From contig JBJOMY010000001.1 in the NCBI GenBank assembly GCA_046052125.1, positions 640,001-704,000 on the forward strand: DNA of 64,000 nucleotides, in the 5' to 3' direction. Origin of the DNA: Cyanobacteriota bacterium. GTDB lineage: Bacteria; Cyanobacteriota; Cyanobacteriia; PCC-6307; Cyanobiaceae. The notes beneath the pieces are model-generated. The model ran no database searches and was not told the origin of the DNA. It was given only the letters and a program-made list of their open reading frames with translations. Position 1 is the first letter of the stretch. Every line of letters starts with the position of its first letter. Of the stretch, positions 1 through 64,000 are shown piece after piece. The translations under genes were made by a program, and so were the position numbers.

Positions 1-1
1 C

Positions 2-436
2 AGGTATCTGCAGCAGCGGCTGCCGGTGGGCAGCACGGTGACGCTCGAGCAGAAGACTTCGGATCGCTACGGCCGCCTGGTGGCCGAGGTGTTCAACGGC
101 ATCAACATCAACCTGGCGATGGTGGAAGACGGCCAGGCTTTTGTGTACCGCCAGTACCTGAGCGGCTGCGACGCCAAAGAATATCTGGATGCTGAGTATC
201 GGGCCAGCCGGCGCCGCTACGGGGTCTGGCAGGTGGAGGGCGGCATCACCCGGCCCTGGGATTTCCGCAAGGGCCGCAGCGCTGCGGTAATCCCCGATGG
301 CACCACTCCCGGTGGGCGGCGTTACCGCTGCAGTGAGATCGGCTCCTATGCCCGTGCCCAGGAGCTGCTGCGCCAGGGGCACACCTACCTCGATAGCAAC
401 AAAGACGGGGAGGCCTGCGAATCGCTGCGGCGATGA
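2..436 (+). CDS. Thermonuclease (SNase-like) family protein with C-terminal Excalibur Ca-binding domain, 5'-truncated by the window edge
   Basis: DRYGRLVAEV...INLAMVEDGQA...PWDFR are SNase motifs; the C-terminal C...YLDSNKDGEACE is the Excalibur motif; the frame is open from position 2. Confidence 0.85.
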   Translation, partial: RYLQQRLPVGSTVTLEQKTSDRYGRLVAEVFNGININLAMVEDGQAFVYRQYLSGCDAKEYLDAEYRASRRRYGVWQVEGGITRPWDFRKGRSAAVIPDGTTPGGRRYRCSEIGSYARAQELLRQGHTYLDSNKDGEACESLRR

Positions 437-578
437 TCTGCTCGCGCAGCCCGAGTCCACGGCTACCGCCTCATGTGAGCAGAGGCAAGTCGGGAAGTTC
501 CCCCCACGGAGAGCAGCGTGAAGGCTCTTCCCTGAAGCGAAACAGTCCTTACCGTGAGGTGTCATCAAGGATCAACGC

Positions 579-944
579 ATGCTCACCGGATCAGACCTGC
601 TGGCCAAGGTCAAGGAACTCGGAGATGTGTCCAAGTCCGATCTGGTGCGCAGCTGCGGCTATCTGAGCACCAAGAAGGACGGCACGGAACGCCTCAACTT
701 CACCGCCTTCTACGAAGCGCTGTTGGAGGCCAAGGGGCTGAGCTTCGGGGAGGGCGGCAAAGGCCGCGGCAAGGCTGGCCGCAGCCTCAGCTACGTCACC
801 AAGGTGCAGTTCAACGGCAACCTGATGGTCGGCAAGGCCTACACCGCCCAGCTGGGTCTGCAGCCCGGCGATGAGTTCGAGATCAAGCTCGGCCGCAAGC
901 AGATCAAGCTCATCCCCCTAGGCAGCACCGACGACGAGGAGTGA
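579..944 (+). CDS. Cyanobacterial AbrB-like transcriptional regulator
   Basis: MLTGSDLLAKVKELGD...RLNFTAFYEALLEAKG...VGKAYT...PGDEFEIKLGRKQIKL is the typical picocyanobacterial AbrB-like sequence. Confidence 0.9.
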   Translation: MLTGSDLLAKVKELGDVSKSDLVRSCGYLSTKKDGTERLNFTAFYEALLEAKGLSFGEGGKGRGKAGRSLSYVTKVQFNGNLMVGKAYTAQLGLQPGDEFEIKLGRKQIKLIPLGSTDDEE

Positions 945-957
945 AGCCAGCAGAGCT

Positions 958-3135
958 TCAGCTGCCGGGGCGTCGCTGACCCAACGCCAGCACCTCCAGC
1001 GCCTGCCCCTGCTGCTCCTGCCGCAGCGCCTCCGGTGCCTCGATGCGCAATGCGCTGCCGTGCGAGAAGAGCCAGCGGCGCAGGGCCATGCCGCGGGCCA
1101 GGATCCAGGGCGGCAGGTCAATCTCCAGCGGATGGGGATGGCTGTCGCCGCTGGCATTGGGCGCCAGCACCTGGGACAGGGCCGGATGCACCCAGTCCGC
1201 TGCCCTGCCCTGAGCTCCTGAAGCGGGCTCGGCCTGCTGGGCTGGCCGTTCCACCCGGATCTGATCGAGGGGAACGGGGATCTGCCCCTGGCGGATGGCG
1301 GCGTAGGCCTCGCTCTTGCAGGAGCAGCGCAGGGTCTGCAGCTGGCGGCGCCGCTGCTCGGCGCTGGGTTGGCAGAGACCGTCCTGGGCCTGGAGGTCAT
1401 CACCCAGCTCAATCCCGCCGCAGTGATGCAGCAGGCGCTGCAGGCGGCTGATCGCCTGCTGGTGCTCGCTGGCGTTGCGGCGGCCGCGGGCCTCGGCCTG
1501 CAGGAACACCAGCCGCTCCAGCCGCTCACTCTGCAGCAGCCCATGGGGCCGGCCGATGGCGTCGGCCTCCCAGGCCAGGTGCCACAGCCCACCGGAGAAG
1601 ACCAGCTGCAGCGGCCAGATCCGCACCTCTTCTCCCCTGCCCTGCTCATGGGATGGCCCCAGGCGCAGCAGGCGCACGCGCCGGTGCTCCAGGATCGCCG
1701 TCTCGATCAGCTCGGCCTGGCCCGGTTCCGCCAGCGTGCTCCGGTTCAGGCTCTCTGCACCGGGATGGGCGCCATCAAGAACGATGCGCAACGGCGGCGC
1801 GGCCGTCACCTCGATGCCGCCCCAGGCCAGGCGCTCCTCCAGCTCACGCAGCAGATCCAGCGCCGTGGGATCCCCCAGCCGCTGGGCCACGTGCTGCACC
1901 ACCCCATGGATCTCCACCAGCCGCGGCGCCGACAGCAGGGCCGTGCCGAGGCAGTAGCCATGGCGCGGGTTGTCGTGGTGGGGCCGAAAGCCATAGGGCG
2001 TGAGCGTCTTCTCGATGTCCTTGCGCAGCGTTGCCAACTCGCCGGGGCCATGGCCGCCGGGGATCTCGGCGAGACGTTCCAGCAGGTGCCGCTGCATCGC
2101 CATCGCCCCCGGCCCCTCCGCCGGCCGGTCAAAGGGCGTCTGCAGCAGATGGCGCAGCAGGGTCATCACCCGCACGAACACCGCCGCATCAGCCATCGGT
2201 GGATAGCCGCCATGGACGCCACCGCTGCGGGGCGTCTGCTCGCCACCAGGCACCTCCAGTCGCGGCAGGGGCTGAATGGCTGTGGAAACGGAGGTGGCCC
2301 AGAAGAACCCCTGCCCCTCCAGCCAGGCCAGATCGCGGCGCACGGCGTCGGCATCGCCGTAGCAGACCCCATGGAGTGTGCGCAGCAGCGCTGCTGCACG
2401 CTCGGCCAGATCACCCCCGGGCAACGGTGAGACGAGCGTCTCCAGGGCCTCGCGGCTGCCCTGGTCGGTCGTCGCCAGATCGGGGTGATCGGCCAGCAGC
2501 TTGAGCAGATAGAGCAGCCGCTCAAGATCCAGCAGGCGGGAGTGGCCGTGCAGCTGCAGCTGCTGCTGGCGGTTGCAGGCGGCGCTGATGCGCCGGTTGA
2601 GGCGCGAGAGCTCACTGCGCAGGAAGGCGGTGAGGTCGCCCTGATGGGTGGGCTGAACGGCCACCACCGAGGCAAAGCCCTCCGCCCGCCCCGGCCCGAA
2701 GGCCTCATCCGCCAGGCTGGCGGCCATGCGCCGAATCACCGGCGTTGGCACGGGCCGCTCGCGCTTGGCGTTCCAGCGCAGGCAGGTGCTCAGCGGTGTG
2801 AACAGCCACCAGCCGATCCACTCCACCGGCCGCGGCAGGGCTAGGTGCTGGGTGATCGCCAGCCGCCAGGGCCGCTCGGCGTGGGTGGCATCCACGATCA
2901 CCGGCATGCCGGCCGCCACCGCACCGATCAGCCGCTCATGCAGCCGCTGTTGGATCGACGGCCAGGGGCCCTGCACCGCCGGATCCCCGAAGACTTCAGC
3001 GCGGATCGCATCGGTGGAGAGCACAACCGCCGGCTGCCCCTCAGGCCCTGCAATCAAAGGGGCGAGAGCCAGGGCGGTGGTGGTCTTGCCGCTGGCGGGC
3101 GGGCCGATCAGCAGGTGACAGCGCAGGGGCTCCAT
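958..3135 (-). CDS. AAA_33-type P-loop kinase/ATPase fused to a C-terminal WYL(-WCX) domain
   Basis: N-terminal GPPASGKT Walker A and VIVDATH; C-terminal IETAILEHRRVRL...IWPLQLVFSGGLWHL...ERLERL is WYL-like. Start taken at ATG 3135 (ORF track starts at 3180). Confidence 0.8.
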   Translation of the reverse strand: MEPLRCHLLIGPPASGKTTTALALAPLIAGPEGQPAVVLSTDAIRAEVFGDPAVQGPWPSIQQRLHERLIGAVAAGMPVIVDATHAERPWRLAITQHLALPRPVEWIGWWLFTPLSTCLRWNAKRERPVPTPVIRRMAASLADEAFGPGRAEGFASVVAVQPTHQGDLTAFLRSELSRLNRRISAACNRQQQLQLHGHSRLLDLERLLYLLKLLADHPDLATTDQGSREALETLVSPLPGGDLAERAAALLRTLHGVCYGDADAVRRDLAWLEGQGFFWATSVSTAIQPLPRLEVPGGEQTPRSGGVHGGYPPMADAAVFVRVMTLLRHLLQTPFDRPAEGPGAMAMQRHLLERLAEIPGGHGPGELATLRKDIEKTLTPYGFRPHHDNPRHGYCLGTALLSAPRLVEIHGVVQHVAQRLGDPTALDLLRELEERLAWGGIEVTAAPPLRIVLDGAHPGAESLNRSTLAEPGQAELIETAILEHRRVRLLRLGPSHEQGRGEEVRIWPLQLVFSGGLWHLAWEADAIGRPHGLLQSERLERLVFLQAEARGRRNASEHQQAISRLQRLLHHCGGIELGDDLQAQDGLCQPSAEQRRRQLQTLRCSCKSEAYAAIRQGQIPVPLDQIRVERPAQQAEPASGAQGRAADWVHPALSQVLAPNASGDSHPHPLEIDLPPWILARGMALRRWLFSHGSALRIEAPEALRQEQQGQALEVLALGQRRPGS

Positions 3136-3377
3136 TCCTGCAGGGTGAAGGCGCAGGCGGCCAGCGGCAACAGCCGCCAACCAACCAGAGGCGCCGGCCT
3201 AGTGAGGGCAGGGGATCTCGGCGGGCTGGGTTCTTCGCGGGGGGAAGGATGGACGGGGGGCCGAAAGGGGCAAGGCTGTTTGCCCCGTTCTGCTGCCGCG
3301 CCGCTGTGCCCATCCAGCTCTCTGCTGCCGTTGTGCCGCCTACGCGGCGGCGGCGCAAGGCCTACAGGCCGCCCGAG

Positions 3378-4283
3378 ATGTTGGTGAACCTGCACGTGTT
3401 GGACCTGATGGAGGTGAGCGGCAGCCAGATGCGTGCCGCCAGCGCCCTCTCGATGCACCAGACCACGGTGAGCCGCAGCTACTGGGACCTGGCCGAGCAG
3501 TTCCGCCTCCAGCCCGCGCGCGGCCCGCGCAAGGTGTGCCGCTGGGGCCTGAGCACCAGCGTGCGCTTCCTGCGGCTGGCAAGCCGTGCCCATCGCCTGG
3601 AGAATGGCCGGCTGCGGCTGGCCAGCGATGCACAGCACATTTCGCTGCTCGAAGGATTGCCCGGGGTGCTGCAGGTGCCGCCCTGCTTCCACCCCGCCGG
3701 CGACTGGGCAACGCTGGTGGCCCAGGGGGTGATCGATGGGGCCCTCGTCTCCTCCCTCTGCCACGACCACGAACTGGCGAGGGGTGAACTGCCGCAGTGG
3801 CCGGGGGTAAAGGTGCAAGCCCTGGGGACGTTGCCGCTGCAGCTGGTCACCGCTCAGCGCTGGGCCGAGGTGTGGGCAGAGCAGGTTGTGGTCCCTGCTG
3901 TCCAGGTGATGCCGCTGCTGCATGAGCAGCTGGAGCCCTGTTTCGGCGAGCTGGAGCGCGCCTCAAGGGCCTGGCAAGACCCGCAGGATTGGCTGGAGCA
4001 GCTCCACCAGCGGCCCGTCGCCGCGCTGGTCTGTCCGGCCATGGCCCCAAAGGACTGGTGGCGTGAGCAGGGTATGGCGCCCGTGGCCCATCAGCTGAAG
4101 CTGCAGGAGCAGTTGTGGTTGCTGCTTCCAGAGGATCTGGAGCCACCGAGGGCAGCCAGGGCGACGCTGCGGGCGATCCAGCGCCGGGCGTTCAGCGCTG
4201 TGGCACGGGGAGATGGAGCACGGCTGGAAGTCCTTGGGTCGGTGGGGAATGAGCCGGAAACTCAGGGCGAGGCGGCGGCATGA
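3378..4283 (+). CDS. LysR-like transcriptional regulator (divergent)
   Basis: N-terminal HTH-like segment GSQMRAASALSMHQTTVSR followed by a substrate-binding-like region (LVAQGVIDGAL); about 300 aa. Start taken at ATG 3378. Confidence 0.6.
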   Translation: MLVNLHVLDLMEVSGSQMRAASALSMHQTTVSRSYWDLAEQFRLQPARGPRKVCRWGLSTSVRFLRLASRAHRLENGRLRLASDAQHISLLEGLPGVLQVPPCFHPAGDWATLVAQGVIDGALVSSLCHDHELARGELPQWPGVKVQALGTLPLQLVTAQRWAEVWAEQVVVPAVQVMPLLHEQLEPCFGELERASRAWQDPQDWLEQLHQRPVAALVCPAMAPKDWWREQGMAPVAHQLKLQEQLWLLLPEDLEPPRAARATLRAIQRRAFSAVARGDGARLEVLGSVGNEPETQGEAAA

Positions 4284-4411
4284 GAGACCTGGCTATGGAC
4301 TGCCGAGTCCACATGAGCATGAAACGGCATGAGCCACTGGAAGAACCAGTGCCAAGGATCGGAGCTGAGGCCCAGGCGGCACGGAAACTGCATAGCCATC
4401 AGGCCACAACA

Positions 4412-4426
4412 ATGCGCAGGCTGCAT
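4412..4426. promoter_or_regulatory. Candidate LysR operator (ATGC-N7-GCAT) upstream of the DISARM operon
   Basis: ATGCgcaggctGCAT fits the T-N11-A dyad; CTGCATAG occurs twice (4388, 4421); lies between the LysR-like gene and drmD. Confidence 0.4.
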
Positions 4427-4548
4427 AGTTTTGGCAGTGCCGGGCGGGAGCGGGAGAAGCCAGGCTGCGCCTGGGCTCTGCTGGCGGCAAACTGGTGGAA
4501 GCGTCTACTACCCCCTATGCCAGCCCAGCTGCGACAGGTGGTGCCGCA

Positions 4549-7500
4549 ATGAGCCAGGTTCCGCCTGCTCCCACCCTCAGTAAGGGTTGCGTGGTCCACT
4601 GCCGCAGCCACCACCACCTGGTGGAGGACGTGCAGCCCCCAGAGGACGGTGGCGACACTGTGGTGCGCCTGGCCTGCCTGGACGACGACGCCAACGGGCA
4701 GATCACCGAGGTTTTCTGGGAGCGTGAGGTGGATGCCCGTGTGCTGGGGCAGAGCACCTGGGAGACGATCGGTCAGCGGGGGTTCGATGACCCGCGAGTG
4801 TTCTCCAGCTACCTGCACACGCTGCAATGGAACTGCGTGACGGCCACCGATCCGGGGCTGTTCCAGGCGCCGCTGCGGGCGGGCATCGATGTGAAGCCCT
4901 ACCAGCTGGAGCCGCTGCGCAAGGCCCTGCGGATGCCGCGGGTGGCTCTGTTCATCGCCGATGACGTGGGCCTGGGGAAGACGATCGAAGCAGGGTTGAT
5001 CACGCGTGAACTGCTCTTGCGCCAGAAGGCGCAGCGCGTGGTGGTGTTGGCACCTCCGTCGGTGGTGCTGCAGTGGCAGGGCGAGATGGAAAGCCGCTTC
5101 GGCTTGCCGTTCCAGGTGATGAACCGCGAGTACGTATCGCGGATGCGGCGTGAGCGGGGCTGGGGCATCAACCCCTGGGCCACCCACACCCGCTTCATCC
5201 TCAGCCAGGCGCTGGTTCGCAACGAGGACTACGCGGGGCCATTGCGCGATTGGCTGGGGGATGGCGAGAGGGCCCTGCTGATCCTCGATGAGGCCCACAA
5301 CGCGGCACCCGCCAGCGGCTCCAAGGTTGCCGTCGATTCCAAGCTCACCCGGGCCGTCCGCAGCCTGGCCCTTTGCTTCGAGCACAAGCTGTTCCTCTCA
5401 GCCACACCCCACAACGGCCACAGCAACAGCTTCTCCGCATTGCTGGAAATCCTTGACCCCACCCGCTTCTGTCGCGGGGTGCCTGTGCGCAACAAGGCCG
5501 ACCTCGAGCCGGTGCTGGTGAGGCGCCTCAAGGAAGACCTGCGCCGTATCGGCGAGGAGCTGCCCAAGCGCGAGGTGGTGCCTGTGGTGCTTGAGGGCCT
5601 GGATCCCTCCACCGCTGAGCTGGAGCTGGCCCGCCAGCTCAAGGACTACCGCAGCCTGCGGGAACAAAGGCTCAAGGGCGCAAGCAGCAAACAGCGAGCC
5701 GCCGAGCTGCTGGTGGTCACCAACCTGCAGAAGCGGCTGCTCAGCTCGATCGAGGCGTTCCACCGCACCCTGGGCGTGCATTGCGACACGCTGCGGCGGC
5801 GCGATGCTGGCGAGCGGCTGCGCACGGCCCGCGACCCCCAGCAGCTGAAACTGCTGCAACAGGGCATCGACGGCGACGACGATCGCGCCGAGGCCGATGA
5901 AGACAGCGTGGAGCGGGAAGCCGAGCAGGAGCATCGGCTGGCAGTGGCTACTACCGAACTGGGCGCAGGGCCCGAGGAGTGGACGCTGCTCAAGGACATG
6001 CAGCGCATCAGCGAGCGTTCGCGGTACGAGCCCGACGCCCGGATCCACTACCTACGCCGCTGGATTCAGCAGCACCTCTGCCCGGATCTCGGGCAGGAGG
6101 GGGCCCAGTGGAACAACGAGCGGCTGTTGATCTTCACCGAGTACGCCGACACCAAGCGCTGGCTGCAGGAGCAGATCGAATCGTTGATTGCCGGCAGCGA
6201 CCGGGAGCGGGAACGCATCGCCACCTTCCACGGCGGCATCGGCGATGAGAAACGGGAAGCCCTAAAGCGCAGCTTCAACAGCCCGCCCGATCAGGATCCC
6301 CTTCGCATCCTGATCGCCACCGATGCCGCCCGCGAGGGGGTGAACCTGCAGAACCACTGCCGTTACCTCTTCCACTTCGACGTGCCCTGGAATCCGGGGC
6401 GGATGGAGCAGCGCAACGGCCGCATCGACCGCACCCTGCAGCGCGCTCCGGAGGTGTTCTGCCATTACTTCGTGCTGGCCGACCGCGAAGAAGACCGGGT
6501 GCTCGACGTGTTGGTCAAGAAGACCGAGGAGATCCGCAAGACCTTGGGTTCCCTGCCGCCGGTGGTGGTGGGGCGGCTGAATGAGCTGTTGGCCAAGGGG
6601 ATCAATCCCACCGCCATTCAGGAAGTGATGGAGCAGATCCAGGGAGTGGATCAGGAGGAGGGCTACAAACGCCGCCAGGCCCTGATCAACCTGGAGCTGG
6701 AAGACAACAGCCGCGAGCGGGAAGACGAACTCCGCCAACAGGTAGCCCGGCTTGAGAAGGCTCTGCAGAAGTCAGAAGACTGGCTCCACTTCAGCAGCGA
6801 TCTCTTCCGCGATGCGCTCAACACCAGCCTGCGGGTCAGCGCCCAGGGGAGCGGAGCAACACCGCAGCTGAAACCCAGGGATCCCGCGGCCGCGGAGGCT
6901 GATCCCGAGCGAGCCGAATGGATCTTCCCAGCGGCCGATGAGCTTCCCGGCGGTGAACAGAGCTGGGGAGATGTGCTGGATGCGCTGCGGCGCCCGCGCC
7001 GCCCCGGCGAAAAGCTCTGGGAGTGGCGGCGCACCACGGCACCCCAGCCGGTGGTGTTCAAGGACCCCAAGGAGGTGAATGCCGATCGGGTGCACCTGCA
7101 TCTGGAACACCCCCTGGTGCAGCGGCTGCTCAACCGCTTCCTGGTGCGCGGGTTCCAGGGTGAAGAGCTCAGCCGGGCTGCGGTGATCGCCACCCATGAC
7201 GACACGGCCAAGCTGATCCTGTTGGCACGCATGTCGCTCTATGGCCACGGCGCTGCTCGCCTGCACGATGAAGTGCTGGAGCTCGTGGCCGAATGGGACC
7301 CGGCCGATCCAGCCCGGCGGCTGAGGGTGTTGAACGCCACCAAGACCGACATGGCCCTGGCCGACCTGGAAACCAGCCTGCGTGAACGTCTCCCATCGGT
7401 GGATGAAATCATCCAGCGCCAGCTGCGCGGCCAGTTACCGGCCGATGTGGCCCAACTCAAGGACCGGCTCGAATCCCTGGCAGCCGATCGGGCTGAGCGC

Positions 7501-7824
7501 GCCAAGGGTCAGCTGAGCAAGCGCGCCGACGACGAGGCCAACGCTTTTGTGAAGGTGCTGCAGGAGCAGCGGGAGCGGATCCTCAAGACCCGCACCAAGC
7601 ACGACAGCGAGTTCGAGCAGCTGGCCTTCGGCTTTGCCGACCAGGAGCTGCGCCAGCTACGCGACAACCGCTCCTACTGGGACAAACGGCTGGCGCGCAT
7701 CGAGCGGGATCTGGAACTGGAGCCGGCTGCCATCCGGCGCACCTTTGAGGTGGCCACGGCCCCTCGGATTGAGCCCGCCGGCGCGATTGTGCTCTGGCCG
7801 CTGCAGGCAGGAGGGCAGGCCTGA
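4549..7824 (+). CDS. drmD: DISARM SNF2-like helicase DrmD
   Basis: IADDVGLGKT, LILDEAHN, LSATPHNG, ATDAAREGVNLQ, PWNPGRMEQRNGRIDR; first gene of a drmD-MI-A-B-C cluster. Start taken at ATG 4549. Confidence 0.9.
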   Translation: MSQVPPAPTLSKGCVVHCRSHHHLVEDVQPPEDGGDTVVRLACLDDDANGQITEVFWEREVDARVLGQSTWETIGQRGFDDPRVFSSYLHTLQWNCVTATDPGLFQAPLRAGIDVKPYQLEPLRKALRMPRVALFIADDVGLGKTIEAGLITRELLLRQKAQRVVVLAPPSVVLQWQGEMESRFGLPFQVMNREYVSRMRRERGWGINPWATHTRFILSQALVRNEDYAGPLRDWLGDGERALLILDEAHNAAPASGSKVAVDSKLTRAVRSLALCFEHKLFLSATPHNGHSNSFSALLEILDPTRFCRGVPVRNKADLEPVLVRRLKEDLRRIGEELPKREVVPVVLEGLDPSTAELELARQLKDYRSLREQRLKGASSKQRAAELLVVTNLQKRLLSSIEAFHRTLGVHCDTLRRRDAGERLRTARDPQQLKLLQQGIDGDDDRAEADEDSVEREAEQEHRLAVATTELGAGPEEWTLLKDMQRISERSRYEPDARIHYLRRWIQQHLCPDLGQEGAQWNNERLLIFTEYADTKRWLQEQIESLIAGSDRERERIATFHGGIGDEKREALKRSFNSPPDQDPLRILIATDAAREGVNLQNHCRYLFHFDVPWNPGRMEQRNGRIDRTLQRAPEVFCHYFVLADREEDRVLDVLVKKTEEIRKTLGSLPPVVVGRLNELLAKGINPTAIQEVMEQIQGVDQEEGYKRRQALINLELEDNSREREDELRQQVARLEKALQKSEDWLHFSSDLFRDALNTSLRVSAQGSGATPQLKPRDPAAAEADPERAEWIFPAADELPGGEQSWGDVLDALRRPRRPGEKLWEWRRTTAPQPVVFKDPKEVNADRVHLHLEHPLVQRLLNRFLVRGFQGEELSRAAVIATHDDTAKLILLARMSLYGHGAARLHDEVLELVAEWDPADPARRLRVLNATKTDMALADLETSLRERLPSVDEIIQRQLRGQLPADVAQLKDRLESLAADRAERAKGQLSKRADDEANAFVKVLQEQRERILKTRTKHDSEFEQLAFGFADQELRQLRDNRSYWDKRLARIERDLELEPAAIRRTFEVATAPRIEPAGAIVLWPLQAGGQA

Positions 7825-10800
7825 TGCCACCGCGCGCCCCTGGGGTTCACACCCACGAGGAATGGAAGGGCATGGCCCAACCGGTGGGCCTGGTGGTCGA
7901 GCCTGTGGTGCTCAACCGTCTGGGGATCTTCCCGGAGAGTGCCACCACTGTGCTGGCCGACTGGCAGCAACGGTTGGAGCAACTGCTGGAAGACCAGCCC
8001 GTTGGTGAGCAGTGGCTGAGCGTGGCCCCCAGCTTTGAGCTGTTCTGCCAGGAGGTGCTGGCCTGGCAGGACGGCGACCTACGCAAGCCCGAGGAGCTCC
8101 CGGCGCCGGTGGCCGTGCACCTCGACGACTACGACGAGGTGCTCCGCCCCGATTGGTTCGTCCCTGAACCCAGCCAGGGGGATGGAGCGCTCAAGGCCCA
8201 GCTGCTGGTGCAGGAGCTGCCCCTGGGTGCGCCCTTTGACGCTCTGCCAAAGGGCCTGGATGGCCGGCGGCAATGGGAGGCCACACCCCAACAGCGCTTG
8301 GAGCGGCTGCTCAAGGAAAGCGAGCACCCGATTGGCCTGCTCTGGAATGGGGTGGCTCTGCGGATGGTGTACGCCCCACGGGGCGAATCCAGCGGCCACC
8401 TCACCTTCCCGTTGGAGCCGATGACCACGGTCGACGGGCGACCGATGCTGGCGGCGCTGCAGATGCTGCTGGGGCCGGATCGCCTATTTGAAGGCGGGGC
8501 CAGCAACACGCGCCTGCGGCCGCTCATGGAGCAGAGCCGCAAAGAACAGAACGAGGTGAGCACCCGCCTGGCCGAGCAGGTGCTCGAAGCCTTATGGATC
8601 CTGCTGCGCGGTTTTGATGCCGCAGGACTGGAGGCCAACGACCCCAGCCACATCTATGGCGGGTTGATCACCGTGCTGCTGCGGCTGGTGTTCCTGCTCT
8701 ACGCCGAAGACGAAGAGCTGATGCCCACCGATTCGCTCTACGGCCAGCACTACAGCGTGGGCGGTCTGGCGCTGCGGCTGCGGCAAGACCGGGCCGATTA
8801 CCAAAACGCTATGGAAGGCCGGCGCGGTGCCTGGGCCACGCTGCTGAGCCTGTTCCGCCTCGTCTACGACGGCGGCGGCTCCACGGAGGCGTACCTACCA
8901 GCCAGGCACGGCGATCTGTTTGATCCGGATACTTACCCCTTCCTTGAAGGCCGCACGGCAGATACGTCGTACAGCGATGGGCCGTTGACCGCTGTGCCGG
9001 CCATCAGCGACGACGTGGTGGAACAGGTGCTCACAAAGCTGTTGCTACTCGACGGGCAGATCCTCAGTTATCGGGCCCTGGATGTGGAGCAGATCGGCTC
9101 GGTGTACGAGGGGATCATGGGCTTCATGGTGGAGAAGGCCACCGGTCCCAGTGTGGGGATCACCTACCGGCCACCGCGCCAGAAGATCACGATCACCGTG
9201 GTTGTGAATGCCGAGGAGCTTCTTGCCCAGGCGGAGGCCAAACGGGTGAACTGGCTCGACGAACGGGCGGGCGTCAAACTGAAACTGTCTGCCCCCATCG
9301 TTCGGGCCTTGAAAGAGGCCCGCAGCCACGAGGATCTGGCGGCAGCGCTGGGCAACCGCCTGTCATCCCACACTCCGCGGGTGTTGCCGGCTGGTTCCCT
9401 GGTCCTGCAGCCCACGGCGGAACGGCGACGCAGCGGTAGCCATTACACGCCGCGAGCTCTCACCGAGCCGATCGTGGCAGAAGCCCTTCGGCCCTGGCTG
9501 GAGCGCTGCAACGGCAAACCCACCGCCGAACAGGTGCTGGCACTCAAGTTGTGTGATCCGGCCATGGGGTCGGGTGCCTTCCTGGTAGCCCTCTGCCGCT
9601 ATCTGGCTCACTGGCTGGTGGCGGCCTGGGAAGACCCAGAGGGTCCAGGCTATCCGCCCGAGTTCAGGAAGGAATGGGACAAAGACCTCTATGCCCGCCG
9701 CCTAATCGCCCAGCGCTGCCTCTACGGGGTCGACAAGAACCCCTTTGCGGTGAATCTGGCCAAGCTCTCGCTTTGGCTGGTGACCTTGAGCAAAGACCTG
9801 CCGTTCACCTTTGTGGACCATGCTCTGAAGTGCGGCGATTCGCTGGTCGGCTACTCGGTGCAAGAAATCCAAGCGGCGATGAAGGAAGTACAGCTGGGCT
9901 TCTTAAATCAACAAAACGAAGTATTTACACAGATGAGCCTGGCCAGGCGCGAATGCTTTGCCGTCGATAGCTTCACCGACGACGGGTACGATCGAAAGAA
10001 GGAATTGCTACAGCAGCAGATCCAGGCCAGCGATGGCCTCCGACAGGCTGGCGATCTAATGGCTGCTGCGTTCTTTGATGCGCCAAAGACAAAAGACCGA
10101 GCCGATAAGCAACAGGTATATTTGGCACTCATGAGTGGTGCATTTAACGATGACGAACTGCAGGATTCGATTCAGGAGATCCGCAGGCGCCTAGCAGGCG
10201 GAGACAAGGGAGTCAAGCCGTTTCACTGGCAGCTTGAGTTTCCAGAAGTTTTCTGCCCCGAGCAAGGTGGATTCAATGTAATTATTGGCAATCCGCCGTT
10301 CGCTGGATCAGTTACACTCGCCAAATCTTCTCACGTCGCATACCCAGACTGGCTTAGATCGCGACACTTTGGCTCTGCAGGCAAATGCGACCTGGTCGCG
10401 TTTTTCTTTCGTTCTGCCTTTAGCCTGCTTTGCCGAACTGGTGCATTAGGCTTTATTACAACCAATACAGTCTCACAAGGAGACACGAGGAGGTCAGGCC
10501 TTTTTCATATTCTTCAAGAAGATGGATGGATCTACGCCGCCCGCAAGCGTGTGCCGTGGCCAGGCATTGCTGCAGTTGTGGTGAGCATTGTTCATATATC
10601 AAAAGCAATCAGGCCAATTCCAAAACTCAATGGAAGACAAGTAAATAGGATCAGCGCTTATCTTTTGCCTGGAAAGATTGATGGATCTCCACTTTATACA
10701 GGCGGCCTCGGCCAGGCCATAAAGGCAGGTCTTGGGAGCAAACCTAACGGCAAAGGCTTTATTTTTTCAGATAGAGGCTCTGGCTTCTTGCCCGTTAGTG

Positions 10801-11777
10801 AAGCACATTTAATTATTTCTAGACATCCAGAGTGCAGGAATGTAGTCAAGCCTTACATGGGCGGAAGTGAGCTAAACAAGAGCCCAAGCCTGACAAGCGA
10901 TAGGTGGATAATCGACTTCGGTGATTTATCAATGCAAGATGCCATGAAATATGAAGAACCATTTGCCTTGGCTGCCGAACGAGTCAAACCATTTGTTAAA
11001 AGAAAGAACTGGTGGCAGTTTGAGCATCGAGCAAAAGATATATTGCTTCAGATTAGGGAGCATGCGCTTTCCATGGTGTGTGTGGTCGCAGAGACAAGCG
11101 ACACGTTTGCGCCCGTGATCGTAGATTCGAGCAATTGCTTCTCAAATAAAGTGGTCATCTTTACAACTGACGATCACGCAGCCCTAGGCATCTTGCAATC
11201 TCGATTTCACGAATATTGGTGCCGAACAGTTTCTTGCACACTTAAAGATGACCTTACATATGTACCTTCCGTTTGCTACGATACTTTCCCTGTTCCGTTT
11301 ACATGGAACCAGGATGAGCACTTAAGACTTCTAGCCAGCAATTTTGATCAAAAAAGGCTTTCATGCCTTAGAAGCATGGGGATTGGCCTTACATCCTTAT
11401 ATAACAAAATTCACAATCCACGGTGCGGGGACAATCAAGTTGCCGAGCTGCGGATCGCCTTGGATGAGATTGATTATTACCTGGCCTCTTTGTATGGATT
11501 TGATGAGCTAGATCTAAAGATTGGGTTTTACGAGTTTTCCTCTGATGACATGTCAGAAGAGGAAGCAGATAGTGATGAGGATTCGTGTAGTGATTGGCGC
11601 TATGGCTGGTCCGAAAGCTCTATCGATGAAGCTATTTCTATGCTTATGAGCATCAACGAGAGAATTGGCGGGGCAGCTCACAAAGCAAGGGCAAACAGCT
11701 TGGGCGCAAATCTGCAGAAAAAGGAGTCGCGAACAAGCAGAAGTGCTTCAGTTTCTCAACTTTCATTTGATACGTAG
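7824..11777 (+). CDS. drmMI: DISARM N6-adenine DNA methyltransferase DrmMI
   Basis: GSHYTP, CDPAMGSGAFL (SAM binding), YGVDKNP, IIGNPPF (catalytic); overlaps the drmD stop; low-GC C-terminal target-recognition region. Confidence 0.88.
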   Translation: MPPRAPGVHTHEEWKGMAQPVGLVVEPVVLNRLGIFPESATTVLADWQQRLEQLLEDQPVGEQWLSVAPSFELFCQEVLAWQDGDLRKPEELPAPVAVHLDDYDEVLRPDWFVPEPSQGDGALKAQLLVQELPLGAPFDALPKGLDGRRQWEATPQQRLERLLKESEHPIGLLWNGVALRMVYAPRGESSGHLTFPLEPMTTVDGRPMLAALQMLLGPDRLFEGGASNTRLRPLMEQSRKEQNEVSTRLAEQVLEALWILLRGFDAAGLEANDPSHIYGGLITVLLRLVFLLYAEDEELMPTDSLYGQHYSVGGLALRLRQDRADYQNAMEGRRGAWATLLSLFRLVYDGGGSTEAYLPARHGDLFDPDTYPFLEGRTADTSYSDGPLTAVPAISDDVVEQVLTKLLLLDGQILSYRALDVEQIGSVYEGIMGFMVEKATGPSVGITYRPPRQKITITVVVNAEELLAQAEAKRVNWLDERAGVKLKLSAPIVRALKEARSHEDLAAALGNRLSSHTPRVLPAGSLVLQPTAERRRSGSHYTPRALTEPIVAEALRPWLERCNGKPTAEQVLALKLCDPAMGSGAFLVALCRYLAHWLVAAWEDPEGPGYPPEFRKEWDKDLYARRLIAQRCLYGVDKNPFAVNLAKLSLWLVTLSKDLPFTFVDHALKCGDSLVGYSVQEIQAAMKEVQLGFLNQQNEVFTQMSLARRECFAVDSFTDDGYDRKKELLQQQIQASDGLRQAGDLMAAAFFDAPKTKDRADKQQVYLALMSGAFNDDELQDSIQEIRRRLAGGDKGVKPFHWQLEFPEVFCPEQGGFNVIIGNPPFAGSVTLAKSSHVAYPDWLRSRHFGSAGKCDLVAFFFRSAFSLLCRTGALGFITTNTVSQGDTRRSGLFHILQEDGWIYAARKRVPWPGIAAVVVSIVHISKAIRPIPKLNGRQVNRISAYLLPGKIDGSPLYTGGLGQAIKAGLGSKPNGKGFIFSDRGSGFLPVSEAHLIISRHPECRNVVKPYMGGSELNKSPSLTSDRWIIDFGDLSMQDAMKYEEPFALAAERVKPFVKRKNWWQFEHRAKDILLQIREHALSMVCVVAETSDTFAPVIVDSSNCFSNKVVIFTTDDHAALGILQSRFHEYWCRTVSCTLKDDLTYVPSVCYDTFPVPFTWNQDEHLRLLASNFDQKRLSCLRSMGIGLTSLYNKIHNPRCGDNQVAELRIALDEIDYYLASLYGFDELDLKIGFYEFSSDDMSEEEADSDEDSCSDWRYGWSESSIDEAISMLMSINERIGGAAHKARANSLGANLQKKESRTSRSASVSQLSFDT

Positions 11778-11867
11778 TCCTCGATGGTACACATCCATTG
11801 CGGGAGGGGCTTGGGCGATTACAATCGGATCAGTCAACCAGGGCAAGTACAGGGGCTCGCATGGAGC

Positions 11868-12347
11868 ATGGCTAAACCATACACTCTTCATCCAGAGAAT
11901 AGCCCGTGGATCTGCATGTTTTCTCCCGAAACTTGGGAGATATGCAGGAATAACGGATATGCGCACGCTGCATTTACAAAGGCACGGGGCAAAAGTGCCG
12001 GCCGCATAAGGGAAGGCGACATCCTATTCGCATACGTATCTAAGAGGATGGCAATTGCAGGTGCTCTTATCGCAAATAGCGCCTGCGCATTTGATGATGA
12101 ATTCTCTGTTTATGGCCCCCCCGGCCAGTTTCCTTATCGACTTAGCTGCCAGCCATTGGCAATCCTTCCGCTAAACGAAGAGATTAAGCTTGCGGATCAT
12201 TTTCATCGTATATCAATTTTCAGTGGACTAAGGGATGGGCGATATTGGCCTGTTTGCCTTCGAAACAGCCCCAGAGATCTCAGGAGACGAGATTCGGACT
12301 ATTTGTTGTCATTATTTCCCGATTCGTATTTTGAAGCTTATGCTTAG
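11868..12347 (+). CDS. EVE (PUA-like) domain protein
   Basis: W...FSPETWE...RIREGDILFAYVS...IAGAL...FPYR...SPRDL matches the EVE-domain pattern; low GC. Start taken at ATG 11868. Confidence 0.7.
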   Translation: MAKPYTLHPENSPWICMFSPETWEICRNNGYAHAAFTKARGKSAGRIREGDILFAYVSKRMAIAGALIANSACAFDDEFSVYGPPGQFPYRLSCQPLAILPLNEEIKLADHFHRISIFSGLRDGRYWPVCLRNSPRDLRRRDSDYLLSLFPDSYFEAYA

Positions 12348-12629
12348 CTGTGTATCGCTGACTAGCCGTCCCAATTCCAGCAGGCATGGCTTCGCGAGCT
12401 ATGCCAGTGCTGATTCCGCAGAGACCGGTTGTCAACTCATCATGTGCGTACTACAAAGCCATGAACTTCTGAGCGCGAATAATGTGACCAGAATAATACT
12501 CCACCTTACATGTCATCTCTATTGCTACTACGGAATTGTTCATAATGCCCTAGGTCGCTGCTTTTCAAGCCTGAATTGCTTCTTGCGCGCCAGTGAAGAA
12601 TCTCAACGCGATGTCCCCTTATTCTGAAT

Positions 12630-14357
12630 ATGGCCAAAGCAGAGGCCACTGTAGAAGAGCTCGTTAGCAAGATCGAGCGCGGCGAGCTGCGTTTGCCAGA
12701 GATGCAGCGGCGTTATGTCTGGCGATCCAGCAGGGTGCGAGATTTGCTTGATTCCCTGTATCGCGGCTATCCCTCTGGCGCCATCCTGATCTGGGAAACC
12801 GATGAGTTGGTGCCACAGCAGGCCTTTGCGGTTGAGCAGCAATCAAACCCCTACGCCAAGACCCAGCTGCTCCTCGATGGCCAGCAGCGGCTCACCTCCC
12901 TCTCGGCCGTCATCCGCGGCAAACCGGTTCAGGTGAATGGTCGTGTTCGCCCGATCGAGTTGCTCTTCAATCTCGAGCACCCGGAGGCCCTCCCCTTCGT
13001 TACTGAAGTGGATGACAACACCATCGACGCACCCGAGTACAGCGATGACGGGGAAGAGCCGATCGATGAAGAGGCTGATGCCACAGAGGATGAACTGCAG
13101 AAGCGCTTCGACAAGATGACCTTCGTGGTCAGCACCCGCAAGCTCGAACAGCTTCCTCAATGGGTGAAGGTCAGCGAGGTGTTTGCTGGAACGCATGACA
13201 ACAATTACTTCCTCAAGCGAGCTGGCATCACAAGTCTGGATGATCCTCGCGCGGAGATTTATACGCAACGGCTCAACCGCCTCAAGGACATCCGTAAATA
13301 CGTCTACCGGATGGATGTGCTGGAGCGCACCCTCTCCTACGACGAGGTCACCGAAATCTTCGTGCGGGTGAACTCCCTTGGAGCCAAGCTCCGCAGCTCC
13401 GACCTCGCCCTCGCTCAGATCACCGCCAAATGGCGCGGATCCCTGAACGTGTTCCAGGCCTTCCAGGCCGATTGCTCGAAAGATGGATTTGAGCTCGACC
13501 TGGGCCTGCACCTCAAAAACCTGGTCGCCCATGCCACGGGTCAGTCCCGCTTCCTCACCGTTTCCAACCTCACCCTGGATGAGTTGAAGAGCGGCTGGGA
13601 CGACGGTTGCCGGGGCATGGAATTCGCGATCAATTTCCTGCGCAGCAATGCCGGCATCACCAGCCCCGCACTTCTGGCCTCGCCATTCCTGCTGATCAGC
13701 TTGGGCTTCTATGGCGCCCAGCGCTCCTACAAGCTCTCGGCCGGGGAAGAGAAAGGCCTACGCCGTTGGGTGTTGCTCGCCAATGCCAAGGGCCGCTACA
13801 GCCGGGGCTCCAGCGAAACCCTCCTCGATCAAGACCTCAAGATCCTCCGCGATGGCGGCGGCTTCCAGGAGCTGCTGGATCGGCTTCGCACCCAGGTGGG
13901 TCGATTGGATGTCACCCCAGAGGAGCTGGAAGGCCGCAATCAGCGCAGCGCCCTGTTCAAGACAATGTTCCTGGCCTTTCGAGCTGCCGACGCCCGCGAT
14001 TGGCACTCCAACCTGGTCATCGCTCTCAGCCATGTGGGCAATGCCCACCAGTTGCAGTTTCACCACATCTTCCCCAAAGCCGTTCTCAAGAGCACAGCCA
14101 CCACCCGGGAGACCGACGACATTGCCAACCTTGCCTTCATCAGCGGCAAGGCCAACCGCAAGATCAGTGCCAAGGAACCTGCCGCCTACTTCCCTGAGGT
14201 ACGAGAGGCCAATGGGGAGCAGCCCTTCAAGAGCCAGTGCATCCCCACCGACCCGGATCTCCTCACTGTTGAGCGCTACAAGGCGTTCCTGGCGGAGCGG
14301 CGGCGATTGATCGCTGAGCGGCTGAACGAATTTCTCGGCAGCGGGCAGGAGGCGTAA
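12630..14357 (+). CDS. DUF262 + DUF1524/HNH-like protein (GmrSD-family, candidate type IV restriction enzyme)
   Basis: LPEMQRRYVW, LLDGQQRLTSL and FVRVNSLG (DUF262); C-terminal HHIFP...IANLAFI...NRKI (HNH-like). Confidence 0.85.
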   Translation: MAKAEATVEELVSKIERGELRLPEMQRRYVWRSSRVRDLLDSLYRGYPSGAILIWETDELVPQQAFAVEQQSNPYAKTQLLLDGQQRLTSLSAVIRGKPVQVNGRVRPIELLFNLEHPEALPFVTEVDDNTIDAPEYSDDGEEPIDEEADATEDELQKRFDKMTFVVSTRKLEQLPQWVKVSEVFAGTHDNNYFLKRAGITSLDDPRAEIYTQRLNRLKDIRKYVYRMDVLERTLSYDEVTEIFVRVNSLGAKLRSSDLALAQITAKWRGSLNVFQAFQADCSKDGFELDLGLHLKNLVAHATGQSRFLTVSNLTLDELKSGWDDGCRGMEFAINFLRSNAGITSPALLASPFLLISLGFYGAQRSYKLSAGEEKGLRRWVLLANAKGRYSRGSSETLLDQDLKILRDGGGFQELLDRLRTQVGRLDVTPEELEGRNQRSALFKTMFLAFRAADARDWHSNLVIALSHVGNAHQLQFHHIFPKAVLKSTATTRETDDIANLAFISGKANRKISAKEPAAYFPEVREANGEQPFKSQCIPTDPDLLTVERYKAFLAERRRLIAERLNEFLGSGQEA

Positions 14358-14362
14358 CAGCC

Positions 14363-17300
14363 ATGGAGTCCAATCCGTCCCCTCTCATCCAGGATGAGTC
14401 CTCACCAGAGGGCCACCCCCTGACCTCCAACGCCACAAGCGCTGCCGTCCGTGACCAGCTGATTCGGGCCCTGGAGCTCGACCTTGTGGGGCCCACCCCC
14501 GCCCTGCTGGCGGAGCTGGATGCCGAAGGACGAGGCGAGGAGGCATCTGAGCTTCGAGAAGAGCTGCTCGATCGCCCCCCCAACCGCTGGTACCAGACCG
14601 GTTTCCTGATCCCCAGCGAAACCAGCCTCGGAGATCGCGCTGACGATGCAGCCGACGACGAGTTCGCCGGCCTCGATGGCCAGAACCTGTCGCCCAAGCG
14701 CAAGAGCAACGCCAGCGGTGATGACACCGGCGCCAGTGAAGCCGGGCCGGCGCGGCGGGTTTTCTTCACCTGCTCCGTTGGCTTGAGCCTTCTCATCCCG
14801 CCAGCCACCGGGCTGGAGGTCACCGTGCATTGGGCCGTCTACAAGCCCACCGCTCCGCCAGAAGACAGCAAGGCCGACGAGGCCTGGTTGCGCGAACCCC
14901 ACTCCGAGCCACTCAGCCTCCCGGCAGAGCTGTTTGATCCGAACGGCCGATCAGCCCAGTCCAAGGAGGTGCCCGGCAGCGATGGCCTGCTGCTCCGCTG
15001 GCACCTGAGACCTGCCCCTGCAGATCAGGGCTACCCCCCTGGAGCCGTGGCCGTGAGCCTGTTCCTCACCAACGAACGCAGCTTTGAGGGTCGCAGCGCG
15101 GAAGACCGCGACCGCGCCAGTGCCTACCAGGTGCAGCTGGATGTGGCCTGCAGCGCCGGCTTCCTGGAACGCCGCGACCCCCGCGCCGCTGATCTGGCGA
15201 TCAACGCCAACGATTGGGACCATCGCGTTAACAATCTCCACTACCGGGGTGACCACGAATTCGCGGTGGGCCACAACATCTCTGTGGCACCACGGATAGA
15301 CGCCAACGGTGCTTGCCACCGGATCAGCACCACCTGGCTGCCCCAGGCCACCGTGGAGAAGGTGCTGCCGAGGGTTGGGGAGCTGGAAGCAGCCGGCCTG
15401 GCGCTCTCGATGCCGGATCTGGATCGCCTTGCCGGCGAAGGGGCTGGCCCCGTTCAGACGGCATTGCGTCCTCTTGTGAAGGCCTACACGGACTGGATCG
15501 AGAAGCAGGGCGCTGCCGCGGCCAAGGCCAGCCCGCAGCAACAGGCCACGGCCACGGAGCTCCTGCAGGAAGCCACCAAGCAGGCCCGGCGGATCGAGCG
15601 TGGCATTGAAGCGCTGGAGAACGAGCAGGTGCGGCTGGCCTTTGCGATCGCCAACCGCGTGATGGCCGCCGCTGCACGTCAGCGATTTGGGGTGATGCGG
15701 AACCAAAACCCCGACGCCGTGAAGCCCCAATGGCGGCCATTCCAGCTCGCCTTTGTGTTGATGAACCTTGTGGGGATGGCCGAGCCCACCGATGCCGACC
15801 GCGACACCATCGACCTGCTGTTCTTTCCCACCGGCGGCGGCAAGACCGAGGCCTACCTGGGTCTGGCGGCCTACACCCTGGTTCTGCGCCGGCTGCGCCA
15901 TGGGGGGTCGATCGAGTCGGCCGGCATGAGCGTGCTGATGCGCTACACCCTGCGCCTACTCACCCTCGATCAGCTCGGCCGCGCCTCCACCTTGATCTGC
16001 GCCCTCGAGCTAGAGCGCCGCAAGGATCCCAAGCTGCTCGGCCAGTGGCCATTCGAGATCGGCCTGTGGGTGGGGCAGAGCGGCACCCCCAACAAACTGG
16101 GTCACAAAGGCGATGGCGACGACAACAGTGCCCGCTCCCGCGTGCTGGCCTGGAGTGGCGGCGACAACAAGCCGATTCCGATCGACAACTGCCCTTGGTG
16201 CGGCACCGAGCTGGGCAAAGCATCCCTGCACGACGATCGCCCAGCGGTGGCCCGCGGGGTGTTCCGCCTGCTCCCCGATGCGGATCAGCCCAAGGAGCTC
16301 AGGGTCTGCTGCCGCAACCGAGCGTGCCGCTTCTCAGGCGACAGCACCCTGCCGCTGGTGGCTGTCGACGAGATGCTCTACCAACGCCTGCCGGCCTTCG
16401 TGATCGCCACGGTCGACAAGTTCGCCGCCCTGCCATGGGTGGGAGCCACCGGAAAATTGTTCGGCCGCGTCTCCCATGCCCAGCCAGGCAAGGGCTTCTT
16501 TGGTCCCAGTGATGGAACCGAGCAGGCCGGAGCACCGCTGCCCCATGGCCTGGAACCCCCCGATCTGATCATCCAGGACGAACTGCACCTCATCTCCGGC
16601 CCACTCGGCTCGATGGGCGGTCTCTATGAAGCCGTGATCGATGAACTCTGCGCCCGCCAGGTGGAGACATCCGCTGGTGTGCAGACCGTGCGGCCCAAGA
16701 TCGTGGCCTCCACCGCCACGGTGCGTCGCGCCAGCCAGCAGATGCAGGCTCTGTTCGGCCGGTGCAGCCCACCGGCCGTCTTCCCGGCCCCGGGCCCCGA
16801 TCGGCGCGATTCCTTTTTCTCCTACACCGCCTCAGTGTCAGAAGCGCAAGGGAGGATCTACGTCGGCGTGTCAGCACCGGGTCGCAACATCAAGGCCTTG
16901 CTTCTGCGGGTGGGACTGGCCTTGATGAGCACGGCCCAGAAGCTCTACGCCCAGGCCGAAAAGGAACGGAAGGCCCGCGAGAAACGAGGCGAAGACAAGG
17001 GACCCAACCCGGTTGACCCCTACATGACCTTTCTGGGTTACTTCAACACCATCAAGGAACTCGGGATCACACGCCGCCTGCTGGAAGAAGAAGTCACCTC
17101 CCTGCTCACCACCTACGACCAGCGCCGTCGTCTCAACGAAAGCAGCACTCGCTACGCCCGCCGCAAGATCGCCAATGAACCCCTCGAGCTCACCTCACGG
17201 GTGCCCACCTCAGAAGTGAGCACGACCAAGGCCCGCCTCGAACTCAGCTTCGACAACGAGAAGCAACGGGTCGATACGGCTCTGGCCACCAACATGATCT

Positions 17301-17980
17301 CGGTCGGTCTCGACATCAGCCGCCTCGGCCTGATGGTGATGCTGGGCCAGCCCAAGACCACAGCCGAATACATCCAGGCCAGCAGCCGCGTCGGCCGCGA
17401 CGACCAGCGCCCTGGCCTGGTGGTGGTGCTGCTCAACCCCAACCGACCGCGCGACCGCTCCCACTACGAGCGCTTCAGCTTCTGGCACTCGGTTTTCTAC
17501 CGCGATGTGGAAGCCACCAGCGTCACCCCTTGGTCGTCCAGAGCCCTGCAGCGGGGGCTGCCGGCCATCACCGTGGCCCTCGCCCGGCACCTCAGCCCCG
17601 CGCTCAGCTGGGCCAAGGATGCAGGAAACGCTGAGGCGATCGATGCCATTCAGGCGGAGGTTGCCCAACGGCTCGGTGATCGGGCCCGCCGCTCCGCCCC
17701 CAGCAAGGCGCTCAGCGAACACACCGAGGCCGAGGTGCGCCAGCGGGCCATGAACCTGCTCGACAAGTGGATCCGCATTGCCCGCGACAATGGCGGCCTC
17801 CTTCAGTACGGCCGTGAGGCGGGTGAAGTGGCCCCCCTTCTCCATACCCCGCTGGACCCCGATCTCAAGGAGCTCAAGGCCATGGAGCAGGAGTTCCTGG
17901 CCAACTGGAGCCTGCGCGATGTGGAGCCCAGCGCCGCGCTGATCCGCCAACGCCCCGATGGCGATGGGGAGGTGAGCTGA
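14363..17980 (+). CDS. drmA: DISARM helicase DrmA
   Basis: WRPFQLAF, FFPTGGGKTEAYLG, RYTLRLLT, IIQDELHLISGPLG, ATNMISVGLDI, EYIQASSRVGR. Confidence 0.92.
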   Translation: MESNPSPLIQDESSPEGHPLTSNATSAAVRDQLIRALELDLVGPTPALLAELDAEGRGEEASELREELLDRPPNRWYQTGFLIPSETSLGDRADDAADDEFAGLDGQNLSPKRKSNASGDDTGASEAGPARRVFFTCSVGLSLLIPPATGLEVTVHWAVYKPTAPPEDSKADEAWLREPHSEPLSLPAELFDPNGRSAQSKEVPGSDGLLLRWHLRPAPADQGYPPGAVAVSLFLTNERSFEGRSAEDRDRASAYQVQLDVACSAGFLERRDPRAADLAINANDWDHRVNNLHYRGDHEFAVGHNISVAPRIDANGACHRISTTWLPQATVEKVLPRVGELEAAGLALSMPDLDRLAGEGAGPVQTALRPLVKAYTDWIEKQGAAAAKASPQQQATATELLQEATKQARRIERGIEALENEQVRLAFAIANRVMAAAARQRFGVMRNQNPDAVKPQWRPFQLAFVLMNLVGMAEPTDADRDTIDLLFFPTGGGKTEAYLGLAAYTLVLRRLRHGGSIESAGMSVLMRYTLRLLTLDQLGRASTLICALELERRKDPKLLGQWPFEIGLWVGQSGTPNKLGHKGDGDDNSARSRVLAWSGGDNKPIPIDNCPWCGTELGKASLHDDRPAVARGVFRLLPDADQPKELRVCCRNRACRFSGDSTLPLVAVDEMLYQRLPAFVIATVDKFAALPWVGATGKLFGRVSHAQPGKGFFGPSDGTEQAGAPLPHGLEPPDLIIQDELHLISGPLGSMGGLYEAVIDELCARQVETSAGVQTVRPKIVASTATVRRASQQMQALFGRCSPPAVFPAPGPDRRDSFFSYTASVSEAQGRIYVGVSAPGRNIKALLLRVGLALMSTAQKLYAQAEKERKAREKRGEDKGPNPVDPYMTFLGYFNTIKELGITRRLLEEEVTSLLTTYDQRRRLNESSTRYARRKIANEPLELTSRVPTSEVSTTKARLELSFDNEKQRVDTALATNMISVGLDISRLGLMVMLGQPKTTAEYIQASSRVGRDDQRPGLVVVLLNPNRPRDRSHYERFSFWHSVFYRDVEATSVTPWSSRALQRGLPAITVALARHLSPALSWAKDAGNAEAIDAIQAEVAQRLGDRARRSAPSKALSEHTEAEVRQRAMNLLDKWIRIARDNGGLLQYGREAGEVAPLLHTPLDPDLKELKAMEQEFLANWSLRDVEPSAALIRQRPDGDGEVS

Positions 17981-19902
17981 TGCCGCGTCAGCAGACCAGC
18001 CGTCCCCAGGGCGAGGTGCGTCACAGCCAGCTGATCACCACCTATGGCCCAGGCGCCATGGTGGATTTGCCCGATTGCTCCGTTGTGATCGGTGGCCTCA
18101 ACTTCTGGATGTATGGCCCCGATCAGCCCCCCGAGGAGATTGATGAACCGCGCCTGATTGCCAAGCTGCGCCAGAGCCTCAATGTCGGCTCCCTGCGCTT
18201 GCGCAAACCCCCTATGCATGACGTTGGGCCCGGGGGCCAGAGCCGTCCCGGCGGCATCCGCAGTCCTGAGTTCCCCAACTGGTTCGTGGCCCAGCTGGAT
18301 CGAACAGAGACCTTTGAGGGCAAGACCTATCGCAGCCGGCCGCTGGTGGAGGGCGCCCGCCTCGACAAGCGCAAGTACGTCGATGCGGATCGGAAGGCAC
18401 ATCGCGTCGTACCGGTGCGCTTCGTGCAGAGCTGCCCCAACGGCCATCTCAGTGACATCGACTGGCGTGAATTCGTGCATCGCGGCAAAACCACCTGCCG
18501 GGCCACGCTTTGGCTCGATGAGGCCGGGGCTGGCAACGACTTCACCGAGATCTTTGTGCGCTGCTCCAATCCAACGTGCATGGAGAAGCACGGGCGCCGG
18601 CAGCTGTCGGAGGCCAAGCAAAAACTCAAGGGCGACGATGACGAAAGGCCCGCGCTCGGTTTCTGCCAGGGGCATCGGCCCTGGCTGGGACCGTTCGGCC
18701 AGGAATTCTGCGACAACGGCAAAGGCAAGGGCGGCAGTTATGCCAATCGCCTGCTGGTGCGGTCTGCCAGCAACGCCTACTTTCCCGAGCTGATCTCGGC
18801 GATCTCCATCCCCGAGCCGATCGACGCTGTGCGGGAGGTGATCAGCAATCATCTCAAGGCCTTTGAGAAGATCACCAGCCCCGCCAAACTCGAAGTCTGG
18901 CTGGAGGACTACGCTCCCGACCACATCAAGGATCCTCTCGCTGGTACAGCGCCTGCTGAGATCTTCGAGGCTCTCGAAGCCATCCGTGGTGGTGAGGCTG
19001 CTCCCGAGAAGACCGAGGCCCTCAAGCGACAGGAACTTCGGGCCTTGGTCGGCCCCATCGATGGGCTTCAGCGCGGCAGGGGCAGCAGCCGCTTCGAAGC
19101 CGAAAATCTGGATCTATCGGCCAAGCCAGCCTGGTTTAAGCAGCGCGTCAACCGGGTGTTGAAGGTTCACCAGCTGAGAGAAGTGATGGCCCTGCTCGGC
19201 TTCACCCGTCTGGAGCCCGTGGTGAGCCAGATTGATGGTGATCCCCTGGATCTGGGCGTGAAACGCGCCAAGATCGATGTAAAGGAAGAAACCTGGCTGC
19301 CGGCCGTGGAAAATCTCGGGGAAGGCATCTTCCTCAGCTTTGATCCAGACGCGATCCGCACCTGGATCAAGAGCGCTGGAGCTGCGCAACAGCTCTCCAA
19401 ACACCGTGACGCCTTCAAGATCTGGAACAAGGAGCACGGGCTCACGGAGGACAAGTTTCAGTGGCCTGGCGGCGCCTACGTGATGCTGCACAGCCTTGCC
19501 CATCTGCTGATCACCGAAGCGGCTCTGGATTGTGGGTATGGGGCCTCAGCGATCAAGGAGCGGATCTACGCCTTCGATGACATTGGCTACGGCATCCTTC
19601 TCTACACCGGAGGCAGTGGATCCGAGGGTTCACTCGGAGGACTGGTGGGCCTGGCTGATCGCATCGATGACCTGCTGGCGATGGCGCTCGAGCGAGCCGC
19701 CCTGTGCTCCAACGACCCCTTCTGCGCCAGCCATGACCCCAACAGCGAATTGGAGAAGCGTTATGCGCATGGCGCCGCCTGTCATGGCTGTCTGCTGATC
19801 GCCGAAACCAGCTGTGAACGCCGCAATGAGTTTCTCGATCGAGCCCTCGTCGTGCCCACCCTGATTCAACGCGATGCGGCCTTCTTCACCGATGGGCCCT
19901 GA
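17980..19902 (+). CDS. drmB: DISARM DUF1998 protein DrmB
   Basis: SQLITTYGPGAM N-terminus; LHSLAHLLI...GSLGGL...CSNDPFC...ACHGC...ETSCE C-terminal DUF1998 cysteines; coupled to drmA. Confidence 0.92.
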   Translation: MPRQQTSRPQGEVRHSQLITTYGPGAMVDLPDCSVVIGGLNFWMYGPDQPPEEIDEPRLIAKLRQSLNVGSLRLRKPPMHDVGPGGQSRPGGIRSPEFPNWFVAQLDRTETFEGKTYRSRPLVEGARLDKRKYVDADRKAHRVVPVRFVQSCPNGHLSDIDWREFVHRGKTTCRATLWLDEAGAGNDFTEIFVRCSNPTCMEKHGRRQLSEAKQKLKGDDDERPALGFCQGHRPWLGPFGQEFCDNGKGKGGSYANRLLVRSASNAYFPELISAISIPEPIDAVREVISNHLKAFEKITSPAKLEVWLEDYAPDHIKDPLAGTAPAEIFEALEAIRGGEAAPEKTEALKRQELRALVGPIDGLQRGRGSSRFEAENLDLSAKPAWFKQRVNRVLKVHQLREVMALLGFTRLEPVVSQIDGDPLDLGVKRAKIDVKEETWLPAVENLGEGIFLSFDPDAIRTWIKSAGAAQQLSKHRDAFKIWNKEHGLTEDKFQWPGGAYVMLHSLAHLLITEAALDCGYGASAIKERIYAFDDIGYGILLYTGGSGSEGSLGGLVGLADRIDDLLAMALERAALCSNDPFCASHDPNSELEKRYAHGAACHGCLLIAETSCERRNEFLDRALVVPTLIQRDAAFFTDGP

Positions 19903-20714
19903 TGGCAGCGCCCTTCCCCAAGCTGAGCACCGCGGAACTGGAAACCCTGCTGGCGGCACTGGAGTCCCAGCACGGCGGTACCGGCTTTCTCGCCGACAGC
20001 CTCGCTGATCCACCGGCTTTCCTGGCCAGGATTGGTCTGAATGCTGGCCCCGTTTCACTGGTCGCCTGGCTGGAGCGTTGGTGCGCTGCAGGCGGCAGTC
20101 AGGAGGCTTTACGCATGACCGTTCAAGCTCTGTTGGATCAGCGAAGTCGTGAAGCGCTCGCTCACTCCATCGAACTGGTGTGGTCGGGCCCCGATGCCGG
20201 AGCAGGCGCGATCACCCGCGATCAGTCAGTGCTGATTCGTCAGTTGGTGGAACGTGCCGAACAGCGCCTGTTGCTCACCACCTACGCCTTCTACAAGGGG
20301 CCGTTCATCAAAGCGTTGTTCGAGCTGATCCGCGAGCGCATGGTCGCGTTCCCAACATTGCAAGTTTGCATGGTCTGCAACATTCAGCGTGATCGCGGAG
20401 ACACCTCCTCTCCCGAGGCCTTGATCCGCAAGTTTCAGCAACAAACCTGGTCCCGCCTTTGGCCCGAATCTCCAGCACCTTCCTTGTTCTTTGATCCCCG
20501 ATCCCTCTCTCTTGAAAGAGAGAAGGCTGTCTGTCACGTCAAAGCGGTGGTGGCCGATCAAGAGGTGCTTGTGACCAGCGCCAACCTCACCGATGCCGCC
20601 CAGCTCTCCAACTTCGAGCTTGGCCTCCATCTCAGAAGTTCTGCCCATGCCGATGACGTCTGGGACCATTTTGATCGCCTGATTCAACAGGGCCTCTTGC
20701 AACGCGTTGGTTGA
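19902..20714 (+). CDS. drmC: DISARM phospholipase D-family nuclease DrmC
   Basis: ELVWSGP, HVKAVVAD (HxKxxxxD), TSANLT...NFELG; last gene of the operon. Confidence 0.9.
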   Translation: MAAPFPKLSTAELETLLAALESQHGGTGFLADSLADPPAFLARIGLNAGPVSLVAWLERWCAAGGSQEALRMTVQALLDQRSREALAHSIELVWSGPDAGAGAITRDQSVLIRQLVERAEQRLLLTTYAFYKGPFIKALFELIRERMVAFPTLQVCMVCNIQRDRGDTSSPEALIRKFQQQTWSRLWPESPAPSLFFDPRSLSLEREKAVCHVKAVVADQEVLVTSANLTDAAQLSNFELGLHLRSSAHADDVWDHFDRLIQQGLLQRVG

Positions 20715-21214
20715 AGTCGGCGAGTGATCGGAGCCCCGATCAACCCCACAGCGGTTCCGAAGGACTTCGACAACGACCCAGCGCTCGTGATTAACCCATA
20801 GGAGCACACACTGCTGAACAACAGCTGGCGTCAGTCATTGCGCAGCTTGATCGTCATCACCAACTCCGTCCAGACCCGGGCTTTCAATGCCCTGATGCAT
20901 CTTGCAAAGGAGAAGTAGCGCAGCGGCGAGACCACCCCATGCAGACCGACTCGCGCACCTTCAAGCCCCAGGCGCTGGGCGCCCAGTGGTGAGTCTGTAA
21001 CGGCCTCAGGGTCATGGGCTATCTCGGGACTTGCTGCCGTGCTGATCGCGCATTGGGGGAATGGATCGCCACCAGGGCCGGCGCACACCCACCGGATCCC
21101 TCGGCCAGTCCTCACGCCGCGCCAAGGATCAGGCCATGCGCCCTCCGGTGTCGGGCGTCCTTGCCCCGGCATTGCGGCCGGCCGGTGGGGGTGGGGTTCT
21201 TCGCCGTCCTGCCG

Positions 21215-21817
21215 ATGGCTTCCCCCGCCACCTCCCTCAGCCGCTCGGCCCTCAAGGCCCGTGATGCCCTGGTGCTGGAGCACCTGCCCCTGGCTGATGC
21301 CATTGCCTCTGCCACCGCCCGGCGCCTGTCCCCGCTGGTGGAGCGGGAAGATCTGATCCAGGTGGCCCGAGAAGCCCTGGTCCGTTCCGCTCCCCGCTGC
21401 AGAGCCGGTGAGCCGGCAGCGCCTTATCTGCGCCGCTGCATCAGCGGGGCGCTGCAGCACCACCTGCGCGATCGGGTGCGGCTGGTGCGCGTGCCACGCC
21501 GTCTGCATGAGCAGGGGCAATGCCCGCTGCGGCACCTCAGCCTCGATGCCAGCACTGATGGCGAGCCCTGCCTGCTCGATCAGCTGGCTGCTCCGGAGGC
21601 CGAGCCGGCCATGAGCGAGGCCATCAATGGCCTGGCGCTGGAGCAGCTGGTGGATCAGCTGCCCGCCGCCCAGGCCACAGCCCTGAAGCTCACCGTCCTG
21701 GAAGGCCTGTCGCTGCGGGCTGCGGCGGAGCGGCTGGAGATCAGCGCCATGTCTGTGATGCGGGCCCAGAAGAAGGCCATCGCGGCTCTGCGCCAGCAGC
21801 TCTCTGGTGGGGGCTGA
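21215..21817 (+). CDS. Sigma-70 family (SigF/SigB-like) sigma factor with region 2 and region 4, region 3 largely missing
   Basis: LVLEHLPLA...EDLIQVA...HHLRDRVRLVRVPR (region 2), SLDA, and LSLRAAAERLEISAMSVMRAQKKA (region 4 HTH). Start taken at ATG 21215. Confidence 0.8.
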   Translation: MASPATSLSRSALKARDALVLEHLPLADAIASATARRLSPLVEREDLIQVAREALVRSAPRCRAGEPAAPYLRRCISGALQHHLRDRVRLVRVPRRLHEQGQCPLRHLSLDASTDGEPCLLDQLAAPEAEPAMSEAINGLALEQLVDQLPAAQATALKLTVLEGLSLRAAAERLEISAMSVMRAQKKAIAALRQQLSGGG

Positions 21818-21828
21818 GGCCCCTCCAC

Positions 21829-22023
21829 TCAGGCCTGCTCGAACACCAGCGTGGAGAGCGGCCACCAGCCGCTACCGCCTTCGTCGTAGGAGAGCTCCAC
21901 CAGCGAATCGGTGTCGCTGATTGCGGCTGCCAGGTTCAGCACAGTGGCGCCGGTCGTCGGGCTGATCCGATCGCGCCAGCAGCGCGCTCCAACCTCTGGC
22001 TGTGGTGCGGGCGTCATGGTCAT
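21829..22023 (-). CDS. Small hypothetical protein
   Basis: 64-aa ORF tightly coupled to the upstream minus-strand operon. Confidence 0.55.
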   Translation of the reverse strand: MTMTPAPQPEVGARCWRDRISPTTGATVLNLAAAISDTDSLVELSYDEGGSGWWPLSTLVFEQA

Positions 22024-22026
22024 GGA

Positions 22027-23073
22027 TCAGGGGCTCACCATCACCCGGTTGCCAGTGCCGCTGTTGCTCACTCCTGCGAACTGACGGCGCTGGGGTGACC
22101 AGCAGATCGATCGCCAGCCGGTACTGGCTGGGGTGCTGCGCAACGTCCAGGTGAGGCCATCGGGGCTGGTCATGATCCGGTTGCCGCTGCCGCTGGTGGC
22201 CACGGCCACAAGCAGCTCACGCTGTGGTGCCCAGCAGAGGGAATTCCAGGAGATATCAGCTGCCGATGTCCGGCTCGTCCAGGTGATGCCATCGGGGGAG
22301 GTCATCACCCGGTTGCCCGTGCCGCTGCTGCTCAACGCCACCAGCAGGCCGAGCTCCGCTGCCCAGCAGACCGACACCCAGTTGTTGCCAGTGGCCGCGG
22401 TCCGCAGGGTCCAGTTGCGGCCATCCCTTGAGGTCATCACCCGCTGGGTGCCGCCGGTGCTGCCCACGGCCACGAACAACCCCAGCTGCGGGGCCCAGCA
22501 CACCGACCGCCAGACCTGATCAACAGCAGCAGGGCCGACCGTCCACTGGATGCCATCGCTGCTGGTCATCACCCGGTTGCCCGTGCCGCTGCCCGCCACA
22601 GCCACCAGTAAACCCAGCTCGGGCGACCAGCAGATCGAGGTCCAGCTGTTGTCAACCGGCGTCTGCCGCAGGGTCCAGCTGCGGCCATCCGCGGAGGTCA
22701 TCACCCTGCTGCCGGTGCCGCTGTTGCTGACGGCCACGAACAGCCCCAGCTCGGCCGCCCAGCAGAGCGCCACCCAGTTCTGATCAGCCGCTGCCTGAGG
22801 GGTCCAGCGGATGCCATCGCTGGACGTCATCACCCGGTTGCCGCTGCCGGTACCGGCCGCAGCCACGTAAAGCCGCAGCTCGGGCGACCAGCACACCGCC
22901 TCCCAGCTGTTGTCCGCCGCCGAGCGAACGGTCGACCACTGGATTCCGCTGATCCCCAGCACCGGCGGCGTGCCCAGCTGCTCCGCCAGCGCCGCAGCAG
23001 GCAGCTGATAGGTGCCCGCCTCAGGGCCCACAGGGCGGGTGATCGCCAGCAGGTCGCTTGGTTGGAGTGTCAT
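22027..23073 (-). CDS. Seven-repeat BNR/Asp-box beta-propeller protein (candidate virion receptor-binding protein)
   Basis: Seven repeats of about 43-44 aa, WxxxCW(S/A)xxxxLxVA...GxxRVMTSxDGxxWT; the last repeat is partial. Confidence 0.8.
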   Translation of the reverse strand: MTLQPSDLLAITRPVGPEAGTYQLPAAALAEQLGTPPVLGISGIQWSTVRSAADNSWEAVCWSPELRLYVAAAGTGSGNRVMTSSDGIRWTPQAAADQNWVALCWAAELGLFVAVSNSGTGSRVMTSADGRSWTLRQTPVDNSWTSICWSPELGLLVAVAGSGTGNRVMTSSDGIQWTVGPAAVDQVWRSVCWAPQLGLFVAVGSTGGTQRVMTSRDGRNWTLRTAATGNNWVSVCWAAELGLLVALSSSGTGNRVMTSPDGITWTSRTSAADISWNSLCWAPQRELLVAVATSGSGNRIMTSPDGLTWTLRSTPASTGWRSICWSPQRRQFAGVSNSGTGNRVMVSP

Positions 23074-23750
23074 CAGGGCAAGGCCGGCAGGCTGCTGATG
23101 TCCAGCGGCATGTAGTCGCCGGCCGGCTGGGCGGTGGCCATTGCCGCTTTGAGGGCGGCGGCATCCACAGCTGCGCCCTCAGTGCCGGCGGTGAGGTCCT
23201 CCCCGCTGGCCAGCCGCAACACGCCGGCGCTCTCGGTGGTGGCCGCATCAACGCTGAGCAGCGGCTGGGCCGGATCGCTCTCATCCACGCTCAGCGGTGC
23301 CGCCACCTGGATACGGATCACACCGGCGCCATCAGGGCCCAGGGCGGCGTTGGCACTCCAGTTGTTGCCGTCAAACAGCAGCAGATCCCCCTGGGCGATC
23401 GGCTGGCCAGCGATACCGCTCCAGCTGGCCAGGGCCACACCGGAGGCACTGGCCAGGTAGACATCGCCCACGGCGGCATCGGCCGGGGGCTCGGCGGTGG
23501 TGGGATCGATGGCGCCGCGGTAGTGCAGGGCTCCGGGGATCGCGGCATGCAGCGTGCCGTCTGCGTCCACCGAGAGATTGGTGCCGGGCCGGATCGCACC
23601 GATCGCCGCCGCCGTGGCGGGAGAGAGCATGTAGGCCTTGACCTCCTCGGCCGTCGCCCGGTAGGGGGTGCTGCCGCGCTGCACCAGCAGCAGGTCGGTG
23701 GGTTGGGGCAGGGAGCGGCCGGCAATGCGGCTCTCGGTGCTGGTGGCCAT
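23073..23750 (-). CDS. Phage fibre-like structural protein
   Basis: DLLLVQRG..Y, GAIRPGTNLSVDADGTL, GALHYRG and GDLLLFDGNNW resemble head/tail fibre segments; lies in the capsid operon. Confidence 0.5.
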   Translation of the reverse strand: MATSTESRIAGRSLPQPTDLLLVQRGSTPYRATAEEVKAYMLSPATAAAIGAIRPGTNLSVDADGTLHAAIPGALHYRGAIDPTTAEPPADAAVGDVYLASASGVALASWSGIAGQPIAQGDLLLFDGNNWSANAALGPDGAGVIRIQVAAPLSVDESDPAQPLLSVDAATTESAGVLRLASGEDLTAGTEGAAVDAAALKAAMATAQPAGDYMPLDISSLPALP

Positions 23751-23788
23751 GGCGATGAGGGAAGAAAGGGGGGAAGTGGAACGAGAGA

Positions 23789-24031
23789 TCAGGGCGGCAG
23801 GAGGCTGAGCAGGCGCAGATCCAGCCCGATCACCACCACCCCATCGCTGGCAGCAGCACTCACCAGCGGCGCCAGGGTCTCCACTGCCGTGATGCCACCC
23901 GTGGGCGGTGGTTCAGGGGTGCCGCCGTCCTGCAGTTGGGCCTGGCCCAGGAAGATCACTCCCTGCGGTCGGGTGTTGCTGCGGCACTGCGCCGTCAGTT
24001 CGGCCAGCACAGCCGGATCGGGAGTGGCCAT
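23789..24031 (-). CDS. Hypothetical structural-module protein
   Basis: 80-aa ORF; its C-terminus (APLVS...LDLRLLSLLP) resembles the C-terminal region of the next gene (APLSV...LDISSLPALP). Confidence 0.55.
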   Translation of the reverse strand: MATPDPAVLAELTAQCRSNTRPQGVIFLGQAQLQDGGTPEPPPTGGITAVETLAPLVSAAASDGVVVIGLDLRLLSLLPP

Positions 24032-24111
24032 CGGTGCCAGGGCGGTGCTGATGAGCTGTTGCCAGGCCCCAGCCAGGTATTCGCTGACCGGGGCAGACCT
24101 GGCGGCTGGGA

Positions 24112-24846
24112 TCAGAGCAGGGCATCCCCCAGCTCCTGGGCCGCGAGATCCGCCGCATCGCTGCTGCCCTCGCTGCCACTGGCCTGGGCTTCCAGCGCCA
24201 TGGCCTGCTCCACCAGTTCCGCCTTGGTCTGGCTGCCATCGAGTTCCACCCCATAGACGCTGGAGCAGAACTCCACAATCTGGGCCTTGGTCATCGCCTG
24301 GAAGTCGGTGGGCTCAGAGGCCAGCAGGGCCTCCCCGGCAGCACTGCTGGTGTCAGTCGGCTCGCCGGTGGGCGTGGACGTGGACTCAGCGGTTGGAGAT
24401 TCGGGCTCCGTTGCCTCCGGCAGCTCCGGCTCGCTGACCAGCAGATCCAGAGGCGCACGCTGAGGCTCCAACGGCTCTGTCACCGGCTGCTCCTGCTCGG
24501 GCGGCTCTGGCTCGTCCTCGCTGCCATCAAGAGGGGGCGGGTCATCGCTGCCGCTGGTTGAGCTGAGCAGCTCCCAGCCCAGGGCCTGCCAGCCGGCCAG
24601 GTGCACCGGCCAGATCGAGCGGGTCACACCGTCCTTGCCGATCAGCAGCTGACTGGGCGGCAGCAGCGAGGCATCGCCCACCCCTGGATCGGGGGTGACG
24701 GTGAGACGCTGCTCCGGGCCGGAGAGACGCACGGGTGTCGAGACGGGGTTGCTGCTGTCGAGGGGCTGCAGCAGCTCCAGCGGCAGGGCCTCAGCTCCTG
24801 CTGCTGCTGTGGTGAGGGTGTCGAGGGTGTTGTCCATGGCGCTCAC
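24112..24846 (-). CDS. Acidic protein with C-terminal HeH/Rho-N-like motif
   Basis: MTKAQIVEFC...GVELDGSQTKAELVEQ motif, common downstream of phage capsid genes; Pro/Glu-rich linker. Confidence 0.6.
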   Translation of the reverse strand: MSAMDNTLDTLTTAAAGAEALPLELLQPLDSSNPVSTPVRLSGPEQRLTVTPDPGVGDASLLPPSQLLIGKDGVTRSIWPVHLAGWQALGWELLSSTSGSDDPPPLDGSEDEPEPPEQEQPVTEPLEPQRAPLDLLVSEPELPEATEPESPTAESTSTPTGEPTDTSSAAGEALLASEPTDFQAMTKAQIVEFCSSVYGVELDGSQTKAELVEQAMALEAQASGSEGSSDAADLAAQELGDALL

Positions 24847-24847
24847 C

Positions 24848-25282
24848 TCACAGCCCCTGGTTGGCGGTCAGCGCCACGGTCATCCCCACCGGCGTGGCCG
24901 GCGACACCGCTGCCCGCGCCAGCCGCAGGCAGGGCGGTGTGATCAGCTCGCTGTCGGCTGGATTGATCAGCAGGGCAGCACCGCTGATGATCGCCTCCAC
25001 CTTGCCGCCAGCAGCGGGGATGGCGACGGCGGCGGCGGTGATCCAGCTGCCGGCGTTGCCGTCCGCCAGCAGGGGTGCCAGCTCCAGGGTCACGGTCACC
25101 GCTTCGCTGTGGCCGGGGTGGGAGGCCACCAGCACAAAAGAGGAGCAGGCATCGAGGTCAGTACCGAGGTTCACGACATCGCCGCTGCTGCGCACGTGCT
25201 CGTAGCAGTCAGTCGCGGAGTGGTTGATCCAGCCGACGAGCACCGTCTGGGCGTCGAGCAGCCGGGTGGCTTGAGAAGTCAT
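24848..25282 (-). CDS. Putative capsid decoration/cement protein
   Basis: 144-aa beta-rich ORF immediately downstream of the capsid gene; call is by position only. Confidence 0.45.
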   Translation of the reverse strand: MTSQATRLLDAQTVLVGWINHSATDCYEHVRSSGDVVNLGTDLDACSSFVLVASHPGHSEAVTVTLELAPLLADGNAGSWITAAAVAIPAAGGKVEAIISGAALLINPADSELITPPCLRLARAAVSPATPVGMTVALTANQGL

Positions 25283-25344
25283 CAGGGGTCTCCTGGGTGT
25301 GGGGGTTGAGGTGAGGGGATGCGTTTCGTGGGTTCAGGGTTGAC

Positions 25345-26256
25345 TCAGACCACCAGCGGCATGGGCGCCACGTTGTAGAGACGGGCAGCGGCTTTGCGGT
25401 TGCAGACGGCAAAGCCCACGTACCAATCCACCCGCGTGCGGAACACCGGCGCGTCATGCACCTCCCCGAAGTCCCGCACCGAGATGCCGTAGCGGCCCTC
25501 GAACGGGCCCTGCAGTCCGCACACCGCCGCGTCACCCAGGACGCAGCAGTAGATGGAGGTGGTGTCGCCCGGTTCGTCGTAGCCGAGTACCGCGTTGCCC
25601 TCGGCGTCCTCCTCCACCAGCAGGATCTCCACCCCCTCGAAGTAGTGCCGCCCGTCGATGACTTCGTAGAGGTCACCGCCGGCCTGGCGGGAGGCGGTGC
25701 TGATCTGGCGGCGGGCAGCCTTGCTGGCGATCAGCACCTTGTCGCCGCCGTAGCCGATCACGCTGTCGGTCAGCGCCTCCAGCGCCAGCAGGTTGAGGGT
25801 GCTGCCGCCGTTGTCGACCGTCTGGTCGTCGCCTGGCACCAGCCGCTTGCTCAGACCGTTGAAGGCCCGCGGATCAAAGGTGTCGTCGCCGTTGATGATT
25901 GCCGCCTCCAGGGTGAGGCGCATCGAGCGCACCTTCATCTCGGTCTGGGCAGCACGGGCCTCAGGACCCTGCAGGTCGACGATCGAACGGTCCACATCCA
26001 GATCGCCGCCGAAGAGGTGCACGAACTCCGAATCGGAGTTGATTACCCCATAGCTCTGGCGGTAGCCCTCGTTCACGGCCCGGAAGCCGACGCGGGGGAG
26101 TTTGGTTTCAGCCGGGAAGCTCAGCGAGCCGCCCACGAGGTTGCGGAACGGCAGGCGGCGCAGCAGCTCCCCCTCCGCAAAGGTCTTGAGCACCGCCAGC
26201 TGTTCAGCACGGCGGGCGTATTTCTGCGCCTCGATCAAGGTCAGGCCCAAGGGCAC
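25345..26256 (-). CDS. Major capsid protein (HK97-like fold inferred)
   Basis: GLTLIEAQK, LPRVGFRAVNEGY, GGDLDVDR, IINGD...FNGL, RTRVDWYVG...AAARL are typical of this capsid family. Start taken at GTG 26256. Confidence 0.85.
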   Translation of the reverse strand: MPLGLTLIEAQKYARRAEQLAVLKTFAEGELLRRLPFRNLVGGSLSFPAETKLPRVGFRAVNEGYRQSYGVINSDSEFVHLFGGDLDVDRSIVDLQGPEARAAQTEMKVRSMRLTLEAAIINGDDTFDPRAFNGLSKRLVPGDDQTVDNGGSTLNLLALEALTDSVIGYGGDKVLIASKAARRQISTASRQAGGDLYEVIDGRHYFEGVEILLVEEDAEGNAVLGYDEPGDTTSIYCCVLGDAAVCGLQGPFEGRYGISVRDFGEVHDAPVFRTRVDWYVGFAVCNRKAAARLYNVAPMPLVV

Positions 26257-26455
26257 GCTCCCGGGGCCTCGCCCCAGTGACAACAGCTCCTGTTGCCAGG
26301 TCCGAGCCGGAGTGTCAGAGAACGGTCAGCTCAGGGGGGCGGGTGGTGGCTGGCGGCTGGAGGGCAGGCGCTCCGCATGGTGCCCCGCATCTGCTCGTCC
26401 TGAAGGCCGACGCCGATGGGGGGCGCGGTGGTCGCGTCCTGCCTGCAACACCGCC

Positions 26456-26668
26456 ATGGCCACCACACCCGTTGCCCCGGCCTGCCCGATCCGCCTCATC
26501 TCCTTCCGTCTGGCTGCCAGGGGCAGCACGGAAGCGCGGCGCCTGTTCCTCGATGGCGAGGGGCACATCAGCGCTGATCCCCACTGGCTGCCTCGGGAGC
26601 AGGCCCTGCTGCTTGCACACAATCAGCAGCTGATCTGGGGTTCAGCCGCCCGGGTGATCGTGCACTGA
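26456..26668 (+). CDS. Small hypothetical protein, probable paralogue of 32055-32273
   Basis: MATTPVAPACPIRLISFR...LFLDGEG...WLPREQALLLA; 3' part of ORF-track entry 26102..26668 starting at ATG 26456. Confidence 0.55.
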   Translation: MATTPVAPACPIRLISFRLAARGSTEARRLFLDGEGHISADPHWLPREQALLLAHNQQLIWGSAARVIVH

Positions 26669-26905
26669 GCACCCCAGGGCTAGTGGGTTTGGGATCGCTG
26701 GCCCTCCCTCACTGGCCATGGACTGCTCCAATGCGTCCATCCAGTCCCAGAGAAGCCTGTGCCTGTCCTTGCCGTCCAGCTCGCTCGCCGGCACAGCCTC
26801 CGCAAGGGCGCCAGGCTGCAGGGACTGAACGATGTCCACCGCATGGGGTTCGTCAAGGACCTGCACCATCTCGATGCCAAAGCCGTCGTCTGTGCAGAAA
26901 AACAC
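26642..26905 (-). CDS. Hypothetical protein
   Basis: Protein-like composition (FFCTDDGFGIEMVQV...LLWDWMDALE); start uncertain. Confidence 0.4.
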   Translation of the reverse strand: MFFCTDDGFGIEMVQVLDEPHAVDIVQSLQPGALAEAVPASELDGKDRHRLLWDWMDALEQSMASEGGPAIPNPLALGCSVHDHPGG

Positions 26906-27451
26906 CGCGTAGTGGATGGGGCCTCCAGCTCAGCACCTCTCCTTTGCGGGAATAAGGGTCTCAGGCTGCCAGTACGCGGAGGTGATCGGATAGGAGCCAC
27001 TGCGCCGGTTGCGGAGGAAGTCTCAGGGGGGCTGCACATTCCCCCAACTCCAGACAGCTAGGTGAGAGCGCTGAGATTGGGCTGCAGCGGTGAGATACAC
27101 CACGGGGGCATGCTCTGATTTGGCCAAGAGCAACGACCGCAGCCGTTGTGGACGCAGAGTCTGTCGATGGCTAAAGGCAATGATATTTACCACTACGACT
27201 TATGCATTGAGCACCGGTCCAGACAGGTGGTTTATAGACTCGGGTACCACTGCCAACCTTTACGTAAAATGACTCTAATCTCTTGCGAGGAGCGGAGTCG
27301 ACCCGAACAATGGCAGGGGGCCTGCCCCAGCTATTAAAAGAGAGGAAGCTATACAAGATGGTCCTTGAAACCATCCATTAAAGGGCTGGATTGATTGATC
27401 AGCACTCCTATCAGAAGCAAGGTGGGGCCTTGACCTAGCTGCAGACTTGCC

Positions 27452-27637
27452 ATGCCAGCTATACTGAGCGGAGTTCACGACAGGCCAGTGACAGGTCAGG
27501 ATGATCGCCGACAGAGGCTAGACGAAGACTTTAGAAGATCATTTAATCACGAGAACAAGAAAAAGCCATCCGGGGACCCTCCTTTAAAGCTCAAGAAGTC
27601 AGAGCAAAAGCAACCCGGCAAAGACGAGCGCAAATAA
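27452..27637 (+). CDS. Small charged (Lys-rich) protein, first gene of a low-GC cassette
   Basis: 61-aa ORF ending 21 nt before the next gene on the same strand. Confidence 0.4.
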   Translation: MPAILSGVHDRPVTGQDDRRQRLDEDFRRSFNHENKKKPSGDPPLKLKKSEQKQPGKDERK

Positions 27638-27658
27638 ACACAGCCAGCCTGCTTTGCC

Positions 27659-28288
27659 ATGGTAACGGCTCCGCAAATTTCTGATTTCATCGCCCTGGTA
27701 GCGCCAGGCTTTGTTGCCGTAGAGGTATTCAGGTCGGCCTACCCAGCCAAGACAAGATCCGACAAGTCTAATCTTTATCTGTACGTTGTATATAGTCTCA
27801 TTTGCGCAACCATTCTTTCGCTGCTCTCGCACCATTCTTCGATATCATCTTTTAGCCTTCAAGTTCCCGCAAAAGGCTCATCATTCTATCCATTTCTCCT
27901 GCTAGCAGTTGGGTGGCTTGTAGGCCAGGCCTGCATATTCTGCTACTGGATCCGACATCTTATTCCTCGCAAGTGCGACTCCCTAAGGTGGCTTCGTCCC
28001 GATCCTCAGAGTACCTGGAATAGAATCAATGACGACTTGGACGATCAGTGGGTATATGTTTTTCTTAAAGATGGATCGATCTATGTGGGACAAATCCGTT
28101 TCTGGAACTTTGACCCTGATTCCCCGAATCAGGATTTTTTTCTGGATAGAGCAAGAAGAGTAGATGAACGCCTAGACCCTAGGGGGCAAAAGTCGGCGAA
28201 GTGGAAGGAAAGATACTTGGTTGAAACTGGAGTCTATATCAGCACTGCCGAAGTATCGCGAATTGAGTTTCAAGGCTCGTACGTATAA
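27659..28288 (+). CDS. Membrane protein, DUF6338-like
   Basis: LVAPGFVA N-terminus, three hydrophobic segments, then STW...WVYVFLKDGSIYVG...DFFL...GVYI...IEF. Confidence 0.65.
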   Translation: MVTAPQISDFIALVAPGFVAVEVFRSAYPAKTRSDKSNLYLYVVYSLICATILSLLSHHSSISSFSLQVPAKGSSFYPFLLLAVGWLVGQACIFCYWIRHLIPRKCDSLRWLRPDPQSTWNRINDDLDDQWVYVFLKDGSIYVGQIRFWNFDPDSPNQDFFLDRARRVDERLDPRGQKSAKWKERYLVETGVYISTAEVSRIEFQGSYV

Positions 28289-28420
28289 TTTTTATGCATT
28301 AATGCGTAATCCGGCACGGCCATTCGCCTGGCCCGCCGCAGGCAGAGTCGCCACCCCATCGTGGCACTTTGATTTAAGCTTCTTCCAGATAGGCAATAGC
28401 CAGCATTGTATGGAGCAGCC

Positions 28421-28960
28421 ATGAAAGAGTTGCGTGAATGGATCCAGCTTGCCTTTGCTGTGATCGGCGGGGGTTTAGCCTCCGCAGCTTTTCTCCAAAA
28501 TCAGCGCCAGCGTCGCGTCGAAAACGCCCTTAAGTTCGTTGCCCTCTTCAAAGAAAGCCTTCGGGAAGGTGATATAGGGCACTGGGTGGAACTATTTCAG
28601 GCCGCAAGTGAACCTGCGGGTTGCCCCCCTGGTCATTTCAGAACGAGCAGGAACTCATGCATTTCCATAGTAGAATACTTCTCGGAAGGGAGCGGAGATG
28701 ATTATGCAATCTCGCGCATGGCGAATAGCCTAGATGCCGTGTGTTATCAGGTAGTTACAGGAGCCGCAGATGCACAAACTGTCTATCATGAAATTGGGCA
28801 ACTGCTCTGGCACATGAATCTCTGGCTTCGCGCGGTACCCGCTCCTGCAGGGAAACTCTCATTTCTTGAACAGTCATTCCCTAACATTGCACGGTTCTTT
28901 TCTAAGTTCGGGAGAGCAGCGCAAACCTGGCCTTCCAGAACATTTGCTTATATTGAATGA
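28421..28960 (+). CDS. Hypothetical protein with N-terminal transmembrane helix
   Basis: WIQLAFAVIGGGLASAAFL TM segment followed by a helical domain; lower GC than the flanks. Confidence 0.65.
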   Translation: MKELREWIQLAFAVIGGGLASAAFLQNQRQRRVENALKFVALFKESLREGDIGHWVELFQAASEPAGCPPGHFRTSRNSCISIVEYFSEGSGDDYAISRMANSLDAVCYQVVTGAADAQTVYHEIGQLLWHMNLWLRAVPAPAGKLSFLEQSFPNIARFFSKFGRAAQTWPSRTFAYIE

Positions 28961-29460
28961 CGACTGGCTTCCCCATCATTAAAATACCAACAAAACCGTT
29001 TTCTTGGATTTTTTGCGCGGAAAGATTCCCGCATCGCTGAAGTTTGTGGCTTCTACTTTGTGTCTCACTGGTAGTGAACTTTGTACCCCAGCTGTAGGTA
29101 CTGCAGCGCGTCACGTCGCCCTCACCCATGTCGGCCTGAACACGGTGCTGAAATCAATCAGCAGCACTTTGCCGATATTGCGATCTCGAACACCAACTAA
29201 TAGCCCGTCATAACCGCCAGGATGGTTTGGAGTGGGAGCGGCGTGGTGGCACAACTGAGGCCGGCCACCGTGGTGCGGCGGCGCGCCGCCGTCGATCGGG
29301 TGTGGGGAGATCTCTCATCCCGGCAGAGTGCCAGGGGCTGCGGCATGGCATCTCCATTCAATAGCGAAAACCGCGCCGCAGAGATCGTGGTGCACGCGAT
29401 CAGCAGCGGGTTACTCGTACTTAACGGAGCTGGCAAGGGCAGTGGTCAGCACCCCATCCC

Positions 29461-30195
29461 ATGACCACCCCGATGAGCGCCGAGCGGTTTGCCGATCGCT
29501 TCCGCTTCTACAAAGGCCAGCCGCAGCAGCAGCGAGGCGTGCAGCAGCTGTATGCCGCCATCGGCAGCAGCAACCAGGGCACCGAGATCCTCGATGAGCA
29601 GGCACCCTGGGCCGTCACCTACAGCGAGCAGCCAGCCCAGCCGCCGGCTCCCACAGGCGGCCTTGATCCCCGCGGCTCAGAAGAAGCCGGCATGGCCGGC
29701 CCGCAGATGGCCGCCCCGGTCCAACCCGGTGATTCCTACCTGCTGGTGAACGACCGGGACCAGGACATGGAGGCCTACGACCACACCGGCCGTTTCCTCT
29801 GGAGGATCCCCTGCCTGGCCCGCGGCCAGGGCGCCGACACTGACTGGAGTCAGACCAGCACTGACACCCCGCCAGGCCTCTACAAGCTCGGCCAGCTCTA
29901 CGCCGACTACGAGCAGAACCCAAACCCGCCCTGCTCCGACACCGCCATGGGCTACGGCTGGTACTCCTTTGACATGGAGGAGCTGGAGGGCCAGGAGGCC
30001 AAGGTCGGCCGGGCCGGGATCATGCTCCACGGCGGCGGTTCAGCCTGCGGCTGGCCCGGGGCCTGGGCACCGCTGCAGCCCCTGCACCCCACCCTCGGTT
30101 GCGTTCGCCTACACAACGCTGATCTGCGCGACAAGGTGCTGCCCCTCTACCGCCAGGGCACGGTCTATGTGGGGGTGTTCCAGGAAAAAAAGTGA
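29461..30195 (+). CDS. L,D-transpeptidase (YkuD-like) domain protein
   Basis: DTPPGLY, GIMLHGGG...TLGCVRLHNAD with the catalytic His and Cys. Confidence 0.75.
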   Translation: MTTPMSAERFADRFRFYKGQPQQQRGVQQLYAAIGSSNQGTEILDEQAPWAVTYSEQPAQPPAPTGGLDPRGSEEAGMAGPQMAAPVQPGDSYLLVNDRDQDMEAYDHTGRFLWRIPCLARGQGADTDWSQTSTDTPPGLYKLGQLYADYEQNPNPPCSDTAMGYGWYSFDMEELEGQEAKVGRAGIMLHGGGSACGWPGAWAPLQPLHPTLGCVRLHNADLRDKVLPLYRQGTVYVGVFQEKK

Positions 30196-30791
30196 CGTCG
30201 GGCCAGGCCCCAGGGGGATGCACCTCTGGGGAGCCATCCCTGGCCCACGCCAACCTGCAGCACTGGATGGACTTCTTCTGCAGCAGCGCCGTGACCGAGG
30301 CCAGCCTGGGTGTGATCCAGCCACTCACGGCAGCGGAGGCCTGCGGTTTCCTCGGCTGCATGGTGGTGGAGACCGGCGATCCGGAGCTGGAGAACCTCGA
30401 TGTGATCGAAGCCGGCAGTGGAGCCGGCCGCGGCGCCATGCAGTACACGGGTGTCCGCCGCACGGCCTACGACGCCGCCCGCCTCCAGGCCATCGCCGGT
30501 GGGATCGACCCCAATAGCAACGCCTGGCAGGAGCAATACTTCGCCGAGGAATACGCCGGCCTGCACGATCCGCCCCAGGGCTCGCTGATCGGCTGGACCC
30601 GGGTGTTCGAGGACAGGCCTCAAGGCATGGATCCAGCAGCAGCAGCGGCTTACTGGACCGGTTCAGCTGCAGCAGCCGAGGGCTATTTCAGACCCGGCAC
30701 ACCCCACACCGAGCGGCGCCAGGCAGAAGCCGATCGGATCTGGGGACTGGTTCAGAGCGGCGCGCTGCAGCTGCCGCCCTCTGGGGCCTGA
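30192..30791 (+). CDS. Phage tail lysozyme-like muramidase
   Basis: ACGFLGCMVVETG...GAGRGAMQYT..RR...YFRPG..HTERR resembles phage tail lysozyme; GTGA overlap with the upstream gene. Confidence 0.6.
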   Translation: MTSGQAPGGCTSGEPSLAHANLQHWMDFFCSSAVTEASLGVIQPLTAAEACGFLGCMVVETGDPELENLDVIEAGSGAGRGAMQYTGVRRTAYDAARLQAIAGGIDPNSNAWQEQYFAEEYAGLHDPPQGSLIGWTRVFEDRPQGMDPAAAAAYWTGSAAAAEGYFRPGTPHTERRQAEADRIWGLVQSGALQLPPSGA

Positions 30792-30810
30792 TCGCCAGGG
30801 AGCAGCAGCG

Positions 30811-31077
30811 ATGCAAGCCCAGACAGAGCCCCGGCCGCCCAAGCCGCCGTTCGACCGTGAGCGGTTCGTCTTCAAGACCCTGGCGGTGGTGATCGGCACC
30901 CAGCTGCTGATCTATTCCCTGGCCGCCGGGGTCTGCGGCCAGCGAGCAATGGAGGGCCGGCCGATCGGTCAAATCTGCCCGGGCACGCTGGAGCAGCTGC
31001 AGGGCGGCTTTGATTCCACCCTCAACCTTCTGCTGGCGCTGCTGGGCGGAGCAGCGCTGACGCGAATGGATCGGTAA
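30811..31077 (+). CDS. Small two-TM membrane protein (holin-like?)
   Basis: Two hydrophobic segments separated by a Cys-containing loop; follows two peptidoglycan enzymes. Confidence 0.5.
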   Translation: MQAQTEPRPPKPPFDRERFVFKTLAVVIGTQLLIYSLAAGVCGQRAMEGRPIGQICPGTLEQLQGGFDSTLNLLLALLGGAALTRMDR

Positions 31078-31191
31078 CGCCTGGAAGCGAGCGGGGGGCT
31101 TGCTCCGGGCCTCTCCAGTCTGAGGCCCGTCCTGCGGCCGCGCCTCCGCTGGGATCGGTCCGTCGCTGCGCCACTCCTGGCGCCGATCACC

Positions 31192-31530
31192 ATGGCCACG
31201 CTCTCTGCTTCTGCCTCACCGTTCTGCCGGCCTGAGGAGGATCCGTTCCTGCTGCTGGAGTCCTGCGGCAAAGCCATCGAATCGATCCTCAGGGGCCATG
31301 CCGGCCGGCCGCTGCGCCGCACCTGGATTGATCGGCCCTATGGAGAAGAGGAGATCTCGCGCCTGGAGGAAGAGGTGTTGCCGGCGATTCAGCAGTGTCT
31401 GGCGCGGGTCGATGAGATCGATAGCGCCCTGGAAGCAGAAGCCGAGCTGAGCTCCCGCCAGCAGGTGGAGGCAGAAGCCGCGTTGCGCCGCGGCGGGCTG
31501 CAGTGCAGTGGGGCCATGCCGGTCATCTGA
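31192..31530 (+). CDS. Hypothetical protein
   Basis: 112-aa ORF with helical C-terminus, followed by a terminator-like hairpin. Confidence 0.6.
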   Translation: MATLSASASPFCRPEEDPFLLLESCGKAIESILRGHAGRPLRRTWIDRPYGEEEISRLEEEVLPAIQQCLARVDEIDSALEAEAELSSRQQVEAEAALRRGGLQCSGAMPVI

Positions 31531-31537
31531 TCCGGCG

Positions 31538-31557
31538 GGGGGCCACCGGGCCCCCTT
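31538..31557 (+). terminator. Putative intrinsic terminator
   Basis: GGGGGCC-accg-GGCCCCC-TT just after the 31530 stop; short U tract. Confidence 0.45.
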
Positions 31558-32054
31558 CAGGTCTGCTGGTTCGGGTCGCCGCAGGGTTGGCGGCCCTTTT
31601 GGCCTGCACCGCTCCGCCTCTCGCGCCTGCTCGGGCTTCTCGGCTCCGGCCGAAGAAAAACACAGCTCCAGCAGGGAGCCACTGGGTTCATCCCTGCCAC
31701 CAACCAGGCCGGGGCCTATGCCCAGGCCTCAGACGAACGCTGGCCGGGGGGCTGCAGAGCGGGCAGCCAGGGCTCCGCAGCGCGGCAGGCCGCATCAAAT
31801 CTGACGGGACTGCTGGGCACTCCTCGATCCCAGGGTGGGGAGCCCGAGCAGTTCTGCCCTCGGGCGCGGTGGGCATTCAGCACGGATCAGCAGCAGTGCC
31901 ACTGGGGGCTGGCTGGCGGGGCGGCGCGAAACCCCTCCGCAGCATGCCCCTGCGGCTCGCACTGGCCAGGGCTGAGGCAAGGCTCGCGGCGCTCGCCCCT
32001 AGCCAGTGCTCACCTGCGGGGCGTGTGGTCGGTGTTCTCCGCTCCACCCCAGCC

Positions 32055-32273
32055 ATGGCCATTCCCCAAGGCCCCGTCTGCGAAGTCCGCCTGCTTGTGG
32101 TTCACCGCTATGAGCCCGGTGTCAGGAAGCTCGGCACCGCCCCACGGCAGGTCGAGTTCTTTGGTCGGCGCGGCAAGCCCGTCAAGAAGATGCGGCTGAT
32201 CCCTGCCGAGAAGGCGTTCGCTTTTGCCCGCAAGCTGCAGGGCACACCCGGCTGCACCGTTTCGGTCTGCTGA
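32055..32273 (+). CDS. Small basic hypothetical protein
   Basis: MAIPQGPVCEVRLLVVHRY...FFGRRG...LIPAEKAFAFA; 3' part of ORF-track entry 31503..32273. Confidence 0.65.
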   Translation: MAIPQGPVCEVRLLVVHRYEPGVRKLGTAPRQVEFFGRRGKPVKKMRLIPAEKAFAFARKLQGTPGCTVSVC

Positions 32274-32317
32274 GCCCTCAGGGCTCAGGCCCGGCTGCCA
32301 GTTGGTGGCCGGGCTTT
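32270..32317 (+). terminator. Tandem hairpins / putative terminator
   Basis: CTGAGCCC-tca-GGGCTCAG followed by GCCCGGC...GCCGGGC-TTT. Confidence 0.5.
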
Positions 32318-32358
32318 GAGTAGTGGGCTGGCAAATGTGGATTTAGCCCATCGAGACC

Positions 32359-32658
32359 ATGGCCACCCGCACCCGCAAGAGCGGCACCGGAAAGAGCAGC
32401 ACCAGCAAACAGCGGCGCAGCTCACGAGGCAGCAGCGGTGCAACAGCTGTCGCTCCCACGCTGCCTGGCATCAGTGCAACCGAGCGGCGCAAGCTGGCCC
32501 AGGAGGAAGCCCGCTGGCGGGCCGAAAGTGATCTGCGCACCCTGCGGCAGGCAGAAGAGATCCGCCGGGATCCCGCCCGGCTCAAACGGGCAGCCTCCAT
32601 GGCCGAAGAGGAAATGAAGGCGCTGCAGGCGGTCCGGGCGATCAAACGGGGGCGTTGA
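32359..32658 (+). CDS. Basic phage-type hypothetical protein
   Basis: Ser/Lys/Arg-rich N-terminus, then WRAESDLRTL..AEEIRRDPARLK. Confidence 0.65.
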   Translation: MATRTRKSGTGKSSTSKQRRSSRGSSGATAVAPTLPGISATERRKLAQEEARWRAESDLRTLRQAEEIRRDPARLKRAASMAEEEMKALQAVRAIKRGR

Positions 32659-32961
32659 AATTGCCTCAAAGGCAGGCTCGATAGCGGCTGCGCTGCCGGC
32701 GGGCCCGGGCTTTGGAGCGAGCACTGCCGAACTGGGGACTGCTGCCGTCACGGCGGCGCCGCACCCAGATGCCGCGGCGAATCAGCCGAGAGTCGTCGGG
32801 ATTGGCGCGGCGGGCGGCCACGATCGCCCCATAACCCTTCTTCTGCTTGCACTCGGCGCGGGAGCGGGCCTGGCTGGCGCTGGCGGCCGGCACCACTGTT
32901 GCTGTGGAGCGGTTGCGCCAGAACACCAGATACCAGACCATTCCCTCTGCCCCTTCTGCAA

Positions 32962-33930
32962 TCAGCGGCGCGGTGCAGCTGCCCTGGGTGTGGTGCCCTT
33001 CACGGCCTCCAGGTAGAGCTCGGCGGTGCTCAGGGTCTGCAGATTCACCGTGCCGCCGTGTTCATGGCCGCTTTCCGGCACAGCAGCGGAATAGAGGCCA
33101 CTGCGCTGCTGGAACAGGAAGCTGTACACCGGGTGGCGGCGCAGCTCCTCCATGTAGTCGCCATCGGAGAGGGCAACGCCATCGACGGTGAGGGGCTGGC
33201 CCTTGCCGTCCACCGGCAGCAACCGCTCGCGGCCGTCCACCTCACCCAGCTGGAAGTGGCCGCCGCAGAGCGTCACAAAGGTGTCAAAGAACGTGCCCCG
33301 CTCATCACCGCCGACGCGGCCTTCCGCCTCTGAGAACAGGCGCTCCATCAGGCGTTCCTTGCGCAGGTTCAACACCTGAGAGCGGGCCTCGTCTCGTTCT
33401 TTCTCCACACTGCGTACGCGGCGCAGGTTGGCCTCGTTGAGCTGGCGCTCACGGTCGGCCACCTGCCGCTCGAACTCTTCCCGCTTGCGCTCGGCGTCCT
33501 GCAAGCGGGCGTACTCATCTGGGTTGATCTCGGAGAAGCGGGACAGCTGGGCACGGGCCTTGCGCAGCTCTTTTTCCAGCTGGTTGCTGCGGCGGCGTTC
33601 AGCCCGCAGGGGATCAGCACCGCTGGTGCTGGCGGCGGGAGGGTCGTCGCTGTCGCTGCCGCTGCCGCCGGGGCCGCTGCTGGGATCGGGTGGGGCAGCG
33701 GGATCGAGGTTGTCGTCGTTGCCGCCCAGGTCCACGCCGCCAAGGTCGTCCTCGTCGGGCTCGAGGGGGTCAGGGTCAGCGCCAGCTGGGGCACTGGAGC
33801 CAGCGGGGCCCTGGTTGGGCTGCTGCTGGTGCTGGCTGTAGGCCTGCCATGGAGCAGCAGGGACCTGGGGCGCTGGAGCGGTGCCGCTGCTGGAGCGGCA
33901 GGAGTCAGAAAAGAAAGAGGAGGGCATCAC
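32962..33930 (-). CDS. Putative capsid scaffolding protein
   Basis: Disordered acidic N-terminus, long coiled coil (LRAERRRSNQLEKEL...INPDEYARL), HPVYSFLF..SG motif; in the portal operon. Confidence 0.65.
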   Translation of the reverse strand: MMPSSFFSDSCRSSSGTAPAPQVPAAPWQAYSQHQQQPNQGPAGSSAPAGADPDPLEPDEDDLGGVDLGGNDDNLDPAAPPDPSSGPGGSGSDSDDPPAASTSGADPLRAERRRSNQLEKELRKARAQLSRFSEINPDEYARLQDAERKREEFERQVADRERQLNEANLRRVRSVEKERDEARSQVLNLRKERLMERLFSEAEGRVGGDERGTFFDTFVTLCGGHFQLGEVDGRERLLPVDGKGQPLTVDGVALSDGDYMEELRRHPVYSFLFQQRSGLYSAAVPESGHEHGGTVNLQTLSTAELYLEAVKGTTPRAAAPRR

Positions 33931-35165
33931 CCATCACGGCTGTGGTGCTGCGGGCGCCCCGTCCGGGCTGCGCTCGCACTCCCTGTTGCCAGCTCTTCAG
34001 AACCCCTGCTCAGTGACTCATCCAGCACTGGTGCGGAGCGCCTCGCTGGCAGATAGATCCACTCCCCAGCCGGCAGCGGCGTGGAGGGCAGATAGCCCGG
34101 AACCAGCAGCAGCGTCCCCGCAGAGATGGGAGTGGTGGAGCGGTAGACGGGCAGCAGCAGGGTGCTGCCGGTAGGTAGGGGTTCGCTGCTGGGCCAGCTG
34201 CTCAGCTCGGGGTTGAACTGCCGCAGCAGGGAGAGGCTCAGGTTCTGACTCTCCGCCACGCTGCTGAGCGTCTCGCCCTCGGTGGTGACGTAGGGCTCGC
34301 TCTGCTGCAGCACCGGGTTGAGGCTGCGCAGCTTGCTTTCGGTGGTGCCGTGCCGTCCGGCCAGCACCGCCAGCGAATCGCCCTCCACGGCAGTGATCGT
34401 CTGGGTGCTCTCCAGTTGCGGGTTGATTCGCCGCAAGGTGGCCACGGTGGTGCCGTAGCGCTCGGCGATCAGGGTCAAGGTGTCGCCAGAGCGGAGCACC
34501 AGCACGCTGTGGGGCCTGAGCACCAGCTGGATCGCTTCCCCCAGCAGCGGCTGCACCAGCAGGCCGATGCCACCGGGTCCGTAGTCCGCCCCGAAGTGCT
34601 GCACCAGGCAACCGGCGAACTGGGCACGGCCCCCATTGGGCAGCCCGCCCTCGGGCGTGAGCTGGGCCAGGTCGCCCAGCCACATCACCCCCTGGCAGGG
34701 CGCCTGCACCGTGCCCAAGAGCTCCGGATCCCAGGGCAGCGGTGCCTCATCGCGGAAGCCAGGGGTGGTCCAATCCAGCTCGGCCGCCAGCCAGTCGAAG
34801 GTGTTGCTGGTGCTCACCGGCAGGATCGCAGCCCTGCAGAGGTAACCGCGCAGAAGGACGTCGCCCGGGTCGGTGAGGGCGGTGTCGTTGTAGCCGCTGA
34901 CGATCCCCTGCTGCTCCAGGAAGCAGTCGATCACGTGGCGGCGGATCGGCACGGGGTTGCGGCTCTCGGGCCGGTCCACCTCAAACAGGCAGAGGCGGGC
35001 ATTGGCATAGGGCTGCAATGCCAGCCAAAGAGGTGCAGCAACAGGCGGGGCCATCCGGATGTCGATCGCCGGACTGGCCGCAGGCTGCGCCACCAGCTGG
35101 CCCCACAACGGGGCCTGTCGCAGGGGGTTGAGGCCCTGGTTCAGCGGCGAGAGGGGCTGCTCCAT
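33927..35165 (-). CDS. LysM repeat protein (three LysM motifs plus an unknown N-terminal domain)
   Basis: GDTLTLIAERYGTTVATLRRINP, GDSLAVLAGRHGTTESKLRSLNP, GETLSSVA...LLRQFNP. Confidence 0.8.
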   Translation of the reverse strand: MEQPLSPLNQGLNPLRQAPLWGQLVAQPAASPAIDIRMAPPVAAPLWLALQPYANARLCLFEVDRPESRNPVPIRRHVIDCFLEQQGIVSGYNDTALTDPGDVLLRGYLCRAAILPVSTSNTFDWLAAELDWTTPGFRDEAPLPWDPELLGTVQAPCQGVMWLGDLAQLTPEGGLPNGGRAQFAGCLVQHFGADYGPGGIGLLVQPLLGEAIQLVLRPHSVLVLRSGDTLTLIAERYGTTVATLRRINPQLESTQTITAVEGDSLAVLAGRHGTTESKLRSLNPVLQQSEPYVTTEGETLSSVAESQNLSLSLLRQFNPELSSWPSSEPLPTGSTLLLPVYRSTTPISAGTLLLVPGYLPSTPLPAGEWIYLPARRSAPVLDESLSRGSEELATGSASAARTGRPQHHSRDG

Positions 35166-35168
35166 TTC

Positions 35169-35666
35169 TCAGCCCCGCACCAGGGATCCCCGGAAGGGGT
35201 CGGGGTTGCACTGGCGCCAGTTCTGCAGCCGCGGCAGCAGCAGCGCCAACTGGCCGATGTGCTGGCTGCGCTGCCGCCCCAGCACCATCGCCGGTGATGG
35301 TCCCGAGGGGTTCCACTCGCTCTCAGTTTCCTCCAGCAACAACTCGGTGGCGTACTCCACCACCGCCAACTTGCTGAGTGGCAGAGGGTTGGGCACCACC
35401 CCGCCGGCAACCCCTCTGCGGCTGCTGCGCACCGGGGCGTTGAGATCGGCATGCGTCAGGGCCGCTAGCTGCTGATCCAGTTCAGCAATGGCATCGAGAT
35501 GGCCCTGGGCCGTGCAGACGCCGGTGGGGTAGTGGGTCTGCAGCTGGGCCATCTCCCGGTTCAGCGCCGCCAGGGCAGCACTGGTGACCGGGATAGAGAG
35601 CGCGATCCGCAAGGCCTCGGCGTCGCCAGGGCGCCAGGTGCAGGTGGGTGGGGAGGACTGGGTCAT
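35169..35666 (-). CDS. Hypothetical protein (possible head-completion/adaptor)
   Basis: 165-aa helical ORF directly downstream of the portal; call is by position only. Confidence 0.5.
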   Translation of the reverse strand: MTQSSPPTCTWRPGDAEALRIALSIPVTSAALAALNREMAQLQTHYPTGVCTAQGHLDAIAELDQQLAALTHADLNAPVRSSRRGVAGGVVPNPLPLSKLAVVEYATELLLEETESEWNPSGPSPAMVLGRQRSQHIGQLALLLPRLQNWRQCNPDPFRGSLVRG

Positions 35667-35682
35667 GCCCTCCCTTGCCAGC

Positions 35683-37260
35683 TCAGTCGCCAGGGATCGC
35701 CAGCCCCAGCTGCTTGCGCAGCTCGGTCGCGTCGATCACCCCCCGTTCATGCAGCACCAGCCACTCCTGCACCGAGGGCTCGGGTTTGCGCGGCGGCTGG
35801 GGCGGCACCAGCGGGCAGATCTCCACCGTGCAGGCCGGTTCATCGGAGAGCTTCTCGCCGGTGAGCCGGGTCCACTGCAGCAGCAGGGTGCTGAGCATCG
35901 AGCGTTTCTGACCGGCCAGCGACTGCAGCACCGCAAAGCTCTGGCCGGCGGTGAGCGAGACCTCCAGCTCGGTTCGGGCCGGGCCGTGGCCGCCGGTGGG
36001 GATCAGGGCATCGCGGCGCATGGCTTCTTCCAGCTGCTGCAGGTAGGCCCGGTGCTCCGCCAGCGACCGCGCTTCTATTTCGACCCACTGGAACTTGGCT
36101 CCCTCGGGCAGGTCCATGAAAGAGGAGGTAGAGAGCACCAGCCGCTGCGGACGCTGGCCTTCTGCACCGCTGCTTGCAGCAGAGCCCAGGGCGCCGTCGC
36201 TGCGGCGGAAGCCGTAGGCGTCCACCAGGCCGGTGCGGACTCCAACCGGCAGAGCGGTGCGAGAGAGGAGGTCTTCGTATTCGCTGCGGCAGCGGTAGTG
36301 GTTGAGGTACTGGTGCGCCAGACCCAGGTGAGGGAGATCGCCCTTGCCAAAGGCAGTGCCATCTACCGAGTACCAGAGGGCCGGCAGGTCAAAGCGCTGG
36401 GGCAGCAGCGAAGGCTCGCCCACCGGCACCACGTCGTAGCCATCGGGGGCAGCCGGGTTGGGGCTGGCCTGCCAGCTGCGGAGCACCAGGCCTTCATCCG
36501 TCACAGAGAGGCTGCGGTAGAGCCAGGCCGCAGGGTCCGGCACCAGGCCGCCATGGGCATCGATCACCACCGTGGGCACGGCGGCATTGCCACTGGAGAA
36601 GCGGGGCGGCAGGGCCTGCCGGCGGGGTTCCCTCCAGGCGATCTCCACGGGCCCTGACGCCGGTGCAGCCGTGGCGGCATCGGTGGGCAGGCGCCAGTTG
36701 AGCAGGTCACCACGAGGCACCAGCTGCAGGCGGGGCAGCGAGAGGCGGTCTCCCTTGGCGAGAGCCTCCAGCCGGTCGCCTTCCGAGGGCCAGCGGTGCT
36801 GGGGCGGCAGCTGCAGGATCAGGCAGCCGCCATCTCGCAGGGTGAGCAGGTCGGCCAGGAACAGGAACACCCCCAGGTCGGTGCCCTGGCCGTCCACATC
36901 GGTGGCAATCCGACTCAGGGAGTCGGGCAGCTGCTGCCAGGCCAGCCGGGACAGCATGCCGGCGTAGGTGCGGAGGGCATCGCGGTAGAAGCCGGAGGGA
37001 CGGGCGGCCTCCAGGCGCTTGAGATAGGAGGTCTCAGGCTCCTCAATGCCCCGGGGCAAGTAGACCGGGCGGCGGCTGGTGCCGTCTGGGAGCTCCAGCA
37101 GGGTCCAGCAGTCGTAGACCAGCTGCAGGCGCTCCCGCAGGCCGGAGAGGGTGGGGTGTTCCAGCCAGGGGGGATCAGCAGAGGCTTGGGGCTGCGTCTT
37201 GGGTAGGGAAGTGGAGCTGCTGGTGGTGGCTGCTGTCCTGCGTCGGTGGGGTGCGGTCAC
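35683..37260 (-). CDS. Phage portal protein (DUF4055-like)
   Basis: YLPR..EEP...Y.KRL, TDVDGQGTDL, LAHQYLNHYR..S...LP, LPEGAKFQWVE, RTELE. Start taken at GTG 37260. Confidence 0.75.
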   Translation of the reverse strand: MTAPHRRRTAATTSSSTSLPKTQPQASADPPWLEHPTLSGLRERLQLVYDCWTLLELPDGTSRRPVYLPRGIEEPETSYLKRLEAARPSGFYRDALRTYAGMLSRLAWQQLPDSLSRIATDVDGQGTDLGVFLFLADLLTLRDGGCLILQLPPQHRWPSEGDRLEALAKGDRLSLPRLQLVPRGDLLNWRLPTDAATAAPASGPVEIAWREPRRQALPPRFSSGNAAVPTVVIDAHGGLVPDPAAWLYRSLSVTDEGLVLRSWQASPNPAAPDGYDVVPVGEPSLLPQRFDLPALWYSVDGTAFGKGDLPHLGLAHQYLNHYRCRSEYEDLLSRTALPVGVRTGLVDAYGFRRSDGALGSAASSGAEGQRPQRLVLSTSSFMDLPEGAKFQWVEIEARSLAEHRAYLQQLEEAMRRDALIPTGGHGPARTELEVSLTAGQSFAVLQSLAGQKRSMLSTLLLQWTRLTGEKLSDEPACTVEICPLVPPQPPRKPEPSVQEWLVLHERGVIDATELRKQLGLAIPGD

Positions 37261-37617
37261 TGCCTGCTGTTTGTGGCCAATGCTCTTGCCAGGGGGAGGG
37301 AAATGATGGCAATGACAAACCATGCAGGATGGGTATGCTTTGTAATGAGTCTCAGCTCAATTCAGGACACACAGTCGGGAGCCCATTGGATTCACATTAA
37401 ATACCCCTCCCAAGAACCCGACGGAATGAAATCTTAATCCCATCCTTCATAACGCCAATCACGATCAGCCAATGAACACTGCAAGCTTAGACTCTTATGT
37501 GGAATACAGAAGGTCTTACAGCCTGGCTGCGCAGAGATTATTCAGGTTGATCTGGAGGATGTAATATTCACAAAGGGTTTTTCAGATGCTGGCACTCGCG
37601 ACGAGGAGCACAAGACT

Positions 37618-38250
37618 ATGCTGAACCTACAACAACAGCGAGTCTACGATTGGCTCAACAACGAGCTTGAACTCCCGGTTTTTGCCGAAGCCTATAAAGG
37701 CGCTGCGACTTTCGTGGAACAGAAACCCTCAGGCTATATTTCATTTGTAGCCCATGCTGGCAGGGACTTGATGAATTGTCTTGCATCAACTGTTGCAAAC
37801 ATCAAGTCGAGTCGCGTGCAATACCAACAACACATTGACGAGTTGCAGTCTCACTGGCGAGAAGAGTGGCGACTAAGCAATGAGCTCTCCCCAGATACAG
37901 CCGAGGGAGGATACCTAATACCCATTTTTATATGCAAAAAGATCTCTACCCTGATTGACGATCATAAATCAGGCCGCGTGAGAAGCGCGGATGCCGATGG
38001 CTTGTTCTTTAGCACATTTCTTGATTACTCAGATAAAGAAAAAATCCCAAAGAACTTCGTTTTAGAATGGAAACGCGCAAAAGAGTGGTTTCTTGGACAT
38101 GTTCATCTTCGTGGCAAACCATTCGACAAAGGCGCCGACGATGCCCTGAAAATACATTTCAAATGTCTGGAAAGCTATCTCTACATAGCCGCTAGCAGCC
38201 AGTATGACAGACTGAGGAAACTGAATGAAATCCTGGAAGCAACCAACTGA
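37618..38250 (+). CDS. Hypothetical protein, possibly HEPN-like (low-GC cargo gene 1)
   Basis: Helical 210 aa with AHAGRDLMN and WFLGHVH motifs; GAGGAG RBS upstream. Confidence 0.7.
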   Translation: MLNLQQQRVYDWLNNELELPVFAEAYKGAATFVEQKPSGYISFVAHAGRDLMNCLASTVANIKSSRVQYQQHIDELQSHWREEWRLSNELSPDTAEGGYLIPIFICKKISTLIDDHKSGRVRSADADGLFFSTFLDYSDKEKIPKNFVLEWKRAKEWFLGHVHLRGKPFDKGADDALKIHFKCLESYLYIAASSQYDRLRKLNEILEATN

Positions 38251-41125
38251 TGAGATGGTAGAAAAAGTGCTATCATCTGTCAAGAAAGAGACAGATCGAA
38301 AGTACTTCTTCTCCAAGTTGACCAACCCAATGTGGGTAGGACCGCTGCGCGAACGCGGCTTCTTCAGCCACCCTCCCAGCTTGAGACAATTGCCTGATGG
38401 ATATGTGCAATACCCGCATTGGCCAGAGCTAAGTTACCTGGTTGGCATTGCACAGGATGCACCGGATCAAGTAGTTGAGATTATTCTGTCACTTCCCAAA
38501 ACAGACAACCCACGAGTTTACGAAGATATCCTTGAGGCAGCCATTAGACTAAGAGGGAGAAAATCGGCGGAGTTGCTTCCCAAGATTCGCGAATATATAG
38601 CACTTGACAATCTCGTCAATGCCAACAATTTCCCTGAGTTGATAATACACTGGACGAGCCAGGGAAATATTGATGAAGCACTAGAGGTCACTCGACTGGT
38701 CATTCCCTTTCGGGAAGACTCAAGGATGCGAGAGAAGCAGGAACTCCGTAGAATGAATCCAAACTCATTAGATACTTCGCTAAACCCGACACCTTGTTTT
38801 CGCACATGGGAATACCAGAAGATTCTGGACAGTGGAGTTCGCTACCTTTCTGAGCATGAGCCTTTTAAAACTTCGCTCGTGCTGATTGATGCAGTTACTA
38901 GTATGATTAAACTTGGATTTCATCAGGATGATCTTGACCGAAAGGGCGATCAAGACTATTCAGAGATCTGGTGCCGGAGACTAGACAAGCCGGATGAAGA
39001 GGTTCAGGACGAGAAAGAGATCCTCGTCCACGCGCTCACGAATGCCTGCAAGGAAGTCTATAACAATGACAAAGAGGTTATTAGTGATCTAGATCAGGAA
39101 TTGCGGTATCCTCGCTGGAGGATCTTCAAACGGATTCGACAGCATCTCTACTCATCGAACCCAAATGACCAAACCCTTCCATGGATACGCGAAGAGATAC
39201 TCGATCATGAAGAATATTCCAAGTATGAACATCACTATGAATTTCAATTAATGATCCGCAAGGCCAGCGAGCACTTCGGCCATGCTTTGCTCAGTGAAAG
39301 TGAACTGAGAGGCATTGTCAATGCGATTATGCGTGGCCCTTCGCAGGATGAATTCCGTGAGTGGATGGGCGATGAATACAGCGAGGCAGTGTTTCGGCAA
39401 CGCAAGAGCTACTTTCATAGAATTCAGCTACGCCCATTTGCTGCGATTTTAACCAAAGAAGCCCAACAGTATTATGAGGAGCTGGAATGCGATGCCTCGA
39501 CTCAAGCCATAACCGATGAATGCTATTCACCATACGGCGAGGTGGTCAGTGGAACGATCAGCTACCGGAGTCCGAGATCCGCTGAAGACCTAGCAAATAT
39601 CACCGACGAAGAACTTATTACCTATATAAACGACTGGGAAGAAGAGTATCGGGATAAGGAGAATTGGCTCGTGGAGATTAACGTGTCAGCGCTGGCCGAA
39701 GCATTTCGGTCAGTGTTTAAAGAGAGAATAGTTCTAGATGCCGATCGCCTAGATTTTTGGCTTGCAAATCGTGACAGGATTGCCAGGCCAATTTATATCA
39801 CGGCCATGCTCAAGACCATGGTTGATCTCGTCAGCGAGATGAATTATTCTAATCTCCTCCGGTGGATTGAGTTTTGTGTGTGGGTCCTCACGCATCCAGA
39901 CACACCGAAAGTAGAAGGTCAGCCTGAGCCGAGAGACGGATCATCCAGCCATCCAGACTGGGCCAATTCACGCCGGACCGTGGTTGATTTTGTTAATGCC
40001 TGCGTGAGCCAAGATGCGGATGTGCCAATTGAAGTAAGAGACAGTCTTGGTAATCTCATTCGGCAAGCCTGCGTTCAGCCTGACTGGCGGCTAGATAACG
40101 ACCGCTTAGTACTTTTAGGGAGCGATGATCCAATTACTGAGGCTATCAATAATACTCGAAGTCGAGCACTTGAATCCCTTGTCAGCTTTGGCATCTGGAT
40201 TCGTCGTCATTTGCCAGAAGACCGACTTCCAGAGGTGACCGAGACGCTTTCTCACCGTCTGGCTCTGAATCCTGACCTCCCACTAACAAGACCTGAGCAC
40301 GCGCTGCTAGGTATGCATTTTGGAAATCTCTTGTCACTCAATCATGAATGGGCTATCCGCGAAAGGAAGCTCTTTTTTCCGGAGGCTTGTGAAGCGACAT
40401 GGTGGTGTGCATTTGGCTCCTTTATCCGCTTCAACCGTCCGAGCGTATCCACGTTTAACACCATGAGGAGCGAGTTTGAATATGCAATAGGCAGCATAGA
40501 AACTTTAATAAGCAGAAAAAATCATGGCGAGTCGCTCGTTGATCGACTAGGCGAGCACCTTTTCGTTTACTACTTGTGGGGACTTTATCCTCTAACTGGC
40601 AATGAGAGCCTACTTGCGCGCTTTTATGAAAAAAACAATGACTATAGACAAAGGTGGGGGAAGCTTTTCGACTACGTTGGGCGTTCACTGGCAAACAGCG
40701 ACAGCCAATTCGACAAAGCGCTTGTCGACCGCATTATCGCCTTTTTTGATTGGCGTTGGGATGCTGCTGAACCGTTAGAGCTTCGGGAATTTACCTTTTG
40801 GCTTGAAGCCGAATGCCTCGATCCCAACTGGCGTTTGCAATCGTACTCACGAATTCTCGATATTTGCTGTTCAAAGGATGTTGCACTCTCGATTCAGGTT
40901 AATGCCTTAAACAAGCTTCATCAAGATCACCTCGCATTAGTTCTAGAGTGCTTTGCTAAAATCGCGTTTGATCAAGATACTCAGTTGTTTGTTTCAGTCG
41001 ACGAGGCTAGGCCCATCTTGAAGGCCGGTCTGGCTGCTGAAGAACCACAGATCCGTGCAAATGCTGAGCAAGCCCGCGACAAGCTATTGCGAATCGGTCG
41101 CTTTGATTTTTTGGACCTTGGATGA
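38225..41125 (+). CDS. Large alpha-helical hypothetical protein (low-GC cargo gene 2)
   Basis: 966-aa ORF overlapping the upstream gene by 26 nt; YFFSKLTNPMW..PL...GFF...WP..SYL N-terminus; no Walker A seen. Confidence 0.8.
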   Translation: MKSWKQPTDEMVEKVLSSVKKETDRKYFFSKLTNPMWVGPLRERGFFSHPPSLRQLPDGYVQYPHWPELSYLVGIAQDAPDQVVEIILSLPKTDNPRVYEDILEAAIRLRGRKSAELLPKIREYIALDNLVNANNFPELIIHWTSQGNIDEALEVTRLVIPFREDSRMREKQELRRMNPNSLDTSLNPTPCFRTWEYQKILDSGVRYLSEHEPFKTSLVLIDAVTSMIKLGFHQDDLDRKGDQDYSEIWCRRLDKPDEEVQDEKEILVHALTNACKEVYNNDKEVISDLDQELRYPRWRIFKRIRQHLYSSNPNDQTLPWIREEILDHEEYSKYEHHYEFQLMIRKASEHFGHALLSESELRGIVNAIMRGPSQDEFREWMGDEYSEAVFRQRKSYFHRIQLRPFAAILTKEAQQYYEELECDASTQAITDECYSPYGEVVSGTISYRSPRSAEDLANITDEELITYINDWEEEYRDKENWLVEINVSALAEAFRSVFKERIVLDADRLDFWLANRDRIARPIYITAMLKTMVDLVSEMNYSNLLRWIEFCVWVLTHPDTPKVEGQPEPRDGSSSHPDWANSRRTVVDFVNACVSQDADVPIEVRDSLGNLIRQACVQPDWRLDNDRLVLLGSDDPITEAINNTRSRALESLVSFGIWIRRHLPEDRLPEVTETLSHRLALNPDLPLTRPEHALLGMHFGNLLSLNHEWAIRERKLFFPEACEATWWCAFGSFIRFNRPSVSTFNTMRSEFEYAIGSIETLISRKNHGESLVDRLGEHLFVYYLWGLYPLTGNESLLARFYEKNNDYRQRWGKLFDYVGRSLANSDSQFDKALVDRIIAFFDWRWDAAEPLELREFTFWLEAECLDPNWRLQSYSRILDICCSKDVALSIQVNALNKLHQDHLALVLECFAKIAFDQDTQLFVSVDEARPILKAGLAAEEPQIRANAEQARDKLLRIGRFDFLDLG

Positions 41126-41280
41126 GAATCGGAAGCAAACTCTACGTGTTAGCTCAGGATTTGCTCTTGCCTAGGCTCGGGGGCGAAGCACATAGCACCT
41201 ATGAAAATCCATAAATGAGCTTACCTGCTTTTACGCCAAACGTCATCCTCTGTGGTTTCTCCCAGGAAATAGAGCTAAGG

Positions 41281-41988
41281 TCAGATGTTAGAGGATGTCA
41301 GATCAGTCGACAAGGAAACTACACGCATGGAGCACGCCTCGACAATTTGATGCCAATGCCTACTATTTATTCCCAAGCGATCCAGCATCTCGCCGACGCC
41401 AACTCCTAAGGTCAGCAACCGTTGCCCCTGCGCATGAATCTCCCGCCACGTCGGCGGCACTTTCAGCAGGAACCCGCTGTCCCGCAGAAAGTGGGTTATC
41501 TCCCCATTGGCATAGGTGCGCCCGTAGGGCCGAAAGGGACCCCGTGAGGGGTCATACCGCCGCGCCGCCTTGATCAGCCCGATCATCGCCAGCTGCAGCA
41601 GATCCTCTTTGGGATGAACGGTACGCCTGGCGAAGTTGCCGGCAATCTTCTCCGCCAGATCCATATGCTCCAGCGCCAGGGCATCGGCAGCGGCATGGGG
41701 CCGTACGGGTCGTTGACGCCGCGGCCGGCAGCGTGAAGCCTGTCGGGCCGAAGCCCTTGGCGGATGACGAGCAGGCTCCGCCCAGTTGATCTCCAGCTGC
41801 CCCGCTCGCGCACAACAGGCGGGCCGGCGGTAGGGGCGTTGCCGCAGCATTCGAGCTGCACCGGCGGGGGTCCCCACCAGCACGACCGTGATCGGCAGTG
41901 ACAGCTGCAGCACCGCCGGCTGGCCAGCTACAAGCTCGAGAACCTTTGGTGGCAGCAGATCAGGGGCTTCCATCAGTGCAGCCGCCAT
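41281..41988 (-). CDS. SigF/SigB-like sigma factor with regions 2-3, lacking region 4
   Basis: EDLLQLAMIGLIKAARRYDPSRG.F..Y....GEITHFLRD...KVP; ends just after VVSL. Confidence 0.75.
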   Translation of the reverse strand: MAAALMEAPDLLPPKVLELVAGQPAVLQLSLPITVVLVGTPAGAARMLRQRPYRRPACCARAGQLEINWAEPARHPPRASARQASRCRPRRQRPVRPHAAADALALEHMDLAEKIAGNFARRTVHPKEDLLQLAMIGLIKAARRYDPSRGPFRPYGRTYANGEITHFLRDSGFLLKVPPTWREIHAQGQRLLTLGVGVGEMLDRLGINSRHWHQIVEACSMRVVSLSTDLTSSNI

Positions 41989-42004
41989 CGCCTTCTCTCC
42001 TCCC

Positions 42005-43663
42005 TCACCGGCTCACCAGCAGCGGCGTCACCACCGGCTGGATGCCCTGGGCCTTCCAGTAGCGGCCCTCCAGCCACAGGGCACCGTGGCAGAAGGCATC
42101 CACCAGGTCCTTGCTGCCCTTGGGGAAGCGGATCGCCTCCTCCACCAACGGCTGAGCGCGGTGATGAAAGCGAATCTGCCCGGCCTCCACCAGGGGGGCA
42201 ACGGCATGGGCGCGGGTTTCCTTGCTGCCTCTGGCGGTGATCGGCAGCATCCCCGGCACCCTGCGGCGAAGCGTCTGCAGCACCGCCGGACCATTGGCGG
42301 CGTCCTCGATCAGCACGGCATTGGGGCGCAGACCCTGCTGCTCCAGCGCCTCCAGGCAGCACAGCAGGAAGCGGATCACCTCCGGCAAGCCAAAGCGATG
42401 CCTGGCCGCCCAGAGCACCTCGATCTCCAGGGCAGCTGATGGCGGCGGGCCGACAGGTTCACCCGTTCGGGGGATGACAGCCCGGGGTGGTGGTGCCAAC
42501 AGGCCGACCAGGCAGAAGCCGCAGTAGTCGCTCTCCGCCTCCCCCTTGAACGACAGATCGCATGACAACGCCAGCAGGGCGTACTGCCGTTGCCGGCGAG
42601 CGGTTGCTCCTGCTTCATCGCGTGGGAAGGGCGGACGGATCCACTGCCTCAGGAAGATCGAGCCCGACTCAGGGCTGGGCCGCTGCTGGTACAGCGCTGC
42701 CCACCAATAGGCACCCAGGCGGGCCCGGATCTTGATTAGTTCTGGCAGGGGGAAGCGCTCCGGGCAGAGGGCCTCGCCCGGCTGGCGCCAGTCAGGGATC
42801 AGGGTGCAGGTGGGCGGCAGCATGGGCCGTTCAGTCGGCTCTTCGGCGATGGCCGGCAGATCGAGCACGGTCCAGTGCTGTGGCGCCTCGCCCAGCTCCT
42901 GCTCATACAGCCAGCCGATCACGTCCTGGTGGTCCCAACGGGTCAGCACCACCACCTGGGCCGAGAGGTTCGGCTGCTCTCTGCCGTCTGGCCCCAGCAC
43001 CGATGCCGGTTCGGCGCGGGTGAGCCAGACCGAGCGCAGCCAGTCGATCAGCTTTTGCCGCAGCGCCGGAGAGGCTGCATCACCGGGACCCTTGTAGGGG
43101 TCATCGATGATCCCCAGGCTGTAGCCCTTGCCGGTGAACGGGCCATCCACACCGGCAGCGATGCAGCCGCCGCGCTGGCGGGTGAGCCAGTTGCCGACAG
43201 CCGCCGAGTCACGGGCGAGCAGATGGCCGGTCACCCGGTAAAAGTGGCGCGCCTCGCGGGAGTGGGCGTAGGCCAGCTCCGCCGAATAGGAAGCGATCGC
43301 CGCGAACAGATGCGGGTAGCGCTGCAGGAAGTAGGCCGGGAACAGCTTGGAAACGAGGAGCGATTTCCCTAACCGTGGCGGACAGGTGACGATCAGCCGG
43401 CTGAGCTGACCATCGGCAACGGCCTGCAGCAGCTCGATCAGCACCTCGGCCCAACGGTGGAAGCCATAGCGGGGGTAGGCCTCAGCGATGAAGCTGCGCA
43501 GGCTCCGCGGCTCTGCTGGTTCAACTGCTGTGGCCGTGGTCAGGTGCAGCAGTCCGCTGTCACCCCAGGGGTCGAGCTCCGGCAGCAGCAGGCCGCCTTC
43601 TGCAGGGGCCCGGAGCGTGACCACGGGTGCTGGCATCGCGGTGGCGGTGGTGCTCGCCGTCAT
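42005..43663 (-). CDS. terL: Terminase large subunit
   Basis: CPPRLGKS Walker A, IIDDPYKG, TRWD..DVIG, ALYQQRP, CDLSFKG..SDY, IEDAANG, DLVDA. Start taken at ATG 43663. Confidence 0.88.
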   Translation of the reverse strand: MTASTTATAMPAPVVTLRAPAEGGLLLPELDPWGDSGLLHLTTATAVEPAEPRSLRSFIAEAYPRYGFHRWAEVLIELLQAVADGQLSRLIVTCPPRLGKSLLVSKLFPAYFLQRYPHLFAAIASYSAELAYAHSREARHFYRVTGHLLARDSAAVGNWLTRQRGGCIAAGVDGPFTGKGYSLGIIDDPYKGPGDAASPALRQKLIDWLRSVWLTRAEPASVLGPDGREQPNLSAQVVVLTRWDHQDVIGWLYEQELGEAPQHWTVLDLPAIAEEPTERPMLPPTCTLIPDWRQPGEALCPERFPLPELIKIRARLGAYWWAALYQQRPSPESGSIFLRQWIRPPFPRDEAGATARRQRQYALLALSCDLSFKGEAESDYCGFCLVGLLAPPPRAVIPRTGEPVGPPPSAALEIEVLWAARHRFGLPEVIRFLLCCLEALEQQGLRPNAVLIEDAANGPAVLQTLRRRVPGMLPITARGSKETRAHAVAPLVEAGQIRFHHRAQPLVEEAIRFPKGSKDLVDAFCHGALWLEGRYWKAQGIQPVVTPLLVSR

Positions 43664-44214
43664 GCCCTCGGCTCCGGCGGCTTGATCGGTGCCCGCAGCA
43701 GCCCGCCGATCTCGGCGATCACACGGAAGGCGCCCACTGCAGCGGAGAACTGGCCCGCATCCATCGCCCGGCGGGCGCAGTCGTTGATGGCAAAGATCTG
43801 CTCGGCCTGGTGGCGGCGCCGGTCGGTGATCAGCTCCTCCACCATCCGCTCGCGGGCGAGGTTGAGGTAGCGGTTCACCGTCTGGCTGTTGCGGACCCCC
43901 CATTTCTCACCAGCATTTTCGAGGATCTGCACCAGCGGCAGCCGCTGGGCGATCCACAGCTGGGCCTCGGCGATGCGTCGCTCGATCTCCAGCCGGCTGG
44001 GCCGAGGAGGCGAAATAGCCCGGCGCTTTTGCCGTGGTGGATTGCCGCGGCCCACCGGGCGGCTGGGGTCCACACCCAGCGATTCACCCAAGGGCCGGCC
44101 GTCAGCATCCTCCGTCGGGGCAGCACTGCGCAGGGCCTCGATCGGATCCAGCTGGGCTGCTTGCGGCAGCGCCTGTGCGCCGTGATCAGCAGTGGGGGAG
44201 CGGCCGGCAGCCAC
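43660..44214 (-). CDS. Putative terminase small subunit
   Basis: HTH-like segment (KWGVRNSQTVNRYL) and AM..GQFSAAVGA...IGGL; ATGA overlap with terL. Confidence 0.6.
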   Translation of the reverse strand: MAAGRSPTADHGAQALPQAAQLDPIEALRSAAPTEDADGRPLGESLGVDPSRPVGRGNPPRQKRRAISPPRPSRLEIERRIAEAQLWIAQRLPLVQILENAGEKWGVRNSQTVNRYLNLARERMVEELITDRRRHQAEQIFAINDCARRAMDAGQFSAAVGAFRVIAEIGGLLRAPIKPPEPRA

Positions 44215-44407
44215 GCGTCAGCAACACCTGCAGAGAAAGAAGAAGCACCACCGCGAACCAGATCCAGTGCATTCGTATTCCCGAAAGCATAAGCACTGCA
44301 GCAAGAGTTGCTCGGCTTCGGCTGGGGGGCCGTTTGCGTTGCTGAGCGCTCTGGCCGTTCTGACCACCCAGGACGGTTGGCAGTTCCTGGTGGCCTCCCC
44401 AGGCCCG

Positions 44408-44699
44408 TCTAACGGCCTGAGCTGGTTCTAACAGCCTTCTAACAGCTGCTGTTAGACCTCAGATCCACTGCGCCGCAGCAGCTCTGGGGCGCTGTCCTCT
44501 TCTTTCTAACCTTCTAACAGAAAGAGAGAGATACACAGGAGAAGAGGGGGAGACAGGGGCTCTCTTCTGGATCAGGGGTGTGCGCTGGGGGATATGGAGA
44601 GAGAGCCCCTACCCCCTGTAGGAGCGTTAGACCGTTAGAAACCAGTCACCGCAAGGGGTGTCGCTCTAACAGCCCTGTTAGAGAGCGGCGCCTTCTAAC
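44408..44699. repeat. Iteron cluster (11 x TCTAAC/GTTAGA), putative replication origin
   Basis: TCTAAC at 44408, 44427, 44438, 44505, 44513, 44665, 44694; GTTAGA at 44451, 44626, 44634, 44677; at the 3' end of the primase gene. Confidence 0.8.
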
Positions 44700-47446
44700 G
44701 CTCCGGGGCCTGTGAGCATGGCCAGGGGCAGGGCCACGGCCCGCGAGCTGCCCAGGCCGCGGAAGTGCACCAGCAGAGAGCGGTTGGCACCGGGCAGGCG
44801 GCTGAGGATCGCCCCCCAGTTGGTCACCCAGGCGGTATCCGCCAGCATGCGGCCGATGGCTTCTGCGCTGTTGCTGATCAGCAGCTCCCCATCCCGCACC
44901 CGCAGGCCATGGCGGGCCAGCAGGTCGGCGGCATCGGCAGGCCGCACCGGCTCCATTGGTGAGGGCATGGCAGTTGACACCAGCTCCACCAGTTCCAGCA
45001 CCGTGCGGGTCACCGCCGAGCGCTCCTCGCTCTCCACCCGCAGCTGGTGCTGCAGGATCCGGTTGAGGCAGCGGCGCTCATCCGGGATCTCCGTGCTCTC
45101 GCGGTAGCTGCTCCAGTCCGCGCCATCGATCAGGCTCTGCACCTCCGCCGCGCTGGGCACCCGCGAGGCCTGCAGCGACCAGGCGCCGGCCAGCAGGGTT
45201 CCGTACTGGTCACCCAGGGCCTGCGAATCGAAGTGGGCCGCCGCCACTCGGGAGCAGACGGTGATCGAGCGGCGGATCACCGGGATCAGCGCCACGGTGC
45301 GGGCGATCAGCCGGTTGGCGAACGCCGGGGTAATCAGCTGCTCGAGGTCCCGGTCCAGCGCCTGCCAGTGGGCCTCCCGTTGCTGCTGGGGCAGCTCACT
45401 GGGATTGCGCAGGTTGAGCGGAGCAAAGCGGCGCCGGTCGGCGCCCTGCTTGAGCCCGGTGGCGATGGAGGAGAGCAGGAACATCGAGCGCACCGAGTAG
45501 CGCGCCACCTCCCCGCCAGGGGAGCCCTTCACGATCGCCGCGCGGGATTCGGAGCTCGCCACCCGGGCCAGCGCCAGGATCGCCTGGATGCGCTGCTGGT
45601 CCTCGCGCTCGTTGCTCTCGGCTTCATCGATCAGCACGGGCAGGGCATCGGAGCGCAGGGTTTGGCGGATGCCGGCTTCTGTGACGCTGCCCACAAATAC
45701 CCGGGCCATGTCGGCGAGCAGCACGCCACAGAAACGCTCAAAGAGGTGCGACTTGCCCGAGCCGGCCGGGCCGCTCAGCCAGAGGTGGGGCCGCCAGCGC
45801 AGGGCACCGCAGATCGGCGCCAGCGTCACCCAGCCAGCCAGGAGCATCGCCGAGGCCGGCACCTCCCAGTGGAAGCGGTCCGCCAGGGTGAGCACCAGCA
45901 GGGCTTCTTCATCAGAGAGCGGCTGGGCATCAGCTGTGCCCACCAGGGCCGCACCGCGCTGGTAGTGGAAGCGGCTGTTGAGGGTGGCGCTGATCGGCCG
46001 CGGCTCGCCGTCCACCACCAGGCGGTCGCCGAGATGGAGCACGCAACGGCCCTCGTCCCACCAGATGCCGCGGCCGCGCAGCAGGTCGGGATCGAACATG
46101 CCGATGGCGGCCTGACGGCAAAACAGATCGGAGGCCGCGGCCGTCCAGTTCACGCCCCGCTTGGAGGGGTAGAGGGTCTCCCAGTAGGCCAAGGGCGCCA
46201 GGCGGCAGAGGTTCACGCCGCCATGGGCAGACGAGCCCAGCCGCATCACCTGGCCGGTGGAGCGGGGTTGGTAGAAGTAGCCGTCGCTGTCGTAGCCCAG
46301 GCAGACGAACGGCTCGGCGCCTGAGGGAAGCGGACGCTCGGGCGGCTCCGGCGGCAGGTGATCGCCAGCACCGCCCTGTTTGTCAGGAGGCGGATCAACC
46401 GCCGGAGCTTGGGTGTCGGCGGCGGCATCGAGGACCGGATGCAGCACGGTTCTGCAGTGGCTCTCCAAGTAGGCCTGGGCTTCTGCAGGGCTCCAGCTGG
46501 CATCGGCCAGATCCCAACCGGCTGCGCCCGGCGCATCCACCAGGTCCCAGTCCTCCTCCGTACAGCTCGGTGGCAGCACCACCGCTACAGGGCAGCCCAG
46601 CTCCAGCAGCAGTGCCGCCAGCCGGGCCATCGCCTCGCGGCCGCTGCTGTCGGCATCGGGCCAGAGGGTGACGGCGCGGCCGGCCAGGGGGCTCCAGTCC
46701 ACGCTGGCGATGGCCTGGCTGCCGCCGCACCAGCTCACCACCACGTGATCGGGAAACAGCCCCACGGCGGCATCGGCCGCCTTCTCCCCCTCGGTGATCA
46801 GCACCGGCGCCCAGAAGTGGCGCTCCAGTTCTGCCAGCCGGTACAGGGGCCGGGGGGCCGGCCAGTCGGAGCGAAAGGGATCGCGGCGGGAGGGAAAGTG
46901 CCAGCCGCCATCCAGCCAGGTGCGCTGCACAAACACCTTGCGGCGCCGGCCGCCCTGCTCCAGTTCCAGCCGCTGCACCCAGAACAGCGGCGCTCCGGCC
47001 GCATCGGTGTAGCACCACTGGCCGCTGGCGCGGCCCAGCTCCGGCGGGGGAGCATCGACCGGCGGGGTGTCTGGGATGCGGGCAGGTCGGCCCGCCTTGC
47101 GGCCAGAGCGGCTGGGGCTGGCAGGGGCTGGACGATGCGGGCCTGGCTCCGCCGGCAGGCCCAGGTGGGCCTCAATGCGGCGGGCGGCGGTGGCGAAGTC
47201 CCACCCCGTCAGGCGCAGCAGCAGATCCATGCCGTTGCCGCCGCCACCACGGTGATCACGGCCGCCGCACTGGTTGCAGAACCAGCCACCCGGGCCGTCA
47301 TCACAGTCCCAGCGGTAGCGATCGGTGCCGCCGCAGGCGGGGCAGGGCTGATGGCGGTTCTCCAGCTGCTCCGGCGCCAGACCGGCGAGCTCGATCAGCA
47401 GCCGCGGCCACTGGCCCGCCGCGGCCGCCATCACGTCGGTGGCCAT
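44678..47446 (-). CDS. Primase-helicase (P4 alpha-type Zn ribbon, TOPRIM, P-loop helicase)
   Basis: HQPCPACGGTDRYR...CNQC; ITEGEKAADA...WPDAD; GPAGSGKS...LIDEAES. Confidence 0.85.
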   Translation of the reverse strand: MATDVMAAAAGQWPRLLIELAGLAPEQLENRHQPCPACGGTDRYRWDCDDGPGGWFCNQCGGRDHRGGGGNGMDLLLRLTGWDFATAARRIEAHLGLPAEPGPHRPAPASPSRSGRKAGRPARIPDTPPVDAPPPELGRASGQWCYTDAAGAPLFWVQRLELEQGGRRRKVFVQRTWLDGGWHFPSRRDPFRSDWPAPRPLYRLAELERHFWAPVLITEGEKAADAAVGLFPDHVVVSWCGGSQAIASVDWSPLAGRAVTLWPDADSSGREAMARLAALLLELGCPVAVVLPPSCTEEDWDLVDAPGAAGWDLADASWSPAEAQAYLESHCRTVLHPVLDAAADTQAPAVDPPPDKQGGAGDHLPPEPPERPLPSGAEPFVCLGYDSDGYFYQPRSTGQVMRLGSSAHGGVNLCRLAPLAYWETLYPSKRGVNWTAAASDLFCRQAAIGMFDPDLLRGRGIWWDEGRCVLHLGDRLVVDGEPRPISATLNSRFHYQRGAALVGTADAQPLSDEEALLVLTLADRFHWEVPASAMLLAGWVTLAPICGALRWRPHLWLSGPAGSGKSHLFERFCGVLLADMARVFVGSVTEAGIRQTLRSDALPVLIDEAESNEREDQQRIQAILALARVASSESRAAIVKGSPGGEVARYSVRSMFLLSSIATGLKQGADRRRFAPLNLRNPSELPQQQREAHWQALDRDLEQLITPAFANRLIARTVALIPVIRRSITVCSRVAAAHFDSQALGDQYGTLLAGAWSLQASRVPSAAEVQSLIDGADWSSYRESTEIPDERRCLNRILQHQLRVESEERSAVTRTVLELVELVSTAMPSPMEPVRPADAADLLARHGLRVRDGELLISNSAEAIGRMLADTAWVTNWGAILSRLPGANRSLLVHFRGLGSSRAVALPLAMLTGPGALEGAAL

Positions 47447-47631
47447 CAGCGCCGGGGGCTCTGGGCTCCAGCGGGCGGTGCAGGTTGCTGCGGGTTGAGC
47501 GGGCGCCCCTCACCCCGCATCACCTGCACCAGGGTCCGCCGCACAAAGGAGGCGCGGCTCTCGATGCCGGCGGCGTGGTCGTCAATCCAGGAGACGACAG
47601 CCTCCGGCAGCTGCAGCTGGATGCGCTTCAT
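47446..47631 (-). CDS. Ribbon-helix-helix (CopG-like) regulator
   Basis: MKRIQLQLPEAVVSWIDD...SRASFVR; coupled to the primase. Confidence 0.7.
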   Translation of the reverse strand: MKRIQLQLPEAVVSWIDDHAAGIESRASFVRRTLVQVMRGEGRPLNPQQPAPPAGAQSPRR

Positions 47632-47712
47632 GGTGACAGCACAATGCTTGCCCGAAAGCCTAGCCGCTGTTTTCGGGAGCCCTAAAATCTGTCACGGTGC
47701 TGCCGTGCCGCT

Positions 47713-49107
47713 GTGTCCTTCAGCCTGCGCCCCTACCAGCAGGACGCCGTTGCCCGCGTGCGGCAGGCGTTCATGGCTGGCCACCGCGCCGTGCTCTTTG
47801 TCCTGCCCACCGGTGGCGGCAAGACCGTGGTCTTCAGCCACATCGCCGAGCAGGCCTCCGCGCGCGGCAACCGCATCGCTGTGCTGGTGCACCGGGCTGA
47901 GCTGCTCGATCAGGCCTGTCGCTCCCTGGCTGCCATGGGAGTGCGCCATGGCGTGATCGCCGCCGGCCGCTCGATGAACCTGGCCGCACCGGTGCAGGTG
48001 GCCAGCGTCCAGACCCTCGCCCGGCGTCTGCATCAGCTGCCGGCCGATCTATTCCAGCTGCTGGTGGTGGATGAGGCGCACCACAGCAATGCAGGCACCT
48101 GGGCCAAGGTGATCGGCCACTTTGATCGAGCCCTGCTGCTGGGGGTCACGGCCACGCCGGTGCGGGGCGATGGCCGCGGCCTGGGGGAGTTCTATTCAGC
48201 CCTGGTGCTCGGCCCCAGCGCCGCCTGGCTGTGCGCCGAGGGTTACCTGGCGCCGGCGCGGGTGTTCGCCCCGCCGCTGGGGTTCTCGGTGAAGGGCCTG
48301 CGCCGGCGGATGGGGGACTTCGATCTCAACCAGGCGGCCGGTCAGCTGGGCGGCAGCCGGATCCTCGGCGATGCCGTCAGCCACTACCTCAGCCACCTGA
48401 GCGGCCGCACCGCCATCGCCTTCTGCTGCTCAATCGCCCATGCCCAGGCGGTGGCCCAGGCGTTTGTGGAGCGGGGTGTGGCCGCGGCCTCGATCGATGG
48501 CGCGATGGACACCCTGCAGCGGCGGCGGTTGCTGGAACAGCTCGGCAGTGGTGAGCTGCAGGTGCTCACCAGCTGCAACCTGATCGGCGAGGGGGTGGAT
48601 GTGCCCTCGGTGGGAGGCTGCCTGCTGCTACGGCCCACCCAGAGCCTGGCGCTGCACCTGCAGATGATCGGCCGCTGCCTGCGGCCCCAGCCCGGCAAGG
48701 AGGCGGTGATCCTCGATCACGTGGGCAACATCGAGCGCCTGGGCCACCACCTCGATGAGCAGGAGTGGAGCCTGGACGGGGTGCGCAGGCGCGAGCAGAG
48801 CAAGGCCCCCTCCGTGAAGACCTGCCCGGAGTGCTTCTGCGCCATGGCCAGCGCCGTCAGCACCTGCCCGGAATGCGGGCACCAGTTCCGGCCGGAGAAG
48901 CGCCAACTGGTCACGGTGGCCGGCGAACTGAAGGAACTGCACCAGCAGGAGCTGCGCCGCCAGCGCAAGCGGGAGCAGAGCCAGGCCCGCACCGCCGCGG
49001 AACTGGAGGCCCTGGGCGCCCAACGCGGCATGAAGAACCCGAAGGGCTGGGCGCGGCATGTGATCGCTAGCCGCCAGACGCGGGGGCAGTGGGGGCTGCT
49101 GGCATGA
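47713..49107 (+). CDS. SF2 DEAD/DEAH-box helicase with C-terminal Zn ribbon (phage type)
   Basis: LRPYQ, PTGGGKT, VDEAHH, TATP, EGVDVP, QMIGR, CPEC...CPECG. Confidence 0.9.
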   Translation: MSFSLRPYQQDAVARVRQAFMAGHRAVLFVLPTGGGKTVVFSHIAEQASARGNRIAVLVHRAELLDQACRSLAAMGVRHGVIAAGRSMNLAAPVQVASVQTLARRLHQLPADLFQLLVVDEAHHSNAGTWAKVIGHFDRALLLGVTATPVRGDGRGLGEFYSALVLGPSAAWLCAEGYLAPARVFAPPLGFSVKGLRRRMGDFDLNQAAGQLGGSRILGDAVSHYLSHLSGRTAIAFCCSIAHAQAVAQAFVERGVAAASIDGAMDTLQRRRLLEQLGSGELQVLTSCNLIGEGVDVPSVGGCLLLRPTQSLALHLQMIGRCLRPQPGKEAVILDHVGNIERLGHHLDEQEWSLDGVRRREQSKAPSVKTCPECFCAMASAVSTCPECGHQFRPEKRQLVTVAGELKELHQQELRRQRKREQSQARTAAELEALGAQRGMKNPKGWARHVIASRQTRGQWGLLA

Positions 49108-49463
49108 GCGAACAGGAACTGCAGCAGCGCATCCGGCTGGAGCTGGGCCGGGGCCCGGTGCGGTTGTGGCGCAACAACGTCGGCGCCCTGCGCGATGAAC
49201 GCGGCCGGCTGGTCACCTACGGACTGTGCAAGGGCAGCAGCGACCTGATCGGCCTCAGCCAGGTGCTGATTGGCCCGGAGCACCTCGGCCAGACCCTGGC
49301 GGTCTTCTCCGCCCTTGAGGTCAAGACCACCAAGGGCCGCATCAGGGAGGAGCAGGAGAAGTTCCTGCAGCTGGTGCAGCAGCTCGGCGGCCGCGGCGGC
49401 GTGGTGCGCTCAGTGGAAGAAGCCAGGCTCCTGCTCGGCGGCAGTAGCGGGATCTCCGCCTGA
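49104..49463 (+). CDS. VRR-NUC domain nuclease
   Basis: WRNNVG...GSSDLIG...ALEVK...EQ..F...GG.GGVVRS. Confidence 0.85.
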   Translation: MSEQELQQRIRLELGRGPVRLWRNNVGALRDERGRLVTYGLCKGSSDLIGLSQVLIGPEHLGQTLAVFSALEVKTTKGRIREEQEKFLQLVQQLGGRGGVVRSVEEARLLLGGSSGISA

Positions 49464-49709
49464 GGACGCACCGGCAGCACAGGGACGGGCAGCAGGGCGC
49501 TGGGCGTGGAGCACCCGGCGGCTGCGGCGCGCCAGGGCCTTCTCCACTTCAGGGACATTCCAGAGCAGGGTGGGCCGCTGCAGCCCAGCACCAGCGGCCC
49601 TGAAGTGATCGCCGGGACGCAGCACCCCATCACGGCGCAGCCGCAGCAGCGTGCGGTCACTGATCCGCAACGCCTTGCAGGCTTCCCGGGTGGAATGGGT
49701 GAACTCCAT
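49410..49709 (-). CDS. Excisionase-like HTH protein
   Basis: STREACKALRISDRTLLRLR...G.HF...LWN; next to the integrase. Confidence 0.65.
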   Translation of the reverse strand: MEFTHSTREACKALRISDRTLLRLRRDGVLRPGDHFRAAGAGLQRPTLLWNVPEVEKALARRSRRVLHAQRPAARPCAAGASSGGDPATAAEQEPGFFH

Positions 49710-50016
49710 TGCTCGTCATCAGGCGACTTGCCGGGACATTAACCGCAGAAAACTGCCATCAACTGCCCCATTCACGGGTATGTCGACATCTACCAATAGG
49801 TTCCCTTTCGGCAATCCTTAGAGATCAGAAGTTGAACCAAGTTCATCATTCTGGGAACCCAACCGGTAACCCACTGCGGCGCAAGCCAAGGGCCCGGAAC
49901 CCTGATGGGAACACGATCAACGGCTGAGCGGGATAACCCAAGGGGCAACAGACCGCAGGCATCAAGAGCGAGGCGGGGAGAGCATCGCCCTTGATGTCTG
50001 CGCAAGAGCCGACGCA

Positions 50017-51552
50017 TCAACCTCGTGCGCTGAGGGCCATCAGCTGCCGGGCGAGGTTGAGCAGCTCTGGGGTGACCTCCTCCGGCAGACCAGCAGCAGG
50101 CGCTGCAGGTGAAGCCAGCTCAGGCATCGGAATGGACGCGGCCGGCAGCGGTGCAGCAGGCGCAATCGCAGGAGCAGGGCGCTGGCCCTCATCGAGAGCC
50201 TTCTGCAAGGCCATCCCCCGCTCAATCTGCTGGGCGGTCTGCTCCACCAGGTAGCGGCGGGCGTGGATCACCTCGCTGTGGCCCATCGCCTGGGCCTTGA
50301 GCGCTGTCGACCAGGTGGTCGTCTCGCGGGCACGGATCGCCCAGGCATGGCGCAGGTCATAGGCCTTGCAGCGGCCCTGCACCGGCGGCGGCTGGGGCCG
50401 GCCCGGGAGGCTTCTGGGGTGATGCCAGCCGAGCAGCTTGACCTTGATCTCACCAGCGGGCTTGGTGGCATGCCGCAGCCAGTGCACCACCACCCGGCCC
50501 AGGGCGGCATTGTTCCAGAACTGGACGCTGCCGTCGCTGGCTTCCGCAGTGCGGATGGGGTAACGCCGGCGCAGCTCGGCCAGCATGGCCCTGGAGTGGA
50601 CCACGTCGTTGAGGCGGTAGCGCTCCAGCCACTCCTCCGGCAGCGGCAGCGCAAAGCGGTGGCCGGTCTTGGTGGCCTGCTCACCATGGCTTTCGAACAT
50701 GCTGATCTGCAGGAAGGTGGGCTCGACGCTGCTTTCGCCAGGCAGCCGCTCGATGTGCCACACCTCGTGGGCCCGCAGGCCGTAGCAGGCAATAACGGCC
50801 ATCACCCAACCCCGCAAGGGGTTTTCCTGCTGCACCTGATCCAGCCAGGCCTCCACCTCAGCCGTGGAGGGGATGAAGCGTGGGGCGGGCGTGCGGACCC
50901 TGCCGCTGGAGTTTTTGAGGCCCTCGAGCTTGGCGCGCAGCTCCGGCGTGGCGATGGAGACCCCCCGCTTGGCCAGGTAGTTCACCATCTGCACCACCCC
51001 GTGAAAGCTGCTGGTGTTGGTCTTGCGAGGCACCAGGGGCTGGGAGCGATCGCGGGCCTGCGCATCCAGCGACGCCGGGGTGTGCAGACAGAAGCGCTCC
51101 AGCTCTTCCGTGCGGGCGAAGGCCTCGTCAGGGAAGGTACGCCCGAAGTACCCCCGGTCGGTGAAGCAGGAGAAGGGGTTGCGGTCCTTGGCTTTGGGGC
51201 CACCCGGAGCAATGTCGGCTTTGATCAGCGATCTGATCTCTCCCCATGTCTGCAAGGGGCCGCAATCAGCAGGAGGTTGTTCACCCGGAGCCAGGTGCAG
51301 CCGCCGCCAGTCGAGCCCTGGCCCGCCGCGCAGCAAATTTCGCTGAGCCGCCAGCAGTAGCTCTACCAATTCGCCGAGATCACCATCCCGGTCGATCCGA
51401 TAGCCGCGGGCGGACTGGCTGCGACCACCTGCACGGGTTTCGTACACGTAGTAGTAGGGACTGTTCCGCCCTGGATGCAGCCGAATCCGATAAGGACAGG
51501 CAGCAAGGCGTAAGCGACAGGAGGCCTGCTGCAGAGCACTACGGGGCTGCAT
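50017..51552 (-). CDS. int: Tyrosine recombinase / integrase
   Basis: YGLRAHE, TKTG.R, YDLRHAWAIR, MGHS..IH..RY catalytic set. Confidence 0.88.
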   Translation of the reverse strand: MQPRSALQQASCRLRLAACPYRIRLHPGRNSPYYYVYETRAGGRSQSARGYRIDRDGDLGELVELLLAAQRNLLRGGPGLDWRRLHLAPGEQPPADCGPLQTWGEIRSLIKADIAPGGPKAKDRNPFSCFTDRGYFGRTFPDEAFARTEELERFCLHTPASLDAQARDRSQPLVPRKTNTSSFHGVVQMVNYLAKRGVSIATPELRAKLEGLKNSSGRVRTPAPRFIPSTAEVEAWLDQVQQENPLRGWVMAVIACYGLRAHEVWHIERLPGESSVEPTFLQISMFESHGEQATKTGHRFALPLPEEWLERYRLNDVVHSRAMLAELRRRYPIRTAEASDGSVQFWNNAALGRVVVHWLRHATKPAGEIKVKLLGWHHPRSLPGRPQPPPVQGRCKAYDLRHAWAIRARETTTWSTALKAQAMGHSEVIHARRYLVEQTAQQIERGMALQKALDEGQRPAPAIAPAAPLPAASIPMPELASPAAPAAGLPEEVTPELLNLARQLMALSARG

Positions 51553-51592
51553 CAGCGCCTCCCCGTCTCACGGAATGAGACGCGTGGGAGAT

Positions 51593-51610
51593 CTGTACCT
51601 AGGTACAGAA
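51593..51610. repeat. Perfect 18-bp palindrome upstream of the integrase
   Basis: TCTGTACCTAGGTACAGA equals its own reverse complement. Confidence 0.7.
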
Positions 51611-51727
51611 ATGGGTCAAAAGGGGTCCGAAGTGGTCGTCTCGTGTCCCGACCTGTCGGACGTTGGCGATTCATGAGATCCAGCTCCCTGAGAGGGAACT
51701 GGGGCCAAAAGTCGGCTGGGACTGGAA

Positions 51728-51772
51728 TGGGTCGCCTGAGATTCGAACTCAGGACCAATCGGTTAAAAGCCG
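51728..51772 (-). other. att core: 3' half of tRNA-Lys(UUU), not an intact tRNA
   Basis: Minus strand CGG-CTTTTAA-CCG ATTGGTC CTGAG-TTCGAAT-CTCAG GCGACCCA gives the anticodon arm, T arm and acceptor 3' strand; no D arm or 5' acceptor strand upstream. Confidence 0.85.
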
Positions 51773-51820
51773 CAGGGCCTGAGACAAGAAGCCAGTCGCC
51801 AAGAGGGTTTCAGAGAAGTT

Positions 51821-51842
51821 GTCCCAAGAAAAGTCCCAAGAA
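51821..51842. repeat. Direct repeat GTCCCAAGAA x2, candidate integrase arm-type site
   Basis: GTCCCAAGAA-aa-GTCCCAAGAA about 50 nt from the att core. Confidence 0.55.
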
Positions 51843-51887
51843 CCAAGTCGGTGGACCCCAATTGTTGCGCATATCCGCGGCTGAGAC

Positions 51888-52238
51888 TCAGCGCTCATCG
51901 ATTCCACGCCCATTGACTGAGCTCCCCAGGGCCAACCCAGCCAAGATGCTCAGTCCCTGGTTCACCGCGTCATCAATGCGCCCCTGGGGGCGCATGCAGA
52001 ACAGCGCCACGGGGTGCTCGGGAGTGGAACCATCAGAAGGTTGTTCGGCTGCATCCTGATCCACCACGCCCCTGGGAGCGCCTGCCCCATCGACCCGCCG
52101 CTCCACCGCCGACAGCCCATTCATCCGCACATACAGCCAACTGAGGGCGGTGCAGTTGAGCAGGTCAAACGCCAGCGTGGCGCCCTGGAACCCCAGGATT
52201 CCGGTCGAGATCCAGACCACCAGCCGGCGGGAATCCAT
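51888..52238 (-). CDS. Small membrane protein
   Basis: Hydrophobic N- and C-terminal segments separated by a Cys-containing loop. Confidence 0.6.
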   Translation of the reverse strand: MDSRRLVVWISTGILGFQGATLAFDLLNCTALSWLYVRMNGLSAVERRVDGAGAPRGVVDQDAAEQPSDGSTPEHPVALFCMRPQGRIDDAVNQGLSILAGLALGSSVNGRGIDER

Positions 52239-52336
52239 GGAGCATTGGCGAACTGCTCAGAAGGGTTCCGGGGTTGTGCCCGGTCCAGGGCGGTCGCCGT
52301 GGAATCCATAGAATTGACATGAGCTGCGCCTGGTTG

Positions 52337-52627
52337 ATGCGTCTCTCAGAACTCCAGGCCCTCACACCGGAACTGCAGGTGATTGCAGAACGCTACGGCG
52401 CTTCCAACCTTGCGGTCTTCGGTTCCGTCGCCCGCGACGAGGCAACAGAATCAAGTGACATCGACCTTCTGGTTGACCTGCCTCCTGGCACAAGCCTGTT
52501 TCAGCACGCAGAGTTCAAGCTGGACCTGGAGAGCCTTCTCCGGCACAACGTGGATTTGATCCGTCGTCGCAACCTCAAGCCGAGCCTGCGTGATCGCGTG
52601 GAAGCCGACGCCGTACCCCTGGCATGA
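52337..52627 (+). CDS. Minimal nucleotidyltransferase (MNT) antitoxin
   Basis: VFGSVAR.E...SDIDLLV; overlaps the HEPN gene. Confidence 0.85.
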   Translation: MRLSELQALTPELQVIAERYGASNLAVFGSVARDEATESSDIDLLVDLPPGTSLFQHAEFKLDLESLLRHNVDLIRRRNLKPSLRDRVEADAVPLA

Positions 52628-52965
52628 ACGCACGTGATCAGGAAGCGCTGAGGGACATCGTCGGTGTCATCGATCGCGCTCTGGGGTTTCCGGTCACCGA
52701 CTTCGATGCGTTCGAGCAAACCGATTATCTGCAAGATGCCTTGATTCGGTGCCTTGAAGTCATGGGAGAAGCCGTCAAACGGCTCAGCCCTGACCTCCGC
52801 GAGCAGCACAGCGATCTGCCTTGGCGGGGGATGGCAGGCATGCGTGATCTATTGATTCATGCCTACGACAGGGTTGACCTCGAGGAGGTGTGGCAGGCTT
52901 ATCAGCAGTTCGCATCGATCCGCAATCGTGTTGTGGAGATCCTCAGGGCAGGCGACGCGAGCTGA
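52624..52965 (+). CDS. HEPN (DUF86/HepT-like) toxin
   Basis: LEVMGEA...PW..MAGMRDLLIHAY..VD...VW with an RX4H motif. Confidence 0.88.
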   Translation: MNARDQEALRDIVGVIDRALGFPVTDFDAFEQTDYLQDALIRCLEVMGEAVKRLSPDLREQHSDLPWRGMAGMRDLLIHAYDRVDLEEVWQAYQQFASIRNRVVEILRAGDAS

Positions 52966-52971
52966 CCACGT

Positions 52972-53169
52972 TCAGACCGTGATTTCAATAGCTTCAGCCG
53001 TTTTTACCCCGGCCTCTTCTGCTTCCACCTCAAGCCAGAGATGGATGGCCTCGCGGATGTTCGCCAGAGCCTCATCGCGGGTACTGCCCTGCGAATGACA
53101 CCCGGGTAAATCGAGACAACTCACCGACCAGCCTTCGTCGGTTTCGAGCAGGCGTATGCAGTACGACAT
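52972..53169 (-). CDS. HicB-like antitoxin (short form)
   Basis: GWSVSCLDLPGCHSQG.T.DEALANIREAI. Confidence 0.85.
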   Translation of the reverse strand: MSYCIRLLETDEGWSVSCLDLPGCHSQGSTRDEALANIREAIHLWLEVEAEEAGVKTAEAIEITV

Positions 53170-53270
53170 CCGTGGCTCGGCAGTGTCTTCACCCTATCGG
53201 TGCCATCCGATCACAAGCAGACATTCGGTTGGCTCCGCCGGAACCCTCAGAAGTTCCCTGCTTCTGATGC

Positions 53271-54506
53271 ATGCCACTCACCCCTGAGGGCTGGACCCTG
53301 CTCAAAACCTGGGAGGGCTGCCGCCTGAGCGCCTATCCCGACCCCGCCAGCGGCGGTGCTCCATGGACCATCGGCTACGGCCACACCGGCGCGGAGGTGG
53401 TGCCGGGGCTGACGATCAGCCAGGAACAGGCGGAGGCCTGGCTCAAGCAAGACGTGGCTGAGGCGGCTGGCGCTGTTGACCGGTTGCTCTCCGGCGTCAC
53501 CCCTACGGCTCGTCAACGCGATGCCCTCATCAGCTTCTGCTTCAACGTCGGCGCGGGAGCCTTGGAGCGCTCCACCCTGCGCAAGCGCCTGCTCGCCGGT
53601 GAATGTCCGGCTGTGGTGATCGCCCAGGAGCTCCCGCGCTGGAACAAGGGCCCCGAGGGCCCGCTGGAAGGGCTCAAGCGCCGAAGGGCTGCAGAGGTGT
53701 CCCATGCCCAGGCTCCAGATCGTGTTGATGCAGCTGAACGCCAAGCAACTAGGGCTGCTCAGCAGAACAAGAACGAGCCGATCCAGCTCTTGGACGCCGT
53801 TCGTCACCACAAGGGATTGGCGCATCAGCAAGAGGCCTGGTTGCAGCTGGAGCAGTCGCTCACTGCCGAGCAACGGGGTGCTTTCGCGGAGGTCTTTCGC
53901 ACTCCATGGGCGCGATCGATTGAGCCCCCCAAGCCGGAGGCGCCAGGCCTCATCGAACTGCCGGTGCCCTACCTGAGCCAGAACGACAGCGCCACCAGCC
54001 AAGGGCCGCGCATGTGCTTCTCCTCCAGCTGCGCCATGGCTGCTGTCTTCCTGAAACCGAGCGCCCTGAAAGGCCCCGGCCAACGGGACGATCAATACCT
54101 GGCGTTGGTGCAGCGCCACGGCGACACCACCGATGCCAATGCCCAAGCGAAGGCCTTGCAGAGCCTTGGGCTGCAGGCACGCTTCCGCATGGATGGCTGC
54201 ATCGAACACCTGATTGAGCAGCTCACGCGGGGCATTCCCTGCCCGGTGGGTTGGCTCCACAAAGGCCCTGTCTCATCCCCCTCCGGCAGCGGCCACTGGA
54301 GCCTGGTGATCGGCTGGGATCCTTCCAAGCGCCAGGTGCTGATTCACGACCCCAATGGGGATGCCGATCTGGTGAATGGCGGTTACGTGAGCACCGCCAT
54401 CGACAGTGGCCAGGCCCTGCGTTACTCCGAACGCAACTGGGGGCGCCGCTGGATGGTGGAAGGAACCGGAACCGGCTGGTGGATCGAGATCAGCAAAGGG
54501 ACCTGA
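53271..54506 (+). CDS. Endolysin: GH24 lysozyme fused to a C39-like peptidase
   Basis: EGCRLSAYPDP...WTIGYGHT...SFCFNVG...GLKRRR; YLSQND...CFSSSCAM...GHWSL...HDP. Confidence 0.85.
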   Translation: MPLTPEGWTLLKTWEGCRLSAYPDPASGGAPWTIGYGHTGAEVVPGLTISQEQAEAWLKQDVAEAAGAVDRLLSGVTPTARQRDALISFCFNVGAGALERSTLRKRLLAGECPAVVIAQELPRWNKGPEGPLEGLKRRRAAEVSHAQAPDRVDAAERQATRAAQQNKNEPIQLLDAVRHHKGLAHQQEAWLQLEQSLTAEQRGAFAEVFRTPWARSIEPPKPEAPGLIELPVPYLSQNDSATSQGPRMCFSSSCAMAAVFLKPSALKGPGQRDDQYLALVQRHGDTTDANAQAKALQSLGLQARFRMDGCIEHLIEQLTRGIPCPVGWLHKGPVSSPSGSGHWSLVIGWDPSKRQVLIHDPNGDADLVNGGYVSTAIDSGQALRYSERNWGRRWMVEGTGTGWWIEISKGT

Positions 54507-54549
54507 GGCGCCCAAGCGGGGAACACTTTCACCAGTTGCTCCGAGTTCC

Positions 54550-54717
54550 ATGAACTACAACCCAGCCATGACACCCATCCCCCTGCACAACGATCACCAC
54601 GTACGAGTTGGCCTGGAGGCGCAGCTGCGCCAGTGCTGGGCGATGTACAACGCCCTGCCCACAGAAGCCAACCGCTATCAACTGGTGCGCCTGGAGCGCT
54701 TGCTGCAGAGCCTTTAA
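54550..54717 (+). CDS. Small hypothetical protein
   Basis: MNYNPAMTPIPL...LEAQLRQCW...RYQLVRLERLL; 3' part of ORF-track entry 54406..54717. Confidence 0.45.
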   Translation: MNYNPAMTPIPLHNDHHVRVGLEAQLRQCWAMYNALPTEANRYQLVRLERLLQSL

Positions 54718-54888
54718 GTGGCAGATCAGGTGTTCAGCGTGTTACAACCGAACCACTGCAGAGGATGACAACCTGCAAACCAGCGGAGTCCATTAAGGCC
54801 TCCCTTTTTTATGGGAACAATGGGGTGAATCAGGCTCGCGACAAGCACTGAAGCGCGTTACGGTCGGGCCGATCCAATCTCAGCTTCC

Positions 54889-55251
54889 ATGCTCACCGGC
54901 TCTGACCTGCTCGCCAAAGTCAAGGAACTGGGCGATGCGTCTAAATCCGATCTGGTGCGCAGCTGCGGTTACGTGAGCACCAAGAAAGATGGCAGCGAGC
55001 GCCTGAACTTCACCGCCTTCTACGAAGCCCTCCTGGAAGCCAAAGGCCTGAGCCTGGGCAACGACGGCGCTGGCCGGGGCAAGGGTGGGCGCAAGCTCAG
55101 CTACACCGCCACCGTGCAAGGCAACGGCAACCTGCTGGTGGGCAAGGCCTACACCGCCATGCTCGACCTCAAGCCCGGTGATGAGTTTGAGATCAAGCTG
55201 GGGCGTAAGCAGATCAAGCTGATTCCCTCTGGCGCGGTGGAAGAGGACTGA
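54889..55251 (+). CDS. Cyanobacterial AbrB-like regulator (second copy)
   Basis: N-terminus near-identical to 579..944. Confidence 0.9.
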   Translation: MLTGSDLLAKVKELGDASKSDLVRSCGYVSTKKDGSERLNFTAFYEALLEAKGLSLGNDGAGRGKGGRKLSYTATVQGNGNLLVGKAYTAMLDLKPGDEFEIKLGRKQIKLIPSGAVEED

Positions 55252-55281
55252 GTCGTCTTACCCAGACGGAGCCGCTGTCAA

Positions 55282-55602
55282 TCAGCGGCTCTTGACGCAG
55301 TAGCTGCCCGAGCTGAACCAGCCGATCGGACAGCTGGATCCCATTTTCTGGATCGCTTGGCGCTGGTTGCTTGGGCTGCTCACGCAGTACGCGCCAGAGC
55401 TGTAGAAGCCGATCGGGCAGCTACCACCAATCTTCTCAAGGGCACCACGGGTGTTGCCGCTCTTGGACGGAACGCAGTAGCTCCCAGAGGCGTAATACCC
55501 CAGCGGGCACCCTCCCACTTTGGGGAGGGGTTGCACGGGTTGTTGGGCCAGAGCGGCGGAGGCAGAGGCCGCCACCATCAGGGCTGGGAGCAGGACTTTC
55601 AT
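55282..55602 (-). CDS. Secreted Cys-rich repeat protein
   Basis: Signal peptide plus three CP(L/I)G(Y/F/W)xxSGxYCV repeats. Confidence 0.75.
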   Translation of the reverse strand: MKVLLPALMVAASASAALAQQPVQPLPKVGGCPLGYYASGSYCVPSKSGNTRGALEKIGGSCPIGFYSSGAYCVSSPSNQRQAIQKMGSSCPIGWFSSGSYCVKSR

Positions 55603-56027
55603 GGGTGATACGGCGCGTTGAGCTCAGGCTCGATTGAGGCCGTAGCTGGCCTGGCTGGAAACAGCCCCAGCAGCCAAAAGAGCGGCATGAGAATGCTGAC
55701 CGTAGGCATCACCTCATGAGCGGAGGGATCGTTCATTCGCCCTCGCGCCGAGCTCCACAGGCCGCGATGAACCAGCCATCGTTTGATCGCCTCAACGAAT
55801 CGACCGCGGCGACTGGAGAGCCACATCGCACGCTTCAGCCGGCGGACACGATCTTGGCGCCGGGTTTCAATCTCACGACTGACGATGTAGTGGAGCTCGA
55901 GATCCACCGTGTCGCAATGGGCGCCGAGCTCAATGCGGTAGTAATAATCGAGCTTGTACAGACGTTCATCATCCATGGCCCTGGCCAGACGCCTGTACTC
56001 GTTTCGCGATTCATCGCTCAGGCACAT
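55599..56027 (-). CDS. Hypothetical protein
   Basis: 142-aa ORF overlapping the next start (ATGA). Confidence 0.45.
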   Translation of the reverse strand: MCLSDESRNEYRRLARAMDDERLYKLDYYYRIELGAHCDTVDLELHYIVSREIETRRQDRVRRLKRAMWLSSRRGRFVEAIKRWLVHRGLWSSARGRMNDPSAHEVMPTVSILMPLFWLLGLFPARPATASIEPELNAPYHP

Positions 56028-56090
56028 CGCTCAGTGAGCTTTGCCTGGAATTTTGGCCCCATAGGCTTAGGGCTGCCGCGGGCTCGCCCG

Positions 56091-56726
56091 ATGCGTCAGC
56101 TCCTTGCCCTGGGTCTGATCACGGTTGGCATGACGCTCCCAGCAGTCGCACAAACCCGCACGGCCACCGTGCTCTCCATCGGCGATGGCGACACCCTGCG
56201 CCTACGCGAGGGCAACCGCACCGTGAACGTGCGCCTGGCCTGCATCGATGCCCCGGAATCCAGCCAGGCACCCTTTGGCGCTCAGGCCCGGCAGCAACTG
56301 CAGGCCCTGGCGCCCGTGGGAAGCAGCGTGGAGCTGCGGATCAAGGCCACTGATCGCTACGGCCGCTCCGTGGCCGAACTCACCAGAGGCGGCCGCAACC
56401 TGAACCAGACCCTGGTCGCGTCTGGTGTGGCGTTCGTGTACTGGCAGTACATCGGTGGCTGCGACCGGCAGACCTACGGTCGCCTCGAAACTGAGGCCCG
56501 GCTGAAGGGGGTTGGCGTGTGGGGTGTCAGCGGTGGGCTGACGCGTCCGTGGGACTACCGCTCTGGCCAACGCAAACCCAGCTCAAGCTCAAGTGCACCG
56601 GCGGGTCGGCGCTACACCTGCAGCCAGATCGGCTCCTATGCCCAGGCCCAGGTGTTATTGCGGCAAGGGCACAGCTACCTCGATGGGGATGGTGATGGGG
56701 AGGCCTGTGAGGGGTTGAGGGGGTGA
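56091..56726 (+). CDS. Secreted thermonuclease (SNase-like) with Excalibur domain (second copy)
   Basis: Signal peptide, GDGDT, VRLACIDAPE, DRYGR, PWDYR, YLDGDGDGEACE. Start taken at ATG 56091. Confidence 0.88.
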   Translation: MRQLLALGLITVGMTLPAVAQTRTATVLSIGDGDTLRLREGNRTVNVRLACIDAPESSQAPFGAQARQQLQALAPVGSSVELRIKATDRYGRSVAELTRGGRNLNQTLVASGVAFVYWQYIGGCDRQTYGRLETEARLKGVGVWGVSGGLTRPWDYRSGQRKPSSSSSAPAGRRYTCSQIGSYAQAQVLLRQGHSYLDGDGDGEACEGLRG

Positions 56727-56828
56727 GTGGGAGAAGGTCATAAATCAGGATTGCATCCCTGCAAGAGCAAGCCCGTAGGGTGACAACTAGCAATGCTTGG
56801 ATGCCGCTGAGCAGGAGAACCGAGAAAA

Positions 56829-59810
56829 TCAGACTCGTTCAAACTGAAGGACATCATCAAGATTTCGTGCCGGCATGAAGACGGCTTGACTGTCACCAGA
56901 TGCCAATGCTGCGAAATGTGCTTTCCCGCACTCAATCTTGGCTCGCTCTTTGTCTCGAAGATCGTCGGCAAAGAGTCCGCTCTTGGTCTCCACCACGAAG
57001 TACAGCCTTTCGGAACCGTCTTTCTCTACGAGTAGGGCCCAGTCCGGGTTGTAGGAACCCAGTGGCGTCGGCACTTTGAACCAACCAGGCAACTTGGCGT
57101 ACACCTTCACTGCACTGTTGTTCTCGAGCTGGTCACCAAAGCTACGCTCCGTCTCAGAGTCGTAGACCACCTGCTCATAGACGGCCTTGGAAACATCAAG
57201 CAGATTCTTGAGGTAGCCGGTCAACTCTTCTTGTTCGAACAGCTCCTGCGCGTAGTAGTGATCGTCGCCGAGACGCTGATACTTGATGCCATCCACAATC
57301 GCAAGGCGTTTGCAGCGATTGATTGCGTCAGCGGTCAGCTCGATGAACGCTTGCGGATTACGCTTGAACTCGTCAAGACGCAAGCTAGCGCTGAGTATGC
57401 GCTGAAGACTACGCCTCGTAAGCTGGGTTCGGTCCTGCAGTTCCGTCAGCAGATCAGGAAGTTCAATATCGCCCTCATCAAGAACCACAGTGGCGGCCCC
57501 TTGGCGTTCAGTTGCTTCCACACCTGCCTGCCCAATGGCGATCTCGGCCTTACGCCATTGCAGTCGAGTCTTAGGAATCGGCGGTGCTGACTGCACGGCG
57601 CGGAGACAGCTCTCGATCAGTTGTTCATTATCAAACTGCACCCTGTAGGTCGTCTTGTGCTTGATGCGGTCCCACAACGCCTTGAATTCAGGGCTGTGAA
57701 GGACAGCCTGACGGGTACGCACCTGGCGACGCTCATCGGCGTTCTTGATCTCCAGCCGCCCCGCCAGCTTCTTGAGCGTGGCTGTGATTTGCTCGCGCTG
57801 CGCCTCGAATGACTCGGGCAGACTGAGCGTGTCAGTCTTCAGGGCTTGCCGGAGCGAGTCCTGCACTCTGCCCTGGTTGTCGAGATGCCCTGCAGCTTTG
57901 AAGTGCTCCCACAGAACCTTGGACTGTTCAACACCAAGGGGCACTGAAGAGCCGTCAGAGCAAATCACAGAAACGCTGGCAAATTCATGGACTGCCACGA
58001 CACCAAAGCGGATGCCAGTGTCCTGCTCGATTTCCTTCTGCAGATTTTCGGCAAACTGCTCGTAGCTCTCCATTGCTACGACTGTCAGGGTATTGACGTC
58101 GAAGCCTCGGATTCGCTCGCCTTGCTGGTTGACACAAAGGCGGAGACCACGGCCGATGGTTTGGCGTCGCTCGCGCTCAGTCGTGATGTCGCGCAGCGTA
58201 CAGATCTGGAAGACATTGGGGTTGTCCCAGCCTTCTTTGAGGGCTGAATGCGAGAAGATGAACTTCAGAGGAGTTTTAAGAGACAATAACTTCTCCTTCT
58301 CCTTCATGATCAGGTTGTAGGCGCGTTCGGCACTGTCACGATTGGCCTGGTTGTTATCGGAAGTATTTGTCCATCCCCCAGTTCTGTCAATCGAGAAATA
58401 GCCGTTGTGCACCTCCTCAGCCGCATGAGAGAGATCCACTTCTTGAAAAAGTGTGTGGTAATCGGGTAGGGTTGCCGCACGGCGATACTCCTCCTCGAAG
58501 ATGCGCGCATAATCGCCTTTCACTGGGTTGCCGTCGGCGTTGTAAGAGCGGTACTTCGATACCTCGTCAATAAAGAAGAGAGACAAGACCTTGATACCTT
58601 GCAGACGCAGCCGTTTCTCCTTGTCGAGATGCTCTCGGATGGTGCGGCGGATCATCTCGCGCTGAACAGCCAGAACATCCACGTCTCCCCAGGCCTGCCC
58701 CTGCCGCAGAAACTGCTCACCGCCGGGCACCCGCAACTCAAGGTATTCGTTTCCCTTAGCAACACGGATCTCACCGACCCGGCAGTCGGCATAGATAGGG
58801 CGACCAGTAGTCTGCGCGAGATCGTCGCCATCTTGCACAATGACGGTCTGCCGACGAATCCCACCCGCCGCTGTCAACATGTCGAGCTCAACCTGAGCAC
58901 TGATCTGACCGCGTTGACTCTTCACAGACACAAGCCGCACATAGGGCTTGTTGTAAGCATCTTCTACCGTGGCTGAGGCCACTTCGATTTGCTTGACAAG
59001 CCGCTTCTCATAGGCGTCGACAGCATCCAAGCGATAGACCATGTGATGCCTATCAAGATGCGTGGCGGAGTAGCGCAGCGTGCAGAGTGGATTCATGGCT
59101 TCAAGAGCTCTCTTGCCACTCCCTTGCAGGCCACCATCGACACTCTGCGGTTCGTCCACTATGACAATGGGACGAGTTGCTTTGATCAAATCAATCGGCT
59201 TCTCGCCACCTGTCTTTTCGCTATCCTTATAGAGGTTATTGACATCACGTTTATTGATAGCCCCCACGGTCACCACCATTATCTGGATGCTTGCACTGGT
59301 TGCGAAGTTGCGAACCTGACCAAGCCTGGATGAGTCGTAGAGGAAATAGTCGAATGGGATGCCTGCATAGAGCCCTTTGAAGTGCTGCTCCGTGATCTGC
59401 AGTGTCTTGTAGACGCCTTCTTTGATCGCTACCGACGGAACGACGATGACAAACTTGTTGAAGCCGTAGCGCTTATTCAGCTCGAAGATTGTACGCAGGT
59501 AGACATAGGTCTTGCCGGTACCGGTCTCCATCTCCACAGTGAAATCGCCCGAGGCAAGCTCAGCGGTAGGGGGCAAACCATGCCGCAGCTGAATGTCGGC
59601 GAGATTCTTCAGAAGCTCGTCGTCCAGGAGTGTGAGGCGGTTACCGACCCCAAGATCACTTTCAAGACCCGGTATGAATAAGCCACCTAGAGCACTTTTG
59701 GTGACTGTGAACTCGGTGCGGCAGGTCTCTTGACCACGAAACAGATCGCAGACTGCGTCGATGGCGGCGAGTTGATAGTCGAGATTGGCTTCGAAGTGGA
59801 GTTTCATCAC
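56829..59810 (-). CDS. res: Type III restriction enzyme Res subunit
   Basis: FTVEMETGTGKTYVY, IVDEPQ, SHSALKEGWDNPNVF, YNPDWA...VVETK. Confidence 0.92.
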   Translation of the reverse strand: MMKLHFEANLDYQLAAIDAVCDLFRGQETCRTEFTVTKSALGGLFIPGLESDLGVGNRLTLLDDELLKNLADIQLRHGLPPTAELASGDFTVEMETGTGKTYVYLRTIFELNKRYGFNKFVIVVPSVAIKEGVYKTLQITEQHFKGLYAGIPFDYFLYDSSRLGQVRNFATSASIQIMVVTVGAINKRDVNNLYKDSEKTGGEKPIDLIKATRPIVIVDEPQSVDGGLQGSGKRALEAMNPLCTLRYSATHLDRHHMVYRLDAVDAYEKRLVKQIEVASATVEDAYNKPYVRLVSVKSQRGQISAQVELDMLTAAGGIRRQTVIVQDGDDLAQTTGRPIYADCRVGEIRVAKGNEYLELRVPGGEQFLRQGQAWGDVDVLAVQREMIRRTIREHLDKEKRLRLQGIKVLSLFFIDEVSKYRSYNADGNPVKGDYARIFEEEYRRAATLPDYHTLFQEVDLSHAAEEVHNGYFSIDRTGGWTNTSDNNQANRDSAERAYNLIMKEKEKLLSLKTPLKFIFSHSALKEGWDNPNVFQICTLRDITTERERRQTIGRGLRLCVNQQGERIRGFDVNTLTVVAMESYEQFAENLQKEIEQDTGIRFGVVAVHEFASVSVICSDGSSVPLGVEQSKVLWEHFKAAGHLDNQGRVQDSLRQALKTDTLSLPESFEAQREQITATLKKLAGRLEIKNADERRQVRTRQAVLHSPEFKALWDRIKHKTTYRVQFDNEQLIESCLRAVQSAPPIPKTRLQWRKAEIAIGQAGVEATERQGAATVVLDEGDIELPDLLTELQDRTQLTRRSLQRILSASLRLDEFKRNPQAFIELTADAINRCKRLAIVDGIKYQRLGDDHYYAQELFEQEELTGYLKNLLDVSKAVYEQVVYDSETERSFGDQLENNSAVKVYAKLPGWFKVPTPLGSYNPDWALLVEKDGSERLYFVVETKSGLFADDLRDKERAKIECGKAHFAALASGDSQAVFMPARNLDDVLQFERV

Positions 59811-59817
59811 GTAGCTC

Positions 59818-61692
59818 TCACAGGCTCCGCACGTTTGAAATGCCGTGCTGGTTCAAGATGGCTGAGAGATTGGTTTTGGCCACATCGTCGGCAAAAGCAC
59901 TGTCGCGGAACACACAGGTGGTATCTCCAGCTGGGGCAAGGTCCTGATGCCATGCCACCAATCCCTGAGCAAGTGGCTCCACCTCTGCAAAGGTGATTGC
60001 TGGCGCGAGACAGACCATCAAGACACCACCGCCAATATTGTGTACAAGCTTGCCGCCTAATTCTTTCTGTTCAACCGGTACGCACAGATCAAGGCCTAGC
60101 TTCAGTAGCAGCTCATAAAGAATGTCCTGCTCGCTTCGGTCCTGCTTTATATTTTCTGTGTAATCAAGAATGGTTTGGTCGAGATTGCTCGGGTCTGGCT
60201 CCCACGCTCGGATGTTGCTTGAGTCAAGCTTAAAAACGCGAAAGCCAAGATCGCCAGTAAACAACGGGTTCTGACTCTTAATCTTCTTTGCAGCGCGGCG
60301 TAGGCGTTCCTTTGCAACATCCGCAATCGTTCGATATTCAGCTCGACTAATCGGCTCAGGGAGCTGCACAAGGAAATGTCTTATGGCCATGGGTGTAGGT
60401 GCACTTATGCACTCCATTGCCGCATGACCAAACGCCGCTGATCCGCAAAAGAAGTCAAGCACTGTGTCTCCGTTACTGCAGAAAAGCTCGATGAGCTTGC
60501 GCATGAGACGAACAGGTTTAGGCGTATCAAAAGGAGCGTCGCCATCAAAGAGAGCTTTCAGCTCCAGTGTCGCTTCTTTGTTGTGCCCAGCAAACTCAAA
60601 ATCCCACCATGTGTGTGGCGTAATACCACGTTCTGATTCCGATAGAAACGCTTTCAACATGGGCCGGGCATTCTGGTTGACTCCCCACCAGATTCGATTA
60701 TCAGCTACCCATTCATCAAACTGAGGTCTATTGCACCTCCAGTACCGGTTTGGCGGAGGGTCAAAACTCTCGCCTGTTGGCCCAATAATTGTATAGATAC
60801 CGGCTGAATATGGTCTGCTTGCCGAAAGATCCTGGGCACGCCAATCTCCTCGCGGATCATTGTCTGGGTTTCTGTATGCCGCTAATTGCTCACTTGTGCG
60901 ATCCCACGAATTCACCGTGACACTTTGCTTATCGCGCGCATACACGAGAATAAAATCATGCATATCAGATAGCCATTTAGCGGTCACATTTGACACATAG
61001 CGCTTTTGCCAGACAATAGTTGCTAGATGATTTTCTTCGCCGAAGACGTCGTCACAGACCTTCCGTAGATTTGACTGCTCGGAGTCGTCGATTGAGATGC
61101 ATATAACCCCATCGCCACGCAGAAGGCTCCTGGCATTCTGAAGTCTTGGGTACATCATATTTAGCCAGTCCGTGTGAAATCTTCCATTCGCATCTGTATT
61201 GCTGCTTGTGGCCCGCCCGCTCTCTAGCTGGCCTGTTAGCTCCAAGTAGTTTCTGATATTATCCTTAAAGTTGTCTGGGTAGACGAAGTCGTTGCCGGTG
61301 TTGTAAGGAGGATCGATGTAAATCAACTTCACTTTGCCAGTGTAACTCTTCTGCAAGAGCTTGAGCACCTCAAGATTGTCACCCTCGATCATCAGGTTCT
61401 GCGTGGTTTCCCATTCCAGGCTCTCTTCGGGGCATGGGCGCAACGTGCCCGTTGATGGAGTGAGTGCAAGCTGACGTGCCTGGCGTTTGCCATACCAATT
61501 GAGCCCGAATCTTTCATCTGCATCGGTCACGGTGTTGTCACCGACCAGCGCCTTCAGCACATCTACATTCACGGCTGCACCATCCGGCCCTTCGTTCACC
61601 AGTTCTGGAAACAGCGCCTTGAGCCGTTCGAGATTCGCCGCAAGGAGGTCGGGGCTCATGGTCTCGGGGTCGCCGGCGGTCAGTTTCTTCAT
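59818..61692 (-). CDS. mod: Type III adenine methyltransferase Mod subunit
   Basis: IEGDNLEVLKLL, IYIDPPYNTG, FDTPKP, VLDFFCGS; low-GC central target-recognition domain. Confidence 0.92.
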   Translation of the reverse strand: MKKLTAGDPETMSPDLLAANLERLKALFPELVNEGPDGAAVNVDVLKALVGDNTVTDADERFGLNWYGKRQARQLALTPSTGTLRPCPEESLEWETTQNLMIEGDNLEVLKLLQKSYTGKVKLIYIDPPYNTGNDFVYPDNFKDNIRNYLELTGQLESGRATSSNTDANGRFHTDWLNMMYPRLQNARSLLRGDGVICISIDDSEQSNLRKVCDDVFGEENHLATIVWQKRYVSNVTAKWLSDMHDFILVYARDKQSVTVNSWDRTSEQLAAYRNPDNDPRGDWRAQDLSASRPYSAGIYTIIGPTGESFDPPPNRYWRCNRPQFDEWVADNRIWWGVNQNARPMLKAFLSESERGITPHTWWDFEFAGHNKEATLELKALFDGDAPFDTPKPVRLMRKLIELFCSNGDTVLDFFCGSAAFGHAAMECISAPTPMAIRHFLVQLPEPISRAEYRTIADVAKERLRRAAKKIKSQNPLFTGDLGFRVFKLDSSNIRAWEPDPSNLDQTILDYTENIKQDRSEQDILYELLLKLGLDLCVPVEQKELGGKLVHNIGGGVLMVCLAPAITFAEVEPLAQGLVAWHQDLAPAGDTTCVFRDSAFADDVAKTNLSAILNQHGISNVRSL

Positions 61693-61705
61693 CGGGTCTT
61701 GGGGC

Positions 61706-62461
61706 TCAGAGCCGTGTCAGAGCGGAGGCTCGTGCGGCCTCCGCCCGCTTTAGTGCCAGGTTCAGTTCTACCTGGCGAGGCACCTGCCTCTCCTTGGCCG
61801 CAGTAGCCCGTAAGCGAGCGATCTCGGCGTCGAGCCTGGTGGCTTCACGCAATGCCTCCCGTCTGGCCACGGCATGCTCCAGCGAGCCCGGCAAGCTGAA
61901 GCGTCCTGTGAGTTGGGCAGCCAGGAGCGCCTGCACCGCATCGATCCACCCCTGATAGAGCCTGAACAGGTCAGCTCGCGGCTGGGAGCTCAGGGAGAGC
62001 GACGCAAGAAAGGCTGTGGTCGCCTGGCCTGAGCTGGTCGGGGCGACAGCCGCCACCATGTCTGCGTCGAGAACCGTTGCGCCCGCCTCGGCCTGCGACA
62101 AGCGCTTGTGTGCCAGTGAGAGGGTGAGCCCTGCGTTCATCCCCATGAGCAGTAACAGCGGGTAGGGCACGGCGCGGTGAAGGAGCTCTGACAGCCTCTC
62201 GGCTTTGGCTCCGTCTCGCAGGGCCACGCTCAGAACCGCGATCTCCAGGTATTCACGAGTCGCATCACGAAACGCGGGTATGCCGATGGTGGTGGGTTTG
62301 AGAGTCGCCACCCATTGCACCTCTTCGATGCCGTCCCTGATGCGGCGCTTGTCCGCAGCCGTGGGAGCTCCGTGCTCCAACAGCAGCGTCTTGGGTACAC
62401 GCCGGTCCACCAGTGCATTGGGCGGCAGGTCCAATGCGGCAATCAGCTCGGCAGTGTTCAT
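61706..62461 (-). CDS. DUF4391-like protein
   Basis: LHRAVPYP...AHKR...KERQ..RQVELN; typical position between helicase and mod. Confidence 0.75.
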   Translation of the reverse strand: MNTAELIAALDLPPNALVDRRVPKTLLLEHGAPTAADKRRIRDGIEEVQWVATLKPTTIGIPAFRDATREYLEIAVLSVALRDGAKAERLSELLHRAVPYPLLLLMGMNAGLTLSLAHKRLSQAEAGATVLDADMVAAVAPTSSGQATTAFLASLSLSSQPRADLFRLYQGWIDAVQALLAAQLTGRFSLPGSLEHAVARREALREATRLDAEIARLRATAAKERQVPRQVELNLALKRAEAARASALTRL

Positions 62462-64000
62462 GTGCCTAGCTCCGGAAGGATGACGAGGTAGGCAATCACT
62501 TCAAAGTCATCGATCCCGCCAAATTCACCGGCCAAGACATGCGTACCACCCGGCGTGAACAGACTGGCGACCGCACGTTGCTCGGTCTTTCCGGCTACAG
62601 ACCCCACCGCAGTCGCCAGTGATCGCTGCGCATAGCTCATGTCTTCGCCTTGCTTGGTGGCTTTGTCAAAACGAGCGCAGGCTTCGAAATCCGGTTGCTC
62701 GCGACCACTGCAGAGACGCTTCAGCCGATCAAGGATGCGTTTGGCTTGGGTAAAGGGGAGGAGCACTTCACCGGCTTCACTGATGTGGACCAGGTAATGG
62801 GGTGCCATGGGGTAGCCAGGCTCGAAGGCCTGCATGGCAGCCTCCCCCTCTGCCCTCAGGCAGAAAATGATGCCGGGAGGGATGTCAGCCTCGGCTGTTG
62901 TGGCGACGGCCATCGTGCCCAGTGGCAACGTCTCAAGAACGTCGGGATGAGCGCGCAGGTACTCCGCGAGGTCGATGCGGAAGTCGCTGAGCGTCAAGTC
63001 GGCAATAGAGACTCCGGTGGAAAGGTCCTCGAGATCGATGACTGCGTCTTGCAGCTTGAGGAGCTGCTTGCGCCGATACTCAAGATCATTCATGGGGTTG
63101 CCTGATTGCTGTTCAATCAGGTTTTCTTCGCCGGTGGCTGAGATATCAAGCAGCACCATGCGTCCGCTGACGCGCTGCTCCAGATTGATGTATTCCTCTA
63201 GCTCCATATTAGGCCAGAAGTTCACAAGCTGGATCTGTGTATTAGGTGAGCCCAGTCGGTCAATTCGGCCGAAGCGTTGGATGATGCGAACAGGGTTCCA
63301 GTGGATGTCGTAATTGATCAGCCAATCGCAGTCCTGTAGGTTCTGGCCCTCAGAGATGCAGTCGGTAGCGATGAGCAGATCGATCTCACCCTCGCCAGCA
63401 AGGGCAGCAGGCCGTTCCTTTGATCTTGGGGAAAAAGCAGAGAGGATCGACGCTAGGTCCTTTCGCAGTTGAGGCAACGTGGTTTGGATTCCGCCCGTTC
63501 CTGTAACCAGTGCTGTATCAATGCCATGGGCCTCAGTTGCCCACGGAGCCAGCTGCTCATAGAGATACCTGGCGGTATCAGCAAAGGCAGTGAAGACAAT
63601 CACCTTCCGGTTTCCAGGGTTGATCGGCTGCCGGCACTTTTGCGAGATGAGCTCGCGTAAAGCGTTGAGCTTGGCGTCCCGTTCTGGATGGATCTCCTGT
63701 GCCGCAGAGACGAGCTTGGTTAGCCTGTCACGGTCCTCAAGCAGGTCCTGCTTCCAGCGCACAAGGTCTACATCCTTCAGCAGCACTTTGACCTTCCGGC
63801 CCACGAGAAGGCTCTCGAATGTTGGATCGTCAAATTCCAAACTCTCGATGTCCAGCTCTTCGAGCTCATCGGCTTGTGCTTCGATTCGAGCAAGAGTTGC
63901 TTCCACATCGCTCAGCTGGCGCTGAAGGGTCAGCGCAAATGAGGACACGGCACTCTCCATCCGCTTAAGAACGTTGACGCGCAGAAGATGAATCAAGCTC
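62458..64000 (-). CDS. SNF2-family helicase, C-terminal part (5' end outside the window)
   Basis: KVIVFTAFADTA, IATDCISEGQNLQ, WNPVRIIQRFGRIDR. Confidence 0.88.
   Translation of the reverse strand, partial: SLIHLLRVNVLKRMESAVSSFALTLQRQLSDVEATLARIEAQADELEELDIESLEFDDPTFESLLVGRKVKVLLKDVDLVRWKQDLLEDRDRLTKLVSAAQEIHPERDAKLNALRELISQKCRQPINPGNRKVIVFTAFADTARYLYEQLAPWATEAHGIDTALVTGTGGIQTTLPQLRKDLASILSAFSPRSKERPAALAGEGEIDLLIATDCISEGQNLQDCDWLINYDIHWNPVRIIQRFGRIDRLGSPNTQIQLVNFWPNMELEEYINLEQRVSGRMVLLDISATGEENLIEQQSGNPMNDLEYRRKQLLKLQDAVIDLEDLSTGVSIADLTLSDFRIDLAEYLRAHPDVLETLPLGTMAVATTAEADIPPGIIFCLRAEGEAAMQAFEPGYPMAPHYLVHISEAGEVLLPFTQAKRILDRLKRLCSGREQPDFEACARFDKATKQGEDMSYAQRSLATAVGSVAGKTEQRAVASLFTPGGTHVLAGEFGGIDDFEVIAYLVILPELGT

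Follow-up and report, generated by a model that had tools for sequence, protein, structure and literature searches.

How could a genomic island that encodes its own capsid move between cyanobacterial cells if it carries no tail? The question is raised by a 64-kb stretch of a contig from a freshwater picocyanobacterium (hereafter the window), in which the original prediction placed an apparently tail-less, head-forming integrative element at 21215..51772. Each testable claim of this head-forming reading held in our analysis, and the results also bear on how such heads might deliver DNA.

Extent and integration site

The predicted right end, 51772, is the exact end of an att repeat, whereas the left end at 21215 turned out to be just the border of the module that is conserved around the capsid genes. 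Repeat comparison identified a 46-bp 3' part of tRNA-Lys(UUU), from the anticodon loop to the 3' end, at 51726..51772 (minus strand). It adjoins the integrase gene, and metagenome contigs from runs X3 and X20 pass from 51772 into the tRNA-Lys 5' part, confirming the predicted integration at a tRNA. The repeat has three copies in contig C1, at 619346-619391, 691726-691772 (the proximal copy) and the intact tRNA-Lys c[738248-738319]. The distal att copy, C1:619346-619391, lies outside the window, 20.6 kb to its left. The unit between the tRNA-Lys att repeats is 72.3 kb and not 30.6 kb, so that 21215-51772 represents only its right arm. Nine of 13 related loci lose DNA homology at 21050-21063. 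Four att-bounded relatives span 62–75 kb; islands of 62.4, 65.3 and 75.4 kb occupy tRNA-Arg and tRNA-Pro and share the distal arm, which is collinear in G099 and G264. The element exceeds known satellites, as predicted, and the 72-kb unit may consist of two joined islands and not of one packaged unit. Near-identical DNA was present in 24 runs from 21 studies among the matches listed, some of the libraries being on record as RNA.

Integration, replication, packaging and head genes

The integrase (50017..51552, minus strand) had no sequence match in Pfam, NCBIfam or PDB. We assigned it as a divergent tyrosine-recombinase-type enzyme because it shares 28% identity (E 5e-17) with the protein annotated as integrase in PSS2 and because R260, K295, R401, H402, H425 and Y434 are invariant, giving the R..K..R-H..H..Y pattern; it also shares 36% identity with the integrase encoded next to the intact tRNA-Lys. 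An excisionase-like DNA-binding protein (49410..49709, minus strand) matched HTH_17 (E 4e-5, 24.2 bits versus a cut-off of 27) and TIGR01764 (E 0.001), both under the curated cut-offs. Replication genes comprise a primase-helicase with zinc ribbon, Toprim and P-loop domains (44678..47446, minus strand; Pfam Zn_Ribbon_Prim and Toprim, phrog_35358 E 3.7e-130), which is 55–56% identical to the clade C versions, an SNF2/ResIII-type helicase (47713-49107, plus strand; ResIII E 1e-31, phrog_16 E 2e-103) and a VRR-NUC nuclease (49089-49463, plus strand; VRR_NUC E 2e-8). Between the primase and TerS genes, at 44426..44699, lies a TTCTAAC/GTTAGAA repeat cluster that holds all six exact TTCTAAC words of the window (1.47 expected), bearing out the predicted iterons; it may serve as an iteron-type origin or else as a packaging site.

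The terminase large subunit (TerL; 42005..43903, minus strand; phrog_38 E 2.6e-75) is 37% identical to that of S-CBS2 and probably starts near 43663. Directly upstream and abutting it, an ORF (43660..44214, minus strand) that is 67–75% identical in seven related loci had no family match in Pfam, PHROG and NCBIfam searches and is a putative small subunit (TerS) by position and conservation. Two SigF-like sigma factors were found. The first (21014..21817, plus strand; Sigma70_r2/r4, phrog_351, TIGR02937 E 1.4e-19) marks the border of the conserved module and likely starts near 21212. The second (41281..41988, minus strand; Sigma70_r2 E 1.5e-11, phrog_351, homology to PSS2 gp003) lies directly downstream of TerL, as it does in PSS2, S-CBS2 and S-CRES3.

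Head genes encode a portal (35683..37323, minus strand; DUF4055, phrog_145 E 4e-18; 29% identical to the PSS2 and S-CBS2 portals), a scaffolding protein (32962..33930, minus strand; phrog_206 E 5e-11) homologous to S-CBS2 gp036 and PSS2 gp091, with a basic 91-aa protein encoded downstream of it (32666..32941, minus strand), and a major capsid protein (MCP) of the HK97-fold family (25345..26283, minus strand; phrog_212 E 4.9e-54, Pfam GP7 E 2e-12; 41% identical to the PSS2 and 40% to the S-CBS2 MCP). Directly after the MCP gene, a 144-aa beta-jelly-roll protein (24848..25282, minus strand) has 264 homologues, every one unnamed, and dN/dS of 0.08–0.30. Its AF2 model (pLDDT 82.5) gave weak fold matches to capsid accessory protein 9hz8_G (Z 6.6), cement protein 7dou_4 (Z 6.0) and 9in6_c (Z 5.8), and also to CBMs and YomS (Z 7.0); we regard it as a putative decoration or cement protein. 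The element therefore has the replication, packaging and head genes predicted for it, the MCP, scaffold, portal, TerL, primase-helicase, sigma factors and wall enzymes being well supported and the integrase, excisionase and TerS more weakly so.

Search for tail genes

Pfam and PHROG searches of the 46 window ORFs gave no family of tape measure, tube, sheath or baseplate proteins, and neither the 20 kb to the left of the window nor the neighbouring island yielded a tail gene. Counterparts of the later neck-to-tail genes (tail tube, tape measure, tail tip) were not found in the element, 12 related loci or the host genome. Consistently, tblastn of all PSS2/S-CBS2 tail ORFs gave no match in this 99.96%-complete genome, which also had no match to the tape measure, sheath and Dit families (PF10145, PF04984, PF05709). 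Apart from identified enzymes and cargo, the 72-kb island has no ORF of tape-measure length or character. Besides the primase and TerL, the sole very long ORF encodes a 966-aa low-GC cargo protein. Among 401 related genomes, the siphovirus major tail protein (MTP) profile matched 2, against 79 for the MCP, 73 for the adaptor described below and 65 for both together. Apparently, relatives do not routinely carry a tail operon, and the predicted lack of a tail extends from the element to its relatives and its flank.

A complete temperate phage might still escape such searches if its tail genes were too divergent or, as with the split RcGTA loci, located in another part of the genome. The element has many small conserved ORFs without function, structure models were made for two proteins, the scan of related loci covered 19 of their 137 long ORFs that carried no label, and G140 carries a 165-aa MTP-like ORF right after its sigma2-like gene. 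However, the MTP profile works, its match in G344 serving as a positive control, and neither the island, with no tape-measure-like ORF, nor the rest of the genome supplied a tail candidate, which makes a missed tail very unlikely.

Neck proteins between portal and scaffold

The original prediction had named podovirus-type adaptor, nozzle or ejection proteins among the hypotheticals as evidence that would speak against it. Podovirus adaptor, nozzle, needle and ejection-protein families were not detected; instead, the hypotheticals between portal and scaffold resemble siphovirus neck proteins. The adaptor-like h165 (165 aa; 35169..35666, minus strand) aligned by profile comparison with S-CBS2 gp011, PSS2 gp061 and S-CRES3 gp75 (hhalign 93.2%, E 3e-7, 80 columns; hmmsearch E 3.5e-4 and 1.1e-3). 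Its AF2 model (pLDDT 67.6) had no Foldseek match; its best structural match was the cyanophage A-1(L) neck 8keg_A (Z 8.9; next 6.1), a ring that anchors neck fibres (PMC10966104), and the protein-atlas lead was the PhiTE adaptor cluster (0.89). The next protein, LysM412 (33927..35165, minus strand), joins a connector-like N-domain (about residues 1–220) to three LysM repeats (LysM E 1.2e-18), and this N-domain aligned with S-CBS2 gp013, annotated as a structural protein, PSS2 gp062 and S-CRES3 gp77 (hhalign 82.8%, E 9e-6, 89 columns). The neck profiles are small, with 4–7 and 3 sequences, and all six hhalign cross-controls scored <0.5%. Judged by these alignments, h165 and the LysM412 N-domain correspond, in the same order, to the two genes with which the siphovirus neck-to-tail module begins, and neck genes are kept precisely as far as the head/tail boundary. 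Connector homologues in clade C have 188 aa without the LysM part, indicating that the repeats are not essential to the family. The prediction had left open whether the element pirates tails or infects with a minimal LysM/fibre/lysozyme apparatus; siphovirus-type neck proteins at this position favour tail piracy.

Fibres, wall enzymes and small conserved genes

A 348-aa protein (22027..23073, minus strand), encoded by seven copies of a 132-nt repeat and hence built of seven 44-aa repeats, is probably a beta-propeller (weak DUF6242/WD40-like matches; dN/dS 0.22–0.33) and a putative distal fibre or receptor-binding protein; clade C elements have collagen-like fibre proteins in its stead (phrog_819 E 2e-30). 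The fibre-like fib225 (225 aa; 23073..23750, minus strand) is 73–85% conserved with dN/dS of 0.22–0.34, and its DUF2793 and Phage_cement_2 matches are both sub-threshold. Three further conserved proteins are encoded on the minus strand: h64 (64 aa; 21829..22023; 67–79% identity in six related loci, dN/dS 0.32–0.37), h80 (80 aa; 23789..24031) and the acidic h244 (244 aa; 24112..24846), which has a conserved WPVHLxGWxxxGW motif, a low-complexity tail, homologues in clades A, B and C and dN/dS of 0.35–0.37. On the plus strand, a putative lysis block contains a YkuD-like enzyme of the L,D-transpeptidase fold (29461..30195; Pfam YkuD E 1.7e-6), conserved at 71–92%, and a lysozyme-like Phage_lysozyme2 protein (30192..30791; Pfam E 7e-8), which occurs in 2 of 12 foreign loci and whose position in clade C is held by a Peptidase_C39-like enzyme. 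An 88-aa hydrophobic protein (30811..31077, plus strand) is conserved beside these enzymes across clades A, B and C and is, from its sequence, a putative holin-like membrane protein. A conserved 112-aa protein (31192..31530, plus strand) also occurs in capsid-less islands of the same genome.

With these genes, its sigma factors and its replication genes, the element might be an autonomous tail-less or 'stub-tailed' virus, docking through its own fibres and LysM connector and breaching the wall with YkuD/lysozyme, so that no helper tail would be needed. The fibre genes are under purifying selection, the neck connector carries three LysM repeats, the adaptor is structurally closest to a ring that anchors neck fibres (PMC10966104), and the clade C swap to collagen-like tail-fibre-family proteins is as expected of receptor-binding modules; h244, h80, h64, fib225 and the propeller could form an unrecognised delivery device. 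Against this, the clade C connector does without LysM repeats, the wall enzymes are encoded on the opposite strand, where they and a membrane protein make up a lysis-like block, and the searches gave no family of nozzle, needle or ejection proteins. Portal-containing HK97-type capsids are not known to deliver DNA without a tail. On the whole, we consider autonomous delivery unlikely.

Cargo genes

Within the element, the place of a tail module is taken by cargo: DISARM, GmrSD, a Dsr1-like gene and an RND efflux cluster. The left arm, traced by Pfam, PADLOC and the att copies, occupies 1..20714 of the window, runs 20.6 kb past its start up to the distal att copy, and holds a full DISARM, GmrSD, the RND efflux cluster and an Exo/RecT/SSB/Gam/Rad52 module. 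Inside the window it contains SNase/Excalibur and AbrB-like genes (26-944; Pfam), an AAA_33/WYL protein (958-3180; Pfam) and a class 1 DISARM locus (4495-20714; PADLOC) in the order DrmD-DrmMI-(187 aa)-GmrSD/HEC-05-DrmA-DrmB-DrmC, with E values of 2.6e-298 for DrmD, 0 for DrmMI, 2.7e-268 for DrmA, 1.1e-77 for DrmB and 4.6e-55 for DrmC. In the right arm, a low-GC insert (27659..28960, plus strand; GC 0.49–0.52 versus ~0.68) encoding a DUF6338 protein and a 184-aa protein has no counterpart in any of 13 related loci; it sits at an MCP–lysis hot spot that is filled by an RND efflux cluster, Fic or IS elements in other elements. A second low-GC cargo segment (37618..41125, plus strand; GC 0.45–0.48), also without a homologue in the 13 loci, encodes a 210-aa protein and the 966-aa protein, whose likeness to the Dsr1 C-terminal part (PADLOC E 7.7e-19) suggests putative defence cargo. 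The predicted defence cargo is accordingly present.

Conservation and relatives

Seven of 12 foreign loci, and a second copy in the host genome, share this tail-less set at 45–98% protein identity and with all core ORFs open; the other 5 foreign loci have a partial head set within the 60 kb examined. dN/dS is 0.014–0.057 for the MCP, at dS of 0.26–0.46, and 0.08–0.37 for 13 other core genes. Such purifying selection argues against a decaying relic of a PSS2-like siphovirus that lost its tail module, as do the recurrence of the intact set, the presence of MCP and adaptor together in 65 genomes against 2 of 401 for the tail-tube profile, and the retention of neck genes exactly to the head/tail boundary. 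Decay has a precedent in the P-SS2-like island of Synechococcus RS9917, which Sullivan et al. (2009) describe as a significantly degraded prophage (PMC2784084). It would also account for homology to PSS2 and S-CBS2 in just six proteins, the partial foreign loci, the copies interrupted by IS elements and the IMG/VR records, all five of those examined being classed as provirus or linear, none complete, with CheckV completeness of 30–64%. On balance, we judge decay highly improbable.

The MCP is 95–99% identical across genera, with up to five matches per genome; at dS ~0.3 this indicates horizontal spread and not vertical domestication. A domesticated GTA-like or host-retained capsid system, maintained by host or island because it transfers genes or brings some other benefit, in an island persisting mainly through its defence and efflux cargo, would suit the large load of host-beneficial genes, the wide distribution in several copies per genome and the missing tail genes. 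It is nevertheless quite unlikely, given that the elements carry their own integrases targeting different tRNAs (Lys, Arg, Pro), their own replication modules, TerS and iteron/pac-like cluster, and that copies have exchanged their replication and integration modules.

Tail piracy and comparison with known systems

The element has kept an integrase, an excisionase-like gene, a replication module, TerS/TerL and two sigma factors; portal, scaffold, MCP, decoration-like protein, two neck proteins and fibres; and a cell-wall enzyme/holin-like block and a recombination arm of Exo, RecT, SSB, Gam and Rad52. Since this full head, neck and packaging set comes without tail genes, the element probably moves in its own capsids with the tails of related phages. 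We hold it somewhat more probable than the converse that this 72.3-kb tRNA-Lys element is derived from cyanosiphoviruses of the PSS2/S-CBS2 type, forms capsids of its own and pirates tails, and for an element known from its genes, piracy from S-CBS2/PSS2-like helpers is the most likely mechanism. Upon induction, the element would excise between the tRNA-Lys repeats and replicate, and its own sigma factors would turn on late genes. It would then build capsids, into which its terminase would package element DNA, and the adaptor/connector pair would close the filled heads. These heads would join tails from a co-infecting or resident S-CBS2/PSS2-like siphovirus, and the finished particle would carry the island into a new host.

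PSS2 and S-CBS2 resemble the element in head, packaging and integrase homology and in the terS-terL-sigma order, with homology limited to six proteins. The proposed tail piracy would be of the cf-PICI type, with the particles of the present element deduced from gene content. Unlike known tail-pirating satellites, which need none of them, it has lysis-type enzymes, fibres and sigma factors, a set that fits an autonomous entity as well.

Gene content of the capsid arm

The window corresponds to C1:640001–704000 of a source genome that measures 2.64 Mb in 10 contigs, with 64.7% GC and 99.96% completeness. Homologues of the window proteins come from sources named, for example, Cyanobium sp. and Synechococcus sp., with freshwater strains frequent among them. 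Genes were called by GC3 pattern and 46 ORFs were scanned against Pfam and PHROGs, which recovered the genes listed in the original prediction within 21.0–51.8 kb. The series begins with sigma factor 1, followed by a 64-aa ORF, a 348-aa protein with seven 44-aa repeats and a 225-aa fibre-like protein. Proteins of 80 aa (h80, 23789–24031), 244 aa (h244, 24112–24846) and 144 aa (h144, 24848–25282), all on the minus strand, lie between the fibre-like protein and the major capsid protein (MCP; phrog_212, E 4.9e-54). A first low-GC insert separates the MCP from a plus-strand block of wall enzymes, comprising a YkuD-like enzyme, a Phage_lysozyme2 protein and an 88-aa hydrophobic protein (h88, 30811–31077). 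Then come the scaffold (phrog_206), a 412-aa LysM protein (LysM412, 33927–35165, minus strand), a 165-aa protein (h165, 35169–35666, minus strand) and the portal (DUF4055, phrog_145). A second low-GC insert (37618–41125, GC 0.45–0.48), holding two genes for proteins of 210 and 966 aa, precedes sigma factor 2, TerL (phrog_38, E 2.6e-75) and a putative TerS, so named from its position only. The replication genes follow, namely a primase-helicase (phrog_35358, E 3.7e-130) with an SNF2-type helicase and then a VRR-NUC protein to its right, and the arm ends with an HTH_17 protein, matched below the cut-off, and a 511-aa integrase-like protein (50017–51552). The window has six exact TTCTAAC words (1.47 expected), every one of them at 44426–44699, between the primase and TerS genes.

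Tyrosine recombinases share the catalytic set R-K-H-R-H/W-Y. The integrase has 28% identity to the annotated integrase of the cyanosiphovirus PSS2 (E 5e-17), and R260, K295, R401, H402, H425 and Y434 are invariant in a three-sequence alignment; it gave no match in Pfam or NCBIfam, nor in PDB as a single sequence or as a profile. Sequence searches of PDB, alone or as profiles, likewise gave nothing for h144 and h165, and no Pfam match at E ≤ 1 was obtained for h144, h165, h244, h80, h91 (32666–32941, minus strand), h88, h112 (31192–31530, plus strand) or TerS. A TerS profile found no relative among the ORFs of PSS2 and S-CBS2. The AF2 model of h144 is a beta-jelly roll (pLDDT 82.5) for which Foldseek returned no match at E ≤ 0.001 in PDB or BFVD; its structural matches are weak and non-specific, with capsid cement and decoration chains among them. 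From these fold matches and the position of its gene directly 3' of the MCP gene, h144 is tentatively assigned as a decoration protein.

The product of 24112–24846 and its homologues in two related loci (L085:10684–11121 and L076:10956–11477) share a conserved 'WPVHLxGWxxxGW' motif followed by a long acidic low-complexity tail with a D-x-L-L end, and in clade C, one of the groups of related capsid elements, a motif akin to it stands at the start of the next gene. The 966-aa cargo protein matches the C-terminal part of Dsr1 only (E 7.7e-19) and is without a SIR2 domain. No match was found for its 210-aa partner, and the two-gene insert at 37618–41125 has no homologue in 13 related loci.

A neck gene pair shared with cyanosiphoviruses

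The nearest cultured phages are the cyanosiphoviruses PSS2, S-CBS2 and S-CRES, with 40–41% identity for the MCP and 33–37% for TerL. When all element proteins were compared with PSS2 and S-CBS2 by tblastn, only the MCP, scaffold, portal, sigma factor 2, TerL and integrase matched; the gene order terS-terL-sigma is common to the element and the cyanosiphoviruses. Pfam matches of the MCP to the GP7/SU10 type had suggested a podovirus-type prophage, which was discarded since it is siphoviruses that come nearest among phages in MCP, TerL, portal, scaffold and neck genes.

Family HMMs of the element's hypothetical proteins were then compared with all ORFs of PSS2 and S-CBS2. The best matches of the h165 HMM were S-CBS2 gp011 (E 3.5e-4) and PSS2 gp061 (E 1.1e-3), and those of the N-domain of LysM412, which precedes three LysM repeats, were S-CBS2 gp013 (E 0.0078), annotated as a structural protein, and PSS2 gp062 (E 0.18). 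The PSS2 genes gp061 and gp062 are adjacent, and gp011 and gp013 of S-CBS2 have one small gene between them; both phages keep the pair in the same order, at the front of the module that extends to the major tail protein (MTP) and tape measure. In profile-profile alignment with hhalign, h165 reached 93.2% over 80 columns (E 3e-7) and the LysM412 N-domain 82.8% over 89 columns (E 9e-6), with six mismatched control pairs below 0.5%.

The AF2 model of h165 (pLDDT 67.6) had no Foldseek match in PDB at E ≤ 0.001. An exhaustive VIA search placed chain A of 8keg, the cyanophage A-1(L) neck/gp5-neck fibre structure, at the top (Z 8.9, rmsd 5.4, 111 residues) ahead of a runner-up at Z 6.1, a Z of 8.9 being by itself not decisive for helical proteins. 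We infer that this chain is gp5, which is described in the accessible text on A-1(L) as a helical ring on the portal that anchors the neck fibres (PMC10966104). In the protein atlas, h165 pointed at 0.89 to a cluster named 'PhiTE adapter', and the LysM412 N-domain found no usable match.

No tail genes found in the island or the genome

None of the 46 window ORFs matched a tail family in Pfam or PHROGs. Tblastn of the PSS2 and S-CBS2 ORFs against the genome matched only head, replication, lysozyme and nucleotide-metabolism genes, and the tape measure (PF10145), sheath (PF04984) and Dit (PF05709) families, positive in control genomes, had no match in it. The left arm of the island yielded no tail gene either. 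The absence of a tail, proposed from the sequence at the outset, thus held for island and genome alike, as far as family and profile searches are sensitive enough to tell; a tail that escaped detection we consider very improbable.

The same picture was obtained for the relatives. A profile built from the major tail proteins of three phages matched two of 401 related genomes, G000 not among them, and the adaptor profile matched 73. When the tables were compared by hand, MCP and adaptor occurred together in 65 genomes, one of which (G140) also has an MTP-like match, so homologous elements do not routinely come with a tail operon. The 12 related loci contain 181 gene-like ORFs of 350 aa or more, of which 137 are without counterpart among the query proteins; the 19 of these that were scanned, from core spans and some neighbours, included transposases, redox enzymes and DISARM-like, GmrSD and type I restriction proteins, and none was tail-related.

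In G140 (L095, G140:C45:7811–11209), the MTP-like ORF encodes 165 aa (E 9.6e-7) directly after a sigma2-like gene and possibly lies inside a member of the capsid-element family. In G344 (L094, G344:C72:4782–7789), adaptor-like, MTP-like and S-CBS2 gp014-like genes stand within 3 kb; the MCP relative there has only 38% identity, and the locus may be a different phage-like locus or satellite type.

We propose a model in which a siphovirus-derived island would retain functions for excision, replication, late-gene regulation and the building and filling of heads. The adaptor/connector pair would close the filled heads and the island's own enzymes would lyse the cell; with no tail of its own, it would pirate the tails of S-CBS2/PSS2-like helpers. 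Only the two head-proximal neck genes are kept, homologous to those of phages of the same hosts, as predicted for phage-inducible chromosomal islands of the capsid-forming kind (cf-PICIs) in the accessible part of their description (10.1101/2022.09.08.507074), and piracy is therefore favoured; it is the reading towards which we lean, if cautiously. The fibres, LysM repeats and wall enzymes would also suit an element that infects autonomously in a tail-less mode, which we regard as unlikely.

Integration at tRNA-Lys and extent of the island

ARAGORN predicted no tRNA within the window, and the sequence adjoining the integrase is the 3' part of one. A 46-bp piece of tRNA-Lys occurs three times in contig C1, at genome positions 619346–619391, 691726–691772 (window 51726–51772) and 738247–738292, the last within an intact tRNA-Lys(UUU) (c[738248–738319]) adjoined by a second integrase with 36% identity to that of the window. 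The three copies therefore mark two islands in tandem, the first of 72.3 kb between att copies and including the capsid arm, the second of 46.5 kb. The integration at a tRNA that had been suggested is thereby confirmed, with the tRNA-Lys 3' part beside the integrase repeated at the distal end, and the originally assigned extent of 21215–51772 proves too small for the att-to-att unit. Contigs of two other runs lead from 51772 directly into the 5' part of tRNA-Lys; elsewhere, therefore, the element stands directly at the intact tRNA. Gene transfer agents (GTAs) package random host DNA and are incapable of self-replication or self-transfer. The element brings an integrase, a replication module, TerS and att sites of its own, which makes a GTA-like role improbable.

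A single base, C in place of T, sets the middle att copy (691726–691772) apart from the other two, which fits a stepwise insertion, in which the capsid element would have entered first and a capsid-less island would then have entered the rebuilt tRNA. In a related element (G068), att comparison gave a 15-bp exact match only. Candidate att repeats from the first repeat search within the window turned out to be paralogous AbrB/SNase genes only and were rejected as att sites. The paralogue pairs flanking the region are AbrB-like genes at 578–944 and 54888–55251 (81% DNA identity) and SNase/Excalibur genes at 26–436 and 55716–56726; the genome holds at least nine AbrB-like copies (78–92% protein identity), many of them beside islands.

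The tandem island, which occupies window positions 51773–64000 and runs on to genome C1:738247, contains no capsid genes. An MNT/HepT-type nucleotidyltransferase-RNase pair, toxin-antitoxin-like (PADLOC PDC-S09), lies at 52274–52965, immediately right of the att copy. The island also carries an S-CBS2-like endolysin/lysozyme (53271–54506), AbrB-like and SNase genes, and a type III-like restriction system with DUF4391 (56829–63996), and further on Rad52 and Gam, a primase and a DnaB resembling those of PSS2, an ATPase of 935 aa, three sigma-type genes, an exonuclease and an integrase of its own. The genome has two more islands of this capsid-less type, at C1 about 153–182k (tRNA-Met) and C3 14.6–47.9k (tRNA-Pro).

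Left arm and cargo

Beyond the capsid arm, the island encodes Exo VIII, RecT, SSB, Fic, Gam and Rad52, a cluster of EamA, RND-efflux and two-component genes, SNase and AbrB-like genes, and an AAA_33/WYL protein. PADLOC matched all components of a class 1 DISARM system (DrmD, DrmMI, DrmA, DrmB and DrmC) at 4495–20714. Between DrmMI and DrmA, a low-GC stretch (10–13 kb) holds two insertions, a GmrSD/HEC-05 gene and an ORF of 187 aa. The predicted defence cargo is accordingly present. DISARM-like sets adjoin sigma factor 1 in four related copies as well (G186b, G018, G097 and G138a).

Several results from sequence comparison indicate that the left arm and the capsid module are one element. No third att copy was found between them. 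In G099, the capsid module lies inside a 75.4-kb island bounded by tRNA-Pro and a 53-bp repeat, whose far end reads HK-RR-L258-AcrB-L407-EamA-DUF1651-L94-Rad52-L95-Gam, in the order of the window element and with 74–94% protein identity. G264 has a 62.4-kb island at tRNA-Arg in which Rad52-Gam-Fic adjoins the distal repeat, and the island at tRNA-Pro that holds the second capsid copy of the source genome measures 65.3 kb. G186a and G097 carry the efflux cluster within the capsid module, flanked by the MCP and YkuD genes; cargo therefore moves among hot spots whose places are fixed. In 9 of 13 compared loci, the copies abruptly lose DNA homology at 21050–21063, a position that marks a module boundary and not the element end. 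Some of the 62–75-kb islands are possibly unresolved tandems. The cargo of the source genome's second capsid element (C3, L085:8664–9247 and 13521–13997) includes toxin genes of MazF/PemK-like and YhaV-like type, together with a ferredoxin/metallo-beta-lactamase-fold gene.

The capsid module is widespread and under selection

MCP matches were found in 79 of 401 genomes sampled from the order, spread over 16 of 37 genera with at most five matches per genome, and fall into clades at about 97, 89, 73 and 63% identity; genus g4 (113 genomes) gave none. We compared 60 kb around 12 foreign MCP copies and the second copy of the source genome. Seven of the 12 foreign loci and the second copy keep the complete gene set, TerS through sigma factor 1, in the same order, and the other five foreign loci hold a partial set within the 60 kb examined. 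Clade C copies have the primase, SNF2 helicase and VRR-NUC in common with the window element, and other clade A copies have a different replication gene (AAA_25) and different integrases.

Against 10 copies (one more was left out for an indel), MCP dN/dS was 0.014–0.057 at dS 0.26–0.46, and 13 other core genes, including those without assigned function, gave 0.08–0.37. The capsid module is therefore kept by selection. A decaying prophage is in this light the least probable explanation.

Near-identical DNA occurs in lake and freshwater metagenomes. The stretch 42000–51900 matched 24 listed runs from 21 studies, two of them possibly the source and six on record as RNA. Contigs from four runs compared with 32001–52000 covered head, terminase, replication and integrase genes at ≥90% identity in all four, with no or trace cover of the low-GC cargo at 37337–41338 (six bins) in any. 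The RNA-record libraries gave contigs over head genes; all data being contigs, they make neither expression level nor molecule ends readable. No free or circular form was seen among five IMG/VR records, all of them provirus or linear with CheckV completeness of 30–64%.

Significance

To our knowledge, picocyanobacteria are generally thought to have almost no intact prophages. The family described here, present in about one-fifth of the related genomes searched, often multicopy and under strong selection, is a concrete candidate vehicle for large-island exchange among them, and couples its own capsid and packaging genes to 30–40 kb of exchangeable cargo such as DISARM, restriction systems, efflux pumps and toxin-antitoxin pairs. 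Capsid-borne transfer, if true, would account for the spread of near-identical capsid modules, and of large defence or efflux cargo, across many freshwater picocyanobacterial genera, and it predicts tail-less or chimeric particles with 60–75 kb of host-island DNA in lake viromes. If the tails of S-CBS2/PSS2-type phages are indeed pirated, cf-PICI-type parasitism would reach cyanobacteria, in elements that exceed all described ones four- to fivefold in size, and islands once dismissed as 'relic prophages' would be reinterpreted. Bolder still, the 62–75-kb islands might form a new class of 'capsid-borne' integrative elements, akin to conjugative islands, with a phage head as the transfer machine. 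At its boldest, this proposal would make the head-neck particle infectious alone, docking by exchangeable fibres and the LysM connector with no tail, which would amount to tail-less delivery by an HK97-type, portal-containing capsid; we consider it decidedly unlikely.

Comparison with known systems

Our literature search, with subscription journals and supplements outside its scope, found no description of a conserved capsid-forming, tail-less family in cyanobacteria and nothing linking cf-PICIs with cyanobacteria. As far as the accessible text of their description goes, cf-PICIs such as EcCIEDL933 (10.1101/2022.09.08.507074) resemble the element in pairing an integrase (here a putative one, by PSS2 homology and motifs) and an AlpA/HTH-type gene (here a candidate, with HTH_17 below the cut-off) with a replication gene of their own (here a clear primase-helicase), in full capsid genes (MCP, portal, head-tail connectors) with their own TerS and TerL (here TerS by position only), in the absence of tail genes (here to the limit of what family and profile searches detect), and in low homology to real phages (here 28–41% identity over six proteins). 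Members of that class are induced by a helper phage, whose tails they use, and are small, with small capsids and a length of about 15 kb, in contrast to 72.3 kb here and 62.4–75.4 kb in the relatives. The likeness is one of gene content: no HNH or prohead protease gene was recognised in our element, whereas a scaffold gene was, and the element adds fibres and lysis-type enzymes, a pair of sigma factors, a recombination arm and cargo amounting to tens of kb.

With PSS2 (NC_013021), S-CBS2 (NC_015463) and S-CRES3 (OQ587941), the element shares homologous MCP, scaffold, portal, TerL, TerL-linked sigma factor, adaptor and connector; the PSS2 integrase is also homologous, and the S-CBS2 genome, at 72.3 kb, has the size of the island. 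These phages, however, possess a neck-to-tail module (MTP, tape measure, distal tail and fibre proteins) without counterpart in the element, and use DnaB and a primase where the element has a P4-type primase-helicase.

Tycheposons of Prochlorococcus, as presented in the accessible portion of their report (10.1101/2020.12.28.424599), likewise integrate at tRNAs by tyrosine recombinases, leave partial tRNA repeats, stack in tandem, and carry primase/helicase modules and adaptive cargo. As described there they are capsid-less, and PICI-like tycheposons of 10–20 kb have terS or MCP only and were never seen with cargo, whereas the element here combines a whole head and neck set with cargo in 72 kb.

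A further precedent by description is an island of the marine Synechococcus RS9917, where P-SS2-like terminase, integrase, sigma factor and structural genes lie in a tRNA-linked island of 42–65 kb (Sullivan et al. 2009, PMC2784084, accessible text); the PSS2 record, too, notes MCP similarity to an RS9917 gene. That island was read, in the same accessible text (PMC2784084), as a single degraded 'relic prophage', whereas the gene set compared with it here belongs to a conserved, selected and widespread family.
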